Shown here: positions 1 to 64,000 of the stretch, in pieces
Layout: each line of letters begins with the position of its first letter
Position numbering within the stretch: position 1 is the stretch's first letter
Assembly (NCBI GenBank): GCA_002269645.1
Contig: NIVC01001234.1
Location: 124,001 to 188,000 of the forward strand
Source of the DNA: Macrostomum lignano
Lineage: Eukaryota
DNA: 64,000 nucleotides
Direction of reading: 5' to 3'
Program-made: the position numbers and the translations under genes
Notes under the pieces: model-generated
Told to the model about the DNA's origin: nothing
The model's database searches: none
Seen by the model: only the letters and a program-made list of their open reading frames with translations

Positions 1-804
1 TGGGCAGTGTCTCTCTCTTTGCAGTTCGGCGGAGCAGCTGGGACAGAATATTCATTGTTAGCCAGTTAAGCGGAGGATGACAAAACAGCTGGCGCTACAG
101 CCAGGAAGTAATGAAGCGGGATCGGGCGAATTAAAGAGATCACAGGAAGCTGCTTCTGTGCATTACTATATGCAACTAAGTGAACTCCGAAAGGAGCTTT
201 ATTCGATTAACTTGGCCGCAAACGCTGTCACTACCCTACACAGGCATGCGATGCGGATTAGAAATGAGGGGCTTCAAAGAGCATGGCATGGAATGCTAAA
301 TCTGGCATCGATCTACGCAATCTGTGCGGCAAGGAACTCAAAGGACAGTCAAGAGCCGGAGAGCAAAGGACCCCAATGGAAGTGAGCCGCTGTTAAAGTG
401 CAAATTAAGAGAAATTCAAATCAATTCGATTCAAGACAACGAGTCGATCACGAGCGTCAAAGCAAGAAAACAGATTCCCTAAAAATAACACGCAGCAGGT
501 GCAATAAAAAACGCCGGAGGGATCATTAAATTTGCAATTAATGCTGGATCACAATCATCCATAGCTGGTCAATGCGTCAATCACCTTCTGGGCTGACTAA
601 GCCCGTCTGTCTGACAATTCCACTGCATCATGCGATGCCGATAGTCAGTCAGGCATATTTAATCAGAAGTGTACAAACTTTCCCAAAAACAGGAATATAG
701 AAAACAAGTGAACTATTTACTCGTAGTATTTAATTAATGTTGAAACAAACTGAACTAAATAACCAGGAGTCAGACAGGTAGGCCTAAATCTGTGTATTTA
801 AGGC

Positions 805-1290
805 ATTTGTTTAGGGGTTTCAGTGTAATTAGATAAGACGAGGAGGGGTGGAGTGCGCCACTGGGAAAGAGGCGAGAACGGAGAGCCAATCAGAAGTCAG
901 TGAGGGAGAGAGAGATAACAATAACATGATTGAACTAGACAGAGAGGGAGAGAAAACAGATTAAATATTTAGGGGTTTGAGTGTAATTAGATAAGACGAG
1001 GAGGGGTGGAGTGCGCCACTGAGGAAAGAGGCGAGAACGGAGAGCCAATCAGAAGTCAGCGAGGGAGAGAGAGATAACAATAACATGATTGAACTAGACA
1101 GAGAGGGAGAGAAAACAGATTAAATATTTAGGGGTTTGAGTGTAATTAGATAAGACGAGGAGAGGTGGTGTGCGCCACTGAGGAAAGAGGCGAGAACGGA
1201 GAGCCAATCAGAAGTCAGCGAGGGAGAGCGAGAGATAACAATAACATGATTGAACTAGACAGAGAGGGAGAGAAAACAGAGTAAACAGAG
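805..1290. repeat. Tandem repeat, ~159-bp unit x3
   Basis: 'tgtaattagataagacg' recurs at 824, 982 and 1141; each unit carries 'agccaatcagaag' and 'gagagggagagaaaacaga'. Confidence 0.9.
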
Positions 1291-1669
1291 AAGTGAAGGT
1301 GAAATCAGAAATGACTAAGAAAGTCGCGACAAGGGAACTCATGGTTTGATCGAATAACTGCCTAATTCAATCAGGGCATGAGATTCTTGTGAGAACTTTG
1401 AAAAGCAGCTTAAAGCCTTCTCTGCTGTACAGAGTGGCCCAGACAAAATAGGTAAGTGGCAGCTAAAAGTCGATAAGCTAAAAGAAGTGCTAATTTTCTG
1501 AGTCTCCGAGGCTCGATGACGAGCCACGTCTACAGTTTGGCAGCAGCCGCGCACAGAAAGGATTCAATATCGTGGGAGCTCTTACAATGGACAAGTAGAC
1601 AAATAACGAGACAGACGGGGAAGCAATAAAACTTGCAGCAGTTTCTTATAAGGTGTACTTATAGAGGTG

Positions 1670-2275
1670 CCAGAGAGTGCTAGCAAGGGTTGCCAGAGTG
1701 CTAGCAGGGGTTGCCAGAGTGCTAGCAAAGGTGCCAAAGAGTGCTAGCAAGGGTGCCAAAGAGTGCTAGCAGGGGTTGCCAATGAGTGCTAGCAGGGGGG
1801 TGCCAAAGAGTGCTTGCAGGGGTGCCAAGGAGTGCTAGCAGGGGTGCTGAAGAGCGCTAGCAGGGGTGCTGAAGAGCGCTAGCAGGGGTGCAAAAGAGTG
1901 CTAGCAGGGGTTGCCAATGAGTGCTAGCAGGGGGGTGCCAAAGAGTGTTTGCAGGGGTGCCAAGGAGCGCTAGCAGGGGTGCAAAAGAGTGCTAGCAGGG
2001 GTTGCCAATGAGTGCTAGCAGGGGGGTGCCAAAGAGTGTTTGCAGGGGTGCCAAGGAGCGCTAGCAGGGGTGCAAAAGAGTGCTAGCAGGGGTTGCCAAT
2101 GAGTGCTAGCAGGGGGGTGCCAAAGAGTGTTTGCAGGGGTGCCAAGGAGCGCTAGCAGGGGTGCAAAAGAGTGCTAGCAGGGGTTGCCAATGAGTGCTAG
2201 CAGGGGTGCCAAGGAGTGCTAGCAGGGGTTGCCAAAGAGTGCTAGCAGGGGTGCTGAAGAGTGCTAGTAGGGGTG
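1670..2275. repeat. ~22-bp minisatellite (gagtgctagcaggggtgccaa-like) with a 91-bp higher-order repeat
   Basis: Monomer is visible throughout; the variant 'ttgccaatga' recurs at 1911, 2002, 2093 and 2184 (period 91 = 4 monomers). Confidence 0.9.
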
Positions 2276-2879
2276 CCCAGATTTTGATAATGCATGCATC
2301 TCTGAGATGCTTTGTTTGGACGCAACTGGCATGGATGCCGCCACCAGAGTCTATCTGCGGGATAAGTAGTTGAGAAAATAGCAAAAACATTCCATTACAA
2401 AAAGCAGAATACAACACGCCAGTGGAATAAAACTCAAGGTCAAACAAAGAAGGGAGCAGTTACGAATGCAAAGGACGATTTGTACAGAGGAAAAATAGCT
2501 GATAGCAGAGAAAGGGCGTTGCTGGGACATGCCAGTCGCATTATAAATCTTGATGAGCTCGAATCTCTGAACTACACTCTCCATTGCATTTGACAACCGG
2601 GCGGAGTTGAAACGCATGAACGATCCGCTGCAATTAGCTGGCGTGTCCGCGCCACCCTGACTAGCGCAGCCGGTCGGCCTCAAGCCCCACTGTGGATGAC
2701 GAGGGCCAGTAGCAAGAGGAATTTAATTTAAAAAAAGATGAGTATCCGCGTTGGGAACTACATCTGGGTAGCAATCTGCATGTTCAGGCAGGGATTTCTG
2801 ATACTAGAGAACGTGCTGAAAGTCCGTGATGCCAGTGAGCGATGCTGCATCTCTATGAATAGTGTGGTTGTAACACAAA

Positions 2880-3070
2880 GTCCCCGTGTGACACCAACAC
2901 CATCAAGTGTGACTGTTACACTAAAGTTCCCGTGTAACACCGACACCATACAGTGTGATTGTAACACTAAAGTTCCCGTGTAACACCAACACCATACAGT
3001 GTGACTGTAACACTAAAGTTCCCGTGTAACAGCGACACCATAAGTGTGGTTGTAACACCAAAGTCCCTGT
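2880..3070. repeat. ~45-bp tandem repeat (tgtaacactaaagttcccgtgtaacaccgacaccatacagtgtga) x3-4
   Basis: 'cactaaagttccc' recurs at about 2920, 2965 and 3011. Confidence 0.85.
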
Positions 3071-3599
3071 TTAACACCCTAGTACGAGTATTTATGAGCA
3101 ATCAACTCATTTAAAATGATAATTAAAACATGCTGGGACCAGACGCTAACGCAATTAATCATAATTTTTTAACAATGACCAACATAAGCAATAAATAACA
3201 AGAATAGTAAGTCACTATGCGAATTGCTGCAAATCAGTATAATTTGATTAATACCGTTGATTATTCGTAAAAAGTACTTAATCTATTCATTCTTATAAGA
3301 AAAATATAAAAAGAACAAACGGGCCGATCAGTACAAGCGAAAAAAGCTGCCGCAAAAAAATAGAATAACACACAACGTACAGATCAGTCAACTTGGAAAA
3401 TATGAGCCTCAATTTATACTGAATTGCCCAGCACTCGAGAGTCAGCGCTCGCAGACATTGAATTGGGCTCCACAAAAGCACAGAACACGCTTGGCAATAC
3501 TGCAGAGTATGCGGAAAGTCATCCTTATGAACTTATTGACCTTGCCCTGATCTTACCTTCTTTGCTTGTATTACCTTTCCTTCTGCAACTATAACTCCC

Positions 3600-4460
3600 C
3601 ATGCACTCCTTGCCTCTGCCAGTCCGCCTCTCCCCAATTCACTCTCACTGCGTGCCTCTCCCTTCCCAATACACTCCCTGCCTCTCCCTTCCCAATTCAC
3701 TCTCACTGCGTGCCTCTCCCTTACCAATTCACTCCCTGCCTCTCCCTTCCCAATTCACTCTCACTGCGTGCCTCTCCCTTCCCAATTCACTCCCTGCCTC
3801 TCCCTTCCCAATTCACTCCCTGCCTCTCCCTTCCCAATTCACTCTCACTGCGTGCCTCTCCCTTACCAATTCACTCCCTGCCTCTCCCTTCCCAATTCAC
3901 TCTCACTGCGTGCCTCTCCCTTCCCAATTCACTCTTACTGCCTGCCTCTCCCTTCCCAATTCACTCTCACTGCCTGCCTCTCCCTTCCCAATTCACTCTT
4001 ACTGCCTGCCTCTCCCTTCCCAATTCACTCCCACTGCTTCTCCCTTCCCAATTCACTCTCACTGCTTCTCCCTTCCCAATTCACTCTCACTGCTTCTCCC
4101 TTCCCAATTCACTCTCACTGCTTCTCCCTTCCCAATTCACTCTCACTGCTTCTCCCTTCCCAATTCACTCTCACTGCTTCTCCCTTCCCAATTCACTCTC
4201 ACTGCTTCTCCCTTCCCAATTCACTCTCACTGCTTCTCCCTTCCCAATTCACTCTCACTGCTTCTCCCTTCCCAATTCACTCTCACTGCTTCTCCCTTCC
4301 CAATTCACTCTCACTGCCTGCCTCTCCCTTCCCAATTCACTCTCACTGCCTGCCTCTCCCTTCCCAATTCACTCTCACTGCTTCTCCCTTCCCAATTCAC
4401 TCTCACTGCTTCTCCCTTCCCAATTCACTCTCACTGACTCTCCTTCCCAATTCCCTGCCT
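3600..4460. repeat. Pyrimidine-rich minisatellite (ctcccttcccaattcactctcactgc, ~29-33-bp variants)
   Basis: Directly visible; it explains the low-complexity ORFs at 3566-4883. Confidence 0.95.
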
Positions 4461-4464
4461 CTCC

Positions 4465-4795
4465 TAGGAGAGGAGAGAAGGAGGAGAGGAGAGGAGAGCA
4501 GAGGAGAGCAGAGGAGAGGAGAGAAGAGGAGAGGAGAGAAGAGGAGAGGAGAGGAGAGCAGAGCAGAGAGGAGAGGAGAGAAGAGGAGAGGAGAGGAGAG
4601 CAGAGCAGAGGAGAGGAGAGAAGAGGAGAGCAGAGGAGAGCAGAGCAGAGAGGAGAGGAGAGCAGAGCAGAGAGGAGAGGAGAGAAGAGGAGAGCAGAGG
4701 AGAGGAGAGCAGAGGAGAGGAGAGAAGAGGAGAGGAGAGGAGAGCAGAGCAGAGAGGAGAGGAGAGGAGAGAAGAGGAGAGAAGAGGAGAGATTG
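4465..4795. repeat. Purine-rich simple repeat (GAGGA/GAGCA/GAGAA)n
   Basis: Directly visible; abuts the pyrimidine-rich array. Confidence 0.95.
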
Positions 4796-5617
4796 TAGCG
4801 GCCGGATTGCTATTGTGAAGTTTCAAAGGACCGCCGAGGGCCGGATAGCTCTGCGGACCGGAGCTAACCAACCCCTGTGTTAGGTGATCAGTTAATCTTA
4901 TAAACCGCATTCACCCCAAATACTAAGCTCGACTTGAAAAAGAAAATGTCTCAAATGTCGTGCAGCTAAGCAGATCCCGAGAGCGGAAGGTAGTTCAGCT
5001 GCTCTCCAATGTATCAAAGAGTCACAAGACAAAAAGTTGAAATAAACATGGTTAATTCGTTGAAAAAAACTAATCCCGTCTATTAGTTTTTGAGACTGAA
5101 AACCGTTTGAATTAGTAAATGTAGCAGGCCACCTTGAAAACTGTAAATTTGTGCTACAAGATAGGCTATTGCCATGGGTCTCTAGACAGATAGCTAAAAG
5201 CGTAAGGAAAGTGTTATTTTTTGCAAATTTTCCATTTTTGGCAGATTTCTCTGGTGACAGAAAGAAACAAATCCGGGCTTCTTCTGACGATCTAAACCGA
5301 GACTTTAGTCTAACAAAGCGAGGCTACATATGCTCCCTATACAAAATTCAGCACAAGTGATGTTAGACATAGGCTATGCCCGTATAAGCCAAATGGAGAA
5401 TCAAAATGAGACGCAGCCAATCAATACGGGGCTGAACTGAAAGTAGTCAATTTATTTGGAAATTCGCGGCGATCCTATAAACGGATGCTCACTTGATTTC
5501 AATAACTTGAGCGGCAGCTAGAATGGATGATCCGGTATTGACAGGGTCGGTCAGACGTTGACGGTCTTCTGTTGGAGTCGGTGGAGCCATAACAGTGTCC
5601 AGTTCGGAACGGACTCA

Positions 5618-5950
5618 GCCTTTTACTCGCGTAGCCTATGGCTTTTACTCGCGTAGTCTATGGCTTTTACTCGCGTAGTCTATGGCTTTTACTCGCGTAG
5701 TCTATGGCTTTTACTCGCGTAGTCTATGGCTTTTACCCGCGTAGCCTATGGCTCTTACTCGCGTAGTCTATGGCTTTTACTCGCGTAGTCTATGGCTTTT
5801 ACTCGCGTAGTCTATGGCTTTTACTCGCGTAGTCTATGGCTTTTACTCGCGTAGTCTATGGCTTTTACTCGCGTAGTCTATGGCTTTTACTCGCGTAGTC
5901 TATGGCTTTTACTCGCGTAGTCTATGGCTCTTACTCGCGCAGTCTATAGC
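5618..5950. repeat. 22-bp minisatellite (gcttttactcgcgtagtctatg) x~15
   Basis: Near-perfect head-to-tail copies with no spacers. Confidence 0.95.
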
Positions 5951-7137
5951 CATGTGTTTCTTAACATCGCTCCTGCTGGTTTGTATGGGGAGCTTATAGA
6001 ATCTTGGTTTGTTTGACTAAAGTCTCATTTAGATGGTCAAAAGGACAGCTTTGAAATTGTTTACTGTGCCTTTGCTGGTCTATTCCCGGCAAATGGGGCA
6101 TTTCATTGATTAGCTAAGAAAGTTATGGGAAAAGCTCCTTGTACACCTTTTCTCGTTCAATTTCAACAAAACAACAGTTCTTTTTAGACAAGAAGATGTT
6201 CTATTTAGACACTATGGTTTAAAGCAGTATAAGTTACTGCTTGCAAACGAACTGTCATTCAATTTAGACAAGCAACATTCTATTTCGCCACAAGGAAAGG
6301 GCCGGACTGGCTAAAAACGTGTACGAACCTAAAAACCTGTCGCTTCTTTCAAACCACCATTTGAGTAGTTTTTTACTGTTTTTTTTTTAAAACCGAATGA
6401 GAGTGAGAGAGAATAAGACAGACAGACAGACAGAGAGACAGATTGTGAAAAAAGCAAAAAACTTAACAGTCAAACAAACACGTACAAATAAGAAACAATG
6501 CAGCCAGCACGTAGACTGTGCAGTCATCTCAAAAGGCACATCATCCCGTACACGTACATCAACGAGCTCTTCTTCGTCTTCTTCTTCAATCTCTTCAATA
6601 ATCTCCTCTTCATCTTCTACATGTACCACAGCGGCTATCTTTTTCTTATAATATGTGCGAAGTCGATTTTTTGTGTGTACTTTTAAAAATTAATCTTTGG
6701 ATGAGTTAGGAGAGGGAGAGTGAGCCTGTGATTGGTGTCTAAAATGAATGTTGGCTGTTTAAATTGAACGTGCCAACACCCGATCAAAGTGATTTCGGGC
6801 TCAAAAGAATTTCAGTTTGTCTAATTTGAATGCTTTGAGCTGTGCTCCAAACCCTTAAATGTCAAGAAAATTGGGTCTAAGATGAACACATAATCAGTAC
6901 CACAGAGAGCACAGGACAGTCGGACAGTGTTGAGCTCAGCATGCCAAAAGCCACTGTAGAAAAAAATGCCACCAATCGATTAGCAATAACTAAAACAGAT
7001 TTGGAACAAGCAGCGGACCTAGCTGACTCGGCTACTGACAGTAGTATGCAGCAGATATTTATATATATAACAGTCAAGGAATGTTTGATTTGAATGCAGG
7101 CAAGGTGAACGTTGTGAATTCTTTCTTAGAAGCAGAC

Positions 7138-10100
7138 TTAGACCGACTTCTGTTTATTCTGCACCGAGCGCACATTCCAGTGGAAGCAGTCGGCGAGGCC
7201 GCTGAACCAGTCCTGCAGCGGACTCCTGGCCGATATGGAGGGCACCATGTACTCTGAGGTGGTGATGCTCACCGAGTCGCCCGGGAGCAGCTCCTGACGG
7301 TCGCGACCATCGAAGCTGACCCAGGCGGTGCCGCGGGCGGCCTCCGCCAGCCGTACCTGGATATTAATCAATGATAATGCAATGAAAAGTTGAAAGCTTG
7401 CAAATATTGATTTATGGCTGCCAAATCATTATTCTAAAGTGATAGCAGCTAAACTGGCACTCACTATTCTGAGTGATGGCAGCTAAACTGGCACTCATTA
7501 TTCTGAGTGATGGCAGCTAAACTGGCACTCATTATTCTGAGTGATGGCAGCTAAACTGGCACTCATTTTTCTAAGTGATGGCAGCTAAACTGGCACTCAC
7601 TTTTCTGATTCAAGTGTATAAGTAAAAAAAATACGAATCAACCAATCTGCACCGACGGCAGGCCCACCTTGATGCTGGTGCTGGCCGGCAGGACCACAGG
7701 CCGGAAGCTGAGCGAGTGCGGGCACACCGGAGCCACAAGAAGGGCGGGCACAGACGGGTGCAGCATGTTGGCACCGGCCGCCATGGCGTAGGCGGTGCTG
7801 CCAGTCGGGCTGCTCACAATGAGGCCGTCGCCCTGCACCGTGGTGACTGTGCGCTCCTCGATCAGCACGTCAATGATGCAGAGGTAGCCAGATGGACCAC
7901 GATCGATCACAACTTCGTTTAGCACCTGTGCGTAATATACAGTACATTAGGCATTAAATACAACCTTGTAAACTAGATCAGAAAACTTGCAATTGAAAAG
8001 CACTAAAGCCTTAGGTCTCGAAAGCGGTGGTCGGAGCCAACGTTCAAGGGTTCGAATCAACACTATAATTTCGCTCCTGGGGTTCGGATCACTAAGATTC
8101 ACGTATGCGTTATAAGAGGCCAGTTTATTTATTATACATGCCCTGATGAGCAGACGAGCAACCGACAGCTCAGCTGCAGCTATTGCGCGGCGCATCTGAA
8201 GGCTGCATACGGCTGTTCAAGTCTAAGGACTGGGGTCGCCACACACACCCTCAATTACCCCAGCTAATGCTGGCACCCATTTTACAGCTGGGTGAACTGA
8301 AGCAATGCAGAGTTAAGTGTCTTGCTCAAGGACACAAGTTTTTCCTAGTGGGTCGAAATCGAACCCACCCTCGACCTTTCAGTCGCAGGTCCGACGCTCT
8401 CACCAGTAGGCTGCAATCCCTCCCCTAAATCGAATTCGTACCTGCTTGAAGTCGCTCGCGCCGCTGTTTGCGTGGGACAGTCTGCAGGCCAGGCGAGACC
8501 GCATGATGAAGTGGCTGCGGCTGTCCAGCACCGAGCGCAGGTCAGCCCGATAGTTTTCAAACCGGTGCGGCGACAGCAGGCCCAGGCTGTTGTGATGGTG
8601 GAAGGCCAGGATGGGCGGCACATCGGCCTGGAACAGGTTGCTGGCGTACAGGAGGCTGCCGTCCCCGCCGATGCACACAATCAGATCGACTGTCCGGTCA
8701 CTGAAGCTGAACTCCGCGTACACAAACGTGCGCAGCTGGCTGATGACGCTGTCCAAGGAGACTGCCGCCTCGTCTGCTGCCGCCGCTGCCCGCAGCTCCG
8801 ACACGGCGTTGATCTCAACCAGCACCTCCAAGTGCAGATCCTGGACAGTAGTTTTGCAGTTTAAACTAGCAGCTTTGGAGGCCGGATATACGGCTTTATC
8901 TTCTGAGCGATAACGATTCCCCTTGGTTATCTGATGGATTTCCCTTGATTATCTGATGGATTTCCCTTGATTATCAGAAGGATTCCCCTTTGATTATCTG
9001 AGGTATTCCCCTTGATTATCTGAGGTATTCCCCTTGATTATCTGAGGTATTCCCCTTGATTATCTGAGGTATTCCCCTTGATTATCTGAGGTATTCCCCT
9101 TGATTATCTGAGGTATTCCCCTTGATTATCTGAGGGATCCCCTTTGATTATCTGAGGGATACCTTGACCATCTGAGGAAAGGGGGCCGCAGCCTAATGGT
9201 CCAGCGCGGCGATCTGATGTGCCAGCGGCCCAGGCTCGATTCCAAGTGCAGTCATTAATCTGAAGCTGAATCAGAATCTCGGCTTGGCTCTGCTCGTGCA
9301 ACTAACGCTCTTGAGGGCCAACCCCCAAGGCACAGTGAAGTAAGTGTTCACGCCTAACGATAAATAAATCAGGGCCGCTGTACACTCCTGTGTGAGTGTG
9401 TGCCTGTGCGTATGACTGTGCATGTATCCGCGCGCTTGTGTGCCTGCTCAAGGGAGTCGGCGGAATGGGCGTAATGCCTCTTGCCGGTTGTGTGACAGTG
9501 TCGCTTAAAGTGCGCCATGGTGCACACAGCCCCCTGCCTCTAGTCTAGTAGTAGTAGACCATGTGAGCAATTCCCCTGAAGCCCTTGACCTCCTGAGCTC
9601 TTATCCTAGAGTCATGGACCGCTTCTCTTGTATGCAGTGATCCCCCCCAAAGGCAGAGACAAATCAGCGGAAGGCCAGTCCTCTGAGCCTTGCTACCCGC
9701 ACAGAACAATCTGTAGATGCGGATAAAAAGTTCGCAGAGGCAGTGGGTTAGTCTTCAGTAACAGATCAAGTTTTACCAACAAGAGAGATAGAGAACAGGA
9801 GAACAAGCCCCAGCACTGAACACTGTGCGCTCGAACTTCTCTCACGCTGATAAGAATTGAGCAGTAGGCCCAGTCACCCCGGCACAGTTGCAGCCATGGA
9901 GATCGAGATGCAAAACCTGGAGTAGCGACCCATAACTGCCCGGGCTGGGTAACACTGTACGGTTTGATAAAAAACATCAAAAGAAAACGCGATTGTGGGA
10001 AACTCGAAAGCGAAAGTTTTGGCGTAGAATTTTTTGGACTTCAGGCTTTGAATTTTTCGAATTCGAGTTTCCACTCCAGACTGTCTGTCTAGAACTCCAG

Positions 10101-10717
10101 GTCTAGGGTTCGGTCACTCACCGACCAGTGAGTTTCCACTCCAGACTGACTGTCTAGAACTCCAGGCCTAAGGTTCGGTCACTCACCGACCAGTGAGTTT
10201 CCACTCCAGACTGACTGTCTAGAACTCCAGGTCTAGGGTTCGGTCACTCACCGACCAGTGAGTTTCCACTCCAGACTGACTGTCTAGAACTCCAGGTCTA
10301 GGATTCGGTCACTTACTGAGACTAAATGAGTCAGCAGTTCGATGAAGGCTGGCAGCAGGGTGGGGTCGGGTTTCTTGACGGCCATTACCCGCCTGGGCAG
10401 ACTGTCGGCCCACTTCAGCAGGTGGTTGTCCAGCTTGCTGTCCTTCAGACCCCTGGCAACGGATGGAGTTGAGATCAAAACTCAACGAGCACCCAATGAC
10501 ATTTTCAACAAGCCTTTGCCAGAATTATCAACAATATTTCCTAGCTTAAATCATCACTGTAAACCAGAACGGTCTGATTAGGCCAAAGCACTCACCGTTG
10601 AAAGTAGGGCTTCCACCGAAGTGTTATGCTGCTCCTCGCGTGCTCCCACTGTCCCTCCTCATCCTCCCCGCCGCCGCTGCAGGTGTTAGGCACGTGAACT
10701 CGGCCGTTGCAATTCAT
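7138..10717 (-). CDS. NADK: NAD+ kinase, 5 coding exons (10717-10596, 10452-10317, 8840-8442, 7925-7668, 7356-7138), ~377 aa
   Basis: NADK motifs are present: IGGDGSLLYAS, VLNEVVIDRG, GDGLIVSSPTGSTAYAMAAG, WVSFDGR and WNVR. LLKW..PRRVMAVKKPD resembles the animal NADK N-lobe. All introns are GT-AG with compatible phases. The start codon and exon 1 are less certain. Confidence 0.92.
7440..7610. repeat. 34-bp tandem repeat x5 in NADK intron 4
   Basis: gatggcagctaaactggcactcattattctgagt is repeated. Confidence 0.9.
8128..8425 (-). mobile_element. tRNA-derived CORE-SINE copy 1 (NADK intron 3)
   Basis: The reverse complement has an A-box/B-box head (gcagcctactggtgagagcg...ggttcgattt) and the core 'gtgtccttgagcaagacacttaactctgcattgcttcagttcacccagctgtaaaatggg', shared with four other copies here. 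Confidence 0.85.
8925..9170. repeat. 22-bp minisatellite (ttccccttgattatctgaggta) x~11 in NADK intron 2
   Basis: 'aggta' recurs at 9001, 9023 and 9045. Confidence 0.92.
10066..10316. repeat. 65-bp tandem repeat x~3.8 that includes the NADK exon 2 splice donor
   Basis: 'ccactccaga' at 10071, 10136, 10201 and 10266. On the - strand the real donor GTAAGT (10316) is echoed by GTGAGT at 10251, 10186 and 10121. Confidence 0.9.
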
Positions 10718-11809
10718 GGCTTCCTGGCAGGCTCAAGCAGTTCAACTGCTACTCAAAGTAATTTTCAATGGAGTTGTTGACTTCACAAAGTGCGAGGCAA
10801 GCAGGCGCTTAATAAATGCATGGGGCTTCTCAACTCCGACTCCACCCTGTGCTGCAGGCCTTTATGTCCAGCGGTTGGTTGGTGCAGCGCCAACCTTTGT
10901 ACGGTGTCAATTGGCTGCAATTTCAACAGCAGCAATAATGAGCCAATTAAAAGACTCTCAACTAAGGTAAGTATTTTTACTTTGCTATTTTACTTTTTTA
11001 TCAGAGAAACTACCATAAGTACTATATAAAGGATATGTAAATGCAAGTATATTCTGAATAGAGTTAAAAGTCAAGAGCACACAGACCAAACATTTTTCAA
11101 ATGCTAAGTCATCCCACTTTGGTCTCTCTCTCTCTCTCTCTCTTTTTGGGCCCTCTAATGGCCACTTAGACATCCTTAGGATTGACTTGATGATTACTGA
11201 GACAGGCTAAGCTAAAATAGTTTCATCTTATTAAAATAGGGATTGGTCAACATTTTTACCTTGAGTGTAAAAACAGGTAAGATTTTGTCCTGCCTGCACC
11301 TTTTGCTCGCGTTGGATAACAAAGAATTGAGCTCAAAGCACAGTATTTCTGGGCCCAGGCTGCTGCAGTCTATAGCCCAGCCAAGGCAATGGCCATTGCC
11401 TTTGGGCCCGAAGATGCAGGCGAGAGAAAATTAAAGCGAGTGCCTCCAGTGTTTTATATAAAAAGGAGAGACAGTGAAGAACATGCACGTGGGAATGAAA
11501 AGCTACATAGAATAAAATGCATTCTATGCAGCTCATATTGAGGGCCAGATAAAAAATCTAGCTAATGGCTATAGAACATGAAAAAAGAAAGGGAAGAAAG
11601 AGAGAAAATAGGAAAAAGATAAGAGATGGGATGGGATATAGGATAAGAAATAAATGAGAGAAGCTGAAAGAAGAAAAGAAAAAGGGAGAAAGCAAGTAAG
11701 AGAATTAAGAAAAAAACCATGAGCAGGCTAGATTATTATTATAAAGTTTCAAAGGACCTATAGGCTAGATAAAGTGATTTCATGGCCCATGTTTGGCTTA
11801 TAGACTACT

Positions 11810-12300
11810 AGAGTTTACCAAGATAGGTGTACCGCTTGAAGCGTGCGAGCCTGGTCGTCTGTCCGTCTGCACCGCGGCACGTCAGGTCCGCTGGGATGTC
11901 GGCCGGCACAGTCAGCACCTCGGTCTTCAGAGTGTTGACGATTAGACCGACGCTCGAGCCTGTCGATCTGGCGCTGGGCGCCTTCAACGGACGAGGACAG
12001 GAGGGCAAGGTCGTCGGCGTAGCCTAGCACGCTAAGGCGCTTTTCGCCGTGGTGGCGACCGATGCGTCTGCGCAGCAGGAAGCCGTCGTCAGCCGAGACG
12101 AGTGCGGTCCGAAGCACCCAGTCCAGCAGCAGCACGAAGAGAAACGGCGCCAGCGTGTCGCCCTGCAGAACAGGCTCAGAACAGGGTCGGACAGGCCGTC
12201 CGCCGTCACCACAGCAGCTCGAGGGTCGCAATACAGCGCCATGACAGCGCCGACTAGCTGCTGGGGTACCCGGTAGGCTCGTAGGACAAGGGAAGCGCGG
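11810..12300 (-). mobile_element. Non-LTR retrotransposon (RTE-like LINE) reverse transcriptase fragment, degenerate
   Basis: VLQGDTLAPFLFVLLLD (RT motif B'), LGYADDLALL (catalytic YADD), VGLIVNTLKTEVL and YTYLG; frames are broken. Confidence 0.85.
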
Positions 12301-13115
12301 CTCTCATCACCGTGCATCGTGCACCGTGCACCGTGCACCGTGCTCTCAACACACTGCAAATAAATGCAGTTCCTTGAATTACCATTTTGACAACACAGCT
12401 GTTACTTCCAGTGGTCCTGGAAGTATCAACTATATTGCTTTTTTCAGTGACTGGGAACTGGAAATCTTGCCCCCTTGGAAAGTACTCTGATATGTCTGAT
12501 ACGTCTGATATGTACAATGACAAGTGAGTGTTAAGTTGTCTCTCTGGATTGAAAATCCCTCCCCCCACAGATTGAAAACCACGGCCTATATGCCAATGCA
12601 CCCATTCGTCGGTGGTTTTACAAGCGGTCCTGACTTTAATCGTCGAATATCTAAGGTTACGTATTTAGTCGTATTTAGTCAATCCCTAGGGTTGTTGGAG
12701 CGATAAACTATACGAAAATCCTCAATCCTCAAATCCTCACTACCCAGTTAGCGAAAAATTAGTTAGATAATAAAAAGAGTTCAGGGACTAATTTAGTGCG
12801 AGAGTTCCACGCGTTCTACTCTACTCATATTCCCCTCCCTCTATGCATTCGTTAATTCATAACGAATAAGGTGGCTTGACACCTTAGGTGGTCTGATAGA
12901 CCTCAGCCTGTCTAACCTTGTGCAGGCCGTGGGAGTGCGAGATACATGTACAAGTAAACAATAGTTTCTGTGGAGCGCATATATCAGGAGCGCGCATTCA
13001 GTGCCTTAGCTGCTACCCAGAGGTAGGTATATTAGACATACAGGCTGAACAATGCGAGCTACCAGGGCTCATTCATTTTACTCACCACTTATTTTCAGTC
13101 TCGTCAATTCTTCAA

Positions 13116-14207
13116 ATGCAGCTGGTTGCTTTCACTTGGAGGATTCTCTCCCTGACACTGATAGTCGATGGCAGCTACGGGACCAACATCACATTCGGTA
13201 AGCTTAGTGTTTCGAGCTCCGCTGCAGCTTGTAAGAAATTCGAGTAGAAAATGCAAAAACACATTGGTCTCAAATGCACTTAATTTCTCCGCGATTCAAT
13301 AGCTGGTACAGCTGGGTGCCAGCATTAGCTGGGGTAATTGAGGGTGTGCGTGGCGACCCCCAGTTCCTGGACTGAACAGCCGTACGCAGCCTTCAGATGC
13401 GCCGCGCAATAGCTGCAGTTGAGCTGCCGGCTCTCCATCTGCCCATTGGGATCAGGTGTAATCGATTTTTATATTTTCATTGACATTAAATTTAGCTCAT
13501 AATTGCTGGTTCTTGAAATAAATTTCACTCATTCATCTTCGTAACAGACGCTCTCGAGCTAGATTTGCTATGTTTCAGCTTGTCTGTCTACAGATTGCAG
13601 ACTGGCTGATTCTATCCCGTAGACACAATGTAGGAATTGGTTTAAGATCCTTTACACACCGAACCAGTTGGAATCAGTGGAGATGTTTCTGCAGCGGGAC
13701 AATAGTTACGGCGCGTTCGACCAGAGAAAGGGTTGGAGCGGCACTGTGGCATCATCAACCACCTGGTGGCTACTGGAGAGCGAGATCGGCTATTTGAGAA
13801 GTGAGTTTAAACCGAGTCTGGTAGCATTAATTCACAGTTTTCCAAAAAATGCATGCCATTTCAGGTACTTCAACCCTCCCAAGAGCGAGCTGCCTAACTG
13901 CACCGATAAGCCTTTTCCTTACGCTCTCAACAACTGGATACCCCAAGAACCGAATATTTTCAACACTCGCCACGGTGCTCTTACCCTCAGCAACACTCTG
14001 GGGATCGCCGTCATCAACTTGGCTGGCTGTCTGCTCACTCTGCTGCTGGCATTGCTGGAGAAGGCCTGCATCAACCTCAGGCCGCGTTTGAATCAGTTAA
14101 GAGGCAACGCGTTAAAGGACTGGCGACGATACAGGGCTGGGACTGGTGAAGCTGTGCAAACAGCTGCCAAAAATCAGACAGAAGAGAAGATGGAGTCATA
14201 CGTCTAA
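13116..14207 (+). pseudogene. psiC: internally deleted copy of iGluR-like gene C (exon 1, fused exon 8/9 remnant, exon 10)
   Basis: Exon 1 (13116-13197, MQLVAFTWRILSLTLIVDGSYGTNITF) matches C. Exons 2-7 are absent. At 13743-13749 the sequence jumps from the C 26286 equivalent to C 27161 (~874-bp deletion removing M1-M3). The last exon is nearly identical to C. Confidence 0.88.
13314..13490 (+). mobile_element. 5'-truncated CORE-SINE copy 2 (3' half)
   Basis: 'tgggtgccagcattagctggggtaattgagggtgtg...cagccttcagatgcgccgcgcaatagctg' matches 36600-36750. Confidence 0.85.
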
Positions 14208-14949
14208 CGCTTGAATTTTCACTTCTTCCATTATGAAGTTCAATGATTAATAAATCTGTAAATATTTGATTCACAGTTTATTCTTTTATACGAAAAACGA
14301 CAAGAAAAGATGGTTACTTATTAATCATGTGACTCATTGATTAAGCTGCTGAGGATGTCATGATCCCAGCTGGCTCAATTCAACTCAGATAATTTATTCG
14401 TTTAGTTGGACAATCCGACAATAATACTTTACCGAGGCTTTATCATTGACCCATTCTATTGTGAAAAGCTTTCTTAAGTTCCGAATCTTTCGCGAGCTCC
14501 AACTTACGCACAAGATTTAAGGATCGTCTCAGAGTTCTTTAGTGCGTTCGGTGAAACTTTCGCCATGGCTTACAACTATGATCTAGTAAACTCGGTCAGC
14601 CAATCCAGTTAGTCCTCATCCCGTAAAGGTTTCGCTCCACTGTCCCAAATGAAGTAACACGGAATGCGAACTTACTGTACTGTCATTTGGCTCGCGTTGC
14701 CCAAGGAAGTGCACAATTGGGACGTTTCTGATGCTAATTTTTGTATCAATAAAGCGTTTTTAAATAGACAGTAACCGCGCATATTTCTGAATGATGGCAG
14801 ATTTACGACGGAACTTAAGAAGACGCTTTGACTTACAAAAGATTCACCGAACGAAAATTTACGCCCACGGCAAAAAAACCATACGATCACTTCACCAAAA
14901 AATGTACGCCACAGTCTAATAACGCATATACTAATACTTACGCAGGCGC

Positions 14950-15760
14950 ACACGCACACGCACAGTGTGTACAGAGATATTGATTTTTTGGTCTGCAGGG
15001 TTTTGTTGTGCGTGCTGCGTCAGTAGGGTTTCCCCACCCCGGCCTTTTTCTCTCTCTCTCTCTCTCTTTCTCTTTGTGCCTCCGCCTCTCGCGCTGGGTT
15101 GGGCCGGTCGGTCGGGCTGGGGTTTGTGGGCTTAAGCCTCACCCTAGTCTGGCCGGCGGCCAGCTCAGGGCCGGTCTTGTGCGCGGGCCGGATCAGTCGC
15201 CCCACCCTTCCCGGCGGCTGGTGATTGGCTGGCCGGTTGGGTGAGGTGTACTGGCTGGGTCTGTGGGCTTGCCCCTCCCCCCTTTTTGTGCTATTTATAC
15301 GTGCGCCCCGCCCCACCCCGTCCCGGGCCCTCCCCCTAACCTCGCTGGCGGCTGTGTAGAAGAGTCCAAATAAACGCGATCGCGGTACGCTGAGGCATTC
15401 ACTGCGTTGTTGAATCTGCTCGAACCAAGTGTGAGTCTTCTTTTTTCTCTGGGGTGCCGCGCTGGGACTCGAACCTTTCTGGGACCGGCAGGTGAACCTT
15501 CGCCAGCCAAGTCATTCCGTGAACTCTCGCAGCACATCTAGGGCCGGTCTGGTGAACTTTCGTCGGCCGGGCCGTGGTGAACTCTCGCCGCGTTAGGGGC
15601 AATAAGCGGGACCTGGGTGTCTCCCAGCAAGGTAGCCCAGCCAACCTAGCCGGATTACAGCCGGGCAACCCCAGGGGGGCACAACAGTTGCATATGTATA
15701 CAGGACGGATTGGGGAATTGAACCTACGAACTTTGGCAAAAAAATCAGGTGCGCAACCGC
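14950..15760. other. GC-rich unclassified segment absent from the second duplicate copy; possible LTR-like or non-autonomous element remnant
   Basis: No counterpart at 28980-29160. Contains TATAAATA plus a GC box (- strand, 15293-15315), AATAAA (15369), a tRNA-3'-end-like string at 15450-15475 and four GTGAACYYTCGY motifs. Confidence 0.35.
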
Positions 15761-16663
15761 TTCGCTACTAATTCGCGGTAGTGATGCTGATTAATAAATA
15801 TTGATCGAATGGTTTGGCAAGTCTGGCGTTCAGCCAGTCAGGATCGAGTATCAGTTTGAAAATTAATCCGCATCAATGCTGAGCTGTCATTTAAGCCCAA
15901 AACAGCACTTGCTCAATAATCATACGTTTAGTATCCACCCAATCAAATAGGTCGATATCCATCCAATGCTTGAGATGACATCTATGCAAATCTGCGCTCT
16001 ATGCAAATTTCTAAGCAGAATAAACATGGGCGTGTATGCAAAGACTGAATGAAAAATTACCCTGTTTAAAAGGGGAAACCATAAGCCAGGCTCGGCCTTG
16101 GGTCCTTGGGTCTGGGGTTGGATGCGCCGCCAACTGGGCGGGAGTGGGTGTCTGTGGGGGGGGCATTTTTAGCCCCTGCGACCACCTCGCTCTGTCCCGC
16201 TTCGCTGGCTTGCGTGCGTTTTTTCTGCTTTTAGTCACCCCCTTACTTGCAGTCTCTGCAATTTCTATTTTCTTTTCACTTTCGTTTATATTTTACTTTT
16301 CAAAATCGCTTACATTAGCAAATATACTGGTGTTTCGTATGTTGCCCATACAGGGCGTTAGGATGCTTTTCGTGCTCTGCAAGTGTTGTCTTCTGCTCTC
16401 TCCCTCAGGCCGATCCGTCAATGTAAATTTAACTTTCTACTCTTTGCCTCGAGCGCGCTCGTTTGTTTAGAGCGCTTTCAAGCTCACAACTCATTGCCAA
16501 GCAAGTTGCCAAACTTTGAGATCATTGGCGAAGCGGGTCGTGATGCCTTCAAAGATATCTAAGGGTATTCGGAAATCTAGGGCATGTTTACATATACGAG
16601 TATATGTAAGGCGATACGAAACTTGAAACTCACTAAAATTGAAGCTTCCCAGACAGCGCAACT

Positions 16664-19600
16664 ATGCGACATCTTACTGTTTTGCAGCTGGGCTTTCTCA
16701 TTCTGATTGCAGGCTGTAGCGGAACGCAGGCTCAGAGCAACAACATCACACTGGGTTCGTTCAATTTTGTCTACTGAGAACTCGCTTTTGTCCAATTCTA
16801 TTTTCATTTGCAGACATGCAGATTTTGTGCTTCTAATGATTTCCTTTCAGCCCTATTGTGGAATGAAGAGGGCACAGCCGCACTGGCGAAGGACTTATTC
16901 GAAAAGAAGTTCCGACCGGCAATTCTCGAGGCCTGCCCGTCTGCCCCCGGCATCAATCAAACTTCCGTTGAGTTTGTGGAGATCATTCACAACAAGCTTA
17001 TGGATATCCCGTCTGCTATGACCAGTAAGAAGCATTTATTGCTTTTATTAATCTCTAAAATTTCTAAGGCTATAATAGAAAACATCTACGAACCCATGAT
17101 GTTACTCGGTTAGAATGCGTTGAGATATGAGATGATGATAGTGCGTACCTTCGTCAGTTTACCTGTCAGGTAAAAAAAATTTAAGAAGGCGACGGTAACT
17201 GCCGAATTAATTTAAATATGAGCGACGTCGAACCTCATCGATGCAAGTTCGATACAATGTTAATCGATGGACTCAATTAATTCGAGTAGGCATAAATTTA
17301 AACTTAGATAAAAAATTATTCTCCAAACTCAGACTTTGCCAGCCTAAGCAACTGCTTGTTCATCGGTGCCCACACTGAAGTATCGATGGTGCCGCTGTTT
17401 GCTCAGGCAAACTTGTCGACCGGCCTGACCCCGGGCTCTGTTGCTGCCCGCCGCTATCCCCGCATGCGGCTGCACAAGGTGGCACCGATCCCAGTATCGC
17501 TGGTCTCGGACGGAGTGTTGCGATCGCTTGTAATGTCTCTTGGCGCCAGCGAAGCAAAGCAAAGCCGCCTCAGCATCATTCTTGGCACCGGCTACGAAGC
17601 ATTTCATGTTGAAATTTTTGCTACAAAGTTTCCAGGCTCAGTGCAGCTCTACCGGCTTAAGCCGGGTGCAGAATACGACCTTATTACAAGGCTCCAATTT
17701 AAAACGACCGAAACCTTTCTGCTCGCATGCAAACCAGAAGAAGCCGAGGTTTTCCTTTCTGTGGCCTTCATAAATCGGCTTCTGCAACCAACTTATCGTT
17801 GGTTTCTGTTCAACATGGTGAGGCTAGATACTTTGTCTAGAAACAGTTTTCATATGTAAGGTACTGTATTTTTGAGTAGGAAAAAATAGTAGGGAAAATG
17901 GAAGACGAGTAATACCCGTAGTGCATTTCTATGATAGGAACTAAATAGACAGCTTAAATCTGTTTGAAAAAACTATATTACTCGTACATTACGCATTTTG
18001 TACGCATATTAGATTGACCTTGTATTTGTAGCTCCTGGTAGAGAGAAACAACTTCGGCGGCTACGTGATTGTGTCCAAGAATATCACATCAATGGAGTTC
18101 GGCCCAATATCCACTGCTATCAAAAACGGCCTAACTACGACGCGATCAGTTTACCTGTTTGATCTCTTGACTGTTTGGTCAGTTTACTTAAAAAACATTC
18201 TTTGTAACGAGGTGAGAGGTCACATTCGAGTTGTGCGAAATTTTATTAAGCTTTTTATGTCATTCAAAGCTTTAAAGTAATGGGATCATTAATAAATAGT
18301 TGTCATTAAATAAATTCACTCAAAGAAACACATTCGCAATGCAGATTGACTGAAGAGATGCATGAAGCTGTAAATATAGGCTTTTTTCTATTGTGCTTCA
18401 ATAGCATTGTTATTCATCACGAATAGTTTCTTCACTTACTTTAGGCATCCGAAGTGAACAGAACTGTTGAAGGCCTGACCGGTTCTTTTAGCTTGGGCCC
18501 GGACGGCACGGTAACCAGGAAATTCTGGCGGATGCACTTTTACAAAGGACTCGGCGATCAGCGTGAACGGGTGAGGCCTCCATTGTTGCAGTGTTTTCTA
18601 ATCGTGTCAAACTTGTTGCGATTTTGTTTTTCTACGAGATCCTCTTTGAAATTGTACCCCAGCTCGGATATCGTGCTGGGATTTCTGACGCTTATCAATT
18701 TCAAAATGAATTTCGAAAAACATATCACTCTCCCTAAGATCGGCAACTGGTCCAGTTCTGGAGACTTCTTCTTCGTCCCGGCAAAGCCGAGAATACCGAC
18801 TGATGAGGTGTTGAAGCAAGAGCTCAACTTGAACGTGTTCCGAGTAGTTACTGTACTGGTGGGTTTTCCAGAAACAGTTAACTCTTCCTTCAACAACTAG
18901 TTGAAGACGCTGCATAATTTCTCATCTAACAAAACTACTTCTTCATTTCAGTCACCTCCCTTTGTGCAGTTCAGAAAGGGCTACGAGAATCGGACTGACG
19001 TACCGCTCTACAACCGCCTAGAAGGGTTTGCTGTGGACATGTGCAAGAAGATACTGATGAACACGTCGGTAAGTTTAAACTTAGACTTATCTGTGAACAG
19101 TTTAAACTTAGACTTATCTGGAAACTCTACTTTACCGTTTTTGTGTAAAGGGTTTTAAACAGATTTTTTAGCGGCCGAAATATTTTAGTACATAAGTTGC
19201 ACTGCTTTGAAGCAACACTAGACTACTGCATTTAGCTCGTAGATGTAAATAGGCCGGTTGTCACTATTCTAATCACAGATGTTCCTCACTTCTTGAAATA
19301 AAAAAACATCAGATAATTATGTTGAAGAGAGAAAATAGCAAAAAACCGTCAAAGATTCAAAGACGATAGGAGATGCGTCAGCTAGCTAATCAACTTGCAT
19401 AATCTGCAATAATCGCTTTATATTCGTGAGTAGTTCTTGCTGGTAAGAAACAACTGACCCATTTCCCCGTTTTCCATAGCTAAACTCCGTTGAATTCTTT
19501 CTACAACCTGATGGTATCTTCGGCTCCTACGATCCAGTCAAAGGATGGAGTGGCATGGTAGCCACTCTCATGCTAAATGATGCCGACATGGCCTGCGCTT

Positions 19601-21168
19601 CAATGTCCGACACGGAGCTGCGCCGTGGCGTTGTCAAATTTACGCAGCCCATCTTATTCAACCAACTGTCAATCCTGTACTCGAAGCCAGAGGTCAATCC
19701 AGTTGAGCTACTATTTGAGTTTCTCTCTCCGCTACACCTGTACACCTGGCTGGCCTTGCTCGGCTCCGGCTTCGCGTCGGGGCTGGTGCTGGCGGTGCTG
19801 CATCGAATTAGCAGGAACGAACAACGGCTCAGCTTGTACGAAGCCATCTACGTCGCATTGGGCACGATGATCCAGGGCGTGAAGACAACGACACCGGATC
19901 GTCCGTCTGCAAAGCTGGTGAGAAAAAAACTGTAGAAAATAAAGTGCACCATTTCTAACAAGCGCCAATGCTGTAGGCGGCACGCACTCCTACACACACT
20001 CAAAAAGGATTTACAGCGGCCCAGACTTTTCAATTTTCAGACATGTAGCTCGCACACTGTCTGTGCTTTGGGGGGTGGTCCTCATGGGTATGAATCGCAC
20101 GGAACATTTGCAATTTTCGCGAAAAGCCGTAAATGAATGTGGCCAAACATGGAATCCAACCAGGGTTCGTAGCGCGAGGGTCAGGGGCCGTACCGCTGAG
20201 CTTCTCTGCCTCCGAACAGTAGTTAATATTAGAGTAAATTTCTTTCTCGCATTCGATTTTGGCAGGTGACAGTGGTTTTCTGGTTGTTTGTGTTCCTCTT
20301 CTTGATTATCTATGTGTCCAACTATGCAGTCAAGCGGACCCTGAAGCACATCCAAACGGAGATCAGGGGGCTGGAAAGCTTGCAAATACAGGAGGCGTAT
20401 GAATACTGTACGCTGTACGACTCTGTGTACTTGGGCTTCATGAAGAGCTCAATTGATCCGCTGGTGTCAGCAGCCTACCAGTACATCGCCGACAACCCGG
20501 AGCGCACTCAGCCGCGGAACATCAGCCAGGCACTCAGCCTCGTCAATACTGGCGAATTCGCCTTCCTCTATAGCAACGTTTTGAATGAGTACTACGCTAA
20601 GATGGGTTGTGGCCTTAAAGTAGTGGGCAGCTTCGGACAAGAAACGATGAATTTGGGTCTACCAAGCAGTATAGAATATGATGATTTGATCAATAAGATC
20701 ATTGACCGACTTATCAGCAGTGGAGAGCGAGACCAGCTCTACAAAAAGTGAGTCGAATTCGCCTTTATTGAAGACGGAGACAGCTCAGGATAAAATCAGT
20801 ACATAAAATCAGAGTTACCTTTTTATAAATTCCTTGCTTGCAGGTACGCAAATCCGCCCGAAAGCGATCTGCCTGACTGCACGAACAAGACTCTACCGTA
20901 CGCCATTCGCGATTGGATTCCAAAAGAGTCTGAAAACGTTGGCACCCGACGAAGCGCTGTGAACCTCAACCACACACTCGGAATTACGATTATTAATTTG
21001 GTCGGCTGTCTGCTGACTCTACTGTTGGCTGCCCTGGAGTTGGCCTTTCAAACCTACAGGCAGCGACTGCGCAGGCTTCGGGATGACATGTTGAAGGACC
21101 TGAGCCTCCGCATGGAGTCTGCCAATGCAGCCGCAGCTGGCGATGATCTGATGGAGTCAAACGTTTAA
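16664..21168 (+). CDS. Divergent ionotropic glutamate receptor / IR-like gene B, 10 exons (16664-16754, 16851-17024, 17333-17817, 18032-18211, 18445-18570, 18739-18858, 18952-19068, 19480-19917, 20266-20747, 20844-21168)
   Basis: Signal peptide MRHLTVLQLGFLILIAGCSGTQA; ATD-length N-terminus; S1 PPFV...EGFAVD...WSGMVATL...ADMA...FTQP; M1; pore loop ALGTMIQG; M3 FWLF...IYVSNYAVKR; S2 with two cysteines; M4. Splice phases join in frame. Confidence 0.88.
20060..20225 (-). mobile_element. Degenerate tRNA-like (SINE head) insertion in intron 8 of B; also in B' at ~32770-32930
   Basis: The - strand reads 'gctcagcggta...cctggttggattcc' (A/B-box-like). Intron 8 is ~350 bp in B and B' versus ~90 bp in C and D. 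Confidence 0.45.
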
Positions 21169-22182
21169 TCCGTGTTGTATCGGACTGCAGTTTGATACGT
21201 CAGTTGAAAACAATTATCAAACTGTGTCAGCGGTGGAGGGAAAACAAAAGTTGATTGATTGAAAAAACTTTTCATCATATTTAATTTCAATCAATCAACT
21301 CTCTTTAACAACTTTTGAATATTTACTCAGTCTATAATCAGCGTCCTTCAAAAGAATAACACATAGGACGTATCTGTACATGGGTACAATGAGATGTAAG
21401 CATCGTTAACTAAACTGGGAGTCAATCCCTACATATATAATTCCGGCAACAAGATGTCCAGTCGTGAGGCTCGAGTTAATTTTTCCAAAGGCGCAGCACG
21501 GAGAGCACGAGGAGCTTAGCTGATCTCAGTTCATCCAACAATATTCAGAGACCTACGGAGTGTCAGAACGTGGCAGGTCAGCAGACACTCAACTGTGGTT
21601 GTCTCTGAACTGTTTGATCTAGCCATAAATTGCGCTATTCTTAGCACCTTCATCTGATTGGACTTTTCAGAGATGACCTGCAATTTAACCAGCTCGTATT
21701 CGTATTCTTTCATTCCTCCACCCCGGGAACAGCGGCAGGCACAAATATTTTCTATGCCTCATTTTTCGGCTAAAAAGTTAATTTCGAACGATACCAATCA
21801 GCAAAGTACGGTAAATCAGCATTTAGAATTCCAACTTCTGCTCCTGAAAAACATTATACCATTACGAGCGTATACGAGCTACTTTGTTCCAATTTTTTTA
21901 AATTATGAAATATTCAATGTAATACGGTCAGGTATTTTTCAGAAAACAAGATTTGAGAAAAGTACTGGCTGACAAAAGCGTTTTGTCTCGGTTTTGAAAA
22001 TATGAGCTCTGAGTCGCAGTCGAATTGTGTATGGACATTAGTACTAAATTCTCTCTTGTGTGCACAGGAATTGCTCTGACAAGCACTAAAATGAAGGACT
22101 GAACTTAAGCCTCAGAGAGATCAACATTGCAACAGGCTCCATTTATTTAGCTACACTGAAATTTCTTTGTCCCGCTTGAATT

Positions 22183-22258
22183 ATGCTGTCTCTAATCATC
22201 GTGCTGCTGCTTCTCTGCAGCAATGGAATTCGCGTCAGGGAAGAAAACTTCACTTTAG
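22183..22258 (+). other. Orphan signal-peptide exon homologous to exon 1 of gene D (MLSLIIVLLLLCSNGIRVREENFTL|gtaag)
   Basis: About 80% match to 35243-35318. ATG and the phase-1 GT donor are intact. Homology to D intron 1 ends near 22500. Confidence 0.8.
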
Positions 22259-23154
22259 GTAAGACGAATTAAAGAATCAATATGCGCTCGTAGTTTACGA
22301 ACAGATTAATTATCTGAAGAAAATAAACTGCTAATCGATTTTCCCTTCAGGCATCAGTTTCAGTTGCAATAATAAAACTTAAACTTAAACTAAAAAACTT
22401 AAAAAGCAAAAACAAAAAATGATAATCCAATTTTTTTTTCTTTAGAAGCACTGCTTGAAGAGGGGGGGATTTATTGAGCGTACTTGCCTCAAGCTGGCCC
22501 GGTGTACACCCAGCGGTGAAGAGTTTAAGAGTGGTTATCAGTCATTCAAAAACTCCCACTTCTAGACAATGGGGAACAAGTTCCCTAGGTATTATGCAAA
22601 ATCAAATAACTCTTACTGGAGCGGCTCCTCTTGTAACTTGTTAGCAGGCTGGCCTTGTGTGGTAGAGACGACTGGCTTCAGTGAATTGTCTCCGGGGGTC
22701 CCTAACTTTATCTGTGGGTCGACAAAAATCGACAGCGAATCAGAAGTCTTTACAGTGTCCTCGAGCTCGGAATTAACAATAGAACGTGCGCCCTTAATGA
22801 GCAATTGAATTCTCTGAGTTTCTGCAATACTCAGCCAGAACCTTGTGCAGGCCGTGGGAGTGTGAGATACATACACAAGTATCTATACAGTGCCACCCTT
22901 CTGATATAAAACTGCTTGATAAATCCGTCACTCAGCTTGGATTCAAACCCCGTCTTAAATGCATGCCTGTAATTTCAGTCGCAGCGGGGGTGAACAGCTT
23001 CTGGAGCGTATGTCAGGCGTATTCAGCGTCTTAGCCGCTGCCCAGCCTGCAGAACACCGCAGAGGTAAGTATATTAGACTCACAGGCTCGACAGTACCGT
23101 GCATGGCTCATTCATTTAACTCACCACTTATTTTGAGTCTCGTCAATTCTTCAA

Positions 23155-26100
23155 ATGCAGCTGGTTGCTTTCACTTGGAGGATTCTCTCCCTGACACTGA
23201 TAGTCGATGGCAGCTACGGGACCAACATCACATTCGGTAGGCTTGGTACCGGAGTGCTGAGCTCTGGGAACTAACTAACTTATCTTGTGTATTGTAAGTG
23301 CACCGTTACATGCACACCAATTTCTCTCATTCTCTTCGCTCTAACTGGCCATACCCCAAAGCTTCCATGTCCATAGTAATTGTCATCACGTGACTGGGGA
23401 ACTTAGAGAAAGCCAATGCGAAATCACAGCAGAAATCACAAAATACAAGGAAGTTCGATTCACTCGTTTAATTCCCAGATATTTCCCATATCCTTAGTTG
23501 ATACAAGGACAACTTAATATATGTTACTTGAGTAGTCCTTGAGTTGATAGTCGCTCGTATGCGGCATACCGAGTTACTCTATATGTTGCTCGCAATCTCG
23601 GGTTCACCCACTGAATTCTGGCCCATGATTGTCAACCCATGGTTTACTCATATGTGAGTGTAAATCAGCTTTATTTGCCTCCTGACCGAAATTCAGCGAA
23701 ATTGACGACATTTCAAAAGTATTTTTGCAACCACGCTTTTTATACACTATTAATTATATAAGACTTCCACAAAGTCAGAAGGCCGGTAAGCAAATGTCAG
23801 GAAAATAAACAAAAACTGAAAAAAAATAAACAACTCAATCAAATCGCAAAAGTCAAATGAATCGCACAAACTACTCAACACTTGCTTTCAGCGCTACTGT
23901 GGAACGCAGGCGGCTCGGCTGCAATCGCTAATGAGCTCTTTGAGACCAAATTTTGGCCGGCCATTATGGAAGCCTGTCCGTCTGCTCCTGGCATTAATGA
24001 CACTTTTATCGATTTTGTTGAAATTGTTCAAACGACGTTAATAAATATTCCGATGGTTTTAGAAAGTACGTGGCGTAAGAAGGCATTTAATACTTGCACT
24101 TAAAATTAGCTTTGAATTTGCACCAAGCAAGATTGAATGCTGGCATTTAAATTTTTAAATAATATGACCAAAATAGATTTATTAACTTAATTTTGGCTCG
24201 ATTAATCGCCTCATTTTTATTTGACTCGGCATTCTTTTAATTGTTCAGACATCTCCAGTCTCGGCAACTGCTTGTTCATCGGTGCCCACGCAGACGTATC
24301 GACGGTACCGCTGTTTGCTCAGGCCAACCTGTCGACCGGCCTGACGCCGGACTCTATCGCTGGTCGCCGCTACCCCCGCATGCGGCTGCTCGAGGTTGCG
24401 CCGATACCAATGCCGCTGGTCTCGGAGGTCATGTCGCGAGCACTCACGCTGTCTCTGGGCTCCGGCCTGGCCGAGGGCAGTCGGCTTAGCATCATTCTCG
24501 GAAGCGGTTACGAAATATCTCATTTTAAACTACTGGTTGTAAATTTTCCCGGCTCGGTAAAATTTTATCGACTTGTGCCAGGCGCAGAGCAGGAGCTGGT
24601 CAGCGTACTTCAGTTGGATCTGGCGAAGAACTTTCTTGTTGCGGCTAAGCATGTCGAAACAGATGCATTTATGGCAGCCGCGTTCAGTGGTCAGCTGTTG
24701 AATCCATCGCATCGCTGGTTCCTGTTCGATACGGTGAGAATGGATTGCTGCTTCTAGATAGCTAGGTGACATCAATAAGTAACGATTGTCTGTTCCCATA
24801 TTTAGTTCAGTTTAGTTTAATTAGATAGTTTTTCAGGCGATTTGAGTACTGCCGAAAATCAATGTGACAGTCAACCCGCAGACAGCGAAGAGAGAAACAG
24901 TTATGGCCAGTCCACTGACCCCTGAACTCGGAAGGCACACACTTACACGGGGTGTACAACGGCCCTGACTTTCTCATCGTCAATCATGTAACACATTGTG
25001 TATTGGGGGTTGGCCCCAATGGGCTAGAATCACACAAGTCCTAGGCCATTTTTTGCATTTACCCCAAAGGAAAACGAAAATGGTGACTTTGCCAACATGC
25101 ATCCAGAATGCGACCTAATGAGCAACAGGGAAAATCATATTTTTCTTACAGCTATTAGTCCAGAAAAATAACTTTGACGGCTTTAAAGTAATTTCAAAGA
25201 ACATCACGTCAATGGACTTCGGCCCAATATCCTCGCTCATCAGCAATGGTCTAAACTCAACGCAAGCCGTTTATCTGTTCGATCTTCTATCGATTTGGTC
25301 GGTGTATTTAAAGAATTTTTTTTGTAACGAAGTAAGAGTTTTTTTAGTTTTTAATTTGTTTCTCCGAGCAAAGTTTTTAACTCATAGTTACGATGCATTA
25401 TAATTTTCTCATCTAAGCCGACAGAAGTGAACACAACATTCACGGGAATGACCGGTTCGTACGATTTAGCTCCTGACGGAACTGTCTCCAGACAGAACTG
25501 GTTCATGTACTTTTACAAAGGCCTCGGCGAACAGCGAGAACGGGTCAGACGCACTTTGATTTTTTCATTCGCAATATTCTGAATAATTTTTATCACATAA
25601 AAGTGCTTAACAGGCATGAGAATACAAACCATTTTTATCCAAACCCAAAGATCGGCAATTGGTCAAGCGCTGGAGAGTTTCACTTTCAGCCGGCCTTGGT
25701 CAGAACTACAACAGATGAAATGCTGAAGCGGGAGCTAAACTTAAACGTGTTTAGAGTGGTCACCGTATTAGTACGTAGATTCTTAGTACAGCTCTTTTCA
25801 TAATTTGAATTCGAGAGTATATACTTCACATATCTCGCCGTGATTTCCCGTTTCAGTCCAAACCGTACGTTCAGTTTAAGAAGGGCTACGAGAACCGGAC
25901 CAACGTTAGTCTCTTCGATCGCTTAGAAGGATTTGCCATAGACATGTGCAAGAAGATCCTGGAAAACATGTCGGCAAGTAGCAATATCGGTGTATATTGG
26001 GATTTTTATGTTTTACACGCATTTGTAATTAGCTCTTAGTGCTGGGTTTCGAAATAAATGAAACTTCGTGACGGAAGGTTCTCGAGTTTCATGTGCTATG

Positions 26101-27619
26101 TTACAGCTGGTCTGTCTGTAGATTCTGCAAACTGGCTGCTTTCCATCCCGTAGACACAATGATAGGAGTTAATTCAAGATCCTTTACTCGTACACACCAA
26201 ACCAGTTGGAATCAGTGGAGATGTTTCTGCAACCGGACAATAGTTACGGCTCGTTCGACCAGAGAAAGGGCTGGAGCGGCATGGTGGCCACGCTCATGCA
26301 AGGCGGGGCAGGCCTGGCCTGTGCGCCGATGTCCGACACAGAGGAGCGCCTCAGCGTCATGAAGTTCACGCAGCCGATCAAATCCTACCAACTGTCTATT
26401 CTGTACGCCAAGCCGGAGGCCAACCCGGTGAAGCTTATGTTCGAGTTCCTCTCGCCGCTGCATCTGTACACCTGGCTTGCACTGATAGGCTCAGTTCTGG
26501 TCTCCGCCTTGGTTCTGGCTGTTTTGCATCAGCTCAGCAGGAACGAGCACAGTTTTAGCCTATACGAAACGGTCTTCATTTCCTTCGCTTCGCTGATCCA
26601 AGGCTTGACTGGCGTCACGCCAAATCGACCGTCGGCCCAGTTAGTGAGTACTCAGACGGTTGCAGTTTTAAATGAGAAAGCGATCATTTTCATTCCCATT
26701 GTTCTTACGGGTTACTTAATTCATTCTTAGGTCACAGCGGTGTACTGGCTGTTTGCTTTTGTAATCTTAGTCGCCTACGTGACAAACTATGCCGCAAAGA
26801 GGACTTTGGAACGAGTCCAGTCGGAAATCACGGATTTAGACAGCCTCCCTGTGCAGGAAACCTACGAATACGGTACTTTTTTCGGCTCTGTCTACCTAAG
26901 CCTCTTGAAAGGCTCCAACGATCCTGTCCAGCAGGCGGCCTTCAGCTACATCAGCAACAATCCGGAGCGCAGGCAGCCGCGGAGCGTTAGCCAGGCTCTG
27001 AGCATGGTCAGCGGCGGCAAGTTCGCTCTTATTTACAACTCCGTCATGAACGACTACAATGCCAAAATGACGTGCAACTTTCATGTCGTCGGCAACTTCG
27101 GACTGGACAGTGCGATGTTGGGTCTGCCGGAGAGTGCCGAATATGACGATCTGATCAACCGCATCATCAACCACCTGGTGGCTACTGGAGAGCGAGATCG
27201 GCTATTTGAGAAGTGAGTTTAAACCGAGTCTGGTAGCATTAATTCACAGTTTTCAAAAAAACGCATGCCATTTCAGGTACTTCAACCCTCCCAAGAGCGA
27301 GCTGCCTAACTGCACCGATAAGCCTTTTCCTTACGCTCTCAACAACTGGATACCCCAAGAACCGAATATTTTCAACACTCGCCACGGTGCTCTTACCCTC
27401 AGCAACACTCTGGGGATCGCCGTCATCAACTTGGCTGGCTGTCTGCTTACTCTGCTGCTGGCATTGTTGGAGAAGGCCTGCATCAACCTCAGGCCGCGTT
27501 TGAATCAGTTAAAAGGCAACGCGTTAAAGGACTGGCGACGACACAGGGCTGGGACTGGTGAAGCTGTGCAAACAGCTGCAAAGAATCAGACAGAAGAGAT
27601 GATTGAATCATATGCGTAA
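23155..27619 (+). CDS. Divergent iGluR/IR-like gene C, 10 exons (first 23155-23236; 23892-24065; 24249-24733; 25152-25331; ...; 26206-26643; 26731-27211; last 27276-27619); intron 7 has a GC donor
   Basis: Same exon architecture as B; pore FASLIQG; M3 AYVTNYAAKR; no stop or frameshift seen in the spliced frame. Confidence 0.88.
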
Positions 27620-29458
27620 CTTTTGAATTTGCACTTTTTCCTTTATAAAGTGCAATCACGAACGAATCTGTAAACATTTTAGTCCCAATTTATTTGTTCT
27701 ATGCAAAAACGATAAGAAAATATGATTGATAAGTGATCATGAGACTCATTGTTTAAGCTGCTGAGGATGCCATAATCCCAGCTGGCTCGATCCAGATAAT
27801 ATAATTGATTTGTTAAGTTCGGAAGTGATGTAATCGTACGCTCGTACTTTGCTGGTGATAAGCGTAAATTTTAATGCAATGTCATTTTGATATATTCAAT
27901 ACCTTCTTTTTGAACATTTAATCGATTCTACGAGCATACAAGTGCAAATGGTTATCGTTTTTTTAAATAAATGCAGAATACAGCAAAAAATGTTGGAACT
28001 GCAATTAAGTGGCGCTTTATTATCGACCGATTTTTAATGAGTGGCATGGCAACCCGCGCCTGCCCTGTCCGATACTGAATAATTCTGACACTTTGACTCT
28101 TGCGTCAGTGTTACAGCTTCGCGTACTCTTGGTTTTATCATTGAGCCGTTCTATTGTATTAAAATTTCTTAAGTTCCTTACCTTTTTGCAAGTTAAAACT
28201 TACAAACGAGAGTTAAGAATTGTCTCAGAGTTCTTTAGAGTGTTCGGTGAAACTTTTGGCATTGTGACCCAACGTTATCTTTACTGACTACGTTCTGCCA
28301 GCGGAAGAGCGTATGATCGTGTCAGACCGCTGTCCGGACTGACCTGGGAACCTGAGCGAATGCTTCGCTTCAAGTAGCTCAGTTTCTCGTAGCCCGTCCT
28401 GTGAGTTCTCGTCTCGTATAATCTCGGTCCACGGTCGCAAAGAAAGTAACCCGGAGTGCGAACTTACTGTACTGTCACATGGCACGAGGGAGAGAGGGCG
28501 TCGGTGGTCTTGGTACAGTCGTGCTATTGCCACTCCATTTTCTGAATATGCTTGCCTGAGGCTGCTCACTATAGCAAACCCAAAATCAATAAAGCGAAGA
28601 TAGTAAACCTAAAATATTGTAGAAGCCTCAAGTTCATGCTGTACGCTGGTAGGGGACGACATAGGACGGGCTGACCGAGTGGCTCGGTCTGACGTGAACA
28701 TACGTTCGTACGCTAAAAGAGCAGAGCCTTGCTTCAATTTTGCATTCGCACAGCATGCGTCAAACGCGTCGCAACTGAGCCAAGTTTTCTCGGTCCTGCG
28801 CTTTCTGCATTAGGCATGCAGCTGTCTCAGAATAATTGTGATGTTTCTGATGCTCGAATTTTTATAGAATTAAGGCGTAAATTTTTTATTTAATATACAG
28901 TATTAGTCGCGCATATTTCTGCATGATGGCAGTGTCGCATAACTTCACCGAAATATTTTACACCAAAGTAGAAACGCAAGCTTTATTGAACGGGCCTAAT
29001 GTCCTCCACTTGGTAATTTTCCTGGTTCAGAAATAGTGGTCGCGTCAGCTGATTGCAAGTGGGGTAGCCATTGTGCGGTTTTAAGGTTGGTCTCGAATTT
29101 ATCTGGTTAGTTATGACTTGCTTTGGTACTCTTATAAGTCCGCAGTCCCTCTAATGTAAATTGCTAAACAGAATAAACACGGGCGTGTAAGCAAACATGG
29201 AAAGACAAATTCCCTGCGTTTGATGGGAAACCGTAAGACAGACTCGGTCGGTCCAGCGTTATTGCAAATTTAACTAACTTTCTACTCTGCCTCGAGTGCG
29301 CTATACTGTTTAGAGCGCTTTCAAGCGCACAGCTCATGGCCAAACAAGTTGCCAAATTTGGGGCATGTTATCATATATAAGATATTTTTATGCACCTCCA
29401 GAGAGGTGATTCGCAACTTGAAACTCACTAAAATTGAAACTGTTCAGACAGTGCAACG

Positions 29459-32400
29459 ATGCGAAATCTTACTGTTCTGCAGCTGAGCTTTTTGATTCTG
29501 ATTGCAGGCTGCAGCAGAATGCAGGCTCAGAGCAACAACATCACACTGGGTTCGTTCAATTTTGTCTACTGAGAACTCGCTTTTGTCCAATTCTATTTTC
29601 ATTTGCAGACATGCAGATTTTGTGCTTCTAATGATTTCCTTTCAGCCCTATTGTGGAATGAAGAGGGCACAGCCGCACTGGCGAAGGACTTATTCGAAAA
29701 GAAGTTCCGACCGGCAATTCTCGAGGCCTGCCCGTCTGCCCCCGGCATCAATCAAACTTCCGTTGAGTTTGTGGAGATCATTCACAAAAAGCTTATGGAC
29801 ATCCCGGCTGCTATGAACAGTAGGAAGCATTTATTGCTTTGATTAATCTTTAATGAATCAAAAGCAATCATTAAGTTATATGCACCCATGAATCTACTGG
29901 GATTGAATTCGATTCGATAAGATAGAAACAATACGTACCTGCAACCTCGGTAGTTTACCTGCCAGATAAACTACAAATTCTTAAGAAGGCGACGGTAACT
30001 GGCGAATCCATTGAGTAAGAGCGTCGCACCTCATCGATGCAAGTTCGATGCATAAATTATTAATTGTTAATCGATTGACTCAATTAATTCGAGTGAGCAT
30101 AATTTTTTCCGGCCTAAAACACATCTCTAAAAATTTATTCCCCCAACTCAGACTTTGCCAGCCTTGCCAACTGCTTGTTCATCGGTGCCCACACTGAAGT
30201 ATCGATGGTGCCGCTGTTTGCTCAGGCCAACTTGTCGACCGGCCTGACCCGGGCTCTGTTGCTGCCCGCCGCTATCCCGCATGCGGCTGCACAAGGTGGC
30301 GCCGATCCCAGTATCGCTGGTCTCGGACGGAGTGTTGCGATCGCTTGTAATGTCTCTTGGCGCCAGCGAAGCAAAGCAAAGCCGCCTCAGCATCATTCTT
30401 GGCACCGGCTACGAAGCATTTCATGTTGAAATTTTTGCTACAAAGTTTCCAGGCTCAGTGCAGCTCTACCGGCTTAAGCCGGGTGCAGAATACGACCTCA
30501 TTGAAAGGCTCCAATCAAAAAATGCCGAAACCTTTCTGCTTGCATGCAATCCAGAGGAAGCCGAGGTTTTCCTTTCTGCGGCATTCATAAATCGGCTTCT
30601 GCATCCAACTTATCGTTGGTTTCTGTTCAACATGGTGAGGCTGGAATCGACCAGATACAACTTTCATGTGATTAAGGTACTGTATTTTTGAGTAGCCAAA
30701 ATTAAGGACCTATGACAGCTGTTGTCTTTTTAGCTCCTGGTAGAGAGAAACAACTTCGGTGGCTACGTGATTGTGTCCAAGAATATCACATCAATGGAGT
30801 TCGGCCCAATATCCACTGCTATCAAAAACGGCCTAACTACGACGCGATCAGTTTACCTGTTTGATCTCTTGACTGTTTGGTCAGTTTACTTAAAAAACAT
30901 TCTTTGTAACGAGGTGAGAGGTCACATTCGAGTTGTGCGAAATTTTATTAAGCTTTTTATGTCATTCAAAGCTTTAAAGTAATGGGATCATTAATAAATA
31001 GTTGTCATTAAATAAATTCACTCAAAGAAACGTTCGCAATGCAGATTGACTGAAGAGATGCATGAAGCTATAAATATAGGCTTTTTTCTACTGTGCTTCA
31101 ATAGCATTGCTATTCATCACGAATAGTTTCTTCACTTACTTTAGGCATCCGAAGTGAACAGAACTGTTGAAGGCCTGACCGGTTCTTTTAGCTTGGGCCC
31201 GGACGGCACGGTAACCAGGAAATTCTGGCGGATGCACTTTTACAAAGGACTCGGCGATCAGCGTGAACGGGTGAGGCCTCCAATGTTGCAGTGTTTTCTA
31301 ATCGTGTCAAACTTGTTGCGATTTTGTTTTTCTACGAGATCCTCTTTGAAATTGTACCCCAGCTCGGATATCGTGCTGGGATATCTGACGCTTATCAATT
31401 TCAAAATGAATTTCGAAAAAAATGTCACTTTCCCTAAGATCGGCAACTGGTCCAGTTCTGGAGACTTCTTCTTCGTCCCGGCAAAGCCGAGAATACCGAC
31501 TGATGAGGTGTTGAAGCAAGAGCTCAACTTGAACGTGTTCCGAGTAGTTACTGTACTGGTGGGTTTTCCAGAAACAGTTAACTCTTCCTTCAACAACTAG
31601 TTGAAGACGCTGCATAATTTCTCATCTAACAAAACTACTTCTTCATTTCAGTCACCTCCGTTTGTGCAGTTCAGAAAGGGCTACGAGAATCGGACTGACG
31701 TACCGCTCTACAACCGCCTAGAAGGGTTTGCGGTGGACATGTGCAAGAAGATACTGATGAACATGTCGGTAAGTTTAAACTTAGACTTATCTGTGAACAG
31801 TTTAAACTTAGACTTATCTGGAAACTCTACTTTACCGTTTTTGTGTAAAGGGTTTTAAACAGATTTTTTAGCGGCTGAAATATTTTAGTACATAAGTTGC
31901 ACTGCTTTGAAGCAACACTAGACTACTGCATTTAGCTCGTAGATGTAAATAGGCCGGTTGTCACTATTCTAATCACAGATGTTCCTCACTTCTTGAAATA
32001 AAAAAACATCAGATAATTATGTTGAAGAGAGAAAATAGCAAAAAGCCGTCAAAGATTCAAAGACGATAGGAGATGCGTCAGCTAGCTAATCAACTTGCAT
32101 AATCTGCAATAATCGCTTTGTATTCGTGAGTAGTTCTTGCTGGTAAGAAACAACTGACCCCTTTCACCGTTTTCCGTAGCTGAACTCCGTTGAATTCTTT
32201 CTACAACCTGATGGTATCTTCGGCTCCTACGATCCAGTCAAAGGATGGAGTGGCATGGTAGCCACTCTCATGCTAAATGATGCCGACATGGCCTGCGCTT
32301 CAATGTCCGACACGGAGCTGCGCCGTGGCGTTGTCAAATTTACGCAGCCCATCTTATTCAACCAACTGTCCATCCTGTACTCGAAGCCAGAGGTCAATCC

Positions 32401-33879
32401 AGTTGAGCTACTATTTGAGTTTCTCTCTCCGCTACACCTGTACACCTGGCTGGCCTTGCTCGGCTCCGGCTTCGCGTCGGGGCTGGTGCTGGCGGTGCTG
32501 CATCGAATTAGCAGGAACGAACAACGGCTCAGCTTGTACGAAGCCATCTACGTCGCATTGGGCACGCTGATCCAGGGCGTGAAGACAACGACACCGGATC
32601 GTCCGTCTGCAAAGCTGGTGAGAAAAAAACCGTAGAAAATAAAGTGCACCATTTCTAACAAGCGCCAATGCTGTAGGCGGCACGCACTCCTACACACACT
32701 CAAAAAGGATTTACGGCGGCCCAGACTTTTTAATTGTCAGACATGTACGAGTAGCTCGTACACTCTCTGTGCTTTGGGGGGGGGGGTTGGTCCTCCCAGT
32801 ATGAATCGCACGGAACACTTGCAATTTTCGCGAAAAGCCGTAAATGAATGTGGCCAAACATGGAATCCAACCAGGGTTCGTAGCGCGAGGGTCAGGGGTC
32901 TTACCGCTGAGCTTCTCTGCCTCCGAACAGTTGTTAATATTAGAGTAAACTTCTTTCTCGCATTCGATTTTGGCAGGTGACAGTGGTTTTCTGGCTGTTT
33001 GTGTTCCTCTTCTTGATTATCTATGTGTCCAACTATGCAGTCAAGCGGACCCTGAAGCACATCCAAACGGAGATCAGGGGGCTGGAAAGCCTGCGAAGAC
33101 AGGAGGCGTATGAATACGGTACGCTGTACGGCTCTGTGTACTTGGGCTTCATGAAGAACTCAATTGATCCACTGGTGTCAGCAGCCTACCAGTACATCGC
33201 CGACAACCCGGAGCGCACTCAGCCGCGGAACATCAGCCAGGCACTCAGCCTCGTCAATACTGGCAAATTCGCCTTCCTCTATAGCAACGTTTTGAATGAG
33301 TACTACGCTAAGATGGGTTGTGGCCTTAAAGTAGTGGGCAGCTTCGGACAAGAAACGATGAATTTGGGTCTACCAAGCAGTATAGAATATGATGATTTGA
33401 TCAATAAGATCATTGACCGACTTATCAGCAGTGGAGAGCGAGACCAGCTCTACAAAAAGTGAGTCGAATTCGCCTTTATTGAAGACGGAGACAGCTCAGG
33501 ATTGAATCAGTACATAAAATCAGAGTTACCTTTTTCTAAATTCCTTGCTTGCAGGTACGCAAATCCGCCCGAAAGCGATCTGCCTGACTGCACGAACAAG
33601 ACTCTACCGTACGCCATTCGCGATTGGATTCCAAAAGAGTCTGAAAACGTTGGCACCCGACGAAGCGCTGTGAACCTCAACCACACACTCGGAATTACGA
33701 TTATTAATTTGGTCGGCTGTCTGCTGACTCTACTGTTGGCTGCCCTGGAGTTGGCCTTTCAAACCTACAGGCAGCGACTGCGCAGGCTTCGGGATGACAT
33801 GTTGAAGGACCTGAGCCTCCGCATGGAGTCTGCCAATGCAGCCGCAGCTGGCGATGATCTGATGGAGTCAAACGTTTAA
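29459..33879 (+). pseudogene. B': near-identical duplicate of gene B with a 1-bp deletion in exon 3 (pseudogene, or homopolymer sequencing error)
   Basis: B reads 'ctgaccccggg' (17425-17435); B' reads 'ctgacccggg' (30244-30253). The ORF track breaks between 30175 and 30281. All other exons are intact. Confidence 0.75.
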
Positions 33880-35242
33880 TCCGTGTTGTATCGGACTGCA
33901 GTTTGATCCGTCACTTGAAAACAATTATCCAACTGTGTAAGCGGTGGAGGGAAAACAAAAGTTGATTGATTGAAAAAACTTCTCATCATATTTAATTTCA
34001 ATCAATCAACTCTCTTTAACAACTTTTGAATATTTACTCAGTCTATAATCAGTGTCCTTCAAAAGAATAACACATAGGACGTATCTGTACATGGTACAAT
34101 GAGATGTAAGCATCGTTAACTAAACTGGGAGTCAATCCCTACATATATAATTCCTGCAACAATATGTCCAGTCGTGAGGCTCGAGTTAATTTTTCCAAAG
34201 GCGCAGCACGGAGAGCACGAGGAGCTTAGCTGATCTCAGTTCATCCAACAATATGCAGAGACCTACGGAGTGTCAGAACGTGGCAGGTCAGCAGACACTC
34301 AACTGTGGTTGTCTCTGAACTGTTTGATCTAGCCATAAATTGCGCTATTCTTAGCACCTTCATCTGATTGGACTTTTCAGAGATGACCTGCAATTGAACC
34401 AGCTGACCACAGAGCGTACTCAATGCAAACTACAGATGAAACTCTTCTTTCCAAAATTGGACCTGTCGATTTGTTAGGCGCTAACCCTTACGAGCGAGAC
34501 TGGAGACGGTCTTGCAAACTTTACGCATTGGCTTGACAATACAATCGGTATTAGGAAGGCTCGAACATCTGTCCGTCTCGTAAATCTGTCTCCGGCACTA
34601 ATACCCTCTATGCCTCATTTTTCGGCTGAAAATTAAATTTCGAACGATACCAATCAACAGAGTGAATCAAAACTTAGAAGAGAAAAGCGGAAAATTCCTA
34701 CGAACTTTTGGGAGCCCTCGTAAAAAGCCTAGGTTTAAAACTTCTGCTCCTGAAAAACATTACGTATTGTATACATTAGTACCAAATCCAAATTTAACAA
34801 GTAAGCCAATTCAGAGTTTTTCCGTGCAGGCGCCATGAGACTCAACAAGTTTGGCAAACTCTCGCTTGTGTGCACAGGAATTGCTCTGACAAACACTAAA
34901 CTGAAGGACTGAACGCAGTGCCTCAGAGAGATCAACATAGCAACAGCCGACATTTATTTATTGTATCTACAATGGAGTTTCTTTGTCCCGCTGAGAAACT
35001 TCATCGTTTGGGGCGTGGCAGCCAAACGTGTCCACACGCTGATCCATGCAAGTCAGAGGCCGCTCTGTTCAAGCACAGGGGATGGCACCATTTGTGACTA
35101 CTGTGCTACCGCAGGGAAAGTATTTATCAAAGCAAAGACATGAAACCAAGAAACGTGCAATTACTTTTAAACAGTATTCGCGTAGAAAAGGCACCACTAA
35201 AAGCTATTGCAGGAAAGCATTGGCAGCATTTTCAATTGAAGA

Positions 35243-38200
35243 ATGCTACCTCTTTTCATCGTGCTGCTGGCTCTCTGCAGCAATGGAATCCGCGTCAGCG
35301 GAGAAAACTTCACTTTAGGTAAGGCGCTCGTGGTTTACGACGGTTTAGATGGTTTACGACTGCGTGATTTTCACTTCAGGCAGATCAGTTTCAGTTGCAA
35401 TACAAATTTTTCAGTGTGTAGTCGATTCTGTCCCATAAAGAATAGCTGCAGTCTTCCGGCAGTAAAAAAAAACTTTAAAAGCAGAAACAAAAGTATTAGA
35501 ATCCAGAATTATGTTTTTCAATTCAGAGCCACTGCTCGAAGAGGGGGAGATTTAGTGGGCATACGCGCGTCAGCTTGCCCGCCGGCCCAGCCGTTTCATG
35601 GACTGTTGAGTGAGCGGTTGGTGTCAAACCAACTCTAAATACAAATAAGAGTGATGCCCAGCAGGGGCCGGTTGTCGTACGAAGTTCCCAAAGCCTCTAC
35701 CTTAGACATTACACCTAGATGGTCCTAGAAGAATAGACACCAGTAAGAGTGCAGTCGTATCATCATAAGAAAAACATTATTAGGCAATGGTAAGAATTCC
35801 GGTACCAGAACCTATTTTCTAACGGCTATAGATCCGGCATATTAAACTGCTTTTTTAAGCGCAAAAAACAGTCGAAAAAACTGGCCTATAAAACTACTTT
35901 AAACCTTTGTTAATACAGTCTATACTTTCGTTACTAATGAAAATGGCACTAGGATATTGAGATTTTGTTTAAGATGAGATTCAAAACGAGATTGTTCTTA
36001 GTAGTATTTTATATACTCGTACTTCTATCTGAGAATAGCTGATAGCTGAGAAATGTGACACTGCCGGATCCATAGTCATTAGAAAACGGGAACTCTAGCC
36101 ATTGCCACATTATTCGCAGTGAACAAAAAATAGCAAATATTAAATGCTTGAATTCAACCTACCTACCTATTCGTATGAGTTGAAAGTACGCTCGCGAATC
36201 TTCGATAAAGAATGAAATCCTGTATTTCACGGACTTTTCAGCGCTGCTATGGAATGATCGGGACGCAGCCGCAATCGCGAAGGATCTGTTTGACAGTAAA
36301 TTCTGGCCATTGATTGCGGACACCTGTCCGGAAGTAATCAAAACAAAACCAATCTATTTACAGTTCGTGGAGATTGCTCAGACAAGACTCATGAACATCC
36401 CAACTGCTCTTGATAGTAAGTATGTTTCAATTAGCTGCACCAATAAGGGGTTGTGGATAAGGGGCTGTAGCCTAGTGGTTAGAGCGTTGGACTCACGACT
36501 TGAGGGGCGGGGGTTCGATTCCCAAGCCCACTGGAACAATTTTTGTCCTTGAGCAAGATACGTAACTCTGCATTGCTTCAGTTTACCTAGCTGTAAAATG
36601 GGTGGCAGCATTAGCTGGGGTAATTGAGAGTGTGTAAGGCGATCCCCCAGTCCTTGGACTGAACAGACGTACGCAGCCTTCAGATGCCCTGCGCAATGGC
36701 TGTGGCTGAGCTGTGGGTTGCACATCTGCCCAATTGGGGCAGGTGTAATAAAAAAGTCAATCTTACTTGTATCTGCGCTCCTACAAAGTCCATCCTGCCC
36801 TCGTATTTTACAGTGGCTTAATACTCATTTCAGCCATTGCCAACCTCGGTTACTGCTTGTTCATCGGTGCCCACGCCGACGTATCGACGGCGCCGCTGTT
36901 CGTTCAGGCAAACTTGTCGACCGGCCTGACGCCGGGCTCTGTCGCTGCCCGCCGCTACCCCCGCATGCGGCTGCACCAGGTGGCGCCGATCCCACTGCCG
37001 CTGGTCTCGGACGGCGTGGCGCGGGCTCTGTCGCTGTCTGCGGGAACCAACCTGGCTGTGGGCAGCCGGCTCAGCATCATTCTCGGCCCCGGCTATCAAG
37101 CATTTCACGTCGAACTTCTCTCTGCCAAGTTCCCAGGCTCTGTTCAGATCTACCGGCTGGTGCCTGGCTCTGAGTTTGATCTCATTGACAAGCTTAAATC
37201 GAAGGACGCCACCAATTTTTTTCTTGCAGCTGAACCGGCCGAAGCCGAGGAGTTTTTGTATGCTGCATTCAAAAGCCGATTGCTGCACCCAACGTATCGC
37301 TGGTTTCTGTTCAACACTGTGAGGCTCTTTTTGTGGCTGCAATGGATTTTTTCGTACGAGCATTATTGCTCATCCCAAAAATGTACATGGGCATACAAGA
37401 ATTAGATTGTAATTTTTATGCAGAGTCGCCTTCCATCAATAATATATATAATGAAAATTGACTACACCAGCCCTAATGGGCAGATGTGCAACCGACAGCT
37501 CAGCCGCAGCTATTGCGCTGCGCATTTGAAGGCTGCGTACGGCTGTTCAGTCCTAGGCCTGGGGGTCGCCACACACCCTCAATTACCCCAGCTAATGCTG
37601 GCACCCATTTTACAGCTGGGTGAGCTGAAGCAATGACGAGTTAAGTGTCTTGCTTAAGGACACAAATTGTTTCGAGTGGGTCGAGAATCGAACCCCCGAC
37701 CAATGCAAGATTTCAGATATTTTCATGACTAGTTAAAAAATATTCCAGGTACTGGTACAGAAGAATAATTTCTATGGCTTTACGGTAGTCTCAAAAAATA
37801 TTACGTCCATGGACTTTGGCCTTGTGGCAACTGCCATCAACATTGGACTGAACTCAACGCGGTCAATATACTTGTTTGATCTACTGTCAATCTGGTCGGT
37901 GTATTTGACGAACATACTTTGCGATCAGGTGCGAAATCTATATAGTTCAATTTTGCAGTTTTTACTAAGACAGATTTGTACCTAGTCACATTTCCCACCA
38001 TTCTGCCAAACTCCAGTCAGCAGAAGTGAACACAACTGTTGAAGGTATGACCGGTTCGTTCAGTCTTGCACCTGATGGCACAGTCTCTAGGCTGAACTGG
38101 TTTATGAACTTTTATAAAGGGCTTGGCCATCAGCACGAGTGGGTAAGGAAACAAAGCATTGATGTGTGGCTTAGTTAGTATTTTTATCCAACAGATCATA

Positions 38201-40559
38201 AATACTGGAGTCCGCATTTATAGTCAATTCTGGACATAAGATTCCATATCATATCTTATTAATAATGACCACACCTTGAAGATTGGCAACTGGTCAAGTG
38301 TTGGAGACTTTCACTTCGAACCAGCTAAATTGAGAACTCCAACTGACCAGGTTTTAAAGAGTGAACTCAACGTGAATGTGTTCAGAGTAGTAACTCTATT
38401 GGTAAGTGTCCTAGACAACCATCCTGCAATTAAGTACCTCTAAATGCACATTCTGTTAATGACATTAGTTCGCAGCTCCCCGTTTTTGTGGTTTTTTAGG
38501 CGCCGCCATTCGTGCAGTATAAGAAAGGCTATGAGAATAGAACGGATGTAAGCTTATACGACCGTCTAGAGGGGTTTGCGATGGACATTTGTAAGCAGAT
38601 CCTAGAGAATATGTCGGTGAGTTTTTGTGACGTGGTTGTTGAGTCTTTAATCTATCACAGTTCAGCCTACGCTCATGTTATGTATTTCCTGCGGCCAGCT
38701 TCTTTTAGCTGTCTTTCCATTAGCTCGCAGCTTATAAAAATCAACTAAAATTCATGGCCTGTATACAGCTTTCAGATATAGAATATAAATAAAACATTCG
38801 CATTGAAAGTTCAAGACACCCCAAGTGTATCCGAATTTAAACGCAATGACTCTAGAAGACTTTAAAAGCTATTCGAGCTGAGTGAATGTTTTTTAATTTG
38901 GCAACAAAACTCATCGTTCAATGCAATTCAATAGGTTTAGAACTAGATTTGACTGTGACAGGAAAATTTAAGCTTTAAAATTCATAACTCCATAAGCAGT
39001 TCTACTTTACTCCAACAGTTAAACTCTGTCGAAGTCTTTCTACAACCGGATGGTAAATATGGCTCTTACGATCCGGTAGATGGCTGGGGCGGCATGGTGG
39101 CTACACTGATGCTGAATGCTGCTGACATGGCCTGCGCTTCAATGTCCGACACAGAGCTGCGCCGTAACGTCGTCAAATTTACGCAGCCCATCCAATCATA
39201 TCAGCTATCCATCCTGTACTCAAAGCCAGAGGTCAATCCAGTTAAACTGCTGTTTGACTTTCTCTCTCCGCTACACCTGTACACCTGGCTGGCCTTGCTC
39301 GGCTCCGGCCTTGCATCGGGGCTGGTGCTAGCGGTGCTGCATCGAATTAGCAGGAACGAACAGCGGCTCAGCTTGTACGAAGCGATCTACGTCGCATTGG
39401 GCACGCTGATCCAGGGCGTGAAGACAACGATACCGGATCGCCCGTCTGCACAGCTGGTGAAACATTGTGATACGCTTGTTTTACTGTTCAAATGCTTAAT
39501 GCTCGATATAATTATAAAGTGTGAAATAGCACTCTGATATTTTGCAGATAACAATGGTTTTCTGGCTATTTGTGCTCCTCTTTCTAATCATCTACGTGAC
39601 GCACTATGCAGCTAAGCGGACTCTGGAAAGAATCCAGATGGAGATCACTGATCTCAAGAGCCTCCCGATGCAGGAGGCGTACGAATACGGTACGCTATTC
39701 GGCTCTGTGTACCTGGACTTCTTGAAGCACTCGTATGACAGGCTGGAGTTGCTAGCTTACCGGCACATCGCCAACGACCCACATCGTACCCAGCCACGGA
39801 ACATCAGCCACGCGCTCAGCTTGGTCAGAGGCGGTACTTTTGCATTCATTTACAACTCGGCCATGAACCATTACTACTCGAAGATGTTGTGCGACTTTTA
39901 TGAGACTGGCAGCTTTGGGCAGGACAGCGCGCGCTTGGGACTCCCGGCGAACGCGGAGTACGATGATATGATCAATCGAATTATCAATCGACTGGTGAGC
40001 AGCGGGGAGCGAGACCTGCTGTACAAAAAGTAAATCGGTTGGTTTGTAAATGTTTCGGAGTGCTTTATGTTATTTAATCAAGCTCCTTGTTTAAACTAGA
40101 GTGAGTTATATTGGTTGAGAATATCTATAAATAAAAATTCGTAGAAGTCAATGGTAAAGGGTCTGCAAATTTGTACCTATAAGGGCACCCCGATTCAGCA
40201 AAAGCAATATGACTCTTGATTTTTACAGGTACTTCAATCCACCCAAAAGCAACCTGCCGGACTGCACAAACAATTCTCTACCGCACTCCATCATCAACTG
40301 GATTCCCTCGGAGGCAGACGTTTTCAACACAAAGCGGGGCGCGCTGACCCTTAACAATACCATGGGCATCACCGCCATCAACCTGGCCGTTTGCGTGCTC
40401 ACCCTGCTGCTGGCGCTCATAGAATTTGCCTGCTTAAAAATCAGGCTGCGGGTTAGACGCATATGGAATACAGCCCAGAAAAATAGGAGCCTGCGAAAGG
40501 CTGCTGCGGCGGCTGCCACAGAGTACCAGGGCGAGGAGTCGATGGAGTCGCAAGCCTAG
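35243..40559 (+). CDS. Divergent iGluR/IR-like gene D, 10 exons (35243-35318, 36241-36415, 36831-37318, 37749-37928, ..., last exon ending 40559)
   Basis: Signal peptide MLPLFIVLLALCSNG; same exon phases as B and C; pore ALGTLIQG; M3 IYVTHYAAKR; reading frame appears intact. Confidence 0.88.
36461..36760 (+). mobile_element. Full-length tRNA-derived CORE-SINE copy 3 (D intron 2)
   Basis: A box TAGCCTAGTGG at 36468, B box GGTTCGATTCC at 36512, MIR-like core at 36545-36603, and a shared 3' tail. Confidence 0.88.
37446..37700 (-). mobile_element. CORE-SINE copy 4 (D intron 3), inverted relative to copy 3
   Basis: The reverse complement matches 36510-36750. Confidence 0.87.
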
Positions 40560-41077
40560 CAGACGCTTTCTAGGCAGGGTCAGGACGCACCTGATTTGCT
40601 AAGCAAATGACTTCTATAAAATTTGAAACAGGCTCTAAATGCAAGTGGATTCTTAGAACTTTTGGCACTCACAGACTACATTGTTATGCAGCCGTACGAA
40701 TACTAATCCAGTTTCCATGCGTTTTTGCATAGCTCGTAGAGAAGGAAAGGTTTCATACATTTTTTCCCAGGTATGACGCTTTTGGCTGAAGCTGAACGGA
40801 ATATCACAGGTGCATTAGATTCCACCACAAAGATGTAAAACTGCTCCTCTGTGGAGAATATATCTGTCGAGATCCGAGTGTATTCAAAAATTTCCATGGG
40901 AAAACATTTTTCTCCGTGTGAAAAACACCGGAAACCTGCACACCTTCTTTTTCCATCAATTGCCCTGTTAATTAATCGATTTAGGGAACTGAGTCTCCTA
41001 CATGTCGATTTCTCATCCATCGTCGACCTGACAAACTTTCGGTACTTTAAACGATTTTTTTCAAAATTTGTTGGAAA

Positions 41078-41440
41078 CACAGATTAGAAAAAATTAGAAA
41101 CACAGATACTTAATAACTAGATGGGACATTCAGCACATTTGCGCGTAAGCTACTTTAAATTCACTAGAAAGTTAAAAAGAAGCATTTTAATGTATTTTAA
41201 AGCCAAGGCTCATTTATTTGGCTAATGTACATTGACTGGCTAATGTACATTATGGCTGAACCAATTAGCAAGTTGTTTACGTCTGCAAGCTTGTAATTCT
41301 AAACTTATCGAAGTCATTTCAGCTGACTTTATTTTTATAAAATAGCTTATGTATTCTTCTTTGCTACTGAAATGAAAGTAGAGAGCTGTTTTCTAAGTAT
41401 ATATGCCTGGGTGGCCCATCTAGTTATTCTAGTATCTGTG
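41078..41440. mobile_element. Non-autonomous DNA transposon (MITE) with terminal inverted repeats and an 8-bp target-site duplication
   Basis: GTTGGAAA at 41070-41077 and 41441-41448. 'cacagatacttaataactagatggg' (41101) is the near reverse complement of 'cccatctagttattctagtatctgtg' (41415-41440). Both ends begin CACAGAT. Confidence 0.75.
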
Positions 41441-42175
41441 GTTGGAAAGAATAAGGAACGGAGGTAGTCTGCTTTCGTGAATTTTACAAGCCTACCTTCT
41501 TGAATTTGGGTATTAAATATCTTATTTTGTACTAATTTTTAGGGAATTTCTCTCGTGTACTTTTAACTTGTAATAATTGTCGAGGTTTTTTTACAAAACA
41601 AGCACCACCAGGTTTGCATATATTGCAGTTTAAACGAGCACGAAGAAAATAATAGTTTGATACGTGATTTCTCAAAATTAATTCATATTTAAATAAATAT
41701 ATATTTGCTTATATATATACATATTGGGTTTATTAAATTAATCTATTTATTTATGCTGCTTTTACAGATATTCTTTAATTTTGCTCATACATGACAAATA
41801 TTTTGTAACAGTCAAGAGTTTTGTGTTTTTGTATGGCTACATTTATAAAAAATGATTAACAGATTATAATTTTTATCTTCATGCAATTATTATACTATCA
41901 AAGGACCATGCTGAGACAAAGACGACTGTTAAAACAAAAATTTATGCATAAATCAAGTTCTTTGATCGCTTTGTATTGTTAATGACCGATTTTCTGTTTT
42001 TATTTTGTTATGAATGTCTATCCTTCAATTATAAATTTGTTTGATGAGTCATCAAGACGCAATAATGTCAAAAAGCATTGCCTTAAATTGCAGAGTGAAT
42101 TTTTCTGAACTTTTAATGTATTATTTCAAACGATAATATAAAATACAAATTCACTGATGCAGGGACCAAAGAATC

Positions 42176-45100
42176 TCATAATATGCTTTCGTCCACCTGC
42201 ATCAGCACCAGGGTGCTTCGCCTACGGTCGGCGGAGCTGCCCCGGACGCTGTCCTCCCGGTCAACTAGATTCCGGCCCCAGCGGTTGCGGCAGCGGTCGA
42301 AGCCGTGCTCCAGCCCGGCCACTAGTAGCACCAGCGCGCAGCTGAACAGATTCAGTAGCGACAGCCCAAGAGTGTCGCGTAGCGTCAGAGCGCCAGGCCG
42401 AGGCGCCAGGCTTGGCGGCTCCTCTGGCGCCAGGTGGGACAGGAAGGCGCCGATTCTGCTGCTGCTGCTGGCGTCGCTGCAAAGCGGGCGCTCGCCGGCG
42501 GGCACCTCAAAGTATCTGCGGGAGCCCCGATGGTGGTCCCTTGCAATGAGGCGTAGCGGCTCGTAAAATTTTGAGCTGGGTAACCTAGATTAACCCTGTT
42601 GCTATGCCAAATTACCCTGCCCTAAGCTTACCTAGCTACAATACCCCAATAGCTTTAAAACAATCAAAACATGTATGCTTGCTTCATCAGGCAAGAATTT
42701 TTGTAAATAAGTAGCTTTGGTCATATTTGTTATTTAATTTATTGATAAATACTTGGGTAGTAGCAAAAAACCTAGGAAGGATATTTGCATGAAAGACTCT
42801 TCATATCATGTCAAAGGAGAAGCCTCATTGCCATGCCGACAGAGTTTGAAAACTTGGGTCCTTGGCCTTTCGCTGATTTACTCAGTGGTACGAGCTAAAC
42901 ACGTCCAATTCTCGTGCCACGACCTCTGGTTCGATTCTGTGTGTACATAGAATGTACATGTCTGACGATTAGAAAGTCAGTACCGCTGTACACCCTGTGT
43001 GAGCGTGTGCGTGAGTGCGTGCCTGCGTACAGCATTGGCGAGCTTGTCTGTGCTCAGGAATGAGCAGAATTGCCTCAGAGCTGGTTGTGGGACGATGTCG
43101 CTGAAGGCGTTGCGTCATGCTACTCACAGCACTTCTGCAAATGTTTTATTATCATCTGTGGACCCAGCGAGGCTATATATACTCCTACATAGGGGTCAAT
43201 TGCCACTACTGTTCTAGTTCTCAAGACAAGATGCAGGTGACTCTCTGGCCTATAGACGGCTGCTGATACCATCCGCTGTGCTTTGCTGACTACGAGCCTA
43301 TAATCGCAGAGTGCAGGGGTCTGTGTGGGAACTCAGATTTCGGGATATTTTACTCTTACACTTTTTACTTTTTATACTTTTAAATCAGTTTAACCAGATA
43401 CCTAGATATTTTTCAATTGAACTACCCAGTTACTGCCTAATTAAATATACTCAGCAACATCGAAAATTCGCCATCACAAAAGATTCCGTCTATGATCACC
43501 ACTTTTGAGAGGGCAGGTAAAGTCTCTCAATCTTTGCGAGTGACTTAGCTAACTCAGCTACGCCACGGCAGACTTGAGTTGAGGAATGAAGCGGGGGGAG
43601 CGGTGTGCGAGAGTTGGACGGATTTCAATTTTGCTGAGTATACTCGTTAGATTAACATCTAAATTAATAGCACACCAAATTAGGTAGGTTAAATTACCCA
43701 TGCAGTTTAACGGAGTTGATGAAAAATGTAAAACATGCGCAAAACTGACTTTTCTTAGTCATGCAGGTCAGGGGCTGCGTTAAGAGTTCTAGTATAAGCA
43801 TGCGACTCTGCGGCTAGACTATGCTTCAAAGTTGACTAACATTTTTAGTTAGAAAATTTTTTTGTGAAAGCAAGCGCACCTACGCTCCAACTCGTCTAGC
43901 CAGTCGTCAGTTCTGTTGTCCATGGCAGCCGCCAGCTCCTCGTTTATCAGCGGCAACAGCCGAGATCCAGTCGGCAGCGCCAGCCCCAGCTCGATTGGGA
44001 TGCCATCGAACACAACAAGCCGGGCGTCGCAGGTCAGCTGGCTCCAGTAGGCGTTCCGCTTGGCGTCGTAGACCAGAGCAAAGTCGCCGGTCTCCATGGC
44101 GGCGCGGCCGATCTGGGCGTTCGAGAACAGGCCGCCGCGGTGCTGCATTCGCTCATAGACCATGCGCAACTGAGGGAATGGCGACTCTTTGAAATAGGCG
44201 GAATAGCTGGAATTGGCCAGAGTGCCGAACCTGTGGGTTGTCTGGTCCAGCAGGCTCCTCAGCGTTCCCCGATGGGCACCTGCACTCTGTTCAGGCATCG
44301 CTGGCCGGCTAAGTTGGCCGCGAAGGCTACAAGAAGCAGCAGCGCTGTCAGGCGGAAGGCCGACACAGCAAACCGGCCGGAGGGTCGCTGCGGCTGCCGG
44401 CATCTGCCCTAATAAGGTTTAATTCGGCATTGAATAAATGTGACTTAAAGCCAGCTTTTGCATTCGAGTTAGAGGAATTCTATAGCTTAAGTTTTTAGTT
44501 TTTAGTACCATTCATTTAAGTAACACGTTAGTAACACGTAGCAATGTTTGTCACATGATATTTAAATCCAGTGTTGTGGCTGCTAGCTAAATGACTTAAG
44601 TCGACTCGGGAGTCGAGGAATGAACCAAATTGGCTCTGTCGGACCCTTCAAAGAAGGGACAGAGGCATGGATTCAATACCAAGAGCGCATTGAACAGTTT
44701 TTTTGTTGCCAACGACATTGCAGATGAGAAAAAGAGAGCAGTGTTGCTCAGTATGTGTGGGAAACAAACATATCAGTTGCTCTGCAGCCTTCAGTTGGAA
44801 CGTCTTATGCTGACATCTGCAAAGTACTGAAGGAACACTTCGACCCAACGCCGCCAGAAATCGTTCTGCGCCATCGCTTTTTCACTCGAAACCGTCAGTC
44901 TGGTGAATCCATTGCCGTCAGCTTGGCAAAGGTTGCAATCTCACCAACCTGAACGGAATGCTGAGGGACACGCTCGTGCTGGGCATCAACGATGACGGAA
45001 TCCAGCGGAAACTCCTTGCTGAAAAGGAACTGACGCTAGCAAAGGCACCATCAACAGCACAGGCCCTTGCTACGGCCGCCGAGGGCACTCAACTTGTGAT

Positions 45101-48100
45101 GAAGGGCACCGAGCCAGAGTCCGTTCACGTCGTTCAGCAGTCGGCAACTGCCAGACGCTGTTTCCGGTGTCTCTCACAGCGGAATCTGGTATCCAAGTGT
45201 CCCTTCTTGAGCAAGAAATGCTTCAACTGCTCCAAGCAGGGGCACACGGCAGCTGCATGCAAGTCCCAGGCATCCAGTGGTCGACGCAAGAACCAGGCGG
45301 CGGTGCGCGAAGTCGAGTCGGAGATGGAGGAGACAGGTCCTGCCGCTGCTCGTGGTAGATGGCTCCGGTTCAGATTTGATTGGGCGAGACTGGCTGGCCG
45401 ATCTGCCCCTGGACTGGCGCGGGATCGAGCAGATGCAGTCGCATCAGAGCGGTGAGCATCCTATGATCCGCGACCTGCTGAAGCAGTATTCCGGTGTGTT
45501 CGAGTCCGGACTCGGCCAGTATACAGGGCGGCCAGTGTAGCTGCGACTGAATGACGGGGCCCGGCCTCGCTTTCTAAAGGCCCGCAACGTGCATTTCGCG
45601 CTGAAGGCCAAGGTTGAGGCACAGCTAGACAAAGAGATTGAGCAAGGTGTGCTAAAGCCCGTGAGTAGCTCTGACTAAGCATCGCTTATTGTTCCGGTGC
45701 TCAAGCCCGATGGATCCGTTCGCATCTGTGCCGACTTCAAGCAGACGGTGAATCTCGACGTGGAACCGGAAAAGTATCCGCTGCCTCGGATTGACGAGCG
45801 ATTCGCTAAGCTGGCCGGAGGGCAGAAGTTTACGAAGCTCGACCTCTCTCTCACAGGCGTATTTGCAGATGCCTCTGGACGAGGTCTCTCAACAGATCTG
45901 CACCATCAACACGTCCAAAGGGCAGCTGCGCTACACCCGGCTTCCGTTTGGCGTGGCGCCTGCAGTCGGAATTTTTCAGCGGCTCATGGATAGCCTGCTG
46001 CAGGCCATTCCGCATGTCACCTGTTTCATCGATGATCTCATCATCACCGGGAGCGACGACGAGAGCCCCTGCGTTCACTAGAGTTGGTTCTACAGCGCCT
46101 GCAGCAGAGTGGCCTGAAGTGCGGACTGAACAAGTGCAGCTTCATGCAAGAGAGTGTGAGCTATCTGGGACATCGAATCGATGCTGCCAGCTTTCACCCG
46201 CTGTCAGAGAACTTGACTTACTTGACTTAGCTGCAGGGGGCTCCGGAAACAGCGAGTTTCCAGTTTCGAGTGTTTGTGCGTCCGGAAATAGCGAGGAGGC
46301 GTTGCCGCCCATTTCGCTGTCAGAGAAGGTGCGGGCCATCATGGATGCGCAAGCGCCCAAGGACGAGACTCAGCTCCGCAGCTTCCTGAGGTTGGTCAAC
46401 TACTATGGCAAATTCCTGCCGAACCTGTCCACCGAGCTGGCCCCACTGCATCGTCTACTGAACCGGGATGCTGCCTTCCGTAAGTGCAAAGAGCTGTTCA
46501 GCAGGGTGCCAGTGCTCGCACATTTCGATGAGCGGCAGCCGCTAGTGCTGGAGTGCGACGCTTCTCCATACGGCTTAAGCGCTGTCATCAGTCATCGAAT
46601 CAACGGTATCGACAGACCGATCGCCTTTGCCTCGCGCTCCTGATTTCATCCTTCTGCTTCATTCAGAGCATGCATTTATTAATATTAATAACATAGAGCA
46701 TAGAGCATTGGTCTTAATAATTAGCATAGAGCATAGAAGATTAATCTTATTAATAGTATAGAGCATGCACATTCACAACATCCAGCAAACCTGGAACAGC
46801 ATCGCCAGAGCCGAATAGGCAGTGTAGACAGCATGGAATCGGCTTCGGTCCTTGTGACGCCGGTACAGACCAGTCAAGGTCAGCGCGAGGAGAACGGCGC
46901 TCCCGAGACCTGCCAGCCAGACGTACAGGTGCATCGAAGTGGCAAACTGAAACATGGACTCGGTGGGGTCGCTGCGCACCTCGCGGAAAAGCACAGACAT
47001 GTTTGTCTGGATGTACGCGCGGCTTAACGTCGCCGGCCAGCTCGCCATCTGGTGCGAAAGCGACGTCGACGGCGGCGTCATCGCTGAACAGGCAATGTCG
47101 GCGCGACCGTCGGCGAGTGCGCCGGCAACTCGCACCCATGCGTCATTGTCGATTGCAGTGGCGTTGGGAAGCAGCTCCAAGGACAAGTTGGTAATCTGCC
47201 AGTTTTATTGGAATTTTTCGGGCTGAATGTAATCTAATTAGAGAACCTATTACGTAAATAAGACCTCTAAAATATTGGAAATCCTTTGACAAGTTTCAGT
47301 TGACAGGTGTTAGATAGCAGGTAGGTCAGTGGAAAGGACATCATTAGTGGGCATCAATAGACAGGGGCGTCAATGAACTGCTATTAGAGGAAATTCACCC
47401 CAAATAGGAACGCTCACCCCAAGGTTCTGCCTGAGCAGCCGGATGCACAACTCGAAGGAAAATCCTTCCAGGCGATCCTCCAACGCCTGACCGGTCTTGT
47501 CTTCCATGCCCGTCTTGAATCGGACGTACGGGTTGTCCTGTAGTGTTTTGGTTAGATGTAGAAAAAAAATAATTTATTACTCCGATAAGTAGTGCAATGA
47601 GGAGATGCAGTCTCTCCGCTCTCTCCTTTTCACTTCTGTGTTGACTGTTTGCACTACCGGTAACGAATTGTCTATGGCCATGTTGAAGTTCATGTTATTT
47701 CAGTGTACATCTCGAGCTGCGCCATCAGCTTCTCTCCATCCTATCCTCGCTTCTCCCCATCCTCTCCTCGCTTCTCTCCATCCTCTCCTTCTCGCTTCTT
47801 TCCACCCTGTCCTTCTCGCTGTTCTCCATCCTCTCCTCGCTTCTCTCCGACCTCTCCTCGCTTCTCTCCACCCTCTAATCCTCGCCTCTCTGCCCTCTCC
47901 TCTCCTTTTGCCCCCCTGCCCTTCTAAGCCAGACTTGCCAGCACGAGAAGCACTTTCAGCGGCGCCTGTCTGTAGTGCTGCAGGACGGCCTCTCGCGAAG
48001 TGTCGGTCGGCCTCATCGGACTCAGGCTGAACCGACCGTCTGTTGAAAACTCGCCCACCTGTACGTGCGGCAAAAGAGAATTCATGACAGAACAAAGCAA

Positions 48101-51100
48101 TATATCAAGCAGTTGTATGTGCTTCTTTTACTACTGTTAGTACACTTTGAGCTGCTAAAGAGCGCCTAGTTGCAGCTGACTCACCAGCTCCGGTCGCAGC
48201 GGCAAGTTCCGGTAGATGCCGAGGCGCCAGTTGTCACGAACGACTGCACCGTCGGGGAGCAGGCGAAATGTTCCCGTCAGCCCGGTGACATTTTTCTCCT
48301 GCAGAGTCTGTGGAAGGCATTAATAGAGCCTTTAAATGCACATACTGCTAATAGTAGTCAGGCTACCTTGCCTTAATCACTTTAGTCACAATAAATGAGC
48401 CAATGCACATGCGTGCCTGAATTGCTGTGCTTTCTTGGAAAGACGTACTCGCAGACCTCGCTTTTTCTCTTCCCATCATTCTCGCCTCTCTCTCTCCTTC
48501 TCGCCTTTCCCTCCTTCCCGCCTCTCTCCCTTCTCGCCTTTCCCTCCTTCTCGCCTCGCTCCCTCCTTCTCGCCTCTCTCTCTCCTTCTCGCCTCTCCCT
48601 CCTCGCCTCTCTCCCTCCTTCTCGCCTCTCCCTTCTTCTCGCCTCTCTCTCTCTCCTCGCCTCTCCCTCCTCGCCTCTCTCCCTCCTTCTTGAGGTGCCG
48701 GGCGTGTTTTGATGTACTGCACTGCACCTGACTCACCTGAGTCCAATTATGAGTAACTCTAACTAGCCAGCCAGCCTAACTAACCAAACCGGCCTACTCC
48801 GGTGTACGCTGCTCTGCGTACTTTTTCTCTCTCTCCCCCTTGACATGATAATATTCAGTAGTGATCGATTCTGAGTTTTAAGCCCACTTACTTGTTGTCT
48901 TTTAAGCCTATATATTGGTCTCGCCACCTACCACCTCGTATCTCACAATCATTGCAATAATTCGCTCATCTCAAATACACAACTTCGTACTTGACTCAAA
49001 CCAAGCCCACGGGCGGCCTTGTCATCGTTTACTGGGCGCGACTTGACACTTCTCGCCTCTCCCTTCTTCTCGCCTCTCTCTCTCTCCTTCTCGCCTCTCT
49101 CTCTCTTCTCGCCTCTCTCCCTTCTTCTCGCCTCTCTCCCTCCTTTTCGCCTCTCCCTTCTTCTCGCCTCTCTCCCTTCTTCTCGCCTCTCTCTCTCCTT
49201 CTCGCCTCTCCCTCCTTCTCGCCTCTCTCTCTCTTCTCGCCTCTCTCCCTCATTCTCGCCTCTCTCCCTCCTTCTCGCCTCTCTCCCTCCTTCTCGCCTC
49301 TCCCTCCTTCTCGTCTCTCCCTTCTTCTCGCCTCTCTCCCTCCTTCTCGCCTCTCTCTCTCTCTCCTTCTCGCCTCTCTCTCTCCTTCTCGCCTCTCTCC
49401 CTCCTTCTCGCCTCTCCCTTCTTCTCGCCTCTCTCTCTCTCCTTCTCGCCTCTCCCTTCTTCTCGCCTCTCTCCCTTCTTCTCGCCTCTCTCTCTCTTCT
49501 TCTCGCCTCTCTCTCTCCTTCTTGCCTCTCTCCCTCCTTCTCGCCTCTCTCCCTTCTTCTCGCCTCTCTCTCTTCTTCTCGCCTCTCTCCCTTCTTCTCG
49601 CCTCTCTCCCTTCTTCTCGCCTCTCTCCCTTCTTCTCGCCCCTCTCCCCTCTCCTTCCGTCCATTCTCCAGACCAGCCAATTCTAATCTTAATTCCATTC
49701 CCAGACTGTCGGACTCAGCTGAATTGATAATAAATGGTCTTACGCCATTGCCGCAGGCGAGCTGCCTGACGAACTCGGTCCACGCGCTGAGCAGGTCGTA
49801 CAGCATCACGTGCTCCGTAGTTGGCAATTTGCGGCCCAATTCCTCAGTAAAAGGTCCGAACTCCATAGCAGTAACGTTGTCGGCCTCGTTGGCAAACACC
49901 AAAGACTCGGTGTCATTGCGCCGCTCGCTGCCCACCGCTAAGCCCTTTGAGGTTCGTGTGTGGTTCAACGAGACTTCTGTACAGTCTTGCAAGTTTTTCT
50001 GCACTCCGAATGCAAATTTTATTGAAATAGCAAGTCATGCCTCCGCTGACAGAACTTGCAACAATTGAGGGTTGTGAAAGAGCCTGGGTTGGGGTTGTCC
50101 GCACCAAGTTTTGTCTATGGTAAAACCCCCACTATGCTAAAGTTTGTGCGGACTTCAGCGGCATTTTGCTGTTTTTCGATCATTCTGTGAATGAACCTTC
50201 ACAAAACGCGCACTTTCTTAATTTTATTGTAGGAACTTGAGAGGCCGACCATTTTGTCTATCATTACGATAGTGTTAAAGCTTGAAGTTTCTTATCTCGA
50301 AAAAGCCTGCCTTCAACTCCAAGTAAGGATATTTTGAAACGCTAAAGATGGTTTATTCTGGCCGAGCATCAAATCCGTCACGATCACCAGGTGATTTTAT
50401 AAGCGACAGTCCCAGCTCAGTCTGCATGCCCCCGGTTGTCCCCCAAAGCCAACCTGAATCGCTCGCTGCAATTTGATTCTTCAGAATAGCAGAAAGCGAA
50501 GACACTTTATTTACGCACAAATTTACCAACAGATAAAATCTCTCCTCCATTTGCCTGCGCGTTTTTTGCGATTTTTTTGTGCTTTTCTACGCCAGCGAGT
50601 CCGTCAATCCAGTCTCCCAGCTTCATCGTAAACAGGCTGACAGGGGATGACAGCCGATTTCTCGGCGCTGATTAAAGCCTCGATTTCCTCTTTTTTTAAG
50701 TAAAAGAAGACAAACAAAATTGTTTCTGCTTTTTTCTCTCCTGAACAGCCAGCCGGGCTCCTCAAATCTGATGACACTTTGCCCTAACAAATCTCTCCAA
50801 GACAGATGAGGTCTGACAGGTGGATGCTGGAGAGTCATTTTCGCCTCCTTGGGGCTGCAGTGGCAAGAAAAACATTTGTCCGGCTTTCTGTCGGCAACTG
50901 CGCGGCCGCATGAAGCCAGCTGCGCTCCTTGTGGCTCGGCTGCTTTTTGGGAACTATTGACTGATTTAAATGTAATTTTGGAATCGGAGATTAGGAACTC
51001 ACCAACTCCTCATTCAGAGTATCAGTCAGCTCATTGCAGCACCCTGATCACTGACAGTCCTTCTTCATCAGTCATCAGTGAATTCACTCATCCACTTGAT

Positions 51101-53382
51101 TCATCCATCACTCCATTCATATATCACTATATTCACTCATCGCTGCATTTACTCATCATCACTGCATTCACTTATCACTACATTCACTCTTCACAGCATC
51201 CATTCATCACTGCGTTCACTCATCATTACATTCACTCATTCCTACATTCACTCATCCCTACATTCACTCACCATTGCATTCACTCGTCACTGCATTCACT
51301 CATCACTGCTTTCACTCATCACTACATTCACTCATCCTTACATTCACTCACCATTGCATTCACTCATTACCGCATCCCTCATCACTGCGTTCACTCATCA
51401 CTACATTCACTCATCACTACATTCACTCATCACTACATTCACTCATCACTACATTCACTCATCACTACATTCACTCATCACTACACTCACTCATCACTAC
51501 ATTCACTCATCACTACATTCACTCATCACTACATTCACTCATCACTACATTCACTCATCACTACATTCACTCATCACTACATTCACTCATCACTACATTT
51601 ACTCATCACTACATTCACTCATCACTACATTCACTCATCACTACATTCACTCATCAAGCCGGTCACTTTGCATTAGCGGTGGCAGCAGAGCTGATCCTAC
51701 CGTGTCAAACAGCAGCCATCGCTGCTGGGTTTCCCGCAGTCTGGTGCCAGCAGCAGCCTGCAGCAGCCGGTTCAGCAGCGGCCGCCCGGCCACCACCAGC
51801 AGCAGCCGGTCTGGCCTGAAGGGGTGCAGCAGGCGGTCCACAATCTCGGCGGCGTTGCTTCCGTCAACGTCCAGTCGGTGACAGTCGACGCCGCCTCCGC
51901 TGCCGGCGCCGCCGCCGTTGGGAAAGATCGGCGCCAGATCGCGCACCCGGTACGGCGCGCCGACAATCAGCGACGCCGAGGTGACGAGCTGCGTGGCCGC
52001 GGCTGCCAGCGCCAGTCCGGGCGCCAGCTGCAGCATCGGCGGCGACGGCGCAGCCACTGACGAGTGCCAGCGGAGCGAAGGCGGCGCCGCCGATCGCAGC
52101 ATCCGACTCCAGGCACTGCGGCCCATATTGTCGGTGTTGTCCTCTGCATCGACAGCGAAGAGGAAGTTCGAACTCGACAGCCGGTGGGCGTCTGGAAAGT
52201 TTTTGTTGTTTGGAGAAGGTCTGTGAGTTCCTTGGTGACTTTTTGCTCTGAGTTCCTAGCATTTATAGTGTCAAGGACGCTTAAGTCCCAAAAGTATTGG
52301 ACTGACAAGGACATTGGACTGACAAGGACATTGGACTGACAAGGACATTGGACTGTCAAGGACATTGGACTGACAAGGACATTGGACTGACAAGGACATT
52401 GGACTGACAAGGACATTGGACTGACAAGGACATTGGACTGAAAAGGACATTGGACTGACAAGGACATTGGACTGACAAGGACATTGGACTGACAAGGACA
52501 TTGGACTGACAAGGACATTGGACTGACAAGGACATTGGACTGACAAGGACATTGGACTGACAAGGACATTGGACTGACAAGGACATTGGACTGACAAGGA
52601 CATTGGACTGACAAGGACATTGGACTGACAAGGACATTGGACTGACAAGGACATTGGACTGACAAGGACATTGGACTGACAAGGACATTGGACTGACAGG
52701 GACATTGGACTGACAAGGACATTGGACTGACAAGGACATTGGACTGACAAGGACATTGGACTGACAAGGACATTGGACTGACAAGGACATTGGACTGACA
52801 AGGACATTGGACTGACAAGGACATTGGACTGACAGGGACATTGGACTGACAAGGACATTAGACTGACAAGGACGTTGGATTGGCAGGATTTTTTTGAAGA
52901 GAAAGTAGAATCAGGAAAATTGAAGCCCAGCTCGGATCAGAGGCAGTAGTTGATGGTCTTACAGGTGCAAAAAGTATTGATTCACACTAACTCAATTTCA
53001 GAGAATTTGAACTCAAAGTTTAGAATCTCAGGGAGACTCTCACAGGACTCCAGCAGCTCCAGGGGCGGCCACTTTGGCAGCGGGAATTCTTCGAATGTCA
53101 GAGCCGCATGCGCGGCGGCGGGACACGAGCTGCGCAGTTTGGACTCGAACAGGTCTTTGTACAGGCCGCTCAGGTCCGCTGCCACCCCGGCCCGGGTCCA
53201 GAACACGGCTGCAATCATGGCGGTGGTGTTGTACAGGAAGAGAATCACTCCAGTTTAAAATAGCAGTCAATTTCTGGATAGCAGCGCTGCTCACCGAACG
53301 AATAGTTGGCCGCGCCCTGTGATGAGGCTGCCAAGGCAATGATGACGGCAATGCTGCCTAAGAGAGATCGCGACTTTGCCAT
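42176..53382 (-). CDS. Distant iGluR/IR-like paralog E, 10 exons (53382-53295, 53208-53044, 52191-51701, ~49998-49744, 48307-48185, 48058-47939, 47537-47418, 47195-46791, 44408-43880, 42515-42176); apparent frameshift at 44267-44270
   Basis: Signal peptide [23 protein letters not shown]. Exon-by-exon homology to B/C/D: [31 protein letters not shown] (120-nt exon, as in B), [21 protein letters not shown]|[28 protein letters not shown]. Confidence 0.82.
44620..46643 (+). mobile_element. Decayed Ty3/Gypsy LTR retrotransposon internal region (gag, zinc knuckle, RT, start of RNase H) in intron 8 of gene E
   Basis: Gag [17 protein letters not shown] and [14 protein letters not shown]; [32 protein letters not shown]; RNase [18 protein letters not shown]. 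It has stops and frameshifts, and no protease, integrase or recognisable LTRs. Confidence 0.9.
46212..46314 (-). mobile_element. ~100-bp insertion nested in the Gypsy RT, flanked by a 13-bp direct repeat
   Basis: CGCTGTCAGAGAA at 46199-46211 and 46315-46327. Removing the insert restores [10 protein letters not shown]. One end has a (TAAGTCAAG)2 tail on the - strand. Confidence 0.7.
47720..49660. repeat. Three blocks of a C/T-rich 'cttctcgcctctc' simple repeat (47720-47930, 48470-48690, 49047-49660) in introns 6 and 4 of gene E
   Basis: Directly visible; it explains the Arg/Glu- and Leu/Ser/Pro-rich ORFs. Confidence 0.92.
51095..51655. repeat. 16-bp minisatellite (cactacattcactcat) with a degenerate 5' end, E intron 3
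   Basis: Period 16 (51421 and 51437). Confidence 0.93.
52291..52880. repeat. 17-bp minisatellite (ggactgacaaggacatt) x~34, E intron 2
   Basis: Near-perfect head-to-tail copies. Confidence 0.95.
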
Positions 53383-53843
53383 CTGGAATTGTGATTTGAT
53401 TTTTATTTCCGTTCAAAAAGCATCGAATCCTTCGGCTAATTTGTCTTAATTGTGCTTGTTCTTATAGGTGACGAGGGAGAGAGAGAGACAGAAACGGAGG
53501 GGTTGACAGTGAGAGCGAGTACATCTCTAGCTCACAGCTCAAGCTCTCAACTCAAGCCAGACAATGGAGCAGGCAGACAATAGGCAGTGCAGAGATCAGC
53601 CTCAGGCTCAGAGACTGGCGCACAAGAAGGAGCTGGGGGCGAGCGGCCAAATCCATGATTTCCAGCTCTCAAAGAGCGTTTTTGGTTGCGGCTGCACATC
53701 CAGGTTGTTTCTGCTTCAAGAGGCAGCAAAACTTTGATTGTCAATCTCTGCCAGGTAGTTACAACCGGCCCTGAATTTTTCATTGACCCCATGGGAGCGC
53801 ATAGAGAAGACTATTTTTCCATTGCCAGTGCCAACTAGTCGCA

Positions 53844-53938
53844 GTTGTGAATGCTGATATCTAGCCAGTTGTGAATGCTGATATCTAGCCAGTTGTGAAT
53901 GCTGATATCTAGCCAGTTGTGAATGCTGATATCTAGCC
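53844..53938. repeat. 24-bp tandem repeat x4 upstream of gene E
   Basis: gttgtgaatgctgatatctagcca at 53844, 53868 and onward. Confidence 0.9.
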
Positions 53939-54589
53939 AAACCGTACAGGCCTACTAAAAGAAAGCCGAAAGGCAAACATCGGCTTAGGAATGTTTAAAC
54001 TGTAATTTGCGCTCAATTGAGCAGCTCGGCCCCCGTCAGGCGGAGGACGGGGATGGCTGCCGGGATCAGCTGGGATCGGGGCGAGAGCGGGAGGGGCAGA
54101 GCGTGACTCGAGAAGCTCAAGAAGGGGGAATAAATAAGGGAGAAAGGCGGGGGATAATGATACAGTGGCATCCTCAATCCTGATTACAGCGCGCCTGTCT
54201 GTTAATTCGTTTGAATCAGTCAGATGCGGCAGTAAGGCAGTAAAAGGTAAATCATGCGGTGAGCTTGAGGAGTTGTGAGATGACGGGGAGAGGCAGAGAA
54301 AAAATTAAAACATCCCATTAAGCTGGGCCTGTTGGGATGGGGAGTCTCTCCGTTTGGCTATTCATTACTGAGCGGAGTGAAGCCCCAGCCATTAATCACT
54401 GCTCACGGTCGATATCCCCTGGCGATCAGCCCCCCTCCCCAACAACCCCTGGGACTTCGGTCTGAGCCTCCTCTCTTCCCCATATCTATTTTTGAAGATC
54501 GCCCGGCCCCTCAATTCTGCGTCTCTCTAACTTTGTTGTGCGCTCGCAATGTCAATTCACGATGCTCGCTTCGATTGCTCTTCTAGAGT

Positions 54590-55090
54590 CACTGTCACTG
54601 TCACTGTCCCCGTCACTGTCCCTGTCACCGTCACTGTCACTGTCACTGTCACTGTCACTGTCACTGTCACTGTCACTGTCACTGTCACTGTCCCCGTCAC
54701 TGTCCCTGTCACTGTCACTGTCACTGTCACTGTCACTGTCACTGTCACTGTCACTGTCACTGTCACTGTCCCCGTCACTGTTCCTGTCACTGTCACTGTC
54801 ACTGTCACTGTCACTGTCACTGTCACTGTCACTGTCACTGTCACTGTCACTGTCACTGTTACTGTTACTGCCACTGTTATTGTTGCTGCTATTGTCACTG
54901 TTATTGTCACTGTTACTGTCACTGTTACTGTTACTGTCACTGTTACTGTCACTGTCAAAGTGTCCCTCTCAGTTCCACTATTAATGTCACTCTTTGAGTC
55001 ACTCTCAGTATCACTGACTGGCACACTCAGTGTCACTCTCAGAGTCACTCTCAATATCACTCTCAGTGTCACACCCAGCGTCACTCTCAA
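54590..55090. repeat. (GTCACT)n microsatellite grading into GTTACT and a 10-mer tcactctcag variant
   Basis: Directly visible. Confidence 0.95.
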
Positions 55091-56139
55091 TGACAGCCAT
55101 TGGTTTTCTGGTTACTGCTTCCTCTGTTTCTCCCTTTTCCTTCCTCCCCATTGCTGCAGTTGCCAATTCCAGGAAATCCTCTCTGCGCCCCAACCGCCCG
55201 CCATTGCCTCCCGTCACGGATTTCAAAGAGGTGTAAAATTATTGTTGGTGCAAAAAGCCGATCTGCATTCTTTATGACGAAGGTGATTGAACCGCGGCTG
55301 AGCAGCGCGATGCGGCACACCTGGAGGCTGGTCAGGTGTAAGAAAAGCATTTTGATGTCTCTGGCCAGATGCTCGATCCCCCCAATCGGCAAGGTGGCTC
55401 TCCAACCCATCGACTCTTTTTTATTAATCCACTTAAGAGCCGCCCGCCGCGCCGCTCCCGAGGAACCCCTGCCTCCGGTCGCACTTTACACAGAAAACGT
55501 TTTAGTCCCCAGCCCAAATTGGTCAGTTTTTTGGCCTCCTTGACACTTGAATGCTGGCGATAAAAATGATACAATGCCCCCGCCAAGTGGCACCCATCGC
55601 TTCACATTCAGATACTGTCTTCAACTTATCCGTCTCTACAGTCAACAGGTTATGCAAATGGGGGATATTTAGTAGCAGAGAAATTCTGGGAAACTAAACA
55701 GCCGTCCTCAGGCCCCCAGCAACCCGGGAAATCAAAGACGCCTCTTTCAGAATCTGCGAACTTCCACAACTGCCCGACCTCCGCAGTTCCGCGGCGCGGC
55801 AGCTGACGCGTTGCAGATATTGCGGAACAACAGGGCTCGGACTTCCCCTCACTGAAGGTAAAACGATGATGATGACGCCACCTCAATCCCCAATTCAATT
55901 CCTGGGTTAAAATTCTAAATGCAGATTTTGTCAGCCAAGTTGTAAGCCATGGTTGCATCACGGCCGGGCCTGGGCTGGCAACACGGCCGATTCACTGGGG
56001 AGTTCCACTCGGCTTCTGGGACTCGGCTCCGCAGCTGTCCTGATGCATCACGCGGCCATTAAATAAACTTTGTCCGCTCTTGTCGTTACCTGTCCATCCT
56101 GCAGTCCCAACTGCTGTCAGATCTTCTGTCATGTCTCTT

Positions 56140-56740
56140 CTATACTGTCTCCGATCCCGTCTCTTCCATCCCGTCTTTCCCATCCCATCTCTCCCATCCC
56201 GTCTCTTCTATCCTGTCTCCGATCCCGTCTCTTCCATCCCGTCTTTCCCATCCCATCTCTCCCATCCCGTCTCTTCTATCCTGTCTCCGATCCCGTCTCT
56301 TCCATCCCGTCTTTCCCATCCCGTCTCTCCCATCCCGTCTCTTCTATCCTGTCTCCCATCCCGTCTCTCCCATCCCGTCTCTTCTATCCTGTCTCCCATC
56401 CCGTCTCTTCCATCCCGTCTCTCCCATCCTGTCTCTCCCATCCCGTCTCTTCCATCTCGTCTCTCCCATCCTGTCTCTTCCTTCCTGTCTCTTCCATCCC
56501 GTCTCTTCCATCCCGTCTCTTCCATCCCGTCTCTTCCATCCCGTCTCTTCCATCTCATCTCTCCCATCCCGTCTCTCCCATCCCGTCTCTCCCATCCCGC
56601 CTCTCCCATCCCATCTCTCCCATCTCATCTCTCCCATCCCGTCTCTCCCATCCCGCCTCTCCCATCCCATCTCTCCCATCTCATCTCTCCCATCCCATCT
56701 CTCCCATCTCATCTCTCCCATCCCATCTCTCCCATCTTAT
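56140..56740. repeat. ~15-bp C/T-rich minisatellite (cccatcccgtctct...)
   Basis: Directly visible. Confidence 0.93.
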
Positions 56741-59021
56741 TTCTCCTATATTTCATGCCTCTCACCCTCTATCGCAAGCATTATTCTGGACCCCCATTAT
56801 TAATTTCGCTCTGCTCAGCTGCTTTCATTGACTTGCTACTTGTAGATTTACCGGCAGAGTGGTTCTCAATCTGACCTGTTGTGCCCTCAGTTGTCTGCTC
56901 AACCAACTCTGCAGGTGCTCAATTCCATTCAGCCGGAGTCAAGAGGGCCGCTTGGAGAGGACAGCCTGAAGGGGCCACTCAGCAGTCCGGGCCGCCTGTC
57001 TGGCTCCCACTGCAGCTCCCCTCCGACCCGCGTGACCCCTCAGTCCGGTGACAAGCATTGACTCCGCTGCTGCTCCGAGCTTTTCCAACTGTTTGAATTT
57101 CGGAGGCAGCGCTGCTCAGGCGATTTCAGCCGCGTATGCAGACTCCGCCAAAGCCTCATCGTATGACAAATGGCTCGCGATAGCGCCTGAAGAGGCTGGC
57201 TAATGATGAAGGGCGGGCTTCGTGGGATTATCGAAAGGAGCGGCGGATGAGGCAGAGAGAGAGAGAAAAAAGACAAATTTGCGAATAGGTTGGAATTAAT
57301 AATTCAGTTTATTGGCGAATCCATTTCGGCCTGGCGCTCCGGTCTCCGCCCGATTCCCCAATCAATTATCGCCAGGTAGGCAGCCCCCCCCCCCAACAAG
57401 ACGGGCTTCATCCGATTAGGAGGCTGAAAGATTTCCTGATATCCGCTCGATCCCACCTGGGGCTTGGGATCTAGATGAGAATGAGGATAAATCTGTAGTG
57501 AGAAAGAGAGAGAAGAGGAGAGGTGAGAGCGGAGAAAGGAGGGAGGAGGGAGGGGAGAGGAGAGATCAGAATCCAGGGAAGCGTCACCAAGGAAGCTCGC
57601 GCAAACACCGGGGATTTGACGGGCATTCGCAGATTTTATCCTACGATCTAATTATGCTATGGTTGCTCTGCCCCTCTCCGCAGTCGCAATATCTAGATTC
57701 CTGCAGGCCCGGCTGCCAGGTCGGGCGGCTGCTTTGCAGTGAAATTTATGAACCCAAGCCGCTCCCCGCCAGGCCTCTCCTCTGTTCCTGCAGATTCCCG
57801 GAACGACAGTTGCGAATTGGCACTCAGTTGATGGACAGGTGAGATAGCGGCTGTCAATTGCGGCAGAATCCCGGATATAAACTGAAAGTCCGCGCCCAGC
57901 CCCATTGCTTCAATCTGCGTTGGGATTCATTGATTAGCCAGGGAAATCGAAAGCACCTGTTCGAAGTTTTCCTGTGCTACATCTCCCCCTCCCAGCTGCC
58001 TCATGCGGAACTGCGGGTCCCCTGCCTGTGCTATCGAAGAGTTTGACGGCCTCGCTGTGACAGCAGATGACGCGCCGCGCATGGCTCGAATCTCAATAAA
58101 TCAAGTTTGAAATGCCGATGAGGAGTAATTGTAAACTCTGTTTCGCTCAGGTGTTTAATAATGCCCAGTGCGTCCTGACTGAATTTCTGGGCTGCTCGAG
58201 GCCGCCACCTGCCAATCTGAGGACCGCAGAGCCGGAGTGGGCGAGCGGGAAGAAGATGGACACGGAAGACTGCGCTCGCCGAAGCCTGGGGATTAGGCAC
58301 CTGGACACCCCGGCCTCTTTATTGAAGCCCCTACTCACGCGGTGGGATATTGGGGGTGAGGATTCCGCGCGTGCGAGATGGGATATCAAAGTGTTTTGAG
58401 TTTGAGTGCGGGGAGCGAGTAGCGGCAGTGCGGTGGGCAAAATCCAATTGCGGCACTTGTCGGTGGGAATCGGGAAGTGGGGGACGCTGGCAGGATTCGC
58501 CACCTTCAAAGCTGATGGAGAGAAGTGGATGCTGGCCCCATTCCCAACTCATCCTCCGCGGTCCATTAAGGAATTGAGGGGACAGGCTTTGGGATTTCGA
58601 TCGGCGGGCTTACGGCGGGAGACAGAGCTGAAGGAGAGAATTTTTGAGTAAGCAGAGACCCCCCCCCCCGATTTTATTGAATCCGATCGATGGCCGATCA
58701 ATGCCGGGTTGGAATGACGGGTGGAGTGCGGCAGCCGGGCTGAGACAGCTCAGCTTTGCCGGCCAAGTCTGAAGTGATGCATTTTGAATCTGCACTCAGG
58801 GCCTCAAGCATGAGAATGAGAGCTGGCATGAGAATACTCAGCTCGTATTCTTGGGAGCATTGTTCGGAGTCAACATGGAGGAGACTCTCTCTGAAAGCTG
58901 TGTTGACTTTTAAAGCGCAAGAAGCCTCGCAGAGACTACAGAACTTGAACTAATAATATAATCATCATATAATCAGGTAAATTGGCTCGCTTAGCAAGTA
59001 AGATGAAAAGAAGTTTCCCCA

Positions 59022-59185
59022 GACACCCTCAATTACCCCAGCTAATGCTGACACCAATTTTACAGCTGGGTGAACTGAAGCAATGCGGAGTTTAGCTTCT
59101 TGCTCAAGGACACCAATTGGTCCAGTGGGATGGGAATCGAACCCCCGCACCTTCAAGTCGTTAGTCCGACACTAGTCTACAATCC
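59022..59185 (-). mobile_element. CORE-SINE copy 5 (head plus core, 3' part missing)
   Basis: Reverse-complement B box 'ggttcgattccc' and core 'gtgtccttgagcaagaagctaaactccgcattgcttcagttcacccagctgtaaaattgg'. Confidence 0.82.
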
Positions 59186-60500
59186 GCTTGAACTAACTTC
59201 AGGGTAATTTGTATTTTCTAAAGGACTAGTCCAAGCAATGGATTGCAGGACATTGTCAATAGTATGAGAAATGCGTAGACTCTGCAGCCGTGTTTATCAG
59301 TCTGCTAAGCTCATAACTGGCATCGCCGACGCCAACATTCGAAGACTGATGCGAGGCCAAAACCAAAATTCACTCCGCTAGGGCTGCGGGAGCTGCTGCA
59401 AAACAGTGCGCAGCCTGCGAGCGTACAGACCGCCAATTAGCCTTCCCTGTTAATGAAAACTGAAGTTCAATTCCCTGCGGGCCGCTCTCTGCCCCCATCT
59501 CCCCCCTCTCTCTTCCCTCTTCCCTCACAAAGAAAAATTGCTAAATTGTCAAATCCCAACATGTGGCGCGACAGGATCACGGCAGAATCTTCCCTTTCCA
59601 CTTCGATAGCTTTCCCTTCCTGCCCGGCCTGCCCGCCAATGGCCGGCCGCCGGAGGCTGGGGAATGGCGGTTAAAGCAGCGCCGGCTATCAGCCTCATCA
59701 TCCATCCAGATCCCATTCCAGTCTCCTCAGCCCGACTCAGCGCCTCCCCAGCCTCCCAGGCCCAATCGCCGATTGCCGCATTCCATCGGGCCGCCCGCCT
59801 CAGCCTCCGCCGCATCGCATTCAATTTATATCCCCCTTCATCTGCGCCCCGGGAACGCCGCATCTGAACAGCCAGCTTCGCGAATCCCGCAGCCGGACAG
59901 CCAGATTCGAACCGCCCACCGACAATCTGCAAAAAACGCACAGGTAAGGAGAAATCAGGAATCTTCTATTCGGGTGGGACATCAATTAAGCGGTGATAAA
60001 TTTTATTCCCCAATAGTAAAATCCCCGCGGTTGCGCAGTTCTTCATTGCATCGGTGGAGTAGAAAAACTTTGCTCTTTTGGACGCTGCCGGCTTTCTGTT
60101 ATTTCTCGCGATGAAGTTAATTATGGCTCTGCCGGCTCTCCGTCTGATTCTCCGCCCCGCTTCCTACCGGCGGCCGGACCTGCCGTCTCCCCATGGGGAT
60201 AATTCCGGCTAGGGGGAACGATACGGGGGGAATTATATTGTTTTTTATAGACAGATTTTTCGGACTGCCTCGAATTTGCCGCTGAGCGAAGGAGGGCGGG
60301 AGGTGAAAATTGGTGGAACAGAAAAAAATACGAGCTTCTCCGTGTCTCCGGGCGCCTCGATGACTCATCGCCTGGCACCGAAAATAAGTCTAGGGACCAA
60401 ATTTCTTTAAGGGGGTGATGACCCGGCCCCATAAAACCTCCGGTTTGCATAGCGCAGCATAATAACTGACTGCCCTCTCCGCTGCCAACTCCTCGCAGTC

Positions 60501-61325
60501 ATGACCGCAGCGCCAGCAACCAGCCTGCCGCTGTCCGCAGAGGTCCCGCCGAGGCGCTCCGCCCTGGACGATGTCGACGAGCGCGGCGGCCCAGCGACGA
60601 CGGCTGAAGCTGACGAAGTTGTCAACGATGAGTTGATGACGGAGGCTGAGGTTGACGAAACCGACGAAAGAGAGCGCCGTCCGGAGAATGACTGCGGCGG
60701 CGAGGCTGACGACGAGCTCGAGGAGCAGCTCGACCTTCGCCTGCCGAAGCTGCGCCGCACCGGCGAGGCCTTGACCGGGTCGCCGTCCCCGCAGCGGCAG
60801 CGGCAGCAGCAGCAGCCACAGCAGCAGAGGCAGTTGCTGCTCCCGCCGCCGATGCCGCCGCATTCGCGGCCTTCGCAGCCGATGCCACCGACGTCGCTGC
60901 CGATGCCGCCACGGGATTTCCTTGCCCAGCGAGACTTCCTGCTGGCCCAGCAGGAGTTCTTCGCCCACCATCACCAGCAGTTACTGGCCAGGGAGGCCGC
61001 TGCCGCCGTCGCAGCCTCCGTGCCGTTCCTTCAAGCCCGGCCGGGCGGCCTGCCGCTGCCGCTGGGCCTCGGGCGTCCACCGGCACCGCCGCCGCTGCCG
61101 TCTGCTCAGATGCCTCCGCCACCGCCGTCCTCGTCGTCCGCGCTGATGCCGCCGACATCCGGGTTGCTCGGCAGGTCTGACGGCGAGGAGGAGCAGCGGG
61201 GAGGCACGCCGGAGAGCCTGACGCCGCCGCCGTCGGAGAAGGTCGGCCTGGGCCTCGGCGACGACGGCTCGCCGGACGACAGCGACGCCGGGCACCACTG
61301 GACCTTTGAGGAGCAGTTCAAACAG
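60501..61325 (+). CDS. ARID3: First coding exon of an ARID3 / dead ringer family transcription factor (the rest lies beyond the recognisable sequence)
   Basis: Acidic and Q/P/A-rich N-terminus ending HWTFEEQFKQ|gtgcca. W(T/S)(F/Y)EEQFKQ directly precedes the ARID domain in ARID3/dri proteins. No ARID-domain exon was found in this window. Confidence 0.8.
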
Positions 61326-63689
61326 GTGCCAGATTTGTTAATATTGTTGAGCATCAATTCCTGCACAGAAACAAAGCATAAAATTTTCACAGATAACCAG
61401 AAGCGGTAATTAAGGAAGGTGAACTAGCCAATTCTCCCCCGATTTCACTTCTTTGTTCCCGGGCGCGATGGCTGCCAATTTGCCGCAGCCAGCGGATTCA
61501 AGGGGGTGGGGGCGGGCGGCTAATTCGAATGCTAATTTCCCGAACACTGGCCGGCTGTCGGCGCGTCCAGGGGAGATCCAGGAATAACCGAGCCTGAATG
61601 GGGGACGGGGCCTGCCAGGCAGGGAAATCAGCAACTTGGAGGATCAGAATCCCCGCAAGAAAGGCCACAAGGGCGTGTTATTCCAGCATAACACGACTCG
61701 GTAATTGGGATAATTCGCGCAGTAAATAATCCTCTAGCGGGCCCGGCTTTCTTCCAAGCCCCCCCCCCTGACTGATCACTGAGCCAACAAAAGTGTGCCG
61801 CGGGAACAGATGCTCCCCCCTTCACTCCGGCCGCCCCCTCCGGATTCGCACGTCACACCTTGGCCCAGTTGGGAATGGAAAATAAATAAGATAATTATCT
61901 CCCTGCCGCCGGGGCGCCGCCCTCCCCCATCCGAGCATTGATATTTCTCTGATTCTTTTTTTTCAAAAAAGAAGAAGCCAGAAACGTCAGCAGAAAAAAG
62001 CAAGACTCGGATCTCTGGCAGCATTGATGGCCTCGCTAAATGATAAATCTTTGTTGCCGCGGAGGCTGATTTTCGCTCGAACCCCCTCACCTCCCCATCT
62101 GCATCACCCGGCGGGATCGCTGCGGGGCCCCAGGGAATCTCCAGTCGCTAGCAAAGAAACCACTGAATTCTCCACGCGCCGCCTGGCCCAGGTAGGAAGC
62201 AGATCCAGCTCTCTCTCTTCGCATCCCGGCTCAACAGCGCAGACTTAAATTGCCGGGAAAGTGGCTCCATCCGACCCCCCCGCCATTGCGATAGTCGCAG
62301 CGCGGGCACCGATGCGGAACTTCAGGCAGTCCCTCCGCCTACCGCCGCCTCTCTGCAACCATCGCCCCCCCCCAATCTGCTGAGTCTCTACTCAATAGAC
62401 ACTCAGTTGCAGGCGGGAGTCAGCTGGGCCGGTGAGGCCATGTAAGATCAGCCAGGCGTGAGGTGGTGGAACCCCGAGCCGGGTTATCCCTGCCGGGGGT
62501 CCGCCTAAATAATCTGCAACAATGAGACAGAATTCCTCGCGATCAGCTCAGCCTCCCCTCCCTCCTCATCTCGTTTTGGAATTCTTTTTTTCACAGCAAG
62601 CGCAGGCAACCACTTGTTCCACCGGCGTCCCCCAAAAAGCTGCCGGCCTCTGCAACAACAGCAATTTTTCAAATAAATGGGAGAATTGGGGGAATAAAAG
62701 AGAGTTGAGAGAGAGGGGGGATGAACTCCCAGGATTCAGGCCGCAGCCACGCATGAGAGAGCCTCTGCTGATCCTCTCGCATCTCCGCCCCTCTGCCGGT
62801 AAACAGATTTTTCGTTCCCATCAGATTCTCCCACTCACTGCATCGGCCAAGCGCGACCCGCATTCATTGATTTCCCAATTGCTTAAATCTCCCAATTTCT
62901 CCCATCGCTCCACCCCACGGCCACCCGCTGCGCCGCTCTGCTCCCAGAGAATTCCACAACACGGCGGCCGGCCCAGCTTGAGGCCCCCGCGCGGCATTCC
63001 GGCGGAGCGCGGAGCCAATTTAGGGATGACAAGTTCCTGCGCCAGGCCAGGCTAAATTGGCCCGAATACGCCTCGCATTATTTCACCTCTCACTCATTGC
63101 CTCGATATCTGCCTATCTATCTACCCTATCTACCAATATCCCGCTGCCAATCCGCTACCCGTGGGGAAGAATGGAATGCAGTCAGGGTAGGTGAGAGCGA
63201 TTTCAGGTTAATTGAAGTGGATTCCAAATCGCTGACTTGGTGCTCTGTCCCGACGATAAGACTCGTTGGTGCCCTCCCTGGTCCCAGTCAATTTTTTCGA
63301 GTGATGGCTCCCCTTCCACAGGCTGAAACATCAAAGAGCCTGGAAGTGCCTTCATTCACAGACGGGCAAATTGGCTCGGGGGGGGGGGAATTGCGAATCT
63401 CTTAGGCGGAAGTTTCACAGATTTGCAGCCCATTGAGAGCCAAGGCGCAAGACAAAGACCCGCCCAGTGAGTAAAATATACAGCGGTCAAATCTGTCTTT
63501 TAGTGGGCCGGATAAAGACCGACTGCCTACTGCTAGCAAGTAATCAATCTAACAATATGTATCTGCCAACTAGCTGGTCTACCTATCTATCTATTTATCT
63601 ACCTGCTTATCTTCTACTTGTCTACCATCGTATCTGCTCATCAATTACTCTACTCATCAACCCACCTGTCTATCTGCTAATAAACTAAC

Positions 63690-64000
63690 TACCCACCTAC
63701 CTATCACCTACTTACCTACCTACCTACCTACCTTACCTATCTACCTACCAACCTACCTACCTACCTACCTACCGACCTACCTATCTACCTACCTATCTAC
63801 CTTACCTACCTACCTATCTACCTACCTACCTACCTACCTATCTACCTACCTATCTACCTACCTACCTACCTACCTACCTACCTACCTACCGACCTATCTA
63901 CCTACCTACCTACCTACCTACCTTACCAATCTAACTACCTATCTACCTACCTATCAACCTACTATCTTTCAAACTACCTACCTACCTACCTACCTACCTA
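63690..64000. repeat. (CTAC)n microsatellite running off the window end
   Basis: Directly visible. Confidence 0.95.

Follow-up and report, generated by a model that had tools for sequence, protein, structure and literature searches.

Delta receptors keep both the acidic residue that contacts the alpha-amine of the ligand and the SYTANLAAF motif. Delta iGluRs (GluD1/2) and the 'uncharacterised AKDF' genes have non-glutamate pharmacology or no known gating (PMC10861852). The AKDF branch holds numerous uncharacterised genes, and some delta-family iGluRs are gated by GABA, so transmitter switching is known within this branch (PMC10861852). The protostome IRs are divergent iGluR relatives that have lost at least one of the R/T/E agonist contacts and have expanded in tandem, with pseudogenes. 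Of these, IR8a and IR25a retain an ATD, and IR21a, IR40a, IR64a and IR93a have N-termini of ~400 aa with very low ATD similarity (PMC2924276).

Here we describe ~40 kb of Macrostomum lignano DNA that carries six paralogous tandem iGluR-type loci (psiC, B, C, B', D and E). Positions refer to the window, the whole stretch of 64,000 nucleotides that was analysed; it is collinear with GenBank contig NIVC01000941.1 (GCA_002269645.1) at 95-99% identity. The cluster occupies 13116-53382, from the ATG of psiC to the ATG of E. Our preferred reading, to which we give a probability of about 0.55, is a tandem birth-and-death cluster of flatworm-restricted, AKDF-like iGluR genes with an altered ligand pocket and gate, whose products are probable channel subunits. 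A sequence-only reading had proposed six related loci with a common 10-exon plan. Using spliced models, blastn, tblastn and a junction search, we recovered all six at the following positions.

psiC, 13116..14207, plus strand: truncated pseudogene copy of C (blastn against C)
B, 16339..21168, plus strand: exons 2-10 an intact ORF at 16851-21168, all introns GT-AG (junction search)
B exons 2-6, plus strand: 16851-17024, 17333-17817, 18032-18211, 18445-18570, 18739-18858
B exons 7-10, plus strand: 18952-19068, 19480-19917, 20266-20747, 20844-21168
C, 23155..27619, plus strand: intact 10-exon gene, 854 aa (spliced model, Pfam)
C exons 1-5, plus strand: 23155-23236, 23892-24065, 24249-24733, 25152-25331, 25418-25543
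C exons 6-10, plus strand: 25651-25770, 25857-25991 (or -25973), 26206-26643, 26731-27212, 27277-27619
B', 29646..33879, plus strand: recent copy of B, exons 2-10 (exon-by-exon alignment to B)
D, 35243..40559, plus strand: intact 10-exon gene, 842 aa (spliced model, Pfam, GluA2 alignment)
D exons 1-5, plus strand: 35243-35318, 36242-36415, 36834-37318, 37749-37928, 38017-38142
D exons 6-10, plus strand: 38282-38401, 38500-38616, 39019-39456, 39548-40029, 40229-40559
E, 42176..53382, minus strand: very divergent paralogue, 10 exons (tblastn and junction search)
E exons 1-5, minus strand: 53382-53295, 53208-53044, 52191-51701, 49923-49744, 48307-48185
E exons 6-10, minus strand: 48058-47939, 47537-47418, 47195-46791, 44408-43880, 42515-42176

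The 10-exon plan, common to the family loci, was borne out by near-identical exon lengths in B, C and D (174/485/180/126/120/117/438/482), by conserved intron phases and by the GT/GC-AG introns of the spliced models. Two copies are clearly intact (C and D), one is probably intact (B) and three are damaged (psiC, B' and E). Only C and D are unambiguously intact, with complete ORFs over 10 exons and every splice site in place. The C product shortens to 848 aa if the GC donor at 25973 ends exon 7. Exon 8 of D codes for S1 (DTELRR), M1 and the pore loop, and its exon 9 for M3 (IIYVTHYAAKRT) and S2 (GSVY..., FAFIYNSAMN).

The damaged copies differ in the extent of their lesions. All that remains of psiC is exon 1 (13116-13197), with a signal peptide, the NIT sequon and a G|GT donor, followed by ~83 nt from the start of exon 8 (to ~13750), ~52 nt from the end of exon 9, and then intron 9 with exon 10; exons 2-7 and the entire M1-M3 channel core are deleted. 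In blastn, three stretches at psiC align with C: 13018-13208 with 23060-23247 (91%), 13464-13750 with 26001-26288 (78%) and 13749-14407 with 27161-27819 (91%). B' probably represents a pseudogene: exon 3 has lost 1 bp at each of two sites, ~30248 and ~30276, for a net shift of -2 in the frame, and its exon 1 region is degenerate, with neither ATG nor ORF. The shifted-frame peptide of B', PGLCCCPPLSRMRLHKV, is also present in the UniRef model P0002. The identity of B' to B is mosaic: introns 2-3 match at 83-89%, and everything from intron 4 on at 96-100%. The C-B pair was copied as a ~13-kb segmental duplication. This duplication and the three damaged copies support the earlier proposal of tandem duplication with birth-and-death; psiC and B' are copies in decay, and possibly E as well.

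The 5' end of B is less clear. A candidate exon 1, beginning with the ATG at 16339 or 16363, codes for a stretch that resembles a signal peptide but lacks the conserved phase-1 G|GT donor, so that the 'NLT' sequon of B falls in read-through sequence. An alternative intron 1 (donor 16422 GTAAAT, acceptor 16814, phase 0) would keep the frame. The transcript-derived protein P0001 (BOX15_Mlig034115g2), a homeologous or allelic copy of B with 96% amino acid identity, begins within exon 2. Taken together, the missing donor and the start of P0001 suggest that B-type products may lack a signal peptide. The sequon that had been proposed to follow the signal peptide in all six loci is present in psiC as NIT, but not every family member has one: P0003 and P0009 have N-F-A at this place.

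To what extent are these genes maintained? We obtained dN/dS values of 0.14 (C versus B), 0.14 (C versus D) and 0.21 (D versus B), and B and its homeologous copy in locus L001 both keep the ORF, with a pN/pS of 0.27. The range of 0.14-0.27 therefore indicates constraint, that is, purifying selection. None of the public protein sets searched, the RNA-seq-derived GenBank annotation among them, contains a counterpart of C, D or E; missing from a transcript-driven annotation, these three may be silent or very lowly expressed. The GenBank models of P0001, P0003, P0008, P0009 and P0163 come from this RNA-seq-based annotation (PMC5730564). It is very improbable that the entire cluster is non-functional, consisting of decaying pseudogenes or annotation-invisible relics. 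The deletion remnant psiC, the frameshifts in B' and E, the missing canonical donor of B exon 1 and the lack of C, D and E from the protein sets would fit such a decay. However, the complete 10-exon ORFs of C and D, the low dN/dS among B, C and D, the two ORF-bearing copies of B and the existence of a B-type transcript model, P0001 (PMC5730564), all argue against it, and the single-base lesions of B' and E could partly be errors in an assembly made from PacBio reads. The cluster is real and was hitherto unannotated.

The window proteins matched Pfam Lig_chan-Glu_bd (E 1e-21) and Lig_chan (E 1e-11 to 1e-14), with values of 9e-22 and 5e-14 for C. B, C and D scored 70.8-77.8 bits on PF10613 (Lig_chan-Glu_bd; cut-off 30) and 42.5-52.7 bits on PF00060 (Lig_chan; cut-off 30.8), and SBP_bac_3 was above threshold too. 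In phmmer searches, the best PDB matches were GluA2, GluK3, GluA3/4 and GluD2, at E 1e-33 to 7e-36, with GluA2 at E 7e-36; GluD2 (6lu9), at E 6e-33, scored similarly to AMPA and kainate receptors. We also used an AlphaFold2 model (pLDDT 78.4) of the paralogue P0003, which is 46% identical to the window proteins and whose alignment included canonical iGluRs. This model has helices where M1, P, M3 and M4 are expected, and Foldseek aligns the entire model with chains of GluA2 and GluK2 (E 1e-42). Both conserved LBD cysteines are present. The similarity to iGluRs greatly exceeds chance, and Pfam, the GluA2 match and the Foldseek result agree with the original assignment to the iGluR superfamily and fold.

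The N-terminal domain is more divergent. The sequence-only reading had proposed that it was kept at full length and had named three Pfam domains to look for; Lig_chan and Lig_chan-Glu_bd were found, but ANF_receptor (PF01094) gave no match at E<=1 in the window proteins. A comparison by hhalign of the family N-terminal profile with a canonical-ATD profile (82 sequences, human GRIK1 in the first row) gave a probability of 98.6% and E 1e-15 over residues 159-363; for the first ~150 residues, ATD support comes from the P0003 model alone. Together, the profile comparison and the paralogue model show a predicted full ATD-LBD-TMD architecture with a very divergent LIVBP-type ATD. Modelled in this way, the flatworm clade retains the ATD fold, a point of difference from the protostome IRs. 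The contrast with insect IRs that had been drawn on this basis is less sharp than claimed, because IR8a and IR25a have an ATD and IR21a, IR40a, IR64a and IR93a have N-termini of ~400 aa (PMC2924276).

To place the family, we searched 1.84 billion proteins. Only M. lignano proteins scored >400 bits, and the next match scored 216 bits. Trees were built by neighbour-joining (NJ) from Kimura-corrected distances over 413 LBD+TMD columns, with GluN2A as the outgroup; they have long branches and were calculated without IR25a/IR8a, epsilon, lambda, phi or delta-labelled references. The M. lignano family had bootstrap values of 98/100 and 54/60; B+C+D, and likewise M. lignano together with cestode proteins, had 60/60. 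The flatworm clade has a branch of about twice the typical length. It lies outside the AMPA and kainate clades, separate from those of human GRIK1/GRIK5 and of Octopus and Patiria GluR2-like proteins, with long-branch effects possible. In these trees, the clade does not nest on a short branch within the AMPA or kainate class; such nesting would have spoken against the first reading. We tried and rejected two assignments: the AMPA/kainate class, in which the clade does not nest (NJ, with the same caveat on long branches), and the NMDA class, since the GluN2A proteins score far more weakly (E 2.5e-8 and 1e-7) than a kainate-like protein (E 2e-33). By sequence comparison, the cluster is best placed among the non-NMDA (AKDF-like) iGluRs, in an uncharacterised, flatworm-restricted clade with a long branch. 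Its best matches in both sequence and predicted fold are the AMPA and kainate receptors of the AKDF branch (GluA2, GluK1-3). They share the ATD-LBD-TMD layout, R485, the LBD cysteines and Q at the Q/R site, but identity is only ~18-26%, with N/S in place of E705, Y in place of T655 and V in place of S654, and Pfam does not detect the ANF_receptor domain.

The clade is restricted to flatworms, in line with the lineage-specific family first proposed, but is wider than the cluster and the species. It includes paralogues with transcript support at other places in M. lignano. M. lignano BOX15_Mlig034115, Mlig005297, Mlig015771, Mlig022707 and Mlig025413 belong to it, with the same domain plan, Q at the Q/R site and the M3 signature Y-x-x-N-Y-A-A/V-x-R of the cluster genes; they are named 'hypothetical protein' in GenBank and 'PBPe domain-containing protein' in UniProt. 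At locus L002, the convergent pair Mlig005297 (plus strand) and Mlig022707 (minus strand) mirrors D (plus) and E (minus), and in the NJ tree Mlig005297 pairs with B/C/D and Mlig022707 with E. The cestode members, named 'Glutamate receptor U1' or 'glutamate receptor ionotropic kainate', are as follows.

P0030, P0121 and P0216-P0226: cestode members from Taenia, Hydatigera, Echinococcus, Mesocestoides and Anoplocephala

These proteins share the N-Y-A-(A/S)-Y-R M3 signature and the 'QG' end of the pore loop with the M. lignano family, but are only ~20% identical to it. We found no functional studies of cestode clade members in the literature searched.

We read the ligand-pocket residues, in GluA2 numbering, from a HMMER pairwise alignment with GluA2 and from a 125-sequence MAFFT alignment. 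Both reproduced the pocket substitutions first noted by eye. At R485, the Arg that 115/115 non-family homologues have persists in B, C and D and is replaced by S in E. At E705, where 115/115 non-family homologues, NMDA and kainate references included, have D/E, B has S, C and D have N, and E has D. All four carry Y at T655; B, C and D further have V at S654 and S at T480. An aromatic residue is kept at Y450. The R485/T480/E705 agonist triad is therefore incomplete in B, C and D, where E705 is gone, and in E, where R485 is gone; protostome IRs, too, have lost agonist-binding residues. Family members differ at positions 655 (Y, T or L) and 705 (D, E, N or S). In the alignments, loss of the acid at 705 is confined to the B/C/D subclade: the other M. 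lignano members keep D/E, and the cestode protein P0030 keeps both R485 and a Glu at 705. An Asn or Ser at 705 could still hydrogen-bond an amine.

The genes could, as first proposed, encode chemosensory or thermosensory receptors; these would be peripheral, expressed in sensory neurons and tuned to environmental cues, a flatworm counterpart of the protostome IR radiation. We regard this as fairly unlikely. It would agree with a tandem expansion that includes pseudogenes, and with a pocket that has diversified within the family. The Arg for the carboxylate is kept and the acid for the alpha-amine is lost, a pattern like that of acid-sensing insect IRs. Some IRs also have a long N-terminus that is barely recognisable (PMC2924276). 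Against it, the highest-scoring relatives outside the flatworms bear AMPA- or kainate-like names and not those of IR25a or IR8a, and none of the 30 matches whose names were looked up carried an IR name. The expansion is modest, ~6 clusters at 50% identity in protein libraries plus E, which matches none of these; arthropod IR repertoires are much larger. Moreover, the dN/dS of 0.14-0.27 reflects ordinary purifying selection, diversifying selection was not seen, and our full-text and supplement search of the literature found no mention of the family gene IDs.

The gate motif is altered as well. Throughout the clade, in all M. lignano members and 13 cestode proteins, NYAAxR replaces the NLAAFL of M3, which implies altered gating. 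For B, C and D, the SYTANLAAF positions, each 94-99% conserved among 115 other homologues, read (I/A)YV(T/S)(N/H)YA(A/V)K. Here the Y and the first Ala are unchanged; so is the N except in D, which has H, and the second Ala except in B, which has Val. This amounts to substitutions at 6/9 positions in D and 5/9 in B and C. We consider it unlikely that the proteins are still synaptic receptors for glutamate, glycine, GABA or D-serine with a remodelled pocket. R485, the Ser at T480, the aromatic residue at Y450, the ATD, the LBD disulfide cysteines and the Gln at the Q/R site would all suit such a role, as would the D/E at 705 of other family members, and GABA-gated delta-family iGluRs exist (PMC10861852). 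The strongly altered M3 motif, the V-Y at S654-T655 and the absence from B, C and D of the acid that 115/115 other homologues have at 705 speak against it.

Even less probable, in our view, is that the proteins are not ligand-gated channels at all, serving instead as orphan or structural subunits, for instance as obligatory silent partners or, in the manner of delta receptors, as trans-synaptic organisers that work via the ATD. A retained and moderately conserved ATD (62-65% identity among B, C and D), the loss of a universal agonist contact and a changed gate motif with two extra positive charges (K-R) could be explained in this way. However, S1 (74-82% identity in all three B/C/D pairs) and M1-M3 (87% for B-D, 60-63% in pairs with C) are among the best-conserved regions, as expected if ligand binding and the pore matter, and the whole clade retains the Gln at the Q/R site and the pattern of the pore loop.

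Returning to channel subunits with an altered pocket and gate, the gene models show complete predicted subunits for C and D, and B probably encodes one as well. Their order is signal peptide, divergent LIVBP-type ATD, S1/S2 clamshell, M1, a pore loop whose Q/R site is Gln, M3, M4 and a short tail. Such subunits would most likely form tetrameric cation channels as other iGluRs do, probably as heteromers with other family members. The B/C/D clamshell is predicted to keep the Arg that anchors the ligand carboxylate and to lack the acid that holds the alpha-amino group. With E705 changed to N/S and S654-T655 to V-Y, classical gating by glutamate or another alpha-amino acid is unlikely in B, C and D. 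The step from pocket to ligand is an indirect one, and we see two options. The subunits may bind a different small ligand, the simplest guess being a carboxylate without an alpha-amine, or B, C and D may be non-agonist-binding modulatory partners of acid-keeping paralogues, for example of the Mlig005297 type.

E stands apart in several respects. In the NJ tree it is sister to the Mlig022707 subfamily, and its Pfam scores (Lig_chan 25.8 bits, Glu_bd 17 bits) are below the gathering thresholds. The gene has one lesion only: near 44268, at a run of GGGG in exon 9, the frame shifts by 1 bp. Once this is bridged, the ORF is 853 aa. Compared with B, C and D, intron 8 is placed ~14 codons further upstream; it contains a transposable element.

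44700..46700, plus strand: degenerate fragment of a Ty3/gypsy-type LTR retrotransposon (Pfam)

The fragment retains a gag zinc knuckle, RT and RNase H, with frameshifts (zf-CCHC; RVT_1 3e-9; RT_RNaseH_2 3e-14). It spares the coding sequence of E because it lies within intron 8, antisense to the gene, between the end of exon 8 at 46791 and the start of exon 9 at 44408.

The gene cluster at window positions 13116–53382 is real and partly unannotated. In the best-supported reading, it holds subunit genes for tetrameric iGluR-type cation channels of a flatworm-restricted, uncharacterised AKDF-like clade. The crude joined exons of locus B retrieved the M. lignano protein BOX15_Mlig034115g2 (96% identity) and a second M. 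lignano protein, BOX15_Mlig005297g2 (45%); the next match was a mollusc kainate-like receptor with 26% identity over half of the query. The Mlig034115g2 locus (GCA_002269645.1, contig NIVC01000941.1) is collinear with window 5.6–24.7 kb at 95–99% nucleotide identity, and both contigs carry the upstream NAD-kinase gene. This places the window in the M. lignano genome, as an allelic or homeologous copy of that region, consistent with the known redundancy of the assembly (PMC5730564).

Spliced models were obtained by tblastn with two database proteins followed by an exhaustive search for GT/GC-AG junctions; junctions were chosen that kept the frame and maximised similarity to the guide proteins. 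All six loci of the sequence-only reading (psiC, B, C, B' and D on the forward strand, E on the reverse) were recovered, and its coordinates and description proved correct. The features are as follows.

8403–8948, reverse strand: NAD kinase exon (Pfam NAD_kinase, E 2e-9)
11818–12303, reverse strand: reverse-transcriptase fragment just upstream of psiC (RVT_1, 26.7 bits, below cut-off)
16851–21168, forward strand: B, exons 2–10, intact
23155–27619, forward strand: C, ten exons, uninterrupted ORF of 854 aa
29646–33879, forward strand: B', copy of B exons 2–10; exon 3 has lost 1 bp at two places (net −2), and the exon 1 region is degenerate
35243–40559, forward strand: D, ten exons, uninterrupted ORF of 842 aa
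53382–42176, reverse strand: E, all ten exons, good splice sites
60453–61406, forward strand: 318-aa GC-rich low-complexity ORF (Q, P and A runs), no Pfam match

By collinearity with NIVC01000941.1, where a NAD kinase of 377 aa is annotated at the equivalent relative position upstream of B, the NAD kinase gene spans ≈ 7.2–10.7 kb of the window. Window 11816–13719, psiC exon 1 included, has no counterpart in NIVC01000941.1 (6166–6498). Conversely, a ≈ 4.3-kb insertion between B and C in that contig (14909–19265) is absent from the window; the two copies of the locus differ structurally here.

The shared ten-exon plan held for C, D and E, whereas the models of B and B' comprise exons 2–10 and psiC is a remnant, reduced to exons 1 and 10 with 83 nt from the start of exon 8 and 52 nt from the end of exon 9. 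Exons 2–9 of B, C and D measure 174/485/180/126/120/117/438/482 nt with identical phases; the exception is C exon 7, which has a GCAAGT donor at the conserved position. Probable GC-AG introns with GCAAGT donors are C intron 7 (25973/25974) and E intron 6 (47939/47938), where the paralogues use GT. The plan of exon 1 is common to C, D, E and psiC: a signal peptide, an N-x-S/T sequon, F or L, and a phase-1 G|GT donor. The sequon, proposed as a shared trait, is thus present in these four loci but was rejected as a family hallmark, being missing in the M. lignano family members P0003 and P0009.

The 5' end of B is ambiguous. In its exon 1 region, TACTCT comes directly after ...NVNLTF, without a donor at the conserved site, and the homeologous contig is identical in sequence here and likewise lacks the donor. 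There is an in-frame alternative intron 1 (donor AAT|GTAAAT at 16422, strong acceptor TTTGCAG| at 16814), and the RNA-seq-derived GenBank model for the B-type gene (P0001) starts within exon 2. That B is a 5'-truncated pseudogene was not established, given the alternative intron and the constraint on the homeologous copy. As to B', the UniRef model P0002 carries an out-of-frame peptide identical to that of B'. Identity between B and B' is ≈ 84% over the 5' part, exons 2–3 and introns 2–3 (16430–17888 versus 29275–30704) and ≈ 98% from exon 4 onwards (18020–21694 versus 30722–34404). This mosaic suggests gene conversion or a two-step duplication, later than the duplication of the C–B unit.

E has a single lesion, a frameshift at a GGGG run near 44268. 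Its intron 8 lies ≈ 14 codons upstream of the position in B, C and D and contains a degenerate Ty3/gypsy fragment. Disruption of E by a retrotransposon at 44.7–46.7 kb was rejected, as the element sits within the shifted intron. An old pseudogene was likewise rejected: its 2.56 kb of coding sequence carry a single lesion, and all splice sites are intact.

Pfam searches with B, C and D returned Lig_chan-Glu_bd (E ≈ 1e-20 to 1e-22), Lig_chan (E 1e-11 to 1e-14) and SBP_bac_3. With phmmer, the PDB sequences gave GluA2 (E 7e-36) and, slightly weaker, GluK3, GluA3/4 and GluD2; the GluA2 alignment begins within the last part of the amino-terminal domain (ATD). No Pfam match to ANF_receptor was found at E ≤ 1 in the N-terminal 380 aa. 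The structure model and profile search were run with the database paralogues P0003 and P0001, not C or D. The profile of the family's N-terminal ≈ 377 residues matched one built from 82 canonical ATDs (first row human GRIK1) at residues 159–363 (probability 98.6%, E 1e-15). An AlphaFold2 model of full-length P0003 (pLDDT 78.4) had an alternating beta-alpha N-terminal domain, a clamshell, and M1, pore, M3 and M4 helices, and Foldseek aligned it full length to GluA2 and GluK2 chains (E ≈ 1e-42). The predicted iGluR fold was thereby borne out. The claim of a full-length N-terminal domain stood in altered form: to judge from the profile match and the model, which is of a paralogue with 46% identity, the ATD is kept in full length but is very divergent. 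Non-channel roles are a rival to the channel reading.

When 1.84 billion representative proteins were searched with a profile, 4325 homologues emerged. Above 400 bits there were only M. lignano proteins (six representatives at 50% clustering); the next-best match, at 216 bits, was a scallop protein named 'glutamate receptor 2-like'. Trees were built by neighbour joining with bootstrap only, from 413–414 columns of the ligand-binding and transmembrane domains, with GluN2A as root. They recovered the M. lignano family, E included, as monophyletic (98/100 and 54/60 bootstraps), and likewise the family plus two cestode proteins (60/60) and B, C and D (60/60). The internal topology was (Mlig005297,(C,(B,D))) and (Mlig022707, E). 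Nesting on short branches in a canonical glutamate-gated class was not seen in these neighbour-joining trees: the flatworm clade formed a long branch outside the clades with human GRIK1/GRIK5 and AMPA-like proteins, its median distance to other sequences (1.86) being about twofold the typical value (0.97).

On contig NIVC01002135.1, Mlig005297 (10001–17574, forward) and Mlig022707 (19520–22087, reverse) form a convergent pair beside a tetraspanin gene. This mirrors the layout of D and E, in agreement with the pairing in the tree, and points to a two-gene unit that was duplicated long ago. The family-profile database search, which was dominated by cestode relatives of the profile's first sequence, found copies, single or multiple, in several cestode genera; it revealed no planarian or trematode members. 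Two cestode family members have over-long gene models, P0216 (Hydatigera, 1413 aa) and P0217 (Taenia asiatica, 1333 aa). The M3 signature occurs twice in P0216, a model that probably joins two tandem genes; one copy was found in P0217, which may be such a fusion as well. If so, tandem duplication would have occurred in tapeworms too.

Residues of the binding pocket (GluA2 numbering) were called from a HMMER alignment with GluA2 and a 125-sequence MAFFT alignment, which agreed.

Pocket residues in the cluster proteins and in 115 non-family homologues
R485: B R, C R, D R; E S (local insertion); others R (115/115)
T480: B S, C S, D S; E T; others mostly T
Y450: B F, C Y, D Y; E A; others mostly Y
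S654: B V, C V, D V; E S; others mostly S
T655: B Y, C Y, D Y; E Y; others mostly T
E705: B S, C N, D N; E D; others D/E (115/115)

The earlier assignments by eye (Arg485 kept in B, C and D, with Tyr at 655 and Ser or Asn at 705; in E, Asp705 kept and Arg lost) were reproduced in both alignments. Only B, C and D have lost the acidic residue at 705; Asp or Glu is kept in E and in the M. lignano paralogues P0003, P0008, P0009 and P0163. All family members have Gln at the Q/R site, and the two cysteines of the ligand-binding domain are conserved. The M3 gate motif SYTANLAAF, 94–99% conserved per position in the 115 other sequences, is replaced in B, C and D by (I/A)YV(T/S)(N/H)YA(A/V)KR. The signature N-Y-A-x-x-R recurs in all M. 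lignano members and in all but one of the 13 cestode proteins examined (12 of 13); the exception, P0121, has NYA followed by Ile-Ile where the others have x-R.

Complete decay of the cluster is a further rival, on which the substitution pattern bears. Nei–Gojobori dN/dS, with dS saturated, was 0.21 (B–D), 0.14 (B–C) and 0.14 (C–D). B and its homeologous copy differ at 31 synonymous and 27 non-synonymous positions (pN/pS 0.27). S1 was the best-conserved segment in all B/C/D pairs, S2, ATD and tail being less conserved; M1–M3 were conserved like S1 only in B–D (87%, versus 60–63% in pairs with C). GenBank BOX15 models were built from RNA-seq transcript assemblies (PMC5730564), so the B-type gene, Mlig005297, Mlig015771, Mlig022707 and Mlig025413 are transcribed. 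A search of 5.8 billion protein clusters with D found two B-type proteins only. C, D and E are unannotated, predicted genes, and with the corrected models they add to the M. lignano gene set.

In arthropods, and probably in molluscs, large ionotropic chemosensory repertoires are built from lineage-specific, pocket-modified iGluR relatives. B, C and D keep the Arg that anchors the carboxylate and lack both the acid that binds the alpha-amine and the S654/T655 contacts; as predicted from these residues, a role as classical amino-acid receptors is unlikely for them. Binding of another small ligand is one possibility; another is that, as partners, they modulate the paralogues that keep the acid. 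This pocket scheme resembles that of the tuning IRs of protostomes, and support for a sensory role of the cluster proteins goes no further than this analogy; the rivals here are external chemosensors and remodelled transmitter receptors. The boldest version is that Platyhelminthes evolved an iGluR-derived channel class of their own, independently of arthropod and mollusc IRs, with a remodelled M3 gate (NYAAxR) and an ATD that is kept although highly divergent; in it, the B/C/D subclade would have given up alpha-amino-acid binding and would now sense non-amino-acid cues (organic acids, other environmental or internal chemicals). An IR-like sensory radiation would then have arisen convergently in flatworms, and tapeworms would have orthologous targets. 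We regard this as improbable, at roughly one chance in five.

Divergent IR-like genes are well known from other protostomes (PMC2924276), and reviews note 'numerous uncharacterised' genes on the AKDF branch (PMC10861852). For flatworm IRs and iGluRs, we found only a report on a single S. mansoni IR gene (PMC5080760) and general AKDF phylogenies. A full-text search of the literature library used found no mention of Mlig034115, Mlig005297, Mlig015771, Mlig022707 or Mlig025413, and the family's gene IDs do not occur in the supplements of PMC5816591. The cluster defines an iGluR clade restricted to flatworms (Macrostomum and cestodes), whose gate motif is unusual; in one subclade, a residue otherwise invariant for amino-acid binding has been lost. 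If functional, these channels would show, as a natural experiment, in what ways the agonist triad and the SYTANLAAF gate can change; they would be chemoreceptor candidates in a model flatworm that regenerates and is open to transgenesis and, via the cestode relatives, possible parasite-specific channel targets. A non-amino-acid ligand or sensory expression, if shown, would raise this interest considerably.

Several repeats were observed in and around the cluster. Two inverted copies of a ≈ 250–300-bp repeat (36460–36755 and 37457–37701) lie in D introns 2 and 3, flanking exon 3; the copies are 82–88% identical, a third is found in the NAD-kinase region (8125–8421), and the repeat may be a MITE-like element. 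E introns 2–4 contain tandem arrays (49049–49648, 51082–51656 and 52296–52879) with units of 19 bp (x32), 16 bp (x36) and 17 bp (x34; 98% identity), which yield long spurious ORFs in six-frame translation ('RREGRE...' repeats and repeats of a 17-letter protein string). The 318-aa ORF at 60453–61406 may belong, as an exon, to an unrelated gene or may be spurious. The flanks of the cluster (810–5950, 54588–56736 and 63685–64000) are dense in mini- and microsatellite arrays (period 4–159 bp), which fits the repeat-rich M. lignano genome.

Follow-up and report, generated by a model that had tools for sequence, protein, structure and literature searches.

The SYTANLAAF motif of M3 is the reference point of iGluR gating, and single changes at positions 3, 8 and 10 lead to human and mouse disease via constitutive current. 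In GluA2, the pore constriction is lined by T617, A621, T625 and M629 (PMC9068512), while L620, F623 and L624 (positions 6, 9 and 10) line, together with pre-M1, the "extracellular collar" pocket bound by perampanel (PMC10584687). Protostome IRs are iGluR relatives whose ligand-binding domains (LBDs) lack some or all of the glutamate-contacting residues (Croset 2010, PMC2924276; flatworms are unmentioned in its main text). Lambda (sponge) and some Phi-class iGluRs are natural lineages with a less conserved SYTANLAAF in other phyla (Ramos-Vicente et al. 2018, PMC6307864). The latter survey required at least 4 of the 9 motif residues and removed all other sequences, and the words "flatworm" and "Platyhelminth" are absent from its main text.

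We analysed a 64,000-nucleotide stretch of Macrostomum lignano DNA, hereafter the window, and found a tandem array of iGluR-family genes, copies A, B, C, B', D and E. The nine-exon models of B, C and D begin downstream of the signal-peptide exon. In window positions, the array reads as follows.

13537-14410, forward strand: copy A, relic of a C-like copy, with the start of S1 joined to the M4 exon
16838-21168, forward strand: copy B, spliced alignment to the DNA free of internal stops, introns GT-AG
16838-17024, 17333-17817, 18032-18211, 18445-18570, 18739-18858, 18952-19068, 19480-19917, 20266-20747 and 20844-21165, forward strand: the nine coding exons of copy B, followed by the stop codon
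23879-27619, forward strand: copy C, nine exons, stop-free, introns GT-AG except one GC-AG
26731-27212, forward strand: M3 exon of copy C
29678-33879, forward strand: copy B', a recent duplicate of B, M3 exon starting at 32977
36232-40559, forward strand: copy D, nine exons, M3 exon at 39548-40029
42179-52000, reverse strand: copy E, divergent, M1-M2 exon ending at 46791 (LFQ, then gt) and M3 exon starting at 44408

The nine-exon genes B, C and D are intact. B' arose from B by a recent duplication and has a broken frame, and A is a pore-less relic from which about 870 bp, M1-M2-M3-S2 included, have been deleted; the same relic occurs in the public contig. The DNA of B is 97% identical to the public M. 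lignano locus encoding P0001. In B', two 1-bp deletions, both in C-runs of the N-terminal-domain exon (30249-30251 and 30276-30278), break the frame, and the public gene model P0002 has the same out-of-frame stretch. Copy E has a frame break in a G-run (44267-44270), 30 nt past the motif, holds an LTR-retroelement fragment in its M2/M3 intron, and lacks both the LBD Arg and the conserved M3 Trp; judged by its sequence, E is probably a pseudogene. A word-index protein search, a method weak for this eukaryotic family, returned zero annotated close relatives of E and only 3 matches to D. Membership of E in the P0094-like group was ruled out, the Mlig022707 group being nearest to it. The open reading frames had raised the suspicion that the last exon of B is broken; this was ruled out, as B equals B' there and splicing is normal. 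A candidate signal-peptide exon of copy D may lie near 35243. A Pfam scan of the other large open reading frames of the window revealed nothing beyond a retroelement RNase H and low-complexity noise.

Over two pore exons, the dN/dS of B, C and D was 0.06-0.19, indicating purifying selection, with 0.06-0.15 in the pore exon and pN of 0.15-0.20 against pS of 0.56-0.81 in the M3 codons. These values and the intact gene models rule out that B, C and D are pseudogenes, as would follow if all copies were. The C-termini are conserved as ES-x-V/A/L, a pattern that suggests anchoring to PDZ scaffolds.

Family membership was assessed at the level of domains and of the predicted fold. Copy D matched Lig_chan-Glu_bd (PF10613; 8e-21, 74.7 bits vs a cut-off of 30) and Lig_chan (PF00060; 7.8e-11, 42.4 bits vs a cut-off of 30.8), and its N-terminal domain gave no Pfam ANF_receptor match. 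The AF2 model of the B-type protein P0001, built as a single chain from a 99-sequence alignment of mostly canonical iGluRs, reached a pLDDT of 85.1 and a pTM of 0.73, with M3 as one continuous helix (532-567). A model from just 12 clade sequences was set aside (pLDDT 37.7, pTM 0.23). Foldseek aligned the P0001 model with full-length GluA2 and GluK2 chains over approximately 735-860 columns (E down to 6e-39, TM up to 0.65). In the predicted structure, the three-layer fold of N-terminal domain, clamshell LBD and M1-M2-M3-M4 channel is present. The re-entrant pore loop is there as well, with a Gln aligned to GluA2 Q586.

The M3 gate motif was located in each pore-bearing copy.

20266-20340, forward strand: M3 helix of copy B, translating to VTVVFWLFVFLFLIIYVSNYAVKRT, at the beginning of the M3 exon
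20308-20334, forward strand: motif IYVSNYAVK of copy B, with Arg10 at 20335-20337
26773-26802, forward strand: motif AYVTNYAAK plus R of copy C
33019-33048, forward strand: motif IYVSNYAVK plus R of copy B'
39590-39619, forward strand: motif IYVTHYAAK plus R of copy D
44327-44298, reverse strand: motif AFAANLAGQ plus R of copy E

Position 20266 is the first base of its exon, directly after a ...TGGCAG acceptor. The motifs that an earlier note on this DNA had listed for B/B', C, D and E agree with these translated coordinates. That note had also taken them to be gate-equivalent, a claim that a shift of register would have overturned. Searched against the PDB with phmmer, copy D matched GluA2 (5l1b_A, E=1e-35) and GluK3 (7e-35), and the alignment with GluA2 was gap-free from the start of M3 to the YGT motif at maximal posterior confidence, placing IYVTHYAAK over SYTANLAAF; a shifted register is ruled out by it. 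The anchors W, F, Y2, N5, A7, T11, L, Q and YGT share one ungapped register, and HMMER likewise sets IYVSNYAVK of B gap-free over the GluA2 motif.

In this register, the single substitutions named in the earlier note were all found: Val at the Lurcher site in B and B' and Gly in E; Val in place of the constriction Thr (T617-equivalent), with Ala in E; His replacing Asn in D; KR replacing FL in B, C and D; and a retained pore-loop Gln (MIQG in B; LIQG in C, B' and D; LFQ/G across the exon end in E). Position 3 is altered in every pore-bearing copy, and position 6 is Tyr in the four forward-strand copies, with Leu kept in E. B, C and D carry F623K and A618S/T in addition, and in B a Cys replaces the conserved Gly of YGT. 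Little about gating can be learned from the motif of E, a probable pseudogene. B, B' and D match SYTANLAAF at 3/9 residues, short of the threshold of at least 4/9 used by Ramos-Vicente (2018), and C and E at 4/9; B and D would thus be lost from that survey.

To place the motif, we drew sequences from the best hits of an exhaustive HMMER profile search of 1.84 billion representatives. Among the 150 best matches, 136 were canonical, and in these T617 (position 3, T in 136/136) and A618 (position 4, A in 136/136) were invariant, with L at position 6 in 128/136 and at position 10 in 135/136. The remaining picture was that of a flatworm clade in which Tyr6 is found in 16/16 and Arg10 in 14/16 sequences, and in which the motif x(Y/F)(V/I/C)xNYA(A/V/S)xR stands where canonical receptors have SYTANLAAFLT. 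Its members come from M. lignano, Taenia, Hydatigera, Echinococcus, Mesocestoides and Anoplocephala; the matches listed included none from planarians or trematodes. The signature T617V/I/C, L620Y and L624R is common to the M. lignano paralogues and the tapeworm proteins. N619 and A621 are kept, as are the M3 Trp/Phe and the pore Gln, and T625 and the Lurcher Ala622 usually are. Within the clade, B, B' and paralogue P0007 are the only ones with Val at the Lurcher site; most members have Ala (C, D, P0003, P0005, P0006 and about half of the tapeworm sequences), and the other tapeworm sequences have Ser. Pre-M1 and M4 are altered in the clade too.

A neighbour-joining tree of the 150 best matches, which holds no Epsilon, Lambda or NMDA references, recovered the flatworm clade in 100/100 bootstraps and in 98/100 after removal of the 30 M3 columns. 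The clade forms an isolated long branch, with 23-28% LBD-TMD identity to every other match, and long-branch attraction between its Macrostomum and tapeworm groups is possible. Its best PDB and named matches are AMPA and kainate receptors (GluA2, GluK2; AKDF), the nearest canonical sequences by identity. With these the flatworm proteins share the Pfam domains, the order of parts (N-terminal domain, S1, M1, M2, M3, S2, M4), the Gln of the Q/R site, the Arg485-equivalent, the LBD disulfide cysteines, N619 and A621. They differ in M3, where the window copies keep just 3-4 of the 9 motif residues and show T617V, A618S/T, L620Y, F623K and L624R, and also in the pore loop and the binding site, as described below. 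On this comparative evidence, we regard the gate rewrite as an old, selected trait of a flatworm-only iGluR branch; drift would not be expected to conserve the new motif between Macrostomum and tapeworms. The branch has probably been overlooked, because large surveys drop sequences with fewer than 4/9 motif residues. Our literature search, whose coverage was incomplete and which is hence no proof of novelty, found no prior description of such a flatworm iGluR clade or motif.

The pore loop, pre-M1 and LBD of copy B show further departures at the following positions.

19708-19731, forward strand: pre-M1 LLFEFLSP, with Glu as the S516-equivalent and Ser as the D519-equivalent, collar-pocket partners of M3 positions 6, 9 and 10
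19867-19878, forward strand: pore-loop MIQG, Gln at the Q/R site followed by VKT, with Lys at +3 and the acid missing at +4
20563-20592, forward strand: S2 segment FLYSNVLNEY, with Ser in place of the alpha-amino-binding Glu705 of GluA2

The pre-M1 acidic residue (516-equivalent) occurs only alongside Lys9, and the evidence for their pairing comes from a single evolutionary event. In the binding triad of B, C and D, the Arg485-equivalent is kept, Ser654/Thr655 have become Val/Tyr, and Glu705 has become Ser (B) or Asn (C, D), so that the canonical alpha-amino-acid triad is incomplete in all three. The E705-equivalent is Asp in paralogues P0003, P0005, P0006 and P0007 and Glu in the Taenia, Echinococcus and Mesocestoides proteins. 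From these substitutions, we take it as probable that neither glutamate nor another alpha-amino acid, bound in the canonical mode, is the ligand of B, C and D. This LBD divergence is shared with protostome IRs (PMC2924276). Tuning IRs and IR76b lack the full-length N-terminal domain (PMC7882480) that the flatworm proteins have.

The explanation we consider likely is that these are working channel subunits of a flatworm clade, with a gate retuned via the collar. The clade proteins would form tetrameric ligand-gated channels of the usual three-layer architecture. The gate would still close by the hydrophobic M3 bundle crossing, with Val isosteric for Thr and with Ala621 and Thr625 kept. The chief remodelling would fall on the extracellular collar, the face of M3 in contact with pre-M1 and M4, and this face would couple LBD movement to opening of the gate. 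Since the remodelling would lie on the collar-facing side of M3, the most likely effect of the rewrite is a shift in the energetics of gating and in coupling; that it puts a ring of charge into the permeation path is less likely. In B, C and D, Lys623 possibly contacts Glu/Asp516. The earlier note had suggested that a KR ring could change cation permeation; L620, F623 and L624 face the collar pocket in GluA2, and by this analogy the KR pair is more likely a coupling change, pore lining not being the geometry expected of positions 9 and 10. Side-chain orientation is here read from GluA2 onto a protein of about 20% identity, and Arg10 and Lys9 may snorkel into the outer vestibule. The permeation view had moreover overlooked two changes nearer to permeation and ligand, the lost acid at Q/R+4 (with Lys at +3 in B and D) and the lost E705-equivalent.

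Among the alternatives, the one that fares best holds that the rewritten gate destabilises the closed state, leaving B and B' at least, and perhaps the whole Arg10 clade, tonically open in the manner of GluD2-Lurcher or IR76b. We judge this doubtful. The flatworm changes hit positions 3, 8 and 10, the same as the M3 gain-of-function variants of GluD2/GRID2, among which constitutive current is large for A654T/D (position 8) and L656V (position 10) and small for T649A (position 3) (PMC10840383), and the Val at the Lurcher site of B is an isostere of the Thr that the Lurcher mutation introduces. Drosophila IR76b, with a natural Thr instead of Ala at the Lurcher position, is described in the review PMC7882480 (citing Zhang 2013) as a constitutively open Na+ leak channel that is weakened by the T-to-A change. 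The loss of canonical ligand-binding residues in B, C and D would also suit a channel with no need of an agonist. However, the GluD2 variants are single, pathogenic and set in a canonical background, whereas the flatworm changes are ancient, combined and selected, with time for compensation in the likewise changed pre-M1 and M4. Position 10 is Arg here and not Val as in L656V, and what a single mutation does in a canonical background does not transfer to one of about 20% identity. Val at the T617-equivalent keeps the hydrophobic seal and drops a hydroxyl that lines the open pore, which if anything disfavours conduction (PMC9068512), and the hydrophobic T649M at position 3 of GluD2 yields no constitutive current (PMC10840383). 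Being an old, selected trait of a flatworm branch, the rewrite is not in itself evidence of leak, and because the clade signature is held by purifying selection, it points to a compensated working design rather than a destabilised gate. The residue-level statements of the earlier note all stood, but its functional reading of leak-prone channels is weakly supported, in part because most clade members retain the Lurcher Ala, C and D included. With L656V of GluD2 and Drosophila IR76b as precedents, and with positions 3, 8 and 10 being gain-of-function sites in GluD2, altered basal activity is a live possibility.

An unlikely reading is that the pore has been re-charged, with loss of the Q/R+4 acid, Lys/Arg at +3 and Arg10 (plus Lys9) resulting in lower Ca2+ permeability, absence of polyamine block, weak cation conduction or even anion permeation. 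The pore loop is QGVKT in B and D, QGLTG in C and QGVRT in tapeworms, where canonical relatives have QQGCD or QGSTD, and Arg10 is close to clade-wide. Polyamine binding and block depend in part on the +4 acid and the Q/R/N site (PMC12226733). This reading is weakened by the Gln retained at the Q/R site and by the location of positions 9 and 10 in the GluA2 collar pocket and not in the lumen. Moreover, we know of no anion-selective iGluR to date.

We give still less credence to non-conducting receptors, which would serve in ligand sensing or trans-synaptic organisation, a role proposed for wild-type GluD, and in which the motif drifted once ion flow was unneeded. The most conserved gating motif is indeed rewritten, down to the hinge Ala618 (Ser/Thr in B, C and D), and the PDZ-ligand-like C-termini hint at scaffolding. 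However, M1-M2-M3 are under strong purifying selection, the new motif is conserved from Macrostomum to tapeworms as would not be expected from drift, Asn619, Ala621, the pore Gln and the M3 Trp/Phe are kept, and GluD itself, the model for such a role, has an intact canonical motif. Least credible is that the odd motifs are pseudogene drift or assembly error: the pore-less A, the broken frame of B', the combined defects of E and the Cys in the YGT motif of B favour it, but B, C and D are complete and stop-free with mostly canonical splice sites (one GC-AG in C) and low dN/dS, the same motif recurs in independent public M. lignano proteins and in tapeworms, and each of the three frame breaks falls in a homopolymer run and could stem from an error of long-read assembly; decay applies to A, probably to E and possibly to B', not to the motif as such.

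The clade is a natural experiment, because a whole lineage lives with V/I/C at position 3, Tyr at position 6 and Arg at position 10. It could separate the gate features that are indispensable from those that are not, and show ways of rebuilding the M3/pre-M1 collar, where perampanel-type drugs bind. The clade is also present in tapeworms that infect people and livestock, in which the divergent collar pocket predicted from these sequences could matter pharmacologically. A bolder proposal, which we hold improbable on the sequence evidence, is that this flatworm-wide lineage with an arginine-bearing M3 (L624R, L620Y, T617V; in B, C and D with the KR pair and the acid lost) is naturally tonic or of non-standard selectivity, with a ligand other than an amino acid. 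If true, it would represent a second natural solution to iGluR gating.

The window consisted of eukaryotic DNA with short introns, and its best protein matches were the M. lignano "hypothetical protein BOX15_Mlig034115g2" (P0001, a B-type protein), the UniProt model P0002 and the paralogue P0003 (47% identity). Because the public contig NIVC01000941.1, which encodes P0001, was collinear with window 5620–24677 at 95–99% identity, we identified the window by sequence comparison as the P0001 locus of M. lignano in a different assembly, haplotype or homeologue. The two locus versions differed structurally, as ~4.3 kb between B and C in the public contig (L001 14905–19265) was missing from the window (21928–21936). 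An NAD kinase gene was placed at ~7140–10730 on the minus strand by collinearity with the annotated public contig, and Pfam NAD_kinase was found on the gene called in L001. The iGluR-family copies A (a relic), B, C, B' and D lay on the plus strand and E on the minus strand, together with the following features:

13537–14410, plus strand: copy A, relic of a C-like gene, S1 start fused to M4 exon
21151–21165, plus strand: C-terminal ES-x-V/A/L of B
End at 27616, plus strand: C-terminal ES-x-V/A/L of C
End at 40556, plus strand: C-terminal ES-x-V/A/L of D
End at 42179, minus strand: C-terminal ES-x-V/A/L of E
~44600–46650, plus strand: degenerate LTR-retrotransposon fragment inside the M2/M3 intron of E, ahead of the M3 exon
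810–5947, 7426–10313, 48466–49648, 51082–52879, 54588–56736 and 63685–64000: many minisatellite arrays, periods 4–159 bp

The gene models of B, C and D, obtained by threading onto the DNA, each comprised nine exons, with intron positions common to all and the signal-peptide exon lying outside the models. Each model had 0 internal stops and a terminal stop, and the modelled introns were GT-AG except intron 6 of C (GC-AG, window 25974). The C-termini of all copies and of P0003 read ES-x-V/A/L (MESNV, MESQA, IESYA, MESVA, DESIL), resembling the class I PDZ-binding C-terminus that many synaptic iGluRs carry. A recent 12.7-kb segmental duplication related [A–B] to [C–B'], with 13537–14410 pairing with 26064–27823 and 97.9% DNA identity between B and B' (18020–21694 versus 30722–34404). 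Between B and D, dS was 0.39 in the S1-M1-M2 exon (19480–19917 versus 39019–39456), far below the 1.37 of the M3-S2 exon, which suggests gene conversion between these paralogues.

Window 20266–20340 (plus strand), whose first base is the exon start after a TGGCAG acceptor, was translated as VTVVFWLFVFLFLIIYVSNYAVKRT. The register in which the earlier note had described a rewritten M3 gate motif proved correct: phmmer aligned copy D with GluA2 (5l1b_A; E=1e-35) without gaps and at maximal posterior confidence from the M3 start to the YGT motif, superposing IYVTHYAAK on SYTANLAAF. In B, the highly conserved Gly of this post-M3 YGT motif was replaced by Cys (TGT, window 20407–20409; YEYCTL), and the Gly was present in B', C, D and public P0001. 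The Pfam domains Lig_chan-Glu_bd and Lig_chan were detected. The AlphaFold2 model of the B-type protein (99-sequence alignment; pLDDT 85.1, pTM 0.73) formed M3 as a single helix (residues 532–567), and Foldseek matched it to full-length GluA2 and GluK2 chains with E down to 6e-39 over about 735–860 aligned columns. Decay of B, C and D was rejected, since dN/dS between them was 0.06–0.15 in the S1-M1-M2 exon and 0.12–0.19 in the M3-S2 exon, with synonymous sites near saturation, and their 30 M3 codons showed pN of 0.15–0.20 against pS of 0.56–0.81.

In a HMMER search of 1.84 billion representative proteins with a profile built from B-type, C, D and P0003 sequences, a few M. lignano groups scored 448–1464 bits and everything else at most 226 bits. 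M3 and pore columns from the best 150 matches revealed the canonical motif in 136, among which Y2, T3 and A4 were each invariant (136/136), followed by L10 (135), N5 (133), A8 (131) and L6 (128). The window-like exceptions were the M. lignano groups, with the paralogue motifs AYVTNYAATR (P0003), TYIANYAAFR (P0005), AYVGNYAAMR (P0006) and SYVANYAVFR (P0007), and three further sequences, two of them from tapeworms (Taenia, Hydatigera); a further search contributed members from Echinococcus, Mesocestoides and Anoplocephala, each with AFCANYA(A/S)YR. Neighbour-joining trees of the LBD-TMD columns recovered the flatworm sequences as monophyletic in 100/100 bootstraps, and still in 98/100 without the 30 M3 columns. 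The clade formed a long branch with 23–28% identity to every canonical match, the closest being kainate and AMPA receptors; flatworms also possess canonical receptors, as a trematode protein with SYTANLAAFLT was among the matches. Position 3 was V/I/C, Tyr6 occurred in 16/16 and Arg10 in 14/16 members, N5 and A7 were kept, and the Lurcher-site A8 was mostly kept. As window-like motifs recur in M. lignano paralogues and tapeworm proteins that form one clade, these alignments identify the rewrite as a clade signature. The motif observation of the earlier note thus stands, and its functional reading holds in part only, with a conserved clade-wide alternative motif taking the place of odd copies.

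In GluA2, the gate constriction is formed by the side chains of T617, A621, T625 and M629, A618 is the gating hinge, and T617 directs its methyls toward the pore centre when closed and lines the pore with its hydroxyls when open (PMC9068512). The perampanel pocket, or "extracellular collar", comprises Y616, N619, L620, F623 and L624 with pre-M1 P512, S516, F517, D519 and P520, where the drug acts as a wedge opposing gating movements (PMC10584687). Mapped from GluA2, the pore-lining face of the flatworm motif was conservative (Thr to Val, Ala kept, Thr mostly kept, Met to Ile/Val/Leu), whereas the collar face underwent drastic substitutions (Leu to Tyr, Phe to Lys, Leu to Arg). Because of this distribution, the KR pair, suspected earlier of forming a permeation-altering ring, is present but would represent a coupling or collar change rather than a ring in the ion path, a placement we infer from a distant homologue.

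Leak-prone channels would have precedents: GluD2 A654T and A654D (position 8) and L656V (position 10) produce large constitutive currents and T649A (position 3) a small one, T649M producing none (PMC10840383), and Drosophila IR76b, with a natural Thr at the Lurcher position, is reported to be a constitutively open Na+ channel attenuated by T-to-A (PMC7882480). However, the Lurcher Ala is retained in C, D and the majority of the clade, the substitutions are old and under selection, and pre-M1 and M4 are altered together with M3. We consider leak an unlikely consequence of the rewritten gate.

Further changes accompanied the collar and gate signature. Lys9 and Ser or Thr at hinge position 4 were specific to the B/C/D subclade, in which the pre-M1 S516-equivalent was acidic (Gln in most of the remaining clade). 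The acidic residue at Q/R site +4 was absent throughout the clade, and Q/R site +3 was Lys or Arg in B, D and the tapeworm proteins. The E705-equivalent acid was lost in B, C and D (Ser or Asn; B segment at 20563–20592), being Asp in other M. lignano paralogues and Glu in Taenia, Echinococcus and Mesocestoides proteins. A canonically bound amino acid is unlikely to be the ligand of the B/C/D cluster. By the operational criterion for protostome IRs, which is a divergent LBD without glutamate contacts, the B, C and D proteins count as IR-like; unlike tuning IRs, they have a full N-terminal domain.

The remaining copies carried deletions or frame breaks. Copy A, also found in the public M. lignano contig, kept only the S1 start fused to the M4 exon; therefore M1–M3 and S2 (~870 bp) were deleted, and the entire N-terminal part was gone too. 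In B', two 1-bp deletions in C-runs (30249–30251, 30276–30278) disrupted the N-terminal-domain exon, and public model P0002 included the same out-of-frame peptide. E had a frame break in a G-run (44267–44270), 30 nt downstream of the motif, had lost the LBD Arg as well as the conserved Trp of M3, and is probably a pseudogene. No annotated close relative of E emerged from an index search; its nearest relatives were the Mlig022707 group (AYVGNYAAMR), and its Leu6 is probably a secondary change. The LTR fragment in its intron combined two ORFs, one gag-like with a zinc knuckle and the other reverse-transcriptase-like, with a Pfam RT_RNaseH match, and 19-bp CT-rich minisatellite arrays in E introns generated long spurious Arg/Glu-rich ORFs with strong strand skew.

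Lower M3 motif conservation has been reported only for Lambda and some Phi receptors by Ramos-Vicente et al. 2018 (PMC6307864), who required four or more motif residues for inclusion; B and D carry three. Flatworms are unmentioned in the main texts of that study and of Croset 2010 (PMC2924276), flatworm receptors are not discussed in either the 2025 paper on placozoans or the 2026 paper on ligand selectivity, and no description of a flatworm iGluR clade was found in the literature searched, whose coverage was incomplete. On sequence grounds, the genes of the window represent an iGluR branch specific to flatworms, whose gate and collar motif is a conserved alternative to the canonical one and whose function is predicted only.
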